DNA from: Macrostomum lignano
Taxonomy: Eukaryota
Assembly (NCBI GenBank): GCA_002269645.1
Contig: NIVC01001474.1
Coordinates: 62,001 to 126,000 of the forward strand
Direction: 5' to 3'
Length of the DNA stretch: 64,000 nt
A program made the translations under genes and the position numbers. The first letter of the stretch is position 1, and every line of letters starts with the position of its first letter. This document shows positions 1 to 64,000 of this stretch, piece after piece. The notes below the pieces were generated by a model. It was not told the DNA's origin, did no database searches, and saw only the letters and a program-made list of their open reading frames with translations.

Positions 1-769
1 CAGAGAGAGCTTAAGCGCTAGCCCTACTAAAACCACTCATTGCTTTGCAGTTGTGCCCATGCGCTCTCTTTGACTAGAAAATACACCCTGCCTTGAATAA
101 TATTCGGTGCTGTGAGCTTTGAGATGTGAGCCTCACTCATAATATGCCTTCAGAGGCCAAGTGTTTGTGAGAGTCTTTCTGACATGCAAGCAGAGAAGAC
201 AACAAGAAAATAAAACCTGTTACTGCCCATCTCTCGGGGGCTCTCGTTGTCCCAGCTTATTGTCAAATCTGTCCAATGAAGCAGTATTTCTTATATTACT
301 TGAGTGCTTGCACATTCGCTAGTTTTTTCATAATCATAAAATTTTCATAATAATATAATCATAAAATATTTCCTGATGGTTTGTTGCATTGGCAGGTGCC
401 ATCAATACCCAGCCCATCGAATTTCTAGTTTATTATAGTAACTCTAAGTAAGGTTTAGAATATCTCAAAAATGTAAAATTAAGCAAGACCCGATGCGCAG
501 ATGCAGTAATTCAAGATGCAGTCAGGTAAACCTGGTTGCCATGCAATTAAAGCATTAACATCTGAGCCGCCACAGGTGCCTGGCTCCCCTGCATTGGCGG
601 CAGAAGCTCAGCAGGTATGAAAAGCAATTGGCAAGAGCTGCAGAGGCTGAGCACTGCTCAGTGGCCTGCTATGGGCCTCTTCTGTCTATCTTTCTCTCTG
701 TGTGCGTTGGGGCACTGCGGCTCTTCCTCCCTTATCTACCACTCTGACGGCCATCTCCCTCATTTATCT

Positions 770-1860
770 ACCTCTTTGAATACCCCCTCTCCCTCCCTTA
801 TCTACCTCTTTGAATACCCCCTCTCCCTCCCTTATCTACCTCTTTGAATACCCCTCTCCCTCCCTTATCTACCTCTTTGAATACCCCCTCTCCCTCCCTT
901 ATCTACCTCTTTGAATACCCCTCTCCCTCCCTTATCTACCTCTTTGAATACCCCCTCTCCCTCCCTTATCTACCTCTTTGAATACCCCCTCTCCCTCCCT
1001 TATCTACCTCTTTGAATACCCCCTCCCTCCCTTATCTACCTCTTTGAATACCCCTCTCCCTCCCTTATCTACCTCTTTGAATACCCCCTCTCCCTCCCTA
1101 ATCCACCTCTTTGAATACCCCTCTCCCTCCCTTGTCTACCTCTTTGAATACCCCTCTCCCTCCCTTGTCTACCTCTTTGAATACCCCCTCTCCCTCCCTA
1201 ATCTACCTCTTTGAATACCCCTCTCCCTCATTTATCTACCTCTTTGACTCTCCCTCTCCCTCCCTAATCTACCTCTTTGAATACCCCTCTCCCTCCCTAA
1301 TCTACCTCTTTGAATACCCCTCTCCCTCCCTAATCTACCTCTTTGAATACCCCTCTCCCTCCCTTGTCTACCTCTTTGAATACCCCCTCTCCCTCTCTAA
1401 TCTACCTCTTTGAATACCCCTCTCCCTCATTTATCTACCTCTTTGAATACCCCCTCTCCCTCACTTATCTACCTCTTTGACTCTCCCTCTCCCTCACTTA
1501 TCTACCTCTTTGAATACCCCCTCTCCCTCCCTTGTCTACCTCTTTGAATACCCCCTCTCCCTCCCTAATCTACCTCTTTGAATACCCCTCTCCCTCATTT
1601 ATCTACCTCTTTGACTCTCCCTCTCCCTCCCTAATCTACCTCTTTGAATACCCCTCTCCCTCCCTTGTCTACCTCTTTGAATACCCCTCTCCCTCCCTAA
1701 TCTACCTCTTTGAATACCCCCTCTCCCTCCCTAATCTACCTCTTTGAATACCCCTCTCCCTCATTTATCTACCTCTTTGACTCTCCCTCTCCCTCATTTA
1801 TCTACCTCTCTGACTCTCCCTCTCCCTCCCTTATCTACCTCCCTGACTCTCCCTCTTCAT
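770..1860. repeat. Pyrimidine-rich minisatellite, 32-33 bp unit
   Basis: Unit CCCTCTCCCTCCCTTATCTACCTCTTTGAATAC repeated ~33 times with small variants; the ORFs over it are repeat artefacts. Confidence 0.95.
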
Positions 1861-3149
1861 CTCTTTATCTACTGGATCACCGTCCAGCTTTTTAAGTACA
1901 AAATACAAAACTGAACGAAAATGAATAAAGTAAACTTTTCTCTTAATTGAATCTCCATAGCTATTCTTAGCTAGTATTATTTTCTCAGACTGCATTTTCC
2001 TACCGCATAAGGCAGAAGCCCATGCTCGGATTAAACAAATATTTTATATTTTTTGCTAATTAAATGACTCTAGTGACTTTGCAAAATTTCAACTCGCATA
2101 GCGGTGAAAAAATATAATGAAAATATTTTAATTCACGTGAAATGACTGATCAATAAATGCCAATTGATGAAGCCAATATTAGAGTCACACTTTGGAGGCA
2201 GCTAATGCGCCTAGTCTGCTATTAGGCAATTAGTAGACTATAAGATAGTTAGACTATTAGGCTGAATTAGCAAAGTAATTATTGTGACCAAAAACTACCT
2301 CTATTAGTCAGTTTAACAGATCAGGCCAGCTAATAAATATGCAAATTATATTAGAGCAATTTATAACAAAATGCGTCATGGAAAAATGACAGAATTACGG
2401 CCTACTAATACAATTTTCATATCAAGCTACACAATTAAAATTGAAATAAAAAATCAGGAATTTTAGAGAACTTCAGCATATGCAATTTTACTCCACAGTA
2501 ATACAACGATTGAGTGGGTTATCAACGCCAAAATCACTCGGATTAGCAAGTAGATTATCACACCATAGTTTAGGTAAATTTGTATCAACTCCACAGCAGC
2601 CATTTAGTATAAATACTTACCAATATAATTACCAATACTTACCAATATAATTAGAATATATATTTAGAACAATTAGCTAGTTAGCAACTATATTAATGAA
2701 AGAGTCAACACAATTAGATATTGTAACCAAACAAATGCGATCGAAACACAAGAAATTAGACTAATTATTAATTATAAAATAAGCAATTCAGTCAAAATAA
2801 ATCAGTTAGACAATTAGGGAATTAGGCAATTTGAAAATTTGGAAATTGATATGCAGCTAGGCTTATCAGACAATTGGGCATTTAGATCGAATCAAATCGT
2901 AAAACAGTGCAGTGTGTACGCCATCAAGAATTTCAGTTCGTTAGCAGAAAGTGCATGCAAATTTGACAAATGAGAAAATTTGAAAACTAGCTACAGTTCT
3001 GAAAGAACCGCTCTGAAACTAAAATCAACACAAGTGAAAATCTAAGGAAGAAAATTATTTGCAACAGAATAAATATTGGCGGCACAAAGAAATAAAAGTA
3101 AAAATAGACGCTTTTTTCACTACATATCGGTAGATTGCCTCAGCTCAAT

Positions 3150-3830
3150 TGGAATGAAATGGGGTCTACCAGTTTTCCAGCAAGCCATTTGCCAGCCAGA
3201 TATTTGAGAGCCACTGCGGGACCTACCAAGAATGACTTCATCTGGAGTCAGCAGCATGATGAAGCGTTCCGAAAGATGACGAGGGAGCTGAGCAGTGCCC
3301 CTACGATGGCCTTTTATGATCAACCTCTCTTATTTACCTCGTATCTGCATGGCACACGGATGCTTCCAGACCCAATTATCTCCGCTCTAACCTGAAGCAG
3401 AAGCAGAGCGACTGCTCATGGCGAGTCGTCCAAGCCGGCTCAAGATTCGTTTTGGAGGCCGAGCGTCGTTGCGCAACGATCGAACTTGATCTGCTGGCTG
3501 TTGCTTGGACAGTGAAAGAGAAGTCGTCTTTTTCTCGAAAGATTGAAACAATTCGAAATAAGTAATCGATCACAGACCGCTGGGGCCGATCTCAAATAAG
3601 CACTCTTTGGACGAGATCGACAACCCAAGGTTGCAGCGACTGTCTCTGAAGCCCTACTAGAGCTTGCGTAAGAAGCTCAATGTTGAAGAACTAATACTGG
3701 TTGGAAAGAGATTATTGATACCGGGAGAGATGAGACGAGAGGTGCTCGAACACCTGCCAAGTATGCACCATGGAGCAGCAAAGATGAAAGAGAGCGAAAG
3801 ACACTATTTAAGCAGCCTCACAACTCAGAA
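3150..3830 (+). mobile_element. Degraded Ty3/gypsy pol relic (RT-RNase H connection and integrase Zn-binding start)
   Basis: Frameshifted peptides NDFIWSQQHDEAFRKMTRELSSAPTMAFYD, ATIELDLLAVAWTVK and LILVGKRLLIPGEMRREVLEHLPSMHHGAAKMKE are typical of gypsy pol. Confidence 0.8.
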
Positions 3831-4089
3831 GCAATGCACACACGCGAGAACAGCTCACAGTGCAAGTGCAGTGTCAGCTAAAGACAGTTTTTTTTTACAT
3901 CACCATAAAGCTAGGCCAAATTGCAATTGATAACACGATTTTTACAAAAATGTTCATTCCTTTTTACATCAGTCGTGTGGAGTCGATGACTCATCGAGAG
4001 GAGTACATGACCTGAAGCAATCGCACATACAAATTGCGGTTTATCTTCATGTAACAGTAGTTAGTCTCACATCATTTTCACTGCAATAC

Positions 4090-4705
4090 AGTCTGTCTGG
4101 CAATGTCTGTCTGGAAAATGTCTGGCTGGCAAATGTCTGGCTGGCAAATGTCTGGGTGGAAAATATCTGTCTGGAAAATGTCTGGCTGGCAAATATCGGA
4201 CTGGCAAATATCTGGCTGGCAAATTTCTGGCTGGAAAATGTCTGACTGGCAAATATCTGGCTGGCAAATGTCTGGCTGGCAAGTGTCTGGCTGGCAAATG
4301 TCTGGCTGGCAAATGTCTGGCTGGAAAATGTCTGGCTGGCAAATGTCTGGCTGGAAAATGTCTGGCTGGCAAATATCTAACTGGCAAATATCTGGCTGGC
4401 AAATATCTGGTTAGCAAGTATCTGGCTGGCAAATATCTGGCTGGAAAATGTCTGGCTGGCAAAATGTCTGGCTAGCAAATATCGGGCTGGCAAGTATCTG
4501 GCTGGCAAATATCGGGCTGGCAAGTATCTGGCTGGCAAATATCTGGCTGGCAAATATCTGGCTGGAAAATGTCTGGCTTGCAAATATCTGGCTGGAAAAT
4601 GTCTGGCTGGCAAATATCTGGCTGGCAAGTATCTGGCTGGCAAATATCGGGCTGGCAAATATCTGGCTGGCAAATATCTGGCTGGAAAATGTCTGGCTTG
4701 CAAAC
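4090..4705. repeat. 15-bp minisatellite (TCTGGCTGGCAAATA/G family)
   Basis: About 40 units; same family at 18315-18680 and 35975-36440. Confidence 0.95.
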
Positions 4706-4954
4706 CTAAATATCCCATAAGAATGGCTTCAGATTTGACATCAGAAGCAAGGGGGATGAACATGAATAGCATTTGAAGCGAGGACGTCACAACAGGCGTG
4801 CTGCATGAGCAGATCACTGAGTCACGCAGCTACTGGTAGAAAACAAACATTAATAAGCCATCAAGTTGCTCGATTACAAAGCTATCCAATGGTGCCAAAA
4901 AGCCATGAAAGCAGTCACCGACCGGTGCAACCGGAGTCGCATCTGGCACTCGGC

Positions 4955-7547
<2,593 letters not shown>

Positions 7548-8067
7548 GTTTCATGAGGAACTTATCGAAAACTCAATTCGTACCCCAGAGAGTGGCATGG
7601 AAATCTGCTCAAGCTTGACTGCTCAAAAGGCTCATGAGGAACATTCTAGATGGGAGGAGGGAAAACTGAGTACGAGAACCGCAACTGTGTTTGATCCCCT
7701 CAGACTCTCTGCCACTCAATCAGTGACAAACTCTGCAGAGTTAAAGGTTCAGTTCAGACTTCAGTTTTCCCGCTGCAGCCTCTGCAGCTGCAAGATCAGA
7801 GCTTCAGTGAGCAGCTCAGCTACTCGGCACTCAATTCAAATAAAATAAAATTCCCATAAGTAAGGTGTATTTGTGTTTCATCATCATCTAGCAACCGAGT
7901 GATCTGCAAATCCCGCCATTCAAAATGGATGCTTTACAAAACTCTGCCAGGTACCTTGATACAGACACCTGCTGCTTGGAATGGAAACCTAATTGATATA
8001 CATGAACACCAATTTTGAATTAAAGTAGTCACCAAGTTGAGTAACCAAGTTGCTCAGAAGCGCTCGC

Positions 8068-9579
8068 TCACCTGTGTGCAGCCTCTCGGACCGAATTCGG
8101 TCGCTCATCGCCCGTCAGCGCACGGTGCAGAATTTGGGCAGATCGCTCACTGCGGAACTCGATGGCACGGCTGAGAGCAGACTGAAGTGACTCTCGAGAT
8201 CCAGCCAAAGCGGAGGCTTTGAGAAGTGACTCAACCACGTGATGGTGGTCGTTTTGTGCCGCAATGTAGAGAGGTGACTCGCCAGTGTTTCGTTGAAGAT
8301 TGACGTCGGCTCGTGCTTTGAGGAGTCGATCGACTACCTCATGGTGGCCATTTTGTGATGCAATGTAGAGAGGTGACGAGCCAATGACCTTCTCTTGAAG
8401 ATTGACGTCGGCTCGTGCTTTGAGGAGTCGATCGACTACCTCATGGTGGCCATTTTGTGATGCAATGTAGAGAGGTGACGAGCCAGTGTTTCGTTGAAGA
8501 TTGACGTCGGCTCGTGCTTTGAGGAGTCGATCGACTACCTCATGGTGGCCATTTTTTGATGCAATGTAGAGAGGTGACGAGCCAGTGTTTCGTTGAAGAT
8601 TGACGTCGGCTCGTGCTTTGAGGAGTCGATCGACTACCTCATGGTGGCCATTTTGTGATGCAATGTAGAGAGGTGACGAGCCAGTGTTGAGTTGAAGATT
8701 GACGTCGGCTCGTGCTTTGAGGAGTCGATCGACTACCTCATGGTGGCCATTTTGTGATGCAGTGTAGAGAGGTGACTCGCCAGTGTTTCCTTGAAGATTG
8801 ACGTCGGCTCGTGCTTTGAGGAGTCGATCGACTACCTCATGGTGGCCATTTTGTGATGCAATGTAGAGAGGTGACGAGCCAGTGTTTCGTTGAAGATTGA
8901 CGTCGGCTCGTGCTTTGAGGAGTCGATCGACTACCTCATGGTGGCCATTTTGTGATGCAATGTAGAGAGGTGACTCGCCAGTGTTTCGTTGAAGATTGAC
9001 GTCGGCTCGTGCTTTGAGGAGTCGATCGACTACCTCATGGTGGCCATTTTGTGATGCAATGTAGAGAGGTGACGAGCCAATGACCTTCTCTTGAAGATTG
9101 ACGTCGGCTCGTGCTTTGAGGAGTCGATCGACTACCTCATGGTGGCCATTTTGTGATGCAATGTAGAGAGGTGAGCAGCCATCGACTACTTGAAGATTGA
9201 CGTCGGCTCGTGCTTGAATTAGTAAATCGACAGCCTCACGATGGCCTTGTTGACATCCAATATGCACTGCCGAGAATCCCTCACTGTTCTGTTTGTTGAC
9301 ATCAACACTCTCTCGAATCAGCCTCGCCAAGATGCCGATTCTGCTCAGGTAGCAAGCCCACATCAGCGGTGTACACTCACTTCCTCTCCAAGTCAGAATC
9401 GTGTCGACACTCCTCCCACTGGCAACGAAGTTCTCCACCGCCTGCAGGCGGTCCGCTTCAATCGCCTCAAAGAGCTCTTCATCTATGGGCTCGGCTGCGG
9501 CATCCCGGCTCGCCCTGCGGCCGAAAACCCGCAAGCAGCAGGCGGCCACCGCGCTGAAGAGTCGCTGCAGAAATCCCAT
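8068..9579 (-). CDS. Ankyrin-repeat coding exon, copy A (503-aa ORF; probably exon 1 of an ANK-cGLR fusion, 9579-8072)
   Basis: Nine near-identical 33/34-aa repeats SPLYIASQNGHHEVVDRLLKARADVNLQ plus capping repeats; the ORF ends in CACAG|GTGAGC, a consensus splice donor. Confidence 0.92.
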   Translation of the reverse strand: MGFLQRLFSAVAACCLRVFGRRASRDAAAEPIDEELFEAIEADRLQAVENFVASGRSVDTILTWRGSECTPLMWACYLSRIGILARLIRESVDVNKQNSEGFSAVHIGCQQGHREAVDLLIQARADVNLQVVDGCSPLYIASQNGHHEVVDRLLKARADVNLQEKVIGSSPLYIASQNGHHEVVDRLLKARADVNLQRNTGESPLYIASQNGHHEVVDRLLKARADVNLQRNTGSSPLYIASQNGHHEVVDRLLKARADVNLQGNTGESPLYTASQNGHHEVVDRLLKARADVNLQLNTGSSPLYIASQNGHHEVVDRLLKARADVNLQRNTGSSPLYIASKNGHHEVVDRLLKARADVNLQRNTGSSPLYIASQNGHHEVVDRLLKARADVNLQEKVIGSSPLYIASQNGHHEVVDRLLKARADVNLQRNTGESPLYIAAQNDHHHVVESLLKASALAGSRESLQSALSRAIEFRSERSAQILHRALTGDERPNSVREAAHR

Positions 9580-9751
9580 GTCAGATTTCGAAGCAAGGAA
9601 TACCTGAAGAAAGTACTTAAGATGCTTAGAAGAAAGAAATAATTAGTACTCAAGTCGTCCTTGTTTCGGAGCTCACTCGGATTTCTCCAAGTGCACTCAG
9701 AGCGAAATGCTGTCAATTTAACCCCAGTGCTGAAGGCTTTTGCTGCTGAGA

Positions 9752-9760
9752 GCCAATCAG
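9752..9760. promoter_or_regulatory. CCAAT box upstream of ANK-cGLR A
   Basis: AGCCAATCAG ~175 bp upstream of the ATG; also present at ~47030 and (as ATTGG) ~26270 in the paralogs. Confidence 0.45.
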
Positions 9761-10520
9761 CTTCGCGCGGTTCTCAACTTCATTCGCGAACTGCTGCCCA
9801 GTGCTGCTCAGTAATATCTGTGGGAGCGAGCTGCAAAAATTGGAAACTGCTGTGGTAAATGAGAGAATGCCTGCAGCTGGCAGAGACGCGGCTTCTGCAC
9901 GAATAAATTCAGTCAGAGCAGGGACTACTCAAACACCGGGACGGGAAACTAAAATTTTTTACGAGGCTGGCTGGCAATTATTTGCATTAGAGAGATGCTG
10001 TGTTACTTTGTTGTCTATGGTTATTTTCTACTGCTGATAAAAGACCAGCCGCGTAAAAAATTCCTAGTTTCCCGTCCCGGTGTTTGAGTAGTCCCTGAGT
10101 CAGAGTTTCCAGTTTAAATCCACGAATAGCTCAGACCGTTGCAGAATGCAATTGATGCAAAATGCAAAATGTAATTTAATCGCTAGGTGAAAAATCACTT
10201 TAAAACACTAGCCAAAATCATGGTGTAGTGAGGCGCCAGCGAGGAAGTGATGCGCTACGGAAGCAGTCAGGCGCCAGTGAGGTGCCATACGAGGACATCG
10301 TGGCATTTGTGCTATCTCAAATCAAATGACCGAGGTTTCCCATTAGTTTATTTACTAGGGCTCACAATATTTTGTCAAAATGGCCCTAAGCGGATTCTAG
10401 GAGGGCCCGCACCGGGGCTCCCGTCTCTCTTTGTGACAAATTTTTTCAAATACCTTTTGGTCGGCAGCAGGTTATGAGAAGTTTTCTACTGCCTGTGTAC
10501 ATCGCAAAGCCAGGATATGG

Positions 10521-10534
10521 GTTGCCATGGTAAC
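10521..10534. promoter_or_regulatory. RFX X-box-like site GTTGCCATGGTAAC
   Basis: Near-perfect palindromic X-box; conserved at 25492-25505 and 47658-47671. Confidence 0.6.
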
Positions 10535-10744
10535 GATTAACAACTCGAATAATAGCAGTTTGTTACATTGTGCCGGAAGGAGGTTTCGTCCAATCCTACT
10601 AACAGTAGTCTGTGATAAATGAGCATTTTAATTACACTTTGAGTTGCGCACCAGTGACTGCAGCATCCTAGGCTAATTGATGACGCAAGACTTGAGTTCA
10701 TTCATGCACTTTTACAGTACGTGTACAAGAGTGATGCTCCATTT

Positions 10745-10985
10745 ATCAGAGTGCTACTCCATTCAGAGTGCTACTCCATTCAGAGTGCTACTCCATTCAG
10801 AGTGCTACTCCATTCAGAGTGCTACTCCATTCAGAGTGCTTCTCCATTCAGAGTGCTACTCCATTCAGAGTGCTACTCCATTCAGAGTGCTACTCCATTC
10901 AGAGTGCTACTCCATTCAGAGTGCTACTCCATTCAGAGTGCTACTCCATTCAGAGTGCTACTCCATTCAGAGTGCTACTCCATTG
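10745..10985. repeat. 17-bp minisatellite
   Basis: CATTCAGAGTGCTACTC x ~14. Confidence 0.95.
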
Positions 10986-11289
10986 ACCACATGCGCACAG
11001 TGGCTGATTATAACAAAATTGCTCACAATTGCGCCAGGAATTCGGGTCAGGGGGCTCAGCATCCGGTCAGATGGCATCGCTGATATTTTTGACAGAATTG
11101 AAGGCTGCTTGAGGGATGAAGAGCTGAACCGTATGAGGAAACAGGTGCAAAATATTGAAAATTTATGTTTTTAATTACAGCACAATCAAGCAAAATGGGG
11201 TGACATAAAAGTAGATTAAGCAGCAAAACTCAATTTTATAAAGTTTGTCCCTCAACTGCTGAGCCAGTTCTGCAGCTGGGAGTGAGAGC

Positions 11290-11600
11290 TTTGAGTCCCC
11301 CGCAGACTCTCAGCTCTCCATCAGCTGCACTGCTCAGCGCCCAGTCCCCGCAGACTCTCAGCTCTCCATCAGCTGCACTGCTCAACGCCCAGTCCCTGCA
11401 GACTCTTAGCTCTCCATCAGCTGCACTGCTTAGCGCCCAGTCCCCGCAGACTCTTAGCTCTCCATCAGCTGCACTGCTCAGCGCCCAGTCCCCGCAGACT
11501 CTCAGCTCTCCATCAGCTTCATTGCTCAGCGCCCAGTCCCCGCAGACTCTCAGCTCTCCATCAGCTGCACTGCTCAACGCCCAGTCCCCGCAGACTCTCG
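11290..11600. repeat. 48-bp minisatellite
   Basis: CCCAGTCCCCGCAGACTCTCAGCTCTCCATCAGCTGCACTGCTCAGCG x ~6.5. Confidence 0.92.
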
Positions 11601-12070
11601 GCCATGAAGTTCACCGGCGCGGAGTTCTGCATCCGCAGACTCCACAGGCAGCCCCGGAAGTCGCTGAGTCGACCGGCCGCAGTCGCCGACATCGAGGCCG
11701 CCAGGTCGCCGCCGTCCGGCAGGCCGCCGACGAAGCCGACGCCGCGTCGCAGAGGCCGCGGCGCTCTCCTTGACGAGCATCTGCAGCTCAATGTCGGACT
11801 TTCGACGCCGAGCGACCAGTCGAAACCGACGTCCCAAGCCGTCGTCGATTCTGGGCGACTGCGGCGACGCCTCGAGCGCCGTCAGCAGCTGCGCGGAGCC
11901 GACGGTGAAGTCGCAGTCCAGCCGCAGGAGGCCGCGGCTGGTGACGGTGACGGCGATGAAGTCCTGACCGTCGGGAAGCTCGTCGGCCCTGCAGGCAGGA
12001 GACCGGCAGCTCGATGATGCCGACGTCATGGAAACGGGAAGACTGGTGTAAGCATCCCGGATCTGACGGG
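11600..12070. other. GC-rich unique segment, possible isolated coding exon of unknown identity
   Basis: High GC, CpG-rich, open on both strands (minus: DFIAVTVTSRGLLRLDCDFTVGSAQLL...); no family recognised. Confidence 0.25.
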
Positions 12071-12074
12071 TCCT

Positions 12075-12370
12075 GCTGTCTCCGTGTGTATCTGAGCGGT
12101 TGCTATGCAAAACTGCTGCCGTCTCCATGTGTATCTGAGCTGTTGCTATGCAAAACTGCTGCCGTCTCCATGTGTATCTGAGCGGTTGCTATGCAAAACT
12201 GCTGCCGTCTCCATGTGTATCTGAGCTGTTGCTATGCAAAACTGCTGCTGTCTCCATGTGTATCTGAGCTGTTGCTATGCAAAACTGCTGCTGTCTCCAT
12301 GTGTATCTGAGCTGTTACTATGCAAAACTGCTGCTGTCTCCATTTGTATCTGAGCGGTTGCTATGGAAAA
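12075..12370. repeat. 43-bp minisatellite containing GTTGCTATGCAAAAC
   Basis: GTCTCCATGTGTATCTGAGCTGTTGCTATGCAAAACTGCTGCC x ~7. Confidence 0.9.
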
Positions 12371-13099
12371 CTAACACTGAGCTGCTGAGCTTTGAGAATT
12401 CTCCCAGTTGCTAGGGAAACGAGATGCCGCTCACAATGCTCAGGTGGCAGGTTGGTTGAGCTGTTCTCAACGGACAGCTCTGATCTAGAATGCAGTGACT
12501 GCTGGCCGCACACCGCTCAACTCCCTGCCCCTCAGATGTACATTTCCTCCCCTCACCCTGCAGCCAATCAGCTCGCATGCTTCTGATCCATCAGCTCCCC
12601 CTAACCCAATATCGATCGCTAAATATTGATTGGCCCTCAATGCCGTGAGCTGCCGAGCCATTTCTCAGCTCTAAAGCCAGTCTGTAATTTTCCAGTCAAT
12701 TATCACAGCAGATGGCTGTACTGACTCAATGCCGTAAAGACGGTCTCTGACTGTTTTTACCCTGGCTGTCTTTAATTTCTGGCGGCATTTCTGAGGGTTG
12801 TGCGCAATCCGAATGGCCTAGCACTCGCTAGCCCAATTTCTAGAGGGTCCGCCCCGGAGGGCTGTGCCTATTAAAGATAACCCTAACCTTTCTTTTTCGT
12901 ACTATCCAATTAGCTTTTCGGCCCTCGGCCTTGGCTTAGGGGGGGGGGGGGGTTGAGCCCCCCGGTCGCACCCGCCCTGCAGGAAAGAATGACCATTCAC
13001 AAAGGTGTACGGTAGAGCCCAGTTGATGCCAGCCCTGAGGCTGAGCCCCGGGGTAACTAGCCAGGGTTCAGGTGCTCCTCCCTGTTTTTATCCCTGGCT

Positions 13100-13265
13100 T
13101 TATGCCACTCTAACCAGGTTATATGCCACTCTAACCACGTTATATGCCACTCTAACCACGTTATATGCCACTCTAACCAGGCTATATGCCACTCTAACCA
13201 GGTTATATGCCACTCTAACCACGTTATATGCCACTCTAACCAGGTTATATGCCACTCTAACCAGC
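13100..13265. repeat. 21-bp minisatellite
   Basis: TTATATGCCACTCTAACCAGG/ACG x ~8. Confidence 0.9.
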
Positions 13266-14654
13266 CTGGAGTTTGAGCTCTGCCCTGCCTGGTCCATCTT
13301 GCTCTGTCCTCGGTCCATCTGCTGGCTCCTCTGGTTGTCTCCCTGCCCTTGTGTCTCGGCTCTCATCCTGACAGTGGACTGGTGTCCTGGGGAATGAGTT
13401 CGTCCCGAATCGGGGATACCGGCTGAGTCCGGATCCTCTTGCTCCTTGTGCCCTTTTCCCGACCCCTTGGCCTACAATGTAAAGCTGGTAAGGTGACACT
13501 CTTGTGGCTCGCAGCCCTATAGGTCTTAGCAGTCAACCTGATAGGAGACTAGCCCTTGGAAACAAGCCTTCCAGCCAAACTCCACAGTTAAGTCATTTCC
13601 GTAGACTTCGGGGTTTCCCCGCTCTCGGACCGCTTTTCAGTAGTAACCTAAACATTTTCTAATTCTTTTTTCGCGCGCACACCCAAAGACTTGTCAGCTT
13701 GGGGGGGGGGGTCTGGGTGGACTCGGTCTTAGCACCGTCCCTGAATCCATTGTTGGGTTGGCGGTGTCTTAGTCCATAGGCTTGGGTTTAGGCAGTTCCA
13801 ATCTCCCCCTGGCCTACGACGTCAGGGACTAACCAACCTCGTGGGTATCTCGGGCTTTATGCCCCTGAAAGTGCCCCTCAGCGGCAGAGCCCCTCCCAGG
13901 GCTGATCCGCGGGTAGCTAGGCTTCCCTCCCCGTTTAAACAACAACTGACTCTGCTTTTTACTAATTTTGCCAATTGCTTCTGTCAGGAATTGCCTAGTT
14001 GAGTTCATTTCTGTGCCCGAACCGTTCGGCTGCTGAAAAATCAATTATTTTTATCCTCAGACCACCGAGGCAGGGTTCTCCTCCTGCATTTCCTGAGCTC
14101 TCCCAGTGAATGCAAGACTTGCAAAATGCTGACTTGGTGGCAATTGAAGCTGAATGGACTCTGGGCAGCTCAGTGACTGCTTCTTACTGTATGAGTTGCA
14201 TTGGCGGTTTCACAGCTGATCGATAAGTTGGGGAGGGGCTGCTATTGTAGCATTGAGCAGTTCTCAATTGTGAGTTCGATCTGGGAGTTGGGGGCTGCGA
14301 GCGCTCGGGTCTCTGCTGAGCTGCTGGCTCTGTGAGTTTCCCAGTTGTGCTCAAGCAGGACTCTGACAGGCATTGTAGTTTATTTTACAGATCTGTCATG
14401 AGGGCTTGTGGCAATGAGTTTTATAACCCCCCAAACTGGCATTGTGCAGCGTCATGTGAGGCTTATAGCCAGGCATCTTACATGCTGAAGTCCCGTGAGT
14501 TTCACACTATAGGAATAAATATTCATTATAACAAATAAATGGCCGATTTCTGTCTGAGGTTTGCAGGAAAAACCCCTAGGAGCCATGAGTGAATAAAATT
14601 GAGCAATTAATCACCCAATTAATTGTGCTTAAAGAGCTGCTTCTGAGTTTATCT

Positions 14655-15087
14655 TGCACGGCTCTTATTTGCACATGTATTTGCACGGCTCTTATTTGCA
14701 CATGTATTTGCACGGCTCTTATTTGCACATGTATTTGCACGGCTCTTATGTGCACATGTATTTGCACGGCTCTTATGTGCACATGTATTTGCACGGCTCT
14801 TATTTGCACATGTATTTGCACGGCTCTTATGTGCACATATATTTGCACGGCTCTTATTTGCACATGTATTTGCACGGCTCTTATGTGCACATATATTTGC
14901 ACGGCTCTTATTTGCACATGTATTTGCACGGCTCTTATGTGCACATATATTTGCACGGCTCTTATTTGCACATGTATTTGCACGGCTCTTATGTGCACAT
15001 ATATTTGCACGGCTCTTATTTGCACATGTATTTGCACGGCTCTTATTTGCACATGTATTTGCACGGCTCTTATTTGCACATGTATTT
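14655..15087. repeat. 27-bp minisatellite
   Basis: TTGCACGGCTCTTATTTGCACATGTAT x ~16. Confidence 0.95.
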
Positions 15088-15399
15088 AAAGCCAATGAAT
15101 CATGCACAGTAAATGTGTGACAGACAGCCATTCTCAAGTCAAAAAAGACTCAAATAATTTGCAATGCGCCAACTGCCTGTGCCAGACTGCCGTCTTGTTG
15201 CTCACCGCACTGGCGGCTGCGGCTCGCTGAGCGTTTCTAAGAAACGGCTGAGGCAGCGCGACTGAATTTTGCTAATTTGGAAATCAGCGTGAACTGCCCT
15301 CACCGACTCCGGGCTGCAGCCAGTTTGAGGATCAGCTCTTGCCGCTTCGCTTGGCATTGCTGAGTTCACGATCCCAATTATCCCATTCTTCAGTTCAGG

Positions 15400-16150
15400 A
15401 TCCTCAAATATCCCATTTTTCAGTTCACGATCCCCAAATATCACCTATTCAGTTCACTATCCCAATTATCCCATTCTTCAGTTCAGGATCCTTAAATATA
15501 ACCTATTCAGTTCACGATCCCCAAATATCCCATTCTTCAGTTCAGGATCCCCAAATATCACATTCTTCAGTTCAAGATCCCCAAATATCCCATTCTTCAG
15601 TTCAGGATCCCCAAATATCACATTCTTCAGTTCAATATCCCCAAATATCCCATTCTTCAGTTCAGAATCCCCAAATGTCACATTCTTCAGTTCAGGATCC
15701 CCAAATATCACATTCTTCAGTTCACGATCCCCAAATATCCCATTCTTCAGTTCACGATCCCCAAATATCACATTCTTCAGTTCAAGATCCCCAAATATCC
15801 CATTCTTCAGTTCAGGATCCCCAAATGTCACATTCTTCAGTTCAGGATCCCCAAATATCACATTCTTCAGTTCAAGATCCCCAAATATCCCATTCTTCAG
15901 TTCAGGATCCCCAAATATCCCATTCTTCAGTTCAGGATCCCCAAATATCACATTCTTCAGTTCAAGATCCCCAAATATCCCATTCTTCAGTTCACGATCC
16001 CCAAATATCACATTCTTCAGTTCAAGATCCCCAAATATCCCATTCTTCAGTTCAGGATCCCCAAATATCACATTCTTCAGTTCAGGATCCCCAAATATCC
16101 CATTCTTCAGTTCAGGATCCCCAAATATCACATTCTTTAGTTCACGATCC
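15400..16150. repeat. 30-bp minisatellite
   Basis: GTTCAGGATCCCCAAATATCCCATTCTTCA x ~24. Confidence 0.95.
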
Positions 16151-16186
16151 CCTACTGACAGATCCTCTACTGACAGATCCACACTG

Positions 16187-18048
<1,862 letters not shown>

Positions 18049-18314
18049 GCCGAGTGCCAGATGCGACTCCGGTTGCACCGGTCGGTGACTGCTTTCATGG
18101 CTTTTTGGCACCATTGGATAGCTTTGTAATCGAGCAACTTGATGGCTTATTAATGTTTGTTTTCTACCAGTAGCTGCGTGACTCAGTGATCTGCTCATGC
18201 AGCACGCTCAAACCCTCCGTTTTTTCTGCTGTGACGTCCTCGCTTCAAATGTTATTCATGTGCACCCCTTGCTTCTGATGTCAAATCTGAAGCCATTTTT
18301 TGGGATATCTAGGT

Positions 18315-18680
18315 TTGCCAGCCAGACGTTTTCCAGCCAGACATTTTCCAGCCGGACATTTGCCAGCCAGACATTTTCCAGCCAGACATTTTACAGCCAG
18401 ACATTTTCCAGCCAGATATTTGCCAGCGAGACATTTGCCAGCCAGAAATTTGCCAGCCAGACATTTTCCAGCCAGATATTTGCCAGCCAGACATTTTCCA
18501 GCCAGACATTTGCCAGCCAGACATTTGCCAGCCAGACATTTGCCAGCCAGACATTTTCCACCCAGACATTTGCCAGCCAGACATTGCCAGACAGACATTT
18601 GCCAGACAGACATTTGCCAGCCAGACATTTGCCAGCCAGACATTTTCCAGACAGACATTTGCCAGACAGACATTGCCAGA
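18315..18680. repeat. 15-bp minisatellite (CCAGCCAGACATTTG family)
   Basis: Inverted paralog of 4090-4705, ~24 units. Confidence 0.95.
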
Positions 18681-18949
18681 CAGACTGTATTGCAGTGAAG
18701 ATGATGTGAGACTAACTACTGTTACATGAAGTTAAACCGCAATTTGTATGTGCGATTGCTTCAGGTCATGTACTCCTCTCGATGAGTCATCGACTCCACA
18801 CGACTGATGTAAAAAGGAATGAACATTTTTGTAAAAATTGTGTTTTCAATCGAAATTTCACCTAGCTTTATGGCGATGTAAAAAAGAAGCTGTCTGTAGC
18901 TGACACTGCACTTGCACTGTGAGCTCTTCTCGCGTGTGTGTGTGCAATG

Positions 18950-19323
18950 CTTTTGAGTTGTGAGGCTGCTTAAATAGTGTCTTTCGCTCTCTTTCATCTT
19001 TGCTGCTCCATGGTGCATACTTGGCAGGTGTTCGAGCACCTCTCGTCTCATCTCTGCCGGTATCAATAATCTCTTTCCAACCAGTATTAGTTCTTCAACA
19101 TTGAGCTTCTTACGCAAGCTCTAGTAGGGCTTCAGAGACAGTCGTTGCAATCTTGGGTTGCCAATCTGGTCTAAAGCGTACTTATTTGAGATCGGCCCCA
19201 GCGGTCTGTGATCGATTACTTATTTCGAAGTGTTTCAATCTTTCGAGAAAAAGACGACTTCTCTTTCACTGCCTAAGAAACAGACAGCAGTTCAAGTTCG
19301 ATCGTTGCGTAACGACTCGCTTA
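18950..19323 (-). mobile_element. Ty3/gypsy pol relic, inverted paralog of 3450-3830
   Basis: Same LILVGKRLLIPAEMRREVLEHL peptide; near-identical DNA. Confidence 0.8.
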
Positions 19324-20048
19324 AGAGTCTCGCTGCTCTGGCTGAACTGGGCGCTGAACGCGGTGCCAATCGGGTCCGACCACATGATGTCGCACAGGAT
19401 GCCGGGCCGCACCGGTTCCACCGGCTTCTTGCACTCGTTCAACGCCTGGACATTGGCCTGCTGCCCGCCTCGAAGGTTAAACGGTTGCAGCATGAAGTTT
19501 GGCGAGATGCCACCATGACAGCAGAAGATCTGGCCATCAATGATTGCGCACATCGGCATCCACTGGAAGGTCCTGACGAATCCGCCAAGCACTTTGTGCG
19601 CCTGAATTCGCACCATTCGTTGGCCGATTTCGTCTTTGAATCCGTACCTGCAGCAGATGTTGGCCGTCTCGTGGTTGCCTCGGAGCAGGTACACCGAGTT
19701 CGGGTACAGCAGCATCAGCACAAACAGCAGCGTCATCACCTCGAGCGAGTACTTGCCTCGGTCGATGTAGTCGCCGAGGAACAGAAAGCGCGACTCGGGC
19801 GGCTGGCCGAGCGCGTCGAATATTCGAAGCAGATCGTGGAACTGGCCGTGCAAGTCGCCCACAATGTTGATTGGCGTCTTGATGTGGATGCAGATGTCTG
19901 TGGATCTCATAGCCTCCATCGCCATGTGGCACACTGACAGGCACTCAGCCGCAGTGAGCGGCACGTGATTCTCAACATCCTCAGTGTCAAATGTGAGCAA
20001 CCGGTTGGCCAGGTCTTTCAGGTCGACGTTCTGTAGCACTCGGGCCAT
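19324..20048 (-). pseudogene. PP1-like phosphatase copy B, 3'-truncated
   Basis: Essentially the same protein as 54610-55671 up to SQSSETL, then fused to the gypsy relic; lacks RGHQ and the SAPGY loop. Confidence 0.9.
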
Positions 20049-21010
20049 TTATTGCCGTTTCAATATTCTTCCTTTATTCTGGCCAGGCCGGCCAAACTCA
20101 CTTTAGCTTGTAATATTACACAACAATCCGTAGAAATAAAGACTTTCCGTGACAATATTTGCGTTCTCCGGGATTTTATTTGGTAATATTCAATAATATC
20201 CGGTAAAGTCTTTATGTCTATGGTTTATACGAGATTACACATGCCTTTTTCGGGAGTTATTTTCATAAATCCCTCGGGCCTCAGGCCCTCGTGATTTATT
20301 CAAATAACTCCTTCAAAAGGCATGTTTAATCTGATACGTAAGGTTTATTTTAATTATTTAATTATTCGACTCGAGGCGTGGCGCATAAACTGAGTCGCAG
20401 ATCAATTGACCATTTTATAGTGACATAATTATTGAGTATTGTCGCGCAGAATAAACTTTATAGAGGCAGAATAGCAAATTGATAAAATCGAAAAAAATCG
20501 CTAAGAATAAAATCATCTTTGATTACCATATATTTTACTGTAGCTAAATATATCCCGGCAAGCCTCAAATATATATCTATAGTCAACTTTGTAAAAATCA
20601 TAAATAGAAGTGTACGCAAACAAGAAGCCAAAGTGTAATTAAGTTTCTGGATAAAAGTGTTCAGTACTGGTGATCGAAAAATTACTAAAAATCTTATTCA
20701 AAATTATACCACAGCAAAGTTAATAGCACTACAAAAATTGATACAAGATTTAATTAATCATTAAAAGTTGTAAAAACTCTTGTAAAAACATTTCATATTT
20801 GTTTTGTTTAAAGTCTGCAATATGCTAGTACCTATACTATACGCAAGGGAAAATCACACTGATTTCAAAGGAACGATGGGTTAGTGAAAATCTTATTTTG
20901 GCATATCCACGAGTCCCCGAATGTATAGAAATCTAGCAATCAGTAATTGGTGTACTTTACATTTTTATGCTGACTTATCGTGAAACCATCTTGCTACTAG
21001 TCTGGGTGCT

Positions 21011-21562
21011 TCAAGTTGGAGTACTGGAGGGACCCGGTAGATCAGGTATTTCTTGAATATCTCCTCCGTTATTGTCAGCAGCATCAAGAAGACGAACACT
21101 TTCGATGTAGGTCGTATTATCTTGCCTCAATTCCAACTTTGCCAGGTGTCTTCTGATCTCGTCCAAGCAGCCGACACTGTGGAATCTGTACAATATTGAG
21201 TACGGCAAGCTATATAGGATCTGTGCTCCACGTGGAAGGAATGAGGTCCAATCCTTGATAGGATCTCTGTCGAAAATCATTACGAAGCTGGAAAAAGTGA
21301 ACATCAGCCACTCTGACAAGTTGATCAGCATCATGGCGACAGAACACTGCTTTAACCAGTAAATATTTGAATTGTCATGGATTGTCCAGTCGAACGCCAG
21401 AGTCAGTGCTAATACTTCAAATTGCAAGAAGGTGTCAATTATACCAAATGGCAGGTCTACCAGAGCCACAACAAATGGAGCGGAGTTATTGGCGGGTGCA
21501 CCATTGAAATTAACTTGCGTGGGATCGATAATGCTCTGAACGTTGTATACCAATAAAAAAGA
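21011..21562 (-). pseudogene. Otopetrin-like copy B, 3' fragment (last three TMs)
   Basis: LKQCSVAMMLINLSEW...YRFHSVGCLDEIRRHL; 5' part replaced by unrelated sequence. Confidence 0.85.
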
Positions 21563-21949
21563 ATAATCATGCGCAGTTCAACGACGAGAGCAGCAGGCGG
21601 GCATGCAAGACTGGGCGCGGCCGAGTTTCTTGCTGGTGGCACGGCACCTCATCACCCCCAGCAGACTCCACAACATGCCCGCTCTCGCCTGGACAGGAAG
21701 ATTCCGGTGGTTCAATGAGCGCCCATCTGCCTCAAGTTCAACAGCCGTGGTGGCTGCAAGTTCCATAATTACAAGCACACTCATGCGTGCCTGGTCTGCT
21801 TGCGCTCGGACCACGGCGAGATGCAACACGCGGCAAAAAACGATTAGCCGCGGCTCCAGTGGCCTCGGCAAGCTGGCAGCCGTAAGTTTTAACCACAAGT
21901 TTTTACTCCATTCGCGACATCAATTGCAATCCGAGTGGCTCCCTTGACT

Positions 21950-22420
21950 CAAATGCCTGGGCGAAGGAGCTGGATGGCGACCCCGACGGGCCTTTTTTAA
22001 TTGACGGAGTCCAAAACGGCTTCGCGCTCACTACTGAAACCGATTTTAAGCCTTCCGAAGTTGAGAACTACTAGTCGGCTATTGAGTACAAGACGTTGGT
22101 CGAAGAGAAATTGCAGCGTGAGATCACCAGCGGGCGGTATGTGTCAGTCTCTTGATCGCAGACCACAAGATTAAGTTTGAGACGGTTAGCGGCCTCTTCT
22201 CACAACTCAAGCCCGGTAACTTTACGGCTAAGATCGATCTCGGAGGTGTATCGCTCAGTGGGTGTTCATCCTTCTTCTCTCGACGCTCTGGGCATCGAAT
22301 GGCAATTCAGCGGCGACAGCGAGCCTACCTACCTGGTCGACACCTGGCTGAGCTTCAGCGCTGCGGCCTCGGTGTACCATTTCAACTGGCTGTCTAAGGC
22401 GGTGGGCGTTGCTGCAGTCA
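21950..22420 (+). mobile_element. Degraded DIRS/Ngaro-like (tyrosine-recombinase retrotransposon) RT fragment
   Basis: Broken peptides AWAKELDGDPDGPFLIDGVQNGF, LVEEKLQREITSGRY, PGNFTAKIDL and YLVDTWLSFSAAASVYHFNWLSKAV resemble the DIRS-type RT pattern. Confidence 0.6.
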
Positions 22421-23130
22421 CTGCTGGCTTCTGGTGTAAAATTTGCAGCGATTTTATGGGATCTTCGTTGGCCAGGCAGCCATTTGCCAGTCAGACTTTC
22501 TTGCATTAAAAATATTGCATGAATAACTATTCGTACATGACACTTCCAACACAATTTAAATTGGCCTATTAATTACTTGAGGAATAAATGGAACCCTCAA
22601 CTACAAGTGACCAGTTTTCAGTGCCAACCCCTTCAACTTGACCCAGGACTCAGCTGTTTCACTGCCTGGATCGAAAGGCTCAAATCATCGAGCAAAGACG
22701 AGGCAGTGAAATCCAAAACTCGCTTCGCAGTCTGCTGACTGCCCGGGCAACTGGTCCTGGCTCAGTCGGCAGTCTGCTGGCAGCAGTGAGGCTGCAGTTC
22801 CCGCAGAAGTTCGAGCCGAGGTAGCAGCACTGTGCAAACGAGCTGCTGCAGTGCATCCTGCCGCATCTCACGCTCAAAGACAGCTGCCTCAGAGTTTTCG
22901 CTACTTTGCTCCGTGCAGTGGCTGCCACAACTGTAAAGATGCCACCGCAGGAGCCACAGACATAATTTATATTCATAATTTAGACATAAAGTTATAATTT
23001 AGTGTTAAGTTTCACTTTTGTGTCGCTGAACCTCAAGAATATCGCATTTAATATTGTTGAGAATTCAACTGTGTGACAGCCTCATTGTAATGTCTAATGA
23101 TGGATCTTCCTGCATTCATAAATACTCGTA

Positions 23131-23754
23131 TGCTGTGTTCACCAATGCTGTGTTCACCAATGCTGTGTTCACCAATGCTGTGTTCACCAATGCTGTGTTC
23201 ACCAATGCTGTGTTCACCAATGCTGTGTTCACCAATGCTGTGTTAACCAATGCTGTGTTCACCAATGCTGTGTTCACCAATGCTGTGTTCACCAATGCTG
23301 TGTTCACCAATGCTGTGTTCACCAATGCTGTGTTCACCAATGCTGTGTTCACCAATGCTGTGTTCACCAATGCTGTGTTCACCAATGCTGTGTTCACCAA
23401 TGCTGTGTTCACCAATGCTGTGTTCACCAATGCTGTGTTCACCAATGCTGTGTTCACCAATGCTGTGTTCACCAATGCTGTGTTCACCAATGCTGTGTTC
23501 ACCAATGCTGTGTTCACCAATGCTGTGTTCACCAATGCTGTGTTCACCAATGCTGTGTTCACCAATGCTGTGTTCACCAATGCTGTGTTCACCAATGCTG
23601 TGTTCACCAATGCTGTGTTCACCAATGCTGTGTTCACCAATGCTGTGTTCACCAATGCTGTGTTCACCAATGCTGTGTTCACCAATGCTGTGTTCACCAA
23701 TGCTGTGTTCACCAATGCTGTGTTCACCAATGCTGTGTTCACCAATGCTGTGTT
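23131..23754. repeat. Near-perfect 15-bp tandem array
   Basis: TGCTGTGTTCACCAA x ~41 with one variant unit. Confidence 0.97.
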
Positions 23755-23857
23755 AAATATAATTTTCAATAAAAATGCTTTTAAATACCTATATGATTGC
23801 AACCTTCAAAAACTTTTCCTCTGTAGCAATACTGAGGTAAAAAAGTCAGTTTCGAAT

Positions 23858-24140
23858 ACCTGATCGAGAACCTGATCGAGAACCTGATCGAGTACCTGAT
23901 CGAGTACCTGATCGAGTACCTGATCGAGTACCTGATTGAGAATCTGATCGAGAACCTGATCGAGTACCTGATCGAGTACCTGATCGAGAACCTGATCGAG
24001 TACCTGATCGAGTACCTGATCGAGAACCTGATCGAGTACCTGATCGAGTACCTGATCGAGAACCTGATCGAGTACCTGATCGAGTACCTGATCGAGAACC
24101 TGATCGAGTACCTGATCGAGAACCTGATCGAGTACCTGAT
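23858..24140. repeat. 12-bp tandem array
   Basis: CCTGATCGAGTA/GAA x ~23. Confidence 0.95.
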
Positions 24141-24889
24141 ACTGACTACCAGATCGAGTACTTGCAAGCAAGCTCAGTGACTCTGACCTGCTCACAGTAG
24201 TTCAGTTTTCAACAGACAGAGTCAAGACCCATTTCTGAGCGCAGATAAAACCAGGACTCAATTGTGTCTGCTCTGCTAAGCCAAAGGTCGACGTGGGCTT
24301 ATGTCAGGGGTCGGCATGATAAGAAACATTTCGAATAGAGAGAGAATGTCTCTCTGTGGCTCAAACGCTCAAAGTTTTGCTTGCAGCATTGGATTTTATT
24401 TGTGATTAGATTGCAGCCTGAAGTGTCACTGCTTCAATGCGAGCAATTTGAAGATCGGAAAAACCGCAAACTGTGGCTTTTTTATCTGTTGTCTTCCAGA
24501 TAAGAAATTCAAGTTGAAATGGAAAAAAAAGAAGTTCGAACAAGTAGTCAGGTTGGGGGCAGTTAAACTGTAAATTAAGTTGCACTCATCAGGGAGCCAG
24601 GTGCGCTCGCCAACCTCACCTGTTGCTCCACTTGTGGTGTTTCGGAGTTGCTCTTTACCGAGCGAGACGAGAGATGCGGTGAACGACGACTACCGGGACC
24701 GCCGCAGGAAGGCGCCGGGCCATCAGCGGGAGGGACCACGCAGAAGGGGGCCTGGATAGCTCACCTTCAAAGGCATTGAAACATTGCGCTCCTCCAAAAA
24801 TGGAATGATGGAGGAGAACCAAGAACCAAGACAGGAGCTCAACTTTTGCCACCTCTTGGACGTGGCATCCGCCGGCTTAGAAGACAGGG

Positions 24890-25090
24890 ACGCCTACCAA
24901 GAGACAGGGGCGCCCACCAAGGGACAGGGGCGCCTACCAAGAGACAGGGCGCCCACCAAGAGACAGGGCGCCCACCAAGAGACAGGGCGCCCACCAAGAG
25001 ACAGGGCGCCCACCAAGAGACAGGGCGCCCACCAAGAGACAGGGCGCCCACCAAGAGACAGGGGCGCCCACAAAGAGACAGGGGCGCCCA
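24890..25090. repeat. 19-bp GC-rich minisatellite
   Basis: CCACCAAGAGACAGGGCGC x ~10. Confidence 0.9.
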
Positions 25091-25491
25091 AGCGTCGAGA
25101 TTCACAAGCACGGAGTTTCCCTTTGCCGAACTTATTTACACTTAGAAGACTGTTGGCTCGTGCAGTTTCGAGCTGGTTCAGAAGTCGGAAACCTACTGGA
25201 ATTCCCCCGGACAAAGAGGGCCTCCCGAGCGACTTGCAGGCAGCCGAGCCTGCAGCCTGGACTGGCTGGCTGGAGTCGCAGCTGATCATTATGTTTGATT
25301 AACCAGTGTCCACGTACGGTAAAAGTGCATGAATTAACTCAAATCTTGCGTCATCAAGTAGTCTAAGATGCTGCAGTCGCTGGCGCACAACTCAGAGTTT
25401 GAATAAAATGCGCATTTATCACAGACTACTGTATGTAGGATGGGGCGAGGCTCGATATGATAAACCGCTATTAATTATCGAGTTGTTGATC

Positions 25492-25505
25492 GTAACCATG
25501 GCAAC
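25492..25505. promoter_or_regulatory. X-box-like site, paralog B
   Basis: GTAACCATGGCAAC (reverse complement GTTGCCATGGTTAC) within the inverted paralog of 10300-10560. Confidence 0.5.
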
Positions 25506-25764
25506 CGAAATCCTGGCTATGCGATGCGCACAGGCAGAAGAAAAAGTCTGATATCCTGCTGCCCGAACAAAATTTGCCTCGGTGCGCGCCTCCTGGAGAC
25601 CGCCTGGGGCCATTTTGCCCGAATATTGTGAGCCGCGTTTTATAAACGAGTTCACATGAGTAACATTCAGGTGGAGCAATTAGGGCGCTTTTTTCTAACG
25701 AACGAGAAACTTTGCTTATTTGGTTGTGAGATGGCGGGAAATGGCACGATGCCCTCATATGACA

Positions 25765-26130
25765 CTTCCCTGGCGCTTCACTGCCTCCCTGGCGTTTCAC
25801 TGCCTCCCTGGCGTTTCACTGCCTCCCTGGCGTTTCACTGCCTCCCTGGCGCTTCACTGCCTCCCTGGCGCTTCACTGCCTCCCTGGCGCTTCACTGCCT
25901 CCCTGGCGCTTCACTGCCTCCCTGGCGCTTCACTGCCTCCCTGGCGCTTCACTGCCTCCCTGGCGCTTCACTGCCTCCCTGGCGCTTCACTGCCTCCCTG
26001 GCGCCTCATTGCCTCTTTGGCGCTTCACTGCCTCCCTGGCGCGTGATTGCCTCTTTGGCGCTACACTGCCTCCCTGGCGCCTCACTGCCTCTTTGGCGCT
26101 TCACTGCTTCCCTGGCGCCTCACTGCCTTT
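25765..26130. repeat. 19-bp minisatellite
   Basis: CTCCCTGGCGCTTCACTGC x ~19. Confidence 0.93.
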
Positions 26131-26429
26131 CTGACACCTCTGTCAGCTGCAGGCACTCTCTCATTTGCCCACAGGAGTTTCTAATTTTAGCAGCTCGCTC
26201 CGAAGCATGCTACTGAGCAGCACTGGCTGGGCAGCAGTTCGCGAATGAGGTTGAGAACCAGGAAAAGCCGATTGGCTCTCAGCAGCAAAAGCCTTCAGCG
26301 CTGGGGTTAAAATGAACAGCAGCTCACTCTGAGTGCACTTGGAGAAATCCAGAAGGACGACTCAAATATTGTTTATTCTTTCTAAGTATCATCAAAACTT
26401 TCTAAGTATTCTTTGTTCCGACATCAGAC

Positions 26430-27814
26430 ATGGCTGCAGCCGATGAAGAGCTCTTTGAGGCGATTGAAGCGGACGACTGCAGGCGGTGGAGAACTTCGTT
26501 GCCAGTGGGAGGAGTGTCGACACGATTCTCACTTGGAGAGGAAGTGAGTGGACACCGCTGATGTGGGCTTGCTTCTTGAGTAGAATTGACATCTTGGTGA
26601 GGCTGATTCGAGAGAGCGTCGACCTCAACAAACAGAACAGTGAGGGATTCTCGGCAGTGTATGTTGGATGTCAACAAGGCCATCGTAAGGCTGCTGATTT
26701 ACTAATCCAAGCACAAGCCGACGTCAATCTTCAACGAAACACTGGCTCGTCACCTGTGTACATTGCATCACAAAATGGCCACCATGAGGTAGTAGACGGA
26801 CTCCTCAAAGCACTAGCCGACGTCAATCTTCAACGAAACACTGGCGAGTCACCTCACTGTAGTCTGAGTCAAACCCCTCAAAACCCCCCTCAAGCCGGGT
26901 GGTGGGTGTCTGGCCGGCCGCTCGCTAAGCCGACTCGCACTGGACCCGCGGCGCCGGGTAGACTTGGATTTGCCGCGTGCCGGGGTCCAGGCCGATTCTG
27001 ATTGGTTGGCCGCGCAAAGCTTGGGGTACGCAGAAAACTCAACCCTCCGCTGAGTCACAAAATTGGCGTCTAACTCTAACCTGTTTACACAAAACAAACT
27101 CTAAACTAAGAGAAAAAAGTACATGGAAACGCGTGACTAAATTGAAGCAAAATACAATAATTAACAACAATAATACAAAACTAACTACAAACCAGCGCAA
27201 AAGATGCTCACACTACAAGTAGGTGGGTAACTGAGTGATGTTTATTTTTGCAGCGTACGAGTAATGTCCTCGATTCCAATTCTATTCATTTCTACACATG
27301 TGGCTGTGAATTGGCTATCTTATATCGATTTGAACTGTACTGCTTTGTGCGTGTGGCTGCTCAATTTAAATTGCCATTTTAGACACTCTCCCTCCACTGA
27401 GCTGATCGATTTCTATTTATACATACAGTACTTCTTCGCAATGTACATCGTTCGACCTAACTACTCAATTCTATAATACAATGTAAAAGACCAACGCTAC
27501 ATTGTAGACCTCTCTACATTGCATCACGAAATGGCCACCATGAGGGAGCAGATCGACTCCTCAAAGCACGAGCCGACGTCAATCTTCAACGAAACACTGG
27601 CGAGTCACCTCTCTACATTGCGGCACAAAACGACCACCATCACTTGGTTGAGTCACTTCTCAAAGCCTCCGCTTTGGCTGGATCTCGAGAGTCACTTGAG
27701 TCTGCTCTCAGCCGTGCAATCGAGTTCCGCAGTGAGCGATCTGCCCAAATTCTTCACCGTGCGCTGACGGGCGATGAGCGACCGAATTCGGTCGGAGAGG
27801 CTGCAGACAGGTGA
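26430..27814 (+). pseudogene. Ankyrin exon copy B, frameshifted and interrupted
   Basis: ATG at 26430 (MAAADEELFEAIEA); 1-bp deletion at ~26475; 652-bp insertion at 26856-27507; ends GCAGACAG|GTGAGC like copy A, but no cGLR exon follows. Confidence 0.9.
26856..27507. mobile_element. LTR-like insertion in ANK copy B
   Basis: Flanked by ACCTC direct repeats (26851-26855, 27508-27512); core begins TGTAG (26858) and ends CTACA (27501). Confidence 0.5.
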
Positions 27815-27849
27815 GCGCTCCTCGGTTGAGTCCAAGCAGCGCCCTGCGC

Positions 27850-28260
27850 AGGGCGGGGGAATGACAGGAGACAGCCGCGCTGGATTTCCGGCAGTCGTGG
27901 GCGTTATCTCTTCTCTCCCTGTGCTTTGAAGCCACCCACTGGTTGATCCGAGTGGTGACGACGTGGTGGGGTTGGAGCCACGGGCAGGGGACCAGAGAAA
28001 GAACCAGTCGAGCTAGCCTTGGCCAAGGTATCGGCCAACTCGTTGATGGGGTGGCTCGAGTGCTCGGGGATCCACCCTAGGGACACCTTGTTGGAAGCGC
28101 CTACGTGTTTGAGCTGCCCGATGCAGTCGAGGACTGTACGCGAGCAGGTTGTGGTGCTCTCAAGGGGGTGGATTTCCGCTTGACAGTCCGAGTCGAGGAT
28201 AGTCTCCTTCCCCCGACACGCTGATTGTACAGCTCCATGGCGCCGGAGCTGATGGCAAGA
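27850..28260 (-). mobile_element. Non-LTR retrotransposon RNase H fragment
   Basis: VSLGWIPEHSSHPINELADTLAK matches the RNase H C-terminal WVPGH..GNE.AD.LAK motif. Confidence 0.7.
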
Positions 28261-28849
28261 ACTTTGTTCTAGAAAACGGTGGAGCAGGTGCTAGTGTGCT
28301 GAGAGAAGGTCGCCACGGTTCTTGTTAGTGTAGGCAAAACTGAGTAAGTCATGTTTGCAAGCGAAGGGAAATACTCTTGAACAGAACTCTACCGAAGTGA
28401 CGAAAGTATTTACTTGAGGATCGTGAACTGAAGACTGTGATATTTGGGGTTTGTGAACTGAAGAACGTGCAAATAAGAGCCGTGCAAATACGTGTGCAAA
28501 AAAGAGCCGTGCAAATACATGTGCAAATAAGAGCCGTGCAAAAAAAATCAGAAGCAGCTGTTTGAGCACAATTACTTGGGTGATCAAGACTGCTCAATTT
28601 TATTCACTCATGGCTCTGAGGCGGGGGGTTCCTGCAAACCTCAGACAGAAATCGGCCATATATTTGTTATAATGAATATTTATTTCTGTTGTGTGAAACT
28701 CATGAGACTTCAGTCTGTAAAATTCCTGGCTATAAGCCTCACATGGCGCTACACAATGTAAGTTTGGGGGGTTAACAAAACTTATTGCCGCAAGCCCTTA
28801 TGGCAGATCTTTCTAAGAAACCTACAATGCCTGTCAGAGCTCTGCATGA

Positions 28850-30548
28850 GCACAGCTGGGGAACTCACAGAGCCATCGTCGCACCATCCTTGTCCAGCTG
28901 GCCTACGACCTACAGCTGGACCTCGTCTCGCTGCAGGAGGTTTCTATCGTGGCTGAGCCGGGGCTCCACTCTGAGGACCTACCTCGGAGCCGGCTGGAGC
29001 CTCCTGTACACGTCGGCAGACAACCGCGGCCGGGGCGGTGTCAGCGTGCTGATCGGATCGCGCCTCCAGCAGAGCGTGCACTGCATCTCGCTGTCCCCGC
29101 GACTGATGCGGGTCGACCTGCGACTTCGCGCCCGCTGCATCCGGCTGTTCTGCGCGTACGCACCCACCGCTGCTAACCCCGAGGAGGCGCGTGCCTTCTT
29201 CGAATTCCTGGCTGGGCAGCTGGAAGAGGTGCCAAACCGCGACACGATGGCAGTGCTCGGAGACCTGAACCCAGTCCCGCCGCGTCACCATGGCTCCGCT
29301 GGCTCTCCGGTCAGACCACCGACTCCTGATCTGCGACTTGCGGCTCCGCGACCAGCTCCACCCGCGTTGGACATCCGCGTGAAGCGTCAATTCGCGGGCG
29401 GCTTCGTCGGCGCGCTTAGAGACCAGCGCGAGGCTGAGTATTCCGACATCAGCACCGCCGTTAGAGCCGCTGCAGAGCAGACGGTCCCGCTGATGCGGCC
29501 AGCGCAGAAATCGCTGCCTGTCTGGCAGAGCGACCTGTCTATCAGGCAGGCGCGGCTCAACTTTGAGCGACTCTGCAGAAACCGGCGACTTACGGGCGAC
29601 ACTGAAGACGCGTTTGAGCGTCTTCTAGATGAGCGGCAGCAGCCTGCTGTCGATGACGCCGTCCGGTACATCACTGCAGCCGGCCCCGACGTGAAGAGCC
29701 GCGCAGTGTGGACGGCCGTCCGGACTCTGACGGGGCGAAAAAAAAGCGCGTGGCGCTGAACCTGGCCGGCGACACCCCGGAGGAGCGCAGGAATGAATTG
29801 CGCGACTTCTTCGCCGGCATTGTGAACGCGCCCGCGTCGCCGCTGCCCGCTAGCTTTGCGCTCCCACTGGACACGCCGCTCCCAACTGAGGAGGACTTCT
29901 GCACCAGACCAGTCGCCACGGAGGACGTTATGCTGTTCGCTCGGAAAACATCAGGCGGCAAGGCGCTCTACCCCGACGAAGTCCCGGTCGAAGCGCTGCG
30001 GCTCCGCTGTGTGGCCTCCCAGGTCACAGGCGTCATGAAGCGCGAGCTCGACGGCGCTCCTGCGCCTACCGAGTAAACCGTCGCGCACATCGTGCCGATC
30101 CCGGCAGGGACAACGCGGAAAGAAGACCACGGCGGGATCTCGCTGATGTCCTGCACCGCGAAGCTCTTCAACCGGCTACTGCTCGATCGTCTGCAGTCGG
30201 TGCTGGACCCGCACCTGCGGTACGAGCAGAACGGATTCCGGCCGCAACGCGGTACAGTGAAACAGATCCTCGCACTCCGCCGTGTCATCGAGGAGGCGCG
30301 CATCCGACAGTCTACGCTGGTCATTGTCTTCGTTGACTTTCGAAAGACGTTTGACTCGGTGTTGAGAGCCGCGCTCCCCTTTGTCCCTCGAGCCTACCGG
30401 GTACCCCAGCAGCTAATCGACGCTGTCATGGCGCTGTACTGCGATACTTGAGCTGCTGTGGTGACGGCGGACGGCCTGTCTGACCTGTTCGACACTTCAT
30501 CAGGAGTTCTGCAGAGTGACACGCTAGCGCCGTTCCTCTTCGGGGTCC
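28850..30548 (+). mobile_element. RTE-clade LINE, 5' part (APE endonuclease plus N-terminal RT), degraded
   Basis: GGVSVLI..RLMRVDL..CAYAPT..VLGDLN (APE); ISLMSCTAKLFNRLLLDRL..EQNGFRPQR..VFVDFRKTFDSV..GVLQSDTLAPFLF (RT); stops and frameshifts. Confidence 0.88.
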
Positions 30549-30549
30549 T

Positions 30550-32364
30550 CTGTCAGTAGGGGATCTGTCAGTAGGGGATCTGTCAGTAGGGGATCTGTCA
30601 GTAGGGGATCTGTCAGTAGCAAGTCTGTCAGTAGAGGATCTTTCAGTAGGGGATCTGTCAGTAGGAGATCTGTCAGTAGGGGATCTGTCAGTAGGGGATC
30701 TGTCAGTAGGGGATCTGTCAGTAGGGATCTGTCAGTAGGAGATCTGTCAGTAGGGGATCTGTCAGTAGCGATTCTGTCAGTAGGGTATCTGTCAGTAGCG
30801 AGTCTGTCAGTAGGGGATCTGTCAGTAGGGGATCTGTCAGTAGGGGATCTGTCAGTAGGGGATCTGTCAGAAGGGGATCTGTCAGTAGGGGATCTGTCAG
30901 TAGGGGATATGTCAGTAGGGGATCTGTCAGTAGGGGATCTGTCAGTAGCGAGTCTGTCAGTAGGGGATCTGTCAGTAGAGGATCTGTCAGTAGGGGATCT
31001 GTCAGTAGGGGATCTGTCAGTAGGGGATCAGTCAGTAGGGGATCTGTCAGTAGGGGATCTGTCAGTAGAGGATCTGTCAGTAGGGGATCTGTCAGTAGGG
31101 GATCAGTCAGTAGCGAGTCTGTCAGTAGGGGATCTGTCAGTAGGGGATCTGTCAGTAGGGGATCTGTCAGTAGGGGATCTGTCAGTAGCGAGTCTGTCAG
31201 TAGGGGATCTGTCAGTAGAGGATCTGTCAGTAGGGGATCTGTCAGTAGGGGATCTGTCAGTAGGGGATCAGTCAGTAGGGGATCTGTCAGTAGGGGATCT
31301 GTCAGTAGGGGATCTGTCAGTAGGGGATCAGTCAGTAGCGAGTCTGTCAGTAGGGGATCTGTCAGTAGGGGATCTGTCAGTAGGGGATCTGTCAGTAGCG
31401 AGTCTGTCAGTAGCGAGTCTGTCAGTAGGGGATCTGTCAGTAGGGGATCTGTCAGTAGGGATCTGTCAGTAGGAGATCTGTCAGTAGGGGATCTGTCAGT
31501 AGCGATTCTGTCAGTAGGGTATCTGTCAGTAGCGAGTCTGTCAGTAGGGGATCTGTCAGTAGGGGATCTGTCAGTAGGGGATCTGTCAGTAGCGAGTCTG
31601 TCAGTAGGGGATCTGTCAGTAGAGGATCTGTCAGTAGGGGATCTGTCAGTAGGGGATCTGTCAGTAGGGGATCAGTCAGTAGGGGATCTGTCAGTAGGGG
31701 ATCTGTCAGTAGAGGATCTGTCAGTAGGGGATCTGTCAGTAGGGGATCAGTCAGTAGCGAGTCTGTCAGTAGGGGATCTGTCAGTAGGGGATCTGTCAGT
31801 AGGGGATCTGTCAGTAGGGGATCTGTCAGTAGCGAGTCTGTCAGTAGGGGATCTGTCAGTAGGGGATCTGTCAGTAGGGATCTGTCAGTAGGAGATCTGT
31901 CAGTAGGGGATCTGTCAGTAGCGATTCTGTCAGTAGGGTATCTGTCAGTAGCGAGTCTGTCAGTAGGGGATCTGTCAGTAGGGGATCTGTCAGAAGGGGA
32001 TCTGTCAGTAGGGGATCTGTCAGTAGGGGATCTGTCAGTAGGGGATCTGTCAGTAGGGGATCTGTCAGTAGCGAGTCTGTCAGTAGGGGATCTGTCAGTA
32101 GAGGATCTGTCAGTAGGGGATCTGTCAGTAGGGGATCTGTCAGTAGGGGATCTGTCAGTAGGGGATCTGTCAGTAGGGGATCTGTCAGTAGAGGATCTGT
32201 CAGTAGGGGATCTGTCAGTAGCGAGTCTGTCAGTAGGGGATCTGTCAGTAGGGGATCTGTCAGTAGGGGATCTGTCAGTAGGGGATCTGTCAGTAGCGAG
32301 TCTGTCAGTAGGGGATCTGTCAGTAGGGGATCTGTCAGTAGGGGATCTGTCAGTAGGAATCTGT
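30550..32364. repeat. 15-bp satellite GTCAGTAGGGGATCT, ~120 units
   Basis: Direct reading; same family at 47915-48238, 16150-16180 (reverse) and 40078-40096. Confidence 0.97.
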
Positions 32365-32981
32365 CCTCTGTGCGCAAATTCGCGGATAGCTAAATACTTT
32401 CAGAAAGTAAAAAAACATATTTCATATTTCATATTCACAAGTTACGGACGGAAAGTGGCTGCATATAGTTAATATCTTCTAGAAGCAAACAGAAAGCAGC
32501 AGCTCCTGTGTCAAGACAGACCGCATCAGATTCAATCTACACTTCTGTTACGCTGCAGCTCTTGCCAAACAAATTCAACCACGGATGTCGAACTTCCGGT
32601 CAACCGGAAGCTGCGAAATTCAGATGTGCATTTAGTGCGGTGCCAGCTGATCGCAGTGTGGGGTTCTTTGCGGTCATCTGAAAAACTGACCGGAAACTTT
32701 CAACATACTGCGGTTAGCGGCAGCTCTCGGTGAGTCAATGCTGCAGATTGGAATATGAGATGGTTGCAGAGCGGTGGCTTCATCAGCAGTCAACTCTGAT
32801 GCACTGCACTTTCCTACTGTAATTCTTGTTTTAAAAGTCTTCACCAAATTAGGAAAGACAGAGTTGCCAAGTTATTAAAACGGTGTTATTTTCATTTACC
32901 TTTGGCTTCGTCAAATCTTAAAGAATAAAAGCTGTTTAAGGGATATCCTGAGCTGCCACGAAGTTAATAGCAGTTTCGGTC

Positions 32982-35114
32982 ATGTCTACAGGTGGAGGCG
33001 ATACAGTTCCCTTGGTTAATGGGACTGTGGGGCCACCGACCGACAGCACCGACAACAGAGACACATTTTGGGTTAAGTTCGGCCTGTTAATCGTCTGCAC
33101 TGCGATTGCAGCACTAGTGAGTTTACCTTTTATCATAGAAGACAACAACCTGGAGAGAAGTGTCAAGAATTGTGCTGACTACAGCCCTTTGGTGTCGCCA
33201 ATAATTCGTTTAGTCCTAATAGTCTTGGCTCTGCTCTCGCTGTTATATCAGTTGCTTTGCAAAAAATGTGCCAGTATAAGAGTGCCAAATGAAGGCAACA
33301 GAAACAAACATTGGTCGCCTAATGAGGTCTTAGACTGTATTCCTGAGCTGGACTGGCACGCTTCCATGCCTTCCACATTCCTGCTGACCGTCTGCATTCT
33401 GCTAGGCCTTTTCGATGTCGTTGGAAAGGGAATAAAATTTATTGACGGTATTATCCAGCTCACAAGCGATAGAAACGACTGCTGGCTTCCAAATTTCTGG
33501 TGGACACTTGACAAGTTTGTGATTCCATTCCTACAAGTCGCGTTCACTATACTCCAAACCATATTCTTCGCAGTGTGTGGCAACCGAAGTCCAAACAAAT
33601 TTTCTGCTATTTTATTCTCCGTTCTAATGGCCCCTCTAATCGCCACCAACTTGGCGTCTTGGTTCTCAAGCGTTAACTCTGAAGTTCTGGAACACTTTAA
33701 GAATCATAATCATTCAAAAAGCAATAATTCTGTGGCAAACACAATTCTGCCATATATTTTTCCATTTAGCGCTGAATACTCCATTCTCTGCACCATTTTC
33801 GGCCTGTTCTGTTGGATCAACATCGGGCATTTAACTAAACTGTTGCGCGAGCATCCTGTTAATAATGAAGACGATTTGCAGCAACTGCTGAGCCAAAATT
33901 CGCACGATCGTGCAGTGGTACCTGACACTGTGGCTCACTATTGGTGCGGCTTGGGGTTTGGCCTGTTCCCAACGACAGCTGCTATCATCACCATCTTATT
34001 TTTCTGGTCTCTTAACCAGACGGATCAGTACACCTTATTCTACAGTGTTTTGATGGGCTTGCACTTTGCCAATACGATTGCTTTGGTTTTTTTTCTTAGG
34101 GTTGGTCATCAGAATCAGAGCTCCACCGATCAGCAGCCTCGAAGAAGTCACGGAATCGACATCTTACTGTTGTGCACTGCTGCAGTATGCGACACAGTCT
34201 ACAACCTATTTTTATTTGTATACAACGTTAAGAGCATTGGAGATCCCACACAAGTTAATTTCGATGGTTCATCCGCCAACAACTCGGCTCCATTCATTGC
34301 GGCTTTGGTAGATCTGGTATTTTGTATTGCAGACAGCGGCTTGCAATTAATAGTACTGATTCTGGCGCTCAACTACTGGACATTCCGTGCCAATTCAAAT
34401 CTCAACGGGCTAAAGCAGTGTTCGGTCGCCATGATGCTAATAAACTTCTCACAGTGGCTGATGTTCACTTTTTGCAGCTCCGAAATGATCGTCGACACAG
34501 ATTCTGTAAAGACTGGGATCCCATCCGCAACGCTATTTGTGTCAATGCTGTGCTCACCGTTCTCAATATTTTACAGATTTCACAGTGTCGGCTGCTTATA
34601 CGAGATCAGAGGACACCTGGCACAGGTGGAATTGACGCGAGGAAATACGACCAACCATGGTACTAATCGCCATCACGATGCTACTGGCAGCCATCATGAT
34701 GCTGCTGTCAGCCATCACGATGCTGCTGTCAGCCATCACGATGCTGCTGTCAGCCATCACGATGCTGCTGTCAGCCATCACGATGCTGCCGATGCTGCTG
34801 TCAGCCATCACGATGCTGCCGATGCTGCTGTCAGCCATCACGATGCTGCTGTCAGCCATCACGATGCTGCTGTAAGCCATCACGATGCTGCTTTCAGCCA
34901 TCACGATGCTGCTTTCAGCCATCACGATGCTGCTTTCAGCCATCACGATGCTGCTTTCAGCCATCACGATGCTGCTTTCAGCCATCACGATGCTGCTTTC
35001 AGCCATCACGATGCTGCTTTCAGCCATCACGATGCTGCTTTCAGCCATCACGATGCTGCTTTCAGCCATCACGATGCTGCTGTCAGCCATCACGATGCTG
35101 CTAGCATTGTGTGA
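32982..35114 (+). CDS. Otopetrin-family proton channel, copy C, intronless, 710 aa with His-rich repeat tail
   Basis: Twelve hydrophobic segments; otopetrin motifs LIATNLASW, PYIFPFSAEYS, LINFSQW and IFYRFHSVGCLYEI. Confidence 0.88.
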   Translation: MSTGGGDTVPLVNGTVGPPTDSTDNRDTFWVKFGLLIVCTAIAALVSLPFIIEDNNLERSVKNCADYSPLVSPIIRLVLIVLALLSLLYQLLCKKCASIRVPNEGNRNKHWSPNEVLDCIPELDWHASMPSTFLLTVCILLGLFDVVGKGIKFIDGIIQLTSDRNDCWLPNFWWTLDKFVIPFLQVAFTILQTIFFAVCGNRSPNKFSAILFSVLMAPLIATNLASWFSSVNSEVLEHFKNHNHSKSNNSVANTILPYIFPFSAEYSILCTIFGLFCWINIGHLTKLLREHPVNNEDDLQQLLSQNSHDRAVVPDTVAHYWCGLGFGLFPTTAAIITILFFWSLNQTDQYTLFYSVLMGLHFANTIALVFFLRVGHQNQSSTDQQPRRSHGIDILLLCTAAVCDTVYNLFLFVYNVKSIGDPTQVNFDGSSANNSAPFIAALVDLVFCIADSGLQLIVLILALNYWTFRANSNLNGLKQCSVAMMLINFSQWLMFTFCSSEMIVDTDSVKTGIPSATLFVSMLCSPFSIFYRFHSVGCLYEIRGHLAQVELTRGNTTNHGTNRHHDATGSHHDAAVSHHDAAVSHHDAAVSHHDAAVSHHDAADAAVSHHDAADAAVSHHDAAVSHHDAAVSHHDAAFSHHDAAFSHHDAAFSHHDAAFSHHDAAFSHHDAAFSHHDAAFSHHDAAFSHHDAAFSHHDAAVSHHDAASIV
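34670..35105 (+). repeat. Coding 21-bp repeat (SHHDAAV/F)n
   Basis: CAGCCATCACGATGCTGCTGT/TTT x ~20, in frame with the otopetrin ORF. Confidence 0.95.
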
Positions 35115-35974
35115 TTTACTGGGTCCCTCGAGTACTCCAACTTGAAGCACCCAGACTAGTGGCAAGATGGTTTCACGATAAGTTTGCATAAAAATGCAAA
35201 GTACACCAATTTGATTGCTAGATTCCTATACATACGGAATGGATATGCCAAGATTCTCAGTGAATTCAGAGTGCTTTAGTTTTCCCTTGCGTATAGGAAC
35301 TAGCAAAAATTACAGACTTTAACCGTTACAAATATGAAATGTTTTTTACAATAGCTTTTTTTCTAATTTTAATGATAAAAAAATCTTGTAACCACTTTTT
35401 AATGCTTTTATCTTTTTAAAAGGATGTTCACCAGAAGACTTTTTACTATGATTACTATTTTTTAACTGTGTCGAACTTGTTCATTCAGAAACTCTGTTTA
35501 ACTTCGACTTTTTTGTTTGCGTACTCTTATATTTATGTTTATTACAAAGTTAATTATAGATATATATTTGAGGCTTGCCATGATACAATACTAAGGTAAT
35601 AACATTTTTTCCTCTTTTCTGTCCATATAAAACTTACTTTGCGTTACAATACTGAATACTTATGAAATAGAATTTCACTATAAAATGGTCAAATGATCTG
35701 TGACCTAATTATGCGTCACTGCTCGGATCGAATAATTAAATGCTTTTTTTAAAACTGATTTTTTTCACTTCGGGCTTCCCGGATGTTTCCGTCATTGACT
35801 CATTGCATCAAAAGCTCTCAGCCGCGAGTTGAAGCCTGAGGGCCAGCAGTTGAGCAGGTGGGGATTGGCCTTGGCACAGAGGAGCAGTGCATGCAGTGCT
35901 GAGGAATAAAGATGAGCAGCCTCAGCACCATTGAACTGAAGCGTCAGTTGGAATGAACTCGGGTCTACTAGTTA

Positions 35975-36440
35975 ACCAGCCAGACATTTGCCAGCCAGAC
36001 ATTTGCCAGCCAGACATTTGCCAGCCAGACATTTGCTGCCAGACATTTGCCAGCCAGACATTTACCAGACAGACATTTGCCAGACAGACATTTGCCAGAT
36101 AGACATTTGCCAGACAGACATTTGCCAGACAGACATTTGCCAGACAGAAATTTGCCAGACAGACATTTGCCAGCCAGACATTTGCCAGATAGACATTTGC
36201 CAGACAGACATTTGCCAGATAGACATTTGCCAGACAGACATTTGCCAGCCAGACATTTGCCAGATAGACATTTGCCAGACAGACATTTGCCAGATAGACA
36301 TTTGCCAGACAGACATTTGCCAGATAGACATTTGCCAGACAGACATTTGCCAGATAGACATTTGCCAGACAGACATTTGCCAGACAGAAATTTGCCAGAC
36401 GGACATTTGCCAGACAGACATTTGCCAGACAGACATTTGA
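35975..36440. repeat. 15-bp minisatellite (TTTGCCAGACAGACA family)
   Basis: About 30 units directly upstream of the gypsy relic. Confidence 0.95.
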
Positions 36441-36860
36441 CAGCCACTGCGGGACCTACTGAAGGCCAAGAATGACTTCGTCTGGAGTCAGCAGCATCAT
36501 GAAGCGTTCCAAAAGATAACGAGAGAGGTGAGCAGTGTCCCTACGATTTCCTTTTATGATCAACTTCTTATCTACCTCTCTTATCTGCATTGCACACGGA
36601 TGCTTACAGACCAAACTGTCTCCCCTTTACCCTGAAGCAGAAGCAGAGCGGCTGCTCATGGCGAGTCATCCAGGCCGGCTCAAGATTAGTATCGGAAATC
36701 GAGCGTCGCTACGCAATGATCGAGCTTGAACTGCCGGCTGTTGCTTGGGCAGTGAAAAGAGATGTCTTTTTCTCAAAGGATCTTAAACAAATACACTTTG
36801 GACCAGATCGAAAACCCAAAGTGGCAGCTACTGTCTCTAAGGCCATACTGCAGAAAGCGT
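36440..36860 (+). mobile_element. Ty3/gypsy pol relic (paralog of 3200-3660)
   Basis: PLRDLLKAKNDFVWSQQH, YAMIELELPAVAWAVK. Confidence 0.8.
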
Positions 36861-36861
36861 G

Positions 36862-38700
36862 GGAACAACAACAACAAAATATGTTGTCAGTCAGTCAGCA
36901 GACACGTTTCAAGGCCTGGGCGCGAACGCAGGCCGCACCGCCGGCAGTGTCCGGGGCGCCGGCATCAGCCAGCAGGCAGTCTACGAAACGCCGAGTGCGC
37001 GCCTGCCCCCGCCGGTAGTGTGCCTGCAGCGTCAGCAGCAGCACCTCCTATAAGAGTTAGAAATCTGAAGTTTTAACCCTAAGTTAGAAGATAGAAATTT
37101 ATGAAATGTACAGGCGCAGTGAAGGGCGAGGCAGAAGAGCACAATGGAACCCCTAGATAGCTATTAGAAGGGCAAACAGAAGCAGCTTTACGATAATTAA
37201 TCAACTGTCAAGTCAATTTGAATAGCCGAATCTAATAAAGCCCCCTACCATTCCAGTCAGTAGCGTCACCCCGCCGCAGGCACAAATGGCGCTCAAACCG
37301 GCTGGGAGAAGCAAGCTGAGCAGCGGCCTGACTTAGAGAACAACGCGGCACGCGGCAGATTCTGGCGCACCCTGATGGAGAAAACGTGAGGCTCACCTAC
37401 AGATTCCTACCCAACCTGAACCGACCCAAGAAGGCGAGATCAACTCCAAACAGCTTGACAACCGAGAGAGAGAGGACTGTTTAATCATCCTTGGACAGAG
37501 TGAAGAGACGGAAAATTAAGCTCTTTTTCTACAATATTTCTATCCCAAATTTTATCCAACTCAACACATAGATTTGCGAAAGCCCGAATAATCTCTAACC
37601 CTCACACTTAGCAACCTACTAGAACTAACTAAATTCGTGTACAACTAGGGGACTGAGTCCCAGATTTGTATTGCTTAAAACCCCCGCCGTTGCTAACCAC
37701 GCGAAGACACTCCACCGGCGGTGGGGGAGGTCAAAAATTCTAATTGGTATAAATAGACGCCCATCTCAAACTGGAGCGGCGCTTCGTTTTTTCTTGCGCA
37801 GTTTTCGATCTCGAATTGCTCCCTTTGAATTGGTCTCTGGATTATCCAGTTGGCACAAATCTAAGTCTTCAATACAGTTATTTGTCTTAATTGTCACGCA
37901 GAGCAAGTCCTAGAAAGAATCAATCTCAGCTTAGATACTAGGAGATCCCGTCAGTTTATACGGTTTTCTCTGACGGCCTGATTGGAGAGATTAGAGCTGT
38001 AAGAACCTTAGACCGCTAGACATCTATCTTACGAAAGTGAGAACACAAACTCAAAGGCCCCAGAGAAAAACGCGTATACCTCCTGCACCGGCTGTGGGCA
38101 GAACTCGCTTGTAGCCGACCTTGAAGGCGGCGCGCAGCAGGCCAGCGTGTGCTGCATCGACCAGCTGTTCGAGCGAATCTGTCAGCATCCAGGTCTCGGC
38201 GTTATACATTACAGGTACAACAGAACGGTCTCGATCACCGCCTGTAACAACGCCGCCCTCTGGCGGTCGGGCAGGGCCTCAGAATGCAGGACAGCCTTCG
38301 CGGAACGGAAGGCAGCCCAGGCAAGTCCACTACGACGTCACAGGTCCTCGCGAACGTCAGGCACCAGACAAACTGCTGACAGCATGGAAGCTTCGTCACC
38401 TGCTCGTCGACGCCTCGGTAGAAAATTGCAACCTCGATGTCGTCCGGCACGCAGAGCACGACGGTCTTCTGTATGTTGACTACCAGGCCGACGCTCGCCG
38501 CAACGCTCACCAGCCGGTCCAGCTGGCGTTGGCCGCCCTCGACAGTCGAGGACAGCAGGGCGAGGTCATCGGCGTAGCCAAGCACACTGAGCCGCCTTTC
38601 CGGTTGGCGTCGACCCACGCGTCGCTGCAGCAGAAAGCTATCGTCGTCAGAAGAGAGGGTAGTCCGCAGCACCCAGTCAAGCACCATGCGAGGACGACTA
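36862..38700 (-). mobile_element. RTE-clade LINE 3' part, interrupted by a 1030-bp insertion
   Basis: VLDWVLR...LGYADDLALLS (YADD catalytic box) at 38690-38500; 3' end with (TTG)n tail at ~36865. Confidence 0.85.
37049..38078. mobile_element. Solo-LTR-like or unclassified insertion, 1030 bp
   Basis: CCTCC target-site duplication (37044-37048, 38079-38083); insert starts and ends with TATA; RTE sequence resumes seamlessly. Confidence 0.65.
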
Positions 38701-38729
38701 AAGTAACATATCTACTTAAGTAGTCCTTG

Positions 38730-39945
38730 GCACCAGGACGGGCAGAAACGGCGCAATCGTATTCCTCTGAGCATGGAAGTACGCTCTTGATGAAAAACTA
38801 ATGCTGGTTGGAAAGGGATTATTGATACCGATAGTGATAGGACAAGAGCTGCTGGAACACCTGAAAAGTACGCACCATGGAGTAGCAAAATGAAAGAGAG
38901 CGGGCATGTGATTTTATTGTCCTGGTATTGAGAACGAAATTGTGAATGTAGCAAAACACTTTGTAAGATGTAAGGACCTTCCGAGTCAGCAGAAGCAACC
39001 AATGCAAAGGAGAGAAGAGCCCGACAGTCTTCCAGCACCTTCGCATTGATCTGTTCGAATTTGTAGGGAAGAATTTCCTGGTGACAGCCGATGGAAAGTC
39101 CGGATGGGTGACGCTTGACAGTCTGGATTGTCACACGCCAACATACAAAATTATAAAATCCTTGAGGCAGCGATTTTACCAGAAGGAGTTTCTGACGTCA
39201 TTTCGAGCGACAACGGACCGCAATTTGCGGCAAAGCCATTCCAGCGATTCCTGGAACGATGGGAAGTCGAGTGGGACGTCATCTCCAAGCTATCCAAAGA
39301 CGGTCATCTCAAAGGCGGAGGCCGCAGTGAAAGCCATGAAAAATTTATGAGAGGCAGCTGGAATCCAGACTACGTGAGCCAGACTGGAAGAAACGGAGAA
39401 AACAACTCCTGATCAACATCAATTCACATCTATACGAGGGCCAGTCACCAGCACAGTCTTCGAACACCCGGTCAAGGACACTTTACCGATTCACACAGGC
39501 GTGCGTTTGCCAAGGAGTAACAAGCAGCTGATGGAGTAGAAGCAGGGGCGGGCAGTTTCCAGGCAACAACACTGCATAACATCTGAAAAGGAGTTACGTA
39601 AACTCAAGGTGGCTGACCGTGTGGCAATTCAAGACTCACAGACCAGGAAGTGGGACCGCAACGGAATGATCGTTGAAGTAATGCGGAACAATGACTTCCT
39701 ATTTGGACAAACCAGTGGAAGAGTCCTGCGCAGGAACCAGAGATTGCTGGCGAGGCGATTGCCAGTGAGGGTTGAAAAGCAACAATGGAAGCCAGAACTA
39801 CAAGGCACAGAGCTAGGGTCCAGAGGAATCGAGCAGAACAAACCTCGAATCAGGAGACCCCCGGAGAGGATCCAAGTCGAACCCTTCACAAAAAGTCTTA
39901 CACTGTTTACGTGAACAATTTGATTTAAAAAGGGGGAGATGAGGG
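38730..39945 (+). mobile_element. Ty3/gypsy integrase and 3' end relic with polypurine tract
   Basis: HHG..C..C zinc finger remnants, SDNGPQF, SSPSYPK..KAEAAVKAMK; AAAAGGGGGAGA|TG at ~39928-39940. Confidence 0.8.
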
Positions 39946-41124
39946 CTGCTGAATTAAAAGGGTGAGATTTTGCATTGTTTTACTCGTATATTTTAGACGA
40001 AAAAACCCAAAAATATTGGACTCAAGCTCTCAGGTGAGAGGGCTAAGTTTGCTCAACTCGCATCGCAACAAGAGAATCTGTCAGTAGGGAATCTGGCAGT
40101 TTGGGATTTCTATTGAGACACACCGCATCCATCAGGTGCGCAAAGTTACGGATAGGTAAATACTTAAAGAAATTAAAAAATCATATTTACATTTTTCATA
40201 TTTACAACGCAACACTGCAGTCGCACAACCCAACCACGGACAGAAAATGGCTGCATAGTCAATATCTTTTGGAAAGAAACAGAAAACAGTGGCTCCTGTC
40301 AATACGGACCACATCACATTCAATCTACACCTCTGTTGCGCTGCAGCTCTTTCCAAACAAATTCCACCTCACGGGGTTGTTTTACGAACTGCGTCTTAAG
40401 ACTGACTCCTAAGTTCCAACTTAGACTCGAACTTAAGACTGAGCCGTAAACCCATTTACTTAGGAGTCACTTCTAACCTCGATCTTAGCTAAGGTCAAGC
40501 TTTGGTTATGGACGAGAAAGTTTAAGATTGGGTTGACCATGGACAAATTCCGCATTTCGTCAAACTTTAGCCGTTTTATATATGCCTTATTTTAGCCAGC
40601 AGAGACACTGTTACGGCTTATATTACTCCTTGTTCATTGAGTTTATTTTGCATTGCAAATCACATTCGAATGGCTGATAAAAGAAGACCTAATTTTAGTC
40701 AGAAAGAGATTGAGAAATGAACGTCGTCCCCAGCGGTTGAAGCCAAACCCGAGGAATCCTTTGCATCTTAAGATTGAAATTTGGTTCGTAAAACACCGCC
40801 CAGATGTTGAACTTCCGGTCAACCGGAAGCTGAGAGCTACAAAACTGCATTTGGTGCGATGCCCCTGATCGCGGCGGGTTCTTCTGCTGCATCTCAAAAC
40901 AAGAGACTGCGCTGCTTTATCAAAGTTAGCCATCTGCAGGACTGACCGGAAGCGTTCAACCTACATGTAACTTGGTTTGGGGCTGCCCTCAGTAAATCAA
41001 TGCTGCAGATTTGAATGTATATTTGGTGCTAGAGAGGAGGCTTTCTCAGCCACAGCTGCGCAACTGCTCGAGAATTTTGTATCTGAGGAAAACTTTGGGC
41101 ATGGAGTGCAAAGTTCACCGATTC

Positions 41125-41300
41125 CTCTTTGCCTCCCTGACTCCTCTCTGCCTCCCTGACTCCTCTGTGCCTCCCTGACTCCTCTGTGCCTCCCTGACTC
41201 CTCTGTGCCTCTCTGACTCCTCTCTGCCTCCCTGACTCCTCTCTGCCTCCCTGACTCCTCTGTGCCTCCCTGACTCCTCTCTGCCTCCCTGACTCCTTCG
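41125..41300. repeat. 19-bp minisatellite
   Basis: CTCCCTGACTCCTCTCTGC x ~9; three-unit version at ~42460-42520. Confidence 0.9.
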
Positions 41301-41589
41301 GACTGAGCTGCGGACTCAGTGGGACTCCGTGGGACTCTTTGGGACCGAGCTGGGGACTTAGTGGGACTCCTTCAGCTCTGCCTCCCCTCCAGGATGTTTC
41401 TATCATTGCATCAAAAGCTGTCACAGCTGCGAGGTGAGCAGGTGGGAATTGGCCTCAGCACAGAGGAGCAGCGGATACAATGCTGGGGGATAAAAATCGG
41501 CAGAATAAGATGGGCACAATAAAGATCGAACTGAAGCATCAATTGGAATAAACTCGGGTCTACTCCCAGTTATCCGCCAGCCATTTGCC

Positions 41590-42450
41590 AGCCAGGCATT
41601 TGAGAGCCACTGCGGGACCTACTGAAGGCCAAGAATTACTTCATCTGGATTCAGCAGCATGATGAAGCGTTCCGGGAGATGACAAGGGAGCTGAGCAGTG
41701 TCCCTAAGATGACCTTTTATGATCAACTTCTTATCTACCTCTCTTATCTGCATTGCACTCGGATGCTTCCAGACCAAGCTGTCTGGACCGCTTTACCCTG
41801 AAGCAGAACCAGAGCGAGTGTCCAAGCCGGCTCAAGATTCGTTTTGGAGGCCGAGCGTCGTTAAGCAACGATCGAGCTTCAACTGCTGTCCGTTTCTTAG
41901 ACAGTGAAAGAGAAGTCGTCTTTTTCTCGAAAGATTGAAACACTTCGAAATAGTAGTCGAACACAGACCGCTGGAGCCGATCTCAAATAAGCACTCTTAG
42001 GACGAGATCGACAACCCAAGGTTGCAGCGACTGTCCTGAAGCCCTACTAGAGCTTGCGTAAGAAGCTCAATGTTGAAGAACTAATACTGGTTGGAAAGAG
42101 ATTATTGATACCGGGAGAGATGAGACGAGAGGTGCTCGAACACCTGCCAAGTATGCCCCATGGCAACGCCATTGAGAATGTAGCAAAGCACTGAGTAATA
42201 TGCCAGGAGAATTCCTTCCGAATGAGCAAAGGAATCATCTTTAGGCCAGATCGACAATCCAAGGTTACAACTACTGTCTCTGAGGCCATTATCTGAGGCC
42301 ACGTTGAGAAGTTAGCAAAGCACTGTGTAAGATGCCAGGAGGACCTTCCAAGTCAGCATAAAAAGCCAATGCAAAGGAGAGAAGAACCTGATAGAGTGTT
42401 CCAGCAGCTACGCATTGATCTGCACGAATTTTGAAGGAAAATTTTCTGGT
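41590..42450 (+). mobile_element. Ty3/gypsy pol relic (paralog)
   Basis: Same PLRDLLKAKN..W and LILVGKRLLIPGEMRREVLEHL segments as 3150-3830 and 38730-39100. Confidence 0.8.
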
Positions 42451-43139
42451 GACTACTGACTCCTATCTGCCTCCTTGACTCCTCTCTGCCTCCTTGACTC
42501 CTCTCTGCCTCCCTGAATCCCTGACTGAGGACTTTGAGATTCTTTGGGAATGAGCTTCGGACTACATGGGACTCTTTAGGAGGAGCAGTGCATGCAGTGC
42601 TGGGAAATAAAGATGAGCAGCCTCAGCACCATCGAACTGAAGCGTCAGTTGGAATGAACTTGGGTCTACCAGTTTGCCAGTCAGACAGTTGCAGCCAGAC
42701 ATGAATTACGCAGCCTCACAACTCACAAACAAGGCACACATGGGAGAACAGCTCAGCGTACAAGTGCAGTGCAAGCTAAAGTTATGAAACTACATGAAAA
42801 TTCAATTGGTGACCAACTTATACATCGGCTTTTATCCTGATATACATCACTTGTGTGCACCTGAAGAAGTCGCAAATTCAAATTGGGTTGGAAATGTCAT
42901 GCAACAGTCAGACAGTCAGGTTAGTCAGACATCAGTTTTAATGCAAAAAGTCCGGCTGGCAAATGGCTGCTTGGCTAACAGAAATCTCCTAAATTCGCTG
43001 CAAATTTGACATCAGCTCAATGATAGAAAAATAATAATAAGTAAAAAATCCATCAAATTGCTCGATCTCAAAGTAGATAATGACGCCAAGGCCATGAAGG
43101 CAGCAACCCATCGGTCCAACGGGAGCTGCATCTGGCACT

Positions 43140-45507
<2,368 letters not shown>

Positions 45508-45825
45508 TTTATACCCCAGAGAGTGGCATGGAAAATCTGATCAAGCTTGAATTCTCAAAAGGCTCATGAAGGACATCCTACGCGCCAGATTTTTGTATTT
45601 CATCATCATCTAGCAGCCGAGTGATCTTCAAATCTCACCGTTCGAAATGGCGACTTCAAAATGCCAGGTACCTGAAGGTCCATACAGACACCTGACTAAT
45701 GGATATGCAGGGACACTAGATTGATTAAAATGCTGGTCACAAGTATAAAGAACCAAGTTTCACCGACCACAAAACCTGCAGCAGTATTTCACACCCCTAT
45801 AACAAGCAGCAACTCAGCAGCGCTC

Positions 45826-46863
45826 ACCTGTCTGCAGTTTCTGCGGCCGAATTCGGTCGCTCATCGCCCGTCAGCGCACGGTGCAGAACTTGCGCAGATC
45901 GCTCACTGCCGAACTCGATGGCACGATTGAGAGCGGATTGAAGTGACTCTCGAGAGCCTTCGAGAGCGGAGGCATTGAGAAGCGACTCAACCACCTGATG
46001 GTGGTCGTTTTGAGCGGCAGTGTAGAGTGGTGACTCGCCAGTGATGAGTCGAACATTGACGTCAGCTCGTGCTCTGAGGAGCCTATCTACGAGTAGTACC
46101 TCATTGTGGCCATTTGTGATGCAATGTAGAGAGGTGACGAGCCAGTGATGAGTCGATGATTGACGTCGGCTCCTGCTTTGAGGAGTCGATCGACAACCTC
46201 ATGGTGGCCTTGCGCTGATGCAACGTAGAGAGGTGACTCGCCAGTGTTTCGTTGAAGACTGACGTCGGCTCGCGCTATGAGGAGTCGATCTACTACCTCA
46301 TGGTGGCCATTTTGTGATGCAAAGTAGAGAGGTGACTGGCCACTGTTTCGTTGAAGATTGACGTTGGCTCCTGCTCTGAGGTGTAGATCCACTATCTCAT
46401 GTTGGCCTCGCGCTGATGCAATGTAGAGAGGTGACTCGCCATTGTTTCGTGGAAGATTGACGTCGGCTTGTGCCTTGAGGAGTCTATCTACAACATCATA
46501 GTGGCCTTGCATTGATGCAATGTAGAGAGGTGACTCATCTTTGACCTTCTCTTGAAGATTGACGTCGGCTCGTGCTTGGATTAGTAAATCGACAGCCTCA
46601 CTATGGCCCAGTAGACATGCAAAAAACAATGGCGAGTATTCACCCCTGTTCTGTTTGTTAACATCGACGCTCTCTCGAATCAGCCTCACTAAGATGAAGA
46701 TTCTGCTCAATAAACATACCCACATCAGCGGTGTCAACTCATTTTCTCTCCAAGTGAGAATCATGTCGACACTCCTCCCACTGGCAATGAAGTTCTCCAC
46801 GGCTTGCAAATCGTCTGCTTCAATCGCCTGAAAGAGCTCTTCATCTGGGTCATTCCGGCGCAT
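45826..46863 (-). pseudogene. Ankyrin exon copy C (five internal repeats), one frameshift
   Basis: ATG at 46863 (MRRNDPDEELFQ); 1-bp loss in an A-run at ~46113 (may be a sequencing error); ends GCAGACAG|GTGAGC at 45828/45827. Confidence 0.8.
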
Positions 46864-47657
46864 TGCTCTAATGAAGCCAAAAAGCAATGAGTGCTAAAGA
46901 AAGTACTTTCGATACTTGGAAAGAATAAACGATATAAGCAAAACAAACAATAAACGATATTTCTCCAAGTGCATTCAGAGCGAGCTGCTGTCATTTTAAC
47001 CCCAGCGCTGAAGGCTTTTGCTGCTGAGAGCCAATCAACTTTTCCCGCTTCTCAACCTCATTCGGAAACTGCTGCCCAGTGCTGGTCAGTAGTATCCGTG
47101 GGAGCGAGCTGCTAAAATTAGAAACTGCTGGGGTAAATTCAACCGCCTGCAGCTGGAAGAGATGCGGCTACTGCGATTTGCACCTGAAAGCCCAGTCTTT
47201 CATGAGATCAAATGAATGAAGTCAGTCAAAGAGAGTTTCGAGTCTAAATCCACGCAAAGCACAGCAGACCTTTGCAGAGGGAAAAAAGTACTTTCATTGT
47301 CAGGGGAAATTACTCAGAAGACATTTGCCAAAATTATGGTGTAGTGATCAGAGGCGCCATAAAGGTGCCACACAAAGACATCGTGGCATTTCCGTCATCT
47401 CCGAACCAAGTGACCAGGGTTTCTAATGGGTTTGTATAGAATAAAACACCGCTATGGCTCTACCCGAATGTTACTCATGTGAACTTTTTATAAAATGCCG
47501 CTCACAATATTTGGGCAAAATGGCAGCAGGAGGTCTCCAAGAGGCCCGCACTGAGGCCTTCGGTTCTGCTTGTGAAGAACTTCTTTCAAATAATTTTTAT
47601 TACGGCAGTAAATAGACGTCTTCTACTGCTTGTTTGCATCTCAAAGCCAGGACTACT

Positions 47658-47671
47658 GTTGCCATGGTAAC
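47658..47671. promoter_or_regulatory. X-box-like site GTTGCCATGGTAAC, paralog C
   Basis: Identical to 10521-10534 in a region otherwise visibly diverged. Confidence 0.6.
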
Positions 47672-47914
47672 GATTAACAACTCGATTAAGAACAATTTGT
47701 TATATTGAACCAGAAGGCGGCCTCACCCAATCCTACCAACAGTAGTCTGTGATAAATGAGCATTTTATTTCAAATTTGAGTTGCGTGCCAGCGACTGCAG
47801 CATCTGAGGCTACTTAATGAGTCGAAATGACTTGAAAACTTTTGAGTCCATTCATGCACTTTTACTGCACGTGTGCACTTGATAATTAATTTAGAATACA
47901 TGTATATTGACAAG

Positions 47915-48238
47915 GTATCTGCCAGGGGATCTGTCAGTAGGGGATCTGTCAGTAGGGGATCTGTCAGTAGGGGATCTGTCAGTAGGGGATCTGTCAGTAG
48001 GGGATCTGTCAGTAGGGGATCTGTCAGTAGGGGTCTGTCAGTAGGGGATCTGTCAGTAGGGGATCTGTCAGTAGGGGATCTGTCAGTAGGGGATCTGTCA
48101 GTAGGGGATCTGTCAGTAGGGGATCTGTCAGTAGGGGATCTGCCAGTAGGGGATCTGTCAGTAGGGGATCTGTCAGTAGGGGATCTGTCAGTAGGGGATC
48201 TGTCAGTAGGGGATCTGTCAGTAGGGGATCTGTCAGTG
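47915..48238. repeat. 15-bp satellite GTCAGTAGGGGATCT
   Basis: About 21 units. Confidence 0.95.
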
Positions 48239-49169
48239 GATCAGTTCCGACTCTCTGCAGACATTCCGCACCTCTTATGCTTAAAGTTTATCAAGATTAA
48301 GCTGAGCCAGACATGATACACATTTATTTTATCTCTCCCTGCCCCAGTCCCATTATCCGCAGAAGCAGCTCTGGACAAAGTCTGACCCAGTTGCCGATTG
48401 GCAAGAGTAACAAACAACTCTCTCTCTCTTCTCACGCTGCAGAACCGCACCACGTCGAACACGAGATGGAGGAGAGACAGGGGTTGATGGCGCACCCAGT
48501 CTCAGGCCTAATGGAGCAGCTCTGCAGTTGCTGTATAAACTGCATTAATGATTTAATGAGCCACATTTTTAGTACTTTTCGAGTGGTTGACAGCCTCGCA
48601 TTAACAATGGAAGCTGCAATAGTAACCGCTGCATTAGCAGGAGCAATTAAAATCAAGCATCAGTGAGCAGCTCAGAGCCGCAGGGGCCACTCATACGCAG
48701 TTTTGAATTGAAGTTTTCTTAGAACAGCCGCTCGAAGCCACTGGGTGCTTCATCTCTCTGCCTCAACTGTCAGAGGCTCTCATTGTCCCCAGCATATATT
48801 GTGAATTCTACCTTATTAATCTTTTTTTCATAAAGATTGAGAATAATTGAATCTTTTTTCTCCATCAACAACATTTCTTACCTTTCCAGTGTTTGCATAT
48901 TTGTTAGATATTTGTATTTAATCATGAAAGATTGCTTGGATGGCCATATTCTGACAGGCTTTTGACCGATGCTGGCGCCGGAAACCAATCTGGGGGTGTG
49001 ACGTTTTGAGGGCTATGACCCAGAGATGCGCTCTCTGACTTCTCACCCCTTTTTGGCCACAGCGTGGCTGGCGGGTGAAGTGATTTTTCTGTTGTTGCAG
49101 ATGCCATTGAAATGCAGAGCATCAAATATCAGTGTCAAAAATCCCTTCTGGCTAACAGAATTCAACTCT

Positions 49170-49800
49170 GTCTATATCAACACACTTCTGTCTGCATAAA
49201 CACACTTCTGTCTGCATAAACACACTTCTGTCTGCATAAACACATTTCTGTCTGTATAAACACGCTTCTTTGTGCATAAACACACTTCTGTCTGCATAAA
49301 CACACTTTTGTCTGCATAAACACTTTTTTGTCTGTATAAACACGTTTCTGTCTGCATAAACACATTTCTGTCTGTATAAACACATTTCCGTCTGTATAAA
49401 CACATTTCCGTCTGTATAAACACATTTCTGTCTGCATAAACACACTTCTGTCTGTATAAACACATTTCTGTCGGCATAAACACAATTCTGTCTGTATAAA
49501 CACATTTCTGTCGGCATAAACACACTTCTGTCTGTATAAACACATTTCTGTCGGCATAAAAACACTTCTGTTTGCATAAACACAATTCTGTCTACATAAA
49601 CACACTTCTGTCTGCATAAACACTTTTTTGTCTGTATAAACACATTTCTGTCGGCATAAACACACTTCTGTTTGCATAAACACATTTCTGTCGGCATAAA
49701 CACACTTCTGTTTGCATAAACACAATTCTGTCTACATAGACACACTTCTGCCTGCATAAACACACGTCTGCATATCACACATCTAGATACTCGTAAACAC
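49170..49800. repeat. 20-bp minisatellite
   Basis: CACACTTCTGTCTGCATAAA and variants, ~30 units. Confidence 0.93.
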
Positions 49801-51791
49801 GGTTCTGTCTACATAACACACTTCGGATATGTTACTAGGTCATATGTCAGTGTTACAGATCTTACTTTGAGCAGATATTCTACATCAATCAGGTCTGAGT
49901 CTCTGCATCATTTATAAAGTTTATCAAGAATAAGCTGAGCCAGACATACAAGCTTGTACTTGTACATTTGATCTCTCGCTGGCCCAGCCTTATTGTCCGC
50001 AGGACCAACTCTGCCCAGGCAAGAATAACAAATTATTTTCTCTTTCCTCATCATGTTGCAGCCCCGCACCGTCCAAACACGAGATGGAGGATTGGCAGGA
50101 GTTGATGACGCACCCAGTCTCAGGCTTGGGGCATTGCTGTAGCAATTATTGAATGGGCAAAAAGTTTTTAGAGCTTTTTGAGTGTCGACAGCCCCACATT
50201 AACAATGGAAGCTGCAATTCAACAGCAAGAGCAACTAAAACCCAGCATTACTGAGCAGCACAGAGCCGCAGAGGCCACTCATACGCAGCTCTGAGCTGTT
50301 TCGGTTCGCTGATTTTGTTGAATTGAAGTTGTCTCTGAGCGGGAGCTCGAAGCCACTGGAAAAGTGCTCAACACCGGAGCGGAAAAAACAATAGCCTTCT
50401 ACTTGTCTCGACCCCAGCTATCCAAACAGCCGACCTCATAGAATAACGAAGCTGGAGTTTTAGGCTAAGGCTGTGAGTTTTGAGATGTAAGCCAGCAGTG
50501 TGTTTTAAGAGTCTTTCTGACACGCAAGCAAAAGATAACGAGAAAATAAAACCGGTTACTCGCTCATCTCTCAAGGCCTGTCATTGTCCCAGATTATTGT
50601 GAATTCTGTCCTATGAAGCAGCATTTCTTATCTGTCCAGAGTGTTTGCACAGTCGTTTGTTTTTTGCACTTAATCAAAAAATATTGCTTGCTGGTTTGCT
50701 GCATTTGGTAGGTGCTATTAATATTATGTAGGCAATCGAAGTTCAGTGTCGGCAAATCACTAATGACCAAATCACCATTACGGTTTATAGTTTCTTTTTT
50801 TCATTTTTCAATTATTTTTCAATTTTATTTTTCAAAAATTATACTTTGTATCTATCTTTACTAACTAAAGTAAAAAGAGTGTTATTAGCACTTAGGAAAT
50901 TCGATTTTGTTAAAATGTGTACTCGGCAGTCACATTACATAAAAGTAAAAGTTACAGCATTACAGGTCCCTGTTTGATCATTCTGTTGCAGTCATGCAGA
51001 CATTTTGGAAACAAATTGGTATTTTCATGACAGCAGGCCTTTACTGCTCTGGAGTATTGTTTGGTAAACTTCAGTCTACAATGCAGCTTAAATCTGCAGG
51101 AAGAGAAAGGGAATTCACTGAATGCTTCCAGTTAACGGCAAGCAGTCTTAATGGTTTGTGTTTCAAACTGGACACCTAATTAAGAAATTCAAATACATTT
51201 GATGATTTCCGACTGTTTGTATAGTTCGTTCTTGGTCTGATTGGAGTCAGTTATTAACGAGTTCGACTATGATTTTTCTGACTATGATCAGACCATAATG
51301 ATGTTAAAACAAGCGAATACAAGGTGGTAAGCAAACTGTGGACAGAGTACGAAGCAGTTAAAGGGTCATGGTATAGTTATCGATAATTTGAGTCGTCTGT
51401 CGTCAAAGGCTAATGCCTGCGGTAGTCTGAGAGTTGAGTCTAAGGTTTGGTCAATTGCAATGCTAGAGAGTAGGAAGAGGGCCGGTCTGAAGACTGCTTC
51501 TTACTTCGTTTGTTAAAAATACAGCGCGATGTTAGTCTGCTATTGGTAGCCTGCGTTGAGCAAATCATCTCAGATGGATAGGACGGCATTGATGGAGTTC
51601 GCACAAAAACGCACACAATGGAAATGGCTATACATTTTTAAAAGGCAGAGTTGCCAAGTACATGTACCTTATTATAAGGCTGTTATTTTACGAGTAATAA
51701 TTTATCTTGGGCTTCGTTTAAGCTTAAAGAATAAGAAAATTTTTGAACGATAGCCTGAGCTACCACGACGCAATCTGCACCAGCTTCGGTC

Positions 51792-53657
51792 ATGGCAAGC
51801 GATACAATACTCCTGTTTGAAACAGCGACTAGCAAAAGAGGTTACTATGGAAGCAATTCGACTCAAGCTGGAACTCGTACAGGTAATTCGAATGAAGCTG
51901 GAGGTGCAGAAGTTAATTCGAATGAAGCTGGAGGTGCAGAAGTTAATTCGACTGAAATTGAAATTCATCCAGCATTTTCCATGAAGTTCTGCAACTTGCT
52001 GCCAATCGAATACACTGTGATCTTGTCGATTTTGAGTTTAGCTTTAACCTTAAATGACAGCCAACTGCAGAGAGGTAACGAGAAGTGCGCTGACTTCAAG
52101 CCTTTGCCGTCGAAAATTTGTAGTTCAACCTTATTGTTTTGTGCTGTGTTCTCGCTCATTGGGTTGCTTTTGTATGCTTATTGTAGCAAAAAGAAGCTTG
52201 TCAATGCCAAAGTGTCAGATAAAGATGGCAAAAAACGGTCGTTTAAAAAAGTCTCAGCCTGGATTCCTGTGCTGGAAAAGCACGCTTCCGTGCCTTCTAC
52301 ATTCCTGCTGATCGCCTGCTTTTTGCTAGGCCTGGTCTTCGCTATTGGAAACGCCTTAAAATCTATTGACGGTATTTTCCAGCTCACAAGCGATGAAAAC
52401 GATAGTAACCACTGCTCGGATCCAAATTTCTGGTGGCACTTTGACAAGTTTGTGATTCCATGCCTAAAAGTCGCGTTTACAATACTCCAAACCCTATTCT
52501 TTGCATTTCATGGCAACCAAAGTCCGAATACGAGCCGTGGTTTCTCAATTTTATTCTCCTTTCTAATGGCCCATTTAATCGCCACCAACTTGTCGTCTTG
52601 GTTCTCAAGAGTTAACTCTGAAGTTCTGGAACAGCTCAATAATCATAATCATTCAGAAAGCAACAATTCTGGTATAAGCAAATTTCTGCCCTATATTTTT
52701 CCATTCAGCGCTGAATATTCCCCTCTCTGCGCCATTTTCGCCCTGTTCTGGTGGATCAACATCGGGCATTTGGCTAAACTGTTGCGCGAGCATCCTGCTG
52801 TGAAAAATGAAGAAGATCTGCAGAATTTGCTGAAAGAAAGCTCGCACGATCTGGCTCTTTGTCGGACCTTCTTGAAACTTCTTGGCCTGATCCTACTGAC
52901 AGCTTTTACCATATTTTCCTCCATATTTTTTTTCTTGAATCTTAACCGAATGTATCAATATACGATATTCTACTTCGTTATGATGTGCCTCCACTTTGTC
53001 AATGCAATCGCTTTGATTTGTTTCTTTCGGTTTGGCCGTCAAAATCAGAACTCCACTGGTCAGCAGTTTCACAGACGCTACGGAGTCGACGTTGCTCTGT
53101 TGTGGATAGCTGCAGTATTTGACACAGCTAACAATACATTTTTACTTGCATACAACTTTTACAACATTATCGATCCCTCGCGAGTTCAGTTCGATGGTAA
53201 AGCCGCCAAAAACTCCGTTCCATTTGCTGTGGCTTTCGTAGACCTGATAATTGGTATAGTGGACACCTGGTTGCAAGTAAAAGTATTGACTCTGGCGTTC
53301 AACTGGACATTCCGCGCCAATTCAACAACGATCGATAGGTTAAAACAGTGCTCTTGCGTAATAATGGCGATAAACTTAATAGAGTGGTTGATGTTCACTA
53401 TTCGCAGCTCCCAAATGATTGTCGACACAGAATCTCTCAAGATTGGGATCCCATCGATAACGCTAATTGTGTCAATCATTTGCTTGCCGCTCTCGATATT
53501 TTACAGATTCCACAGTGTCGGCTGCTTAGAAGAGATCAGAGGACACCTGGAAAAAGTAGAATTGACGCCAGATAATACGATCTACATCGAAATGGTTCCA
53601 CTGCGGCCTGCTGAGACCAGGCCTGCTGAGACACCGCCTGCTGAGACCGCCTGCTGA
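51792..53657 (+). CDS. Otopetrin-family proton channel, copy D, intronless, 621 aa
   Basis: HLIATNLSSW, PYIFPFSAEYS, AINLIEW, IFYRFHSVGCLEEI; ~12 hydrophobic segments; clear paralog of 32982-35114. Confidence 0.88.
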   Translation: MASDTILLFETATSKRGYYGSNSTQAGTRTGNSNEAGGAEVNSNEAGGAEVNSTEIEIHPAFSMKFCNLLPIEYTVILSILSLALTLNDSQLQRGNEKCADFKPLPSKICSSTLLFCAVFSLIGLLLYAYCSKKKLVNAKVSDKDGKKRSFKKVSAWIPVLEKHASVPSTFLLIACFLLGLVFAIGNALKSIDGIFQLTSDENDSNHCSDPNFWWHFDKFVIPCLKVAFTILQTLFFAFHGNQSPNTSRGFSILFSFLMAHLIATNLSSWFSRVNSEVLEQLNNHNHSESNNSGISKFLPYIFPFSAEYSPLCAIFALFWWINIGHLAKLLREHPAVKNEEDLQNLLKESSHDLALCRTFLKLLGLILLTAFTIFSSIFFFLNLNRMYQYTIFYFVMMCLHFVNAIALICFFRFGRQNQNSTGQQFHRRYGVDVALLWIAAVFDTANNTFLLAYNFYNIIDPSRVQFDGKAAKNSVPFAVAFVDLIIGIVDTWLQVKVLTLAFNWTFRANSTTIDRLKQCSCVIMAINLIEWLMFTIRSSQMIVDTESLKIGIPSITLIVSIICLPLSIFYRFHSVGCLEEIRGHLEKVELTPDNTIYIEMVPLRPAETRPAETPPAETAC

Positions 53658-54037
53658 GACACCGCCTGCTGAGACACCCCCTGCTGAGACACTGCCTGCT
53701 GAGACGCCTGCTGAGACCAGCCTGCTGAGGCACTGCCTGCTGAGACGCCTGCTGAGACACCGCCTGCTGAGACACCCCCTGCTGAGACACTGCCTGCTGA
53801 GACGCCTGCTGAGGCACTTCCTGCTGAGACGCCTGCTGAGACCAGCCTGCTGAGGCACTGCCTGCTGAGACGCCTGCTGAGACACCGCCTGCTGAGACAC
53901 CCCCTGCTGAGACACTGCCTGCTGAGACGCCTGCTGAGGCACTTCCTGCTGAGACGCCTGCTGAGACCAGCCTGCTGAGGCACTGCCTGCTGAGACGCCT
54001 GCTGAGACCCGCCTGCTGAGGCACTGCCTGCTGAGAC
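53605..54037. repeat. Complex GCCTGCTGAGAC minisatellite spanning the otopetrin-D stop codon
   Basis: 12-15 bp variants of CCTGCTGAGAC/GCAC; first units encode PAET. Confidence 0.9.
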
Positions 54038-54077
54038 ATTTATCGACTTACATACATAGGTATGTAAGTCGATAAAT
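54038..54077. other. Perfect 18-bp-stem hairpin
   Basis: ATTTATCGACTTACATAC-ATAG-GTATGTAAGTCGATAAAT. Confidence 0.9.
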
Positions 54078-54609
54078 CAATAAGTAGGCAGCTGTGCGCA
54101 GGCAACTGTCGTGCTACCATTAACTTTGCTACGATATTATTTTAAATGGGATTTTTTTATAATTTCTCAACTGTATCGAACACTTTTGTCCTGAAATTTC
54201 GTTACACTTTGACTTTTTTGTTCGACACCTCTTCTATTTGTGCTTATTTCAAATTTGACTATACATGTATATACTCGTATATACATTTGAGGCTTGCCAT
54301 GATACATTAAAATGTGGTAATCAAAAATAATTTTATTCATTATTGTCAATTGATCTGTGACCCAATTACCGTATGCGCCTTGCGTCAAATCGAATAGTTA
54401 AGTAATTAAAATAAACCTTACCTTCATTTTCACTTCGGACTCTGCGCTGTCTATGGCACATTCACTCGCTTGCACTGGGGCAGCCCCCAAAGCGTTTGCA
54501 CTATTGTGTAATTTTGCAAGCTAAAGTAAGTTAAAAACCCTGAATTAAAATCCTGGATAATTCTGGCCGCGCTGGCCAGAACAAAGGAACAAGGTTGAAA
54601 CGGCCATAA

Positions 54610-55671
54610 ATGGCGAGAGTGCTGCAGAACGTCGACCTGAAAGACCTGGCCAACCGGTTGCTCACATTTGACACTGAGGATGTTGAGAATCACGTGCCGC
54701 TCACTGCGGCTGAGTGCCTGTCAGTGTGCCACATGGCCATGGAGGCAATGAGATCCACAGACATCTGCATCCACATCAAGACGCCAATCAACATTGTGGG
54801 CGACTTGCACGGCCAGTTCCACGATCTGCTTCGAATATTCGACGCTCTTGGCCAGCCGCCCGAGTCACGCTTTCTGTTCCTCGGCGACTACATCGACCGA
54901 GGCAAGTACTCGCTCGAGGTGATGACGCTGCTGTTTGTGCTGATGCTGCTGTACCCGAACTCGGTGTACCTGCTGCGAGGCAACCACGAGACGGCCAACA
55001 TCTGCTGCAGGTACGGATTCAAAGACGAAATCGGCCAACGAATGGTGCGAATTCAGGCGCACAAAGTGCTTGGCGGATTCGTCAGGACCTTCCAGTGGAT
55101 GCCGATGTGCGCAATCATTGATGGCCAGATCTTCTGCTGTCACGGTGGCATCTCGCCAAACTTCATGCTGCAACCATTTAACCTTCGAGGCGGGCAGCAG
55201 GCCAATGTCCAGGCGTTGAACGAGTGCAAGAAGCCGGTGGAACCGGTCAGGCCCGGCATCCTGTGCGACATCATGTGGTCGGACCCAATTGGCACCGCGT
55301 TCAGCGCCCAGTTCAGCCAGAGCAGCGAGACTCTGACTGAGGCCAAGTGGCTGCCAAACAAGCGTGGCTGTTCGTTCTCATTCTCTGGCCAAGCTCTAGA
55401 AGAGGTGATGCGGCTGTTCCAGACTCAGATGCTGATCAGAGGCCATCAGGTGGCTATGAACGGCTATCAGTCACAGTTGAACAGACGCTGCGTCACCGTG
55501 TTCAGCGCGCCTGGCTACTGCGGCGTCTACAACAATATCAGCAGCATACTGCAGATCGAGCGGCTGAACGATGATAGCAAATCCCCTGGCAGTTTTTTCC
55601 TGCTGCGACCGATGCAAAGAGACCCGTCTGCGCTGGCAAACCTGTTCTGGAACGAGCTGCGCGACATCTAA
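54610..55671 (+). CDS. PPP-family Ser/Thr phosphatase, divergent PP1-like, intronless, 353 aa
   Basis: All catalytic motifs present: GDLHG, GDYIDRG, GNHE, HGG, WSDP, RGHQ, plus SAPGYCG (PP1 SAPNYC loop). Confidence 0.93.
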   Translation: MARVLQNVDLKDLANRLLTFDTEDVENHVPLTAAECLSVCHMAMEAMRSTDICIHIKTPINIVGDLHGQFHDLLRIFDALGQPPESRFLFLGDYIDRGKYSLEVMTLLFVLMLLYPNSVYLLRGNHETANICCRYGFKDEIGQRMVRIQAHKVLGGFVRTFQWMPMCAIIDGQIFCCHGGISPNFMLQPFNLRGGQQANVQALNECKKPVEPVRPGILCDIMWSDPIGTAFSAQFSQSSETLTEAKWLPNKRGCSFSFSGQALEEVMRLFQTQMLIRGHQVAMNGYQSQLNRRCVTVFSAPGYCGVYNNISSILQIERLNDDSKSPGSFFLLRPMQRDPSALANLFWNELRDI

Positions 55672-56019
55672 GAGCGACGACTCCATTTGACACGGTGAAG
55701 GAAAGTTCGGCAGCTCACCTCTGCACAGACGATAGAAAGTTATTTATTTTTTTACTAACGAAAGTTCATTTGTTTGTACTCACTTGGTGAAATAAAACTG
55801 CCTTTTTCCTAAAAATAATAAACTGCAGAATAGACTGTCGGCATTTTTTTTGCATCGCTGGGAGTTAAATGGTCTTGAAGGCGTTTGACACGAGGCTGTA
55901 GGTTGTAAAATACCGAAATATGCGAATAATATACCGTGTGATTTACATTGTAAGACGGCAACGGTTAGAACACGTTGCTTTTAATCTGCCCTTCTTGTGA
56001 TGACACTTCCAGCTGATAC

Positions 56020-57340
56020 AGGTGGGTGTTTGATGGTGTCATTCCTGATGCAGGTGTGGGTGGGTGTTTGATGGTGCCATTCCTGATGCAGGTGTGGGTG
56101 TTTGGTGCCATTCCTGATGCAGGTGTGGGTGTTTGATGGGGCCATTCCTGATGCAGGTGGGTGGGTGTTTGATGGGGCCATTCCTGATGCAGGTGGGTGG
56201 GTGTTTGATGGGGCCATTCCTGATGCAGGTGTGGGTGTTTGATGGGGCCATTCCTGATGCAGGTGGGTGGGTGTTTGATGGTGCCATTCCTGATGCAGGT
56301 GTGGGTGTTTGATGGGGCCATTCCTGATGCAGGTGTGGGTGTTTGATGGTGCCATTCCTGATGCAGGTGGGTGGGTGTTTGATGGGGCCATTCCTGATGC
56401 AGGTGTGGGTGTTTGATGGTGCCATTCCTGATGCAGGTGGGTGGGTGTTTGATGGGGCCATTCCTGATGCAGGTGGGTGGGTGTTTGATGGGGCCATTCC
56501 TGATGCAGGTGGGTGGGTGTTTGATGGTGCCATTCCTGATGCAGGTGGGTGGGTGTTTGATGGGGCCATTCCTGATGCAGGTGGGTGGGTGTTTGATGGG
56601 GCCATTCCTGATGCAGGTGGGTGGGTGTTTGATGGGCCCATTCCTGATGCAGGTGGGTGGGTGTTTGATGGTGCCATTCCTGATGCAGGTGGGTGGGTGT
56701 TTGATGGGGCCATTCCTGATGCAGGTGGGTGGGTGTTTGATGGTGCCATTCCTGATGCAGGTGTGGGTGTTTGATGGTGCCATTCCTGATGCAGGTGGGT
56801 GGGTGTTTGATGGTGCCATTCCTGATGCAGGTGGGTGGGTGTTTGATGGTGCCATTCCTGATGCAGGTGTGGGTGTTTGATGGTGCCATTCCTGATGCAG
56901 GTGTGGGTGTTTGATGGTGCCATTCCTGATGCAGGTGGGTGGGTGTTTGATGGGGCCATTCCTGATGCAGGTGGGTGGGTGTTTGATGGTGCCATTCCTG
57001 ATGCAGGTGTGGGTGTTTGATGGGGCCATTCCTGATGCAGGTGTGGGTGTTTGATGGTGCCATTCCTGATGCAGGTGGGTGGGTGTTTGATGGGGCCATT
57101 CCTGATGCAGGTGGGTGGGTGTTTGATGGTGCCATTCCTGATGCAGGTGTGGGTGTTTGATGGTGCCATTCCTGATGCAGGTGGGTGGGTGTTTGATGGG
57201 GCCATTCCTGATGCAGGTGGGTGGGTGTTTGATGGGGCCATTCCTGATGCAGGTGGGTGGGTGTCTGATGGGGCCATTCCTGATGCAGGTGGGTGGGTGT
57301 TTGATGGGGCCATTCCTGATGCAGGTGTGGGTGTTTGATG
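56020..57340. repeat. 34/36-bp minisatellite
   Basis: GTGTTTGATGG(G/T)GCCATTCCTGATGCAGGT(GTGG/GGGTGG) x ~37. Confidence 0.95.
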
Positions 57341-59984
57341 GGGGGCGATTCTTTCAGAAAGGAACGAATGGACAATTCAGGTGTCAGGTTGTCCACCGAG
57401 CTCCAAAATATCAGCGCATATCTGCCCGACCCCGAGAAAAGTAATCCCGCACACCTAGGCATTTACCCAAATTTTTAGTGACATGAGTTTCTAATTAAAT
57501 AATTATACCACGACTCGGCGTCTGGAGCCTTCATCATAAATTTTACTACTTTGTAAAAAATAAACGCTTGCAGGAAGAGACTAATTGCAATTCGGGAATT
57601 TTTTTAGAAAAGATAAAAATTATTTTCGAAGTATATTTGATAAAATGCAATTAGACAGTTCAAATATGTGACGCAATAGACAATACTGTTCCATAAAAAA
57701 GCGTGAAGACAGTAATTCACTGGCAGTACACTGATAAAGCAGACCAGTTGTTCCGAAGATGCACAGCCTGGAGAATGAAAGGTAAGAAGAAACGGTAATA
57801 ATTTGACATACATAACATACATTAAATTTCCAGTAATATAAACAGGTGTTTAAAATTTTATAATCAGATGTCAAAATGCTCTTCACAGAAAATAAATTGG
57901 CACTTAACACAAAAATAGAATTAAAAATGTGTCCATTGCCAATTTATTATTTGTTAATCAGGTGAAGAAATTCAAGTATAGCATCATATTGTGGCGAATT
58001 GTAAGATAAAAAAAAATAATTTCAATTTCTTACCCACTAGTTTGTAGGATTGATGCAGCAGAAGTTTTAATGCGAATCTCCATCTGCAACGAAAATTTTA
58101 ATAAACTAAACTGTTTAAATAAATTAACTAAAATAAATGATTTTTTTTATTTTTTAGAAACAAATATTTTCAGCGATCTTGGTGATAAACAGTCTTCATT
58201 GACCTGACGGACTTCAAGACAGTTAATATTTCATCATATATATTACTGGAATTACTACTCAAAAATAAGTACAACAGAGTGAATTTTAATGACACCAAAA
58301 GCATTGATCTAACACTTACCAAATCAACATATCTCCAGGCCATGTCTGTTCTAAAAAAACAGAAATTTTGTTAAAGTTACACAAGTATTTCAAAACTATT
58401 TAAAGAAACAAATTCATCAATGCAATTATATATTTTCATCAGCGATCTTGGTGATAACAAGTCTTCATAGCGACTCAAGCAATTATTAATTTTTCATCAG
58501 TTCAAAATCTTATTGAGCTACTTAGAGTAGAAGTAGATGTGAATTAACTTACAGGAGAATTCATAAAACTTGACTCGACCAGATGACCTGACAAAAAATG
58601 AAAGGAAAACACAAATAAAGTATGCATTTTCAACTCTAAAGTAATAATTACACTGGCTAGCACAATTGTGAGTCTCAGCGATCTTGGTGATTAAAACGTC
58701 TTCAATTTGCATGCAGACAATTAGTTTTGTTCATCATATTGACCAAACTGTGTCTTCTAACCACTAAAAATGTTAATCTAACAGCTTTAGATGGGTTTAG
58801 CCAGTAGAAATATAATGATTTATTAGTAAATCTAATTAAAAATACACACAAAATCTAGATAGCACACAATAACTTATATAGATATAATTATGCAATCTAT
58901 GTAAACCCATATAGAAATATGAGCATAACATTTCACTATCGTATAGGTAGGTACACATTTTCAATTTTACTTACCAGTCTATCAAGCTATAACTCAATCA
59001 GAACTCAGACTCAGAGCAATGATGTGGTGACGGCAAGTGAAATACTTGCATGCATACCCAACTGTTAGTTTTCAATAGCAGAAGCCTTTACTTGGCACAA
59101 AAGGAAATTACTGAAAAGAATAAATAAACAGATGTTAATAAATAAGAGACACTTTTCATAACCAATATCTGTGTACCAAATAACAATGATTGCATAGATC
59201 ATATTTAAACCCCTAAAAAAAGAAAATTCCTTAAATTAAAATTGAATAAAAGTCTACTTCTATTAAATATTTATCTATGAACCATGTTCTTACATACTTG
59301 ACAAAGTATCCATATTTTAAGATTTGTTTAAATATTAGCTTACATAAATGAAACAAAAAAACTTTCTAATTGCAGCTCATAAGCATATTGGGAGATGGTG
59401 TCTACTGCAGATCAGCCTGGCTAAGTATGCACAATAGTATGTGTATACTATTGGAGAGTGCAAGGATATATGATAGGATGAATATAAGATGCATGCAAGG
59501 AAAGGGTTCAGGGCTTATGCAAGAGTATATAATGTATATGCCCTAGGGGGTAAGGTTAAAGTGTCTGGCTTGAAAAAGGGGATAATTGGCATATTTTAGA
59601 CCTTCACTATAGTAGTTTGTAGCAAAGCCTCTTAATGTAGCATTTAACATCCCTTAGGTTAGGCATTATTACTTTCTTTATCAACTTGGCTTGCTACTGC
59701 TTTGCTATATCATGTTGAATGCTATCAAGCTTACTTTAAATAATCTTCCTTTAGTTAGCCTTTTCTAAGTATTGCTCAAAAGCTTTGTATTGCTATTTGG
59801 CTCAAGTTATTTTAATTGCCTTAGCTTAAGCTTCAAAGCCATTGGCTAATAACTCAGGGCCCTATTTGGATTAGATAATGGCACAACCAAAGCCAAGGAG
59901 GGGACAGAAAGTGGGGCAGTTGTCCTCCCCCTCATACATGCGCAACAATCGGCCGAGTTGGCCGATCTGGCCAACCGATTTGGC

Positions 59985-61135
59985 GGCCAACCAAGGAAGT
60001 TGCAAAATGCCCACCCGAAAAAATACCAAAGTATTAGTACTAAGTAGCTGACAAGGCATTTTGACTTAATAAGACAGTCATAGTTACTCTTGCCATTTAC
60101 CCAAAGTTGCGTTAATTTTCCGTTAGAGTTTTTTTACATGTAAGTTGCATTTTTGGCCAAAAACTACGTTGCATTTTTGTTAAAACTAAGTCGCAAGGCT
60201 GACCGAATTTTGGAGGTTGCGCATGTATGCTCCCCCCCAGGCAAAGACCAGAAAAAATCAAAGGGGGGACCAAGCAAATTTTTGCCAAAAACGAAGCCAT
60301 TCTTCTGCCTCCCTCTTTTGGGTCTTTACTTTCCAGAATCTACCCCTCAGCAAATTTCTAGTTGTTCTACTAGGATTAGGTATACAGTAGCCAGATTAGA
60401 CTTTAGCCATATCTTAATAGCCAACAAAAAATTAATAGTAAACTTAGCTTTGTTCAATGTGCATATGCATACCACTGTAGGTCATTGTAAAATCACTTTA
60501 AAAAAACTGTTTATACTATCTATACTACCATAGAAAATGTAGCATACATTATGTCCTAGTTTAGATGGCAGATGAGTCTATAGAAGTAGGCCTAGAACTA
60601 TTAGCAGTGGCAGATCTAGAGTTTTATTTAGGGGGAGGGGGCAGTCAAAGTTTTAGGATGCCAACATGAGTATAAAGAGCACTAATTTATAAGCTAGGAG
60701 GTGCAAAAAATCATGTGTGAGGCAAAAATCAAGCTTAAAGATGCAAAAAATGCATGCAAAGGGCAAAAAATCAAGCTTAGAGGCACAAAAATGCATTTAA
60801 AAAGCAAAAACTCAAGCTTAAAGGTGCCAAAAGGCATTTGGGATGTAGGAAGATAACCTTGGCTTGAGTATTTAAACAATGCCACACTTAGAGATATGCA
60901 GCCATCCCTATTGCAGCGCATGGCTTAAGTACGCCAGATGCCTACACAACCTGCGCCACACTGTGAAATGACTTACCTGTGAAAGAAACCCTAAAGCAAA
61001 ATTAACGCAGTTTTGGGTAAACGGCAAGAGTAACTATGACTGTCTTATCAAGCCTAAATGCCTCGGCATCTAATTAGTACTACGCCTGTATTCTATGGGG
61101 TGGCATTTTTGCGACTTACCCCTGGTCCACCACCA
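59985..61135. mobile_element. Inverted-repeat (MITE/foldback-like) element with 28S-rRNA-like arms
   Basis: 60035-60144 is the imperfect reverse complement of 60970-61082, with weaker extension ~50 bp outward; 61015-61078 resembles conserved 28S sequence. Confidence 0.45.
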
Positions 61136-63716
61136 ATGCTGCGCTGCGCAGGCTGATCTGCGCCGGACGCCTTCCGCCAAAATGCCCATGCGCTGCAATC
61201 AGGGCAGCCATGTCTATAATGCAGAAAATAAAATAAAGCTACTAAAAAAAATAATTTTTTTATACTTATTGGCTGCCCTATAGGAAAAAGTTGTAAAACC
61301 ACAGACAGTGTCTAGCGCACTTTTGAAATTTTTCTAAAGCGTAGAGTGCATAGGCCATAGGCGCATCGCCTGCACGCGCTGCCTTTTCTTACTGGCTGCT
61401 GCTCTAGCAAATGCCAAATACATATACATGGAAATGGGTATAATACCTCTGTTGAAGGGGCTTATACACTCGTAGTTTATTAAGCTTAGAGATGTTCCAA
61501 AAATTCAATTTCAATTTTCCAAAACTTGAAATTTTTAAAAAATTTCAATTTCGAAAAAAATTTAGAAGCAAACATTTTGGTAGTGTCTAAAAAGTTGCTA
61601 AAAATAAACTACTTTTTATTACATATACATGCATTACTTTTACTTAAGCAGTAAATTGAAAGTAAAAAGTGAGTGTTGATCATGCTAAACTTTGTTTTTC
61701 TGAATTATGATTTTGGGAAATTTTAATTTTGATTTTGGAAAGTCAGCGAATTTTGATTTTGACAAAACTGCAGATCTTTTGGAACATCTCTAATAATCCT
61801 AAAGTGCAGTAAAATAGTTTGACTCTTTTCTAAAGCCCATGTCTGCGGGTTTTTAACATTTATTCCAATAGGGATTGGCTGCACTTTGTAATTAGTTAAA
61901 CATTAATAGTCTCATTAAATATGTGATCTAGCAATAACTGAAGTGAAGAGCATAAAAAAAAATATGGCAAACTTCTTATAATATAAAATTTGTAATAATC
62001 TATAATTGTGAATACTTACAAATATAGGCCTAGCTACATATATATAATTATAGTTGCACTTAGCCTTAAGATTTAGTGTTGGTCTTATTAAAAATTTAAT
62101 TTAAATTACTATTTTATTTTAATTTAAAAACTTTAAAATGTTTAAGACACAAAAAAATATTCACTAAAAAATTTTAATTTGAAAAAGACTGCCTACTTGG
62201 GATTTGAGCCTTGCTTCTTGCTATAGTATATGCCATTACAAGGCAGGTGACATAGGCCTGTTCACAAAGCCACCATTTGCTTGTAAGACAGCCTTATAGA
62301 ATATCCATTCTGTATCAATTTTTATAAATATAGGCCTAAGCCATGCCTATAAGCTCAAATATTATAGACACGTCTGTTGTGCCTATAAGCTCCAATATTA
62401 TAGTCATAAACACAGCTGCCATGCCTATAATTACTCCATTTAAACAACTGCAAATTAATATAAAAACTAAAACAAGCACTTTAATTGCACTTTTTAAGAT
62501 TACATATACTACCTACTACTGAAAGCACCATTATTAAACTTTTTACATTAATAAAAGTTAGAATTTGCTAGTGAAATTCTTCAAATTTAAAACTAAGGGC
62601 ATGGCTACACTTACAGGAATCTATGGAATGTGACTACAGTCTACAACTGCAATTACCATGTTTTCATAGTCGTAGCCATAAGAGCAGCTATCTACCATAG
62701 GCATATCCATAGTTTCCAAAAGCCTTTTTAACAATAAATTATTGTATCAATAAAGCACCATCGTACAATTAAGTTGATAAGATTTAAGGCTTAGGCCTAG
62801 CTGAAGTACCAATTAAATGCTATTGTGAGATTTCAACACCTAGTTGGGAATTGAGGCAATTTTCTAAGCCTCAGGCCGTCAGGGTTTTAATTTTCTGAAC
62901 CCAGCAGCTCGCTAGTTAAAACACCTGTTAAAGAGCAAAAAGAATAGGGGTCATTGGGAATTTTGGGGGAAGTGGCTGTACCGACGCGAACCGTTTAACG
63001 GTTTCATTGGTTAGTTTGTAAGCTTTGTATATAACATGTCGTAAAAGAGTGGCTTTTAAAATCTCGCTAAAATTATGTTCAAAGCGTATTTTTACCTTGG
63101 ATTAACAAAATAATTTACTATTTTTGCCTAAGAATGTGTTAAGTTTAAAATAATAAAGTATTTCTAAAGTAAACAAAAATATTACATTATTCACTTATTA
63201 AGGATTAATTTGTCAGGTGAAAATCGTTAGGAAGAAGGACATACAGCTGGAAATCAAAGACACAGTACTAGTCCCAAAGAATTTCTAACGAAGCATTCGT
63301 TGCACACAAAACTCACTCAGTTTTGAAGAAGTGAGTCCTTTATTCGATTTTTTTCCTGCCACATTATAATCTCTTGCAAAAAGAGATGAGGCCAGCTGTC
63401 AAAAACTGAAGAAGCAAATTAAATATGGTGGCGCAACGATGGTTTGCTTTCTTGGATAAGTATATCCATTCATAGACTATTTAATGAATTAATGGATAAT
63501 TTTCTTAAATAATAGATAAAACTAAAACTTTAAGGTGATCGGGATCGAGAGCATACATACATGTATGTATTAAATAGATATATACATGTACGTATGTAAA
63601 GCGCGTTACATACATGTGTGTTGCAATCACCTACAATAGTACTCGTATATATAATATAAACGAAGTAAAATGTTACATATGTGGGGCTTTCGGGAGAAAA
63701 TTATAAAGGAAATTAT

Positions 63717-64000
63717 AACAACAACAACAACAGAATACGCATTTAGCGTCACAGGGCGCGCTTCAAGGCCAGGTCGCGAATAAACGCCACGCCGCCGGCC
63801 AAATCCAGAGCGCCGGCGTCAGCCAGCAGGCAGTCGACGAAACGCTGAGTGCGCGCCTGCCCCCGCCAGTAGGGTGACTGCGCGTTGGCCGCAGCACAGC
63901 TCCTGCACCGGCTCAGTAAGACTCGGCGCGGATGATGTGGCCTTCCAGCTGTAGCCGCCGACGGTGCAACAGCTCGCTGTGGACGGACCCGGCCGGCGTG
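63717..64000 (-). mobile_element. RTE-clade LINE 3' end running off the window
   Basis: (TTG)n tail and close similarity to the 36862-37048 and 16200-16450 RTE 3' ends. Confidence 0.85.

Follow-up and report, generated by a model that had tools for sequence, protein, structure and literature searches.

Gene families that evolve fast or serve immunity, among them the NLR, KIR and olfactory-receptor clusters, form birth-and-death tandem arrays. In bacterial CBASS, a CD-NTase is encoded together with an effector, which is often transmembrane. Animal cGLRs include TPR-fused forms and ankyrin-fused forms, the latter described for some corals, and are absent from most flatworms (Li et al. 2023; PMC9980059). 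Members of an ankyrin-Mab21 family in Macrostomum lignano have nevertheless already been named cGLRs, and the paralogues PAA86972.1, PAA45980.1 and PAA57558.1 appear on the screen list of that study (Li et al. 2023; PMC9980059). Two published accounts describe M. lignano as a recent hidden tetraploid (PMC10733133, PMC5704211).

The locus considered here is a 64,000-nucleotide stretch of M. lignano DNA (contig NIVC01001474.1, 62001-126000; hereafter the window). An initial annotation proposed that otopetrin channel (OTOP), PP1-like phosphatase (PPP) and ankyrin-cGLR (ANK-cGLR) genes recur there as a co-duplicated signalling cassette. The repeated blocks are real, but they represent ordinary decaying tandem duplication in a repeat-rich genome. 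The window is probably a lineage-specific tandem array of the neopolyploid M. lignano, shaped by transposons and satellites through birth and death, in which the genes are passive hitch-hikers. Nothing found in the analysis supports joint working of the three gene types.

Gene and repeat content of the window

The window contains two intact otopetrin genes and one fragment, one intact and one cut PP1-like phosphatase gene, and one intact three-exon ankyrin-Mab21 gene with two broken copies and one ankyrin-only copy (Table 1). Pfam and structure matches confirm the gene identities and positions given in the initial annotation. Its birth-and-death pattern, with at least one intact copy per gene type (cGLR I, OTOP III, OTOP IV and PPP IV), also holds. 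The block-to-block homologies are all strong BLAST matches (76-97% over 0.2-1.9 kb in self-comparison of the window), far beyond chance. By tblastn, no block of the window combines an intact cGLR with an intact OTOP or an intact PPP, and the intact OTOP nearest to cGLR I is 23 kb away. Intact representatives of the three gene types nonetheless remain no more than 50 kb from one another.

Table 1. Coordinates and state of the features of the window
Feature	Position	Strand	Description
Spacer fragment	161..342	+	82% identity to 50500-50682, about 1.2 kb upstream of OTOP IV
LTR-retrotransposon pol relic, block I	3108-3927	+	RT connection/RNase H and integrase zinc-finger pieces; Pfam RT_RNaseH_2 7e-10
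15-mer minisatellite, block I	4092-4704	+	TRF, period 15; relic and array directly 3' of cGLR I
ANK-cGLR I	4955..9579	-	Only intact ankyrin-Mab21 (cGAS-like) gene; CDS 1103 aa
ANK-cGLR I exon 1	9579-8072	-	Ankyrin-repeat exon; contains ten 99-bp units in tandem
ANK-cGLR I exon 2	7485-7139	-	NTase N-lobe with GS and DxD motifs
ANK-cGLR I exon 3	6411-4955	-	
cGLR II	16820..18045	+	Pseudogene fragment; only exon 3 codons about 87-494; tblastn in three frames
15-mer array, block II	18314-18685	-	Inverted relative to block I; TRF
Truncated LTR relic, block II	18764-19316	-	Stops abruptly at PPP II junction
PPP II	19323..20048	-	PP1-like codons 1-242; lacks C-terminal third of catalytic domain
OTOP II	21011..21562	-	C-terminal fragment, about 165-180 codons; tblastn 56-58% identity to OTOP III and IV
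Ankyrin-only relic	25307-27830	+	Fourth ANK-cGLR copy and upstream region; tblastn ANK match
LINE-type retrotransposon fragment	27907..30448	+	RNase H, endonuclease-like ORF, RT N-terminus; RVT_1 5.5e-12
OTOP III	32982..35114	+	Intact single-exon otopetrin ORF, 710 aa; Pfam PF03189, 3.9e-20
15-mer array, block III	35976-36443	+	TRF
LTR-retrotransposon body relic, block III	36560-37015 (RNase H), 39119-39911 (integrase)	+	Pfam RT_RNaseH 9e-8
LINE RT fragment nested in block III relic	38238-38711	-	RVT_1 5.8e-5, below Pfam cut-off
Second relic piece, block III	41535-42163	+	Abuts cGLR III
cGLR III	43163..45501	-	Mab21 exon 2 and exon 3 pseudogene; three frameshifting exon 3 indels (44153, 43406, 43163)
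ANK III	45821..46887	-	Ankyrin exon of copy III pseudogene; ORF breaks after 266 codons; Pfam Ank
OTOP IV	51792..53657	+	Intact single-exon otopetrin ORF, 621 aa; Pfam PF03189, 2.2e-18
PPP IV	54610..55671	+	Intact PP1-like Ser/Thr phosphatase, 353 aa; Pfam Metallophos 3.5e-30

The ankyrin and Mab21 parts of ANK-cGLR I form a single three-exon gene, in which canonical GT-AG introns restore the frame, and M. lignano model P0001 matches it at 98% identity. Its sequence is very divergent and scores under the Pfam cut-off for Mab-21_C. The top 50 Foldseek matches of its AlphaFold2 model (pLDDT 87.6) in the PDB are all cGAS, MAB21L1 or Sp-cGLR1. At 50% identity and E <= 1e-30, the ankyrin-Mab21 family counts 82 representatives; 20 of 20 sampled are from M. 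lignano, to which this large expansion is specific. The other copies in the window have decayed. cGLR II carries at least two frameshifts, including a 2-bp deletion at 17053 common to cGLR III, and a minus-strand LINE reverse-transcriptase fragment (16250 to about 16825) truncates its 5' end. Given this identical frameshift and the equal divergences of cGLR II and III (dN = dS = 0.053; dN/dS = 1.0), a dead copy was itself duplicated and evolves neutrally. ANK III is 85% identical to 8065-8839. The ankyrin-only relic, overlooked in the initial annotation, is 81-97% identical to 10727-8065 and 78-85% identical to 47820-45810; it is followed by a LINE and no Mab21 exons.

Among the otopetrin copies, the 3' end of OTOP III extends into a 21-bp minisatellite (TRF 34669-35102), and the solved-structure matches of OTOP IV are OTOP2 and OTOP3 only. 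The 5' 2.3 kb of OTOP II is deleted in the window contig, but is present and open in a sister contig (641-codon open frame). PPP IV lies 950 bp downstream of OTOP IV; it matches PP1-alpha best among solved structures (1e-60, vs 1e-48 for PP2A), and the motifs GDLHG, GDYIDRG, RGNHE and HGG can be read in its sequence. PPP II is identical to it in amino acids and 97.9% identical in nucleotides. Each of the 15 differences is synonymous, an outcome with p = 2e-10 if evolution were neutral, indicating that PPP II was under purifying selection until very recently. Only blocks II and IV contain PPP, and a third copy is located to the right of PPP IV, at a distance of about 15 kb. No PPP follows OTOP III or the OTOP II of the sister contig.

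The initial annotation described a gypsy relic in the blocks. The element is an LTR-retrotransposon pol relic, though its assignment to the gypsy superfamily is not established, and a LINE reverse-transcriptase fragment is also nested inside it. The RT_RNaseH matches at about 3.3-3.6 kb and 36.6-37.0 kb exceed the Pfam cut-off, and the rve match at about 39.1-39.4 kb (2.7e-5, 24.8 bits) falls below it (32.6). Self-BLAST aligns the block I relic and array with 19316-18314 (92%) and 41535-42163 (88%), and the block II array and relic with 3465-4463 (92%). The sole PPP-relic junction, at PPP II, is a sharp breakpoint within PPP codon 242/243 and within the RNase H piece of the relic, so that both elements are cut. 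The segment at 16.8-27.8 kb is inverted and flanked by inverted LINE fragments (14325-14728 vs 28875-28467, 88% by self-BLAST) and a LINE reverse-transcriptase C-terminus (16250-16825). The RNase_H match of the LINE at 27907..30448 (2.7e-4, 21.6 bits) is below the 25.8 cut-off. In block I, the presence of DNA from upstream of OTOP is confirmed by the spacer fragment, which is followed by a 33-bp satellite (721-1841); tblastn detects no OTOP or PPP in 1-4900.

Ages of the components and proposed history

The components of the blocks differ in age. Within the same block pairs, synonymous divergence varies 3-9 fold (OTOP 0.34-0.50, cGLR 0.05-0.15, PPP 0.10), a discordance that contradicts the single co-duplication originally proposed. 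Between blocks II and III, dS is 0.48 for OTOP and 0.053 for cGLR (Fisher p = 2e-9); between blocks II and IV, it is 0.34 for OTOP and 0.098 for PPP (p = 1.5e-4). The recurring order OTOP-PPP-relic/array-cGLR-ANK holds in part: the blocks are homologous, but all four elements occur in that order only in block II.

These observations are consistent with a stepwise history. An old tandem series of divergent otopetrin genes would have arisen first, with a PP1-like gene behind some of them. Interleaved with it are copies of a segment of about 7.5 kb, comprising an ankyrin-Mab21 gene, the LTR-retrotransposon relic and the 15-mer array, that would either have spread later or have been homogenised later. 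Most copies would subsequently have been destroyed by unequal crossing-over or gene conversion, insertion of LINEs, deletions and an inversion spanning about 11 kb. The three gene types would adjoin because the contents of a duplicating segment are copied along with it. Each surviving gene probably has an independent role. cGLR I would be one of over 100 predicted cGAS-like sensors/nucleotidyltransferases of M. lignano, its ankyrin repeats probably binding a ligand or partner; OTOP III and IV would be proton channels, and PPP IV a divergent PP1-type phosphatase. Alternatively, the whole unit may have undergone an old tandem duplication, with gene conversion later acting on its cGLR/relic and PPP parts. 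A composite order of spacer-OTOP-PPP-relic-cGLR-ANK is readable across five units, given unit-specific losses, and identity among the spacer pieces (78-82%) is intermediate between the values for OTOP and cGLR.

Alternative explanations

It is very unlikely that the locus encodes a selected signalling module, in which a cyclic nucleotide made by the ankyrin-cGLR would gate or regulate the otopetrin and the phosphatase would act as a switch, by analogy with CBASS. The three gene types do recur in neighbouring blocks, the cGLR combines a cGAS fold with the conserved motif GS...DxD...D, and an OTOP adjoins an ANK-cGLR in the sister contig too. A non-STING effector is also conceivable given the absence of cGLRs from most flatworms and the zero STING genes recorded for cestodes in Table S5 (Li et al. 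2023; PMC9980059). However, linkage was examined from the cGLR and PPP sides and is absent at the other loci covered: OTOP and PPP are missing within 10 kb of six unlinked ankyrin-Mab21 loci, and OTOP and Mab21 within 10 kb at nine PPP-paralogue loci (those of the third PPP copy and of three more distant paralogues). As the ankyrin-Mab21 family is huge and species-restricted, a single adjacency to another tandem family is unremarkable. The genes also lie on opposite strands, kilobases apart, with satellites and transposons between them. In addition, neither an intact OTOP nor an intact PPP shares the block of the intact cGLR I, the components have diverged discordantly, a dead cGLR has itself been copied, and the sister contig lacks window 21005-17885, which spans PPP II, the relic and array, and the last part of cGLR II. 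In the head-to-head ANK-cGLR/OTOP pair of the initial annotation, the cGLR partner is pseudogene copy III, across a 4.9-kb gap. A selfish toxin-antidote locus, whose product would harm offspring or gametes without a linked antidote gene and so drive the cassette, is extremely improbable. It would fit the general picture of a tightly linked region that duplicates and decays rapidly and is structurally polymorphic. However, none of the components is similar to a known toxin-antidote protein, a complete intact pair is retained in no block, these families are also found unlinked at other loci, and the spreading duplicates include dead copies. Neither form of sensor-channel-phosphatase module was supported by any test run.

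A narrower proposal, that OTOP and PPP alone form a two-gene unit, possibly co-transcribed or co-regulated, with the cGLR as bystander, is unlikely. The two genes share a strand, about 0.95 kb apart, and are colinear in blocks II and IV (21559-21100, 20724-20569 and 20094-19324 correspond to 53139-53592, 54119-54272 and 54564-55334). PPP is also under strong purifying selection (dN = 0 for II-IV; dN/dS = 0.19 for PPP IV vs PPP V). However, two OTOP copies have no PPP behind them, the third local PPP and the three more distant paralogues have no OTOP within 10 kb, and PPP dS is far under OTOP dS for the same block pair. The mosaic could instead be in part an assembly artefact, with mis-joins between subgenome copies in a repeat-rich neopolyploid genome. 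Satellites occur at many junctions, near-identical sister contigs (91-99.5%) differ in structure, one having the full OTOP II and cGLR I doubled in tandem, and one account presents M. lignano as hard to assemble (PMC10733133). This too is quite unlikely: copies within the window share only 76-97% identity and carry distinct indels, which excludes collapsed or duplicated reads, and the sister contig provides independent confirmation of the order between 23.5 kb and 0.7 kb, save for three clean differences in structure. The evidence favours passive hitch-hiking in a segmental duplication, the fallback reading of the initial annotation.

Comparison with known systems

The resemblance to CBASS is superficial, being limited to the proximity of a cGAS-type nucleotidyltransferase gene and a membrane-protein gene. 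The eukaryotic locus has no operon, its genes occupy opposite strands at distances of 1-20 kb, with intervening transposons, and the pairing is not conserved across paralogous loci. Otopetrin has no known nucleotide-sensing domain. PPP IV resembles other divergent PP1-like phosphatases (e.g. Drosophila PpY and PP1-like genes among the matches) in its Metallophos core with GDxHG, GDxxDRG and GNHE, its best solved-structure match to PP1, its lack of introns and its membership of a lineage-specific expansion. It differs in being only 35-40% identical to canonical PP1, in carrying about 30 extra residues and in having no STPPase_N (PF16891) match listed for the M. lignano clade. ANK-cGLR I shares with animal cGLRs the Mab21/cGAS fold, an N-terminal ankyrin fusion, and the GS, DxD and third D residues, which are conserved in 22-25 of 27 members of its family. 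Unlike them, it is too divergent for Mab-21_C detection, carries at its C-terminus an additional helical stretch, about 200 aa long, that matches nothing, and belongs to a family massively expanded in one species. Compared with NLR, KIR and olfactory-receptor arrays, the window is distinct in interleaving three unrelated families and in the strong purifying selection on PPP. It shares with them mixed-age local segmental duplications with mostly pseudogene copies, transposons and satellites at breakpoints, copy content that differs between haplotypes or homeologues, and raised dN/dS (0.5-0.7 for cGLR I and the OTOPs).

Gene content of the repeated units

The otopetrin (OTOP), PP1-like phosphatase (PPP), ankyrin, Mab21, relic and 15-mer elements listed in the initial annotation are all present in the window, as judged from open reading frames (ORFs), Pfam, structure matches and self-BLAST, and self-BLAST likewise recovered every block-to-block homology listed there (including 161-342 versus 50500-50682). 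Each gene type retains an intact copy, as had been proposed, giving an inventory useful for annotation of the locus (one intact cGLR, two OTOPs and one PPP), and the window is a well-resolved Macrostomum lignano example of gene duplication by birth-and-death. By alignment, the window corresponds to NIVC01001474.1:62001-126000 of assembly GCA_002269645.1.

Position and state of the OTOP, PPP and ankyrin-Mab21 (cGLR) copies, in window coordinates unless a locus is named (PF03189 curated cut-off 27.8 bits)
Copy	Position	Strand	State	Detail
cGLR I	exons 9579-8072, 7485-7139, 6411-4955		intact	protein 1103 aa
cGLR II			exon 3 part only, frameshifts	adjoins 5'-truncated LINE
cGLR III			three frameshifts	ankyrin exon broken
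Fourth cGLR copy	25307-27830		ankyrin only	LINE next; found by self-BLAST
OTOP II	21562-21068	minus	C-terminal fragment	
OTOP III	32982-35114		intact single-exon ORF	Pfam Otopetrin PF03189, 72.6 bits
OTOP IV	51792-53657		intact single-exon ORF	Pfam Otopetrin PF03189, 66.8 bits
PPP II	20048-19323		codons 1-242 only	
PPP IV	54610-55671		353-aa ORF	Metallophos 106 bits; GDxHG, GDxxDRG and GNHE motifs read directly
PPP V (P0040)	L010 (locus right of the window) 10001-11062 (= window 69.0-70.1 kb, outside)	minus	intact	353 aa

A single gene comprises the ankyrin and Mab21 ORFs as its exons, the frame of copy I being restored by the introns AG/GTGAGC...CAG/A and G/GTGAGA...CAG/CA. The protein database holds cGLR I only as a shortened 871-aa model (P0001), with 98% identity. 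Within the ankyrin exon, 8216-9215 consists of ten head-to-tail 99-bp (33-aa) ankyrin units of 93% identity, most of which are left out of P0001; unit numbers differ in the sister contig, so ankyrin-repeat copy number is variable. Intron 2 of both cGLR I (6559-7126) and cGLR III (44856-45081) is occupied by a (GACA)n microsatellite that gives rise to long spurious 'CLSV' ORFs.

The Mab21 part of cGLR I is predicted to adopt the Mab21/cGAS-type bilobed NTase fold. It was modelled alone for Foldseek because ankyrin/DARPin matches dominated the output when the full-length 871-aa model was used; with this AlphaFold2 model (pLDDT 87.6, pTM 0.88), the top 50 matches in the PDB comprised only cGAS, MAB21L1 and coral Sp-cGLR1 (probability 1.00, E from 2e-6, target TM-score 0.46-0.59, 360-418 aligned columns). 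Among solved structures, the ankyrin-Mab21 family profile matched cGAS alone. The same profile found 594 proteins in a library of 1.84 billion; all 20 strong matches looked up are from M. lignano, and the first match sampled from outside the species is a mussel cGAS. Pfam Mab-21 and Mab-21_C both exceeded their cut-offs in 10 of 10 weak-tier matches scanned; by itself, cGLR I scores 16.5 bits against Mab-21_C, under the cut-off of 24.1, which its paralogue P0010 exceeds. A GS loop (GS 323-324), a [DE]h[DE] motif (D345-I-D347) and a third acidic residue (D404; P0001 numbering) are present and are placed by the model on beta-1, beta-2 and a subsequent strand, their equivalence to cGAS E225/D227/D319 being drawn by motif and strand position only. 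Conservation among 27 paralogues is 24-25 for GS, 23 for DxD and 22 for the third D.

A survey of cGLRs reported them to be absent from most flatworms and described ankyrin repeats on some (Li et al. 2023, PMC9980059). Its screen table includes M. lignano members of the same ankyrin-Mab21 family, among them PAA57558.1, which belongs to a cluster recovered by the family profile; these paralogues were cloned for the screen, and the main text carries no result on them (Li et al. 2023). A literature search for Macrostomum with cGLR or cGAS returned nothing specific. Given the fold, motifs, profile and this survey, the name ANK-cGLR is sound for the gene, with ligand-activated cyclic-nucleotide synthesis as its putative activity; the family is already catalogued. 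Another M. lignano member of the Mab21 family, P0198 (PAA59752.1), has the source name 'Caspase family p20 domain-containing' and, by that name only, may be a cGLR-caspase fusion, which, if true, would agree with a family function in immunity or cell death.

OTOP III and OTOP IV, which match only OTOP2 and OTOP3 among solved structures, are assigned from sequence to the otopetrin family, with proton conduction predicted. A protein-database search with OTOP IV gave no match at all, the exact OTOP proteins being absent from the database. The 3' ends of both ORFs run into minisatellites (34669-35102 and 53606-54038), and that of OTOP III ends in a predicted (HHDAAVS)n tail of ~140 residues. A further otopetrin relic lies left of the window (L001 23100-23403, = window -3.5 to -3.8 kb), with a matching relic in the sister contig (L002 38169-38529); the OTOP array thus reaches beyond the window.

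PPP IV, whose exact protein is absent from the protein database, is nearest to PP1 (PP1-alpha 208.8 bits versus 169 for PP2A). A Pfam scan detected Metallophos and no STPPase_N (PF16891), a domain typical of canonical PP1/PP2A; similarly, precomputed Pfam lists give PF00149 only for the M. lignano PPP clade (P0040-P0049), where most canonical PP1 matches additionally list STPPase_N. On this domain content PPP IV is best called PP1-like. PPP II lacks the region past codon 242 and hence part of the catalytic core, and PPP V, 83% identical to PPP IV, lies ~15 kb to its right and ~5 kb past the right end of the window.

Relics, breakpoints and duplication history

The retroelement remnants score over the Pfam cut-offs for RT_RNaseH and RT_RNaseH_2, with rve at 24.8 bits, under its cut-off of 32.6; in the relic at 36.6-39.9 kb, RNase H is followed by integrase, and no LTR pair was identified for the relics. 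They had been described as gypsy relics: these are probably LTR-retrotransposon pol pieces with a nested LINE RT piece, and gypsy is a candidate superfamily beside BEL/Pao. The 15-mer array is present three times; in all, the window has 22 minisatellite arrays with scores of 200 or more. The longest ORFs of 55965-57462, 23054-23863 and 15339-16317 (up to 493 aa) are wholly minisatellite on both strands and non-genic. Rfam matches the C/D-box snoRNA SNORD24 at 58671-58744 (minus strand) within the AT-rich 57.5-64 kb, where no gene is called; at 42.3 bits, barely over the gathering score of 41, this may be a marginal match or the sign of an unannotated host gene.

The units differ in how their parts are joined. 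PPP adjoins relic and cGLR in block II only, at a sharp breakpoint within PPP codon 242/243 and the RNase H piece of the relic, which extends at least 320 bp beyond this breakpoint in blocks I and III. In block III the OTOP 3' flank leads into array and relic with no trace of PPP; in block I a 33-bp satellite occupies the place expected for OTOP and PPP; and block IV gives way to AT-rich DNA and a 36-bp satellite, cGLR being absent for 8 kb. Compared with the other units, the 16.8-27.8 kb segment runs in the opposite direction, and inverted LINE fragments lie on both sides of it. This arrangement suggests insertion of LINEs, or their recombination with each other, as the cause both of the truncation of two cGLR copies and of the inversion of this block. 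The LINE fragments pair as 14325-14728 with 28467-28875 (88% identical) and as 16250-16825 with 27907-30448; the LINE-like ORFs at 16247-16972 and 28785-29759 gave no Pfam match, and adjacent fragments did.

Synonymous divergence (dS, Nei-Gojobori) is 0.50 (III-IV), 0.48 (II-III) and 0.34 (II-IV) among OTOPs, 0.088 (I-II), 0.148 (I-III) and 0.053 (II-III) among cGLR copies, and 0.098 (II-IV) and 0.59 (IV-V) among PPPs. Components of the same pair of blocks have diverged unequally (OTOP versus cGLR in II-III, p = 2e-9; OTOP versus PPP in II-IV, p = 1.5e-4), so one whole-cassette duplication fails to explain the data, and the description 'co-duplicated cassette' is unsupported. Relative to intact cGLR I, cGLR II (17053) and cGLR III (44153) have in common a 2-bp deletion, ATGCT[TG]AGAGC, and a neighbouring G-to-C change. 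The common deletion, together with dN equal to dS at 0.053, indicates that an already-dead copy was duplicated and then drifted. An insertion splitting one gene into cGLR II and the ankyrin-only copy was considered and rejected, as their plus-strand order is wrong; moreover, exon 3 of cGLR II groups with III (common frameshift) and the ankyrin relic with I (96.8%).

Strong selection acts on PPP alone among the components (IV versus V, dN/dS 0.19). PPP II and PPP IV differ at 15 sites, every one synonymous (under neutrality, p = 2e-10), which implies that PPP II was constrained until shortly before its truncation. Selection alone was rejected as the cause of the low PPP II-IV divergence, since it does not lower synonymous divergence; either gene conversion or a later duplication must be invoked. 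Two histories would accommodate these values, both of them neutral mechanisms: an old OTOP(-PPP) array may have been invaded later by the cGLR/relic segment, or the cGLR/relic and PPP parts of an old whole-unit array may later have been homogenized by gene conversion, an option kept open by spacer fragments that are 78-82% identical between units.

Linkage at other loci and its interpretation

Neither OTOP nor PPP was found by tblastn within 10 kb on either side of six further ankyrin-Mab21 genes that lie on different contigs and are 34-60% identical (0/6), and neither OTOP nor Mab21 at nine PPP-paralogue loci (PPP V and two sister loci; three more distant paralogues at six loci; 0/9), so the proposed adjacency does not extend to the loci sampled. 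The only other co-occurrence is in the sister contig L002 (NIVC01001606.1:10761-50205, aligned to window 722-23469), which is 91-99.5% identical to the window from 23.5 to 0.7 kb and is therefore either an allele or a homeologue from genome duplication. Published work describes the M. lignano genome as difficult to assemble and the species as a recent hidden tetraploid (PMC10733133, PMC5704211). Three clean structural differences separate L002 from the window: OTOP II is full-length, cGLR I is a tandem pair, and window 21005-17885 (3.1 kb, holding PPP II, relic, array and the end of cGLR II) is absent, the two sides of the deletion sharing a 5-bp overlap where they meet. Near-identical copies of the locus thus differ in gene content, which is turning over, and the patchy sequence identity suggests gene conversion between them.

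The recurring gene order is real and was for the most part accurately described; its reading as a functional module is unsupported, as no block combines an intact cGLR with an intact OTOP or PPP and the linkage is missing from the other loci sampled. Passive hitch-hiking, offered initially as the alternative, is the best explanation of the linkage and probably the correct one. With more than 80 divergent cGLR-family clusters scattered over the genome, one beside an otopetrin array is unremarkable. A two-gene unit of OTOP and PPP has a low probability; in its favour, the OTOP-intergenic-PPP stretch is colinear in blocks II and IV, and this colinearity is old. It is most improbable that the ankyrin-cGLR signals to the adjacent otopetrins with the PP1-like phosphatase as modulator, an ancestral 15-kb unit (spacer-OTOP-PPP-relic-cGLR-ANK) having been amplified as a working cassette that later decayed, or, in a smaller version, that OTOP and PPP are co-transcribed. 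Nothing in the window goes beyond known kinds of genome dynamics, and gene order that recurs within a segmental duplication is not evidence for functional coupling. The interest of the locus lies in a huge, species-restricted ankyrin-cGLR family, in a phylum said to be mostly without cGLRs, interleaved with fast-diverging otopetrins.

Were the cassette functional, it would parallel, in a eukaryote, the defence operons that combine cyclase and effector; the evidence points the opposite way. In CBASS, to which the locus had been likened, cyclase and effector are adjacent, co-oriented and co-transcribed, whereas in the window cGLR lies on the strand opposite to the OTOP and PPP of its block and is separated from them by relics and satellites over 1-20 kb. 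Pairing at independent loci is likewise not seen among the M. lignano loci sampled, the single recurrence being in the near-identical L002.
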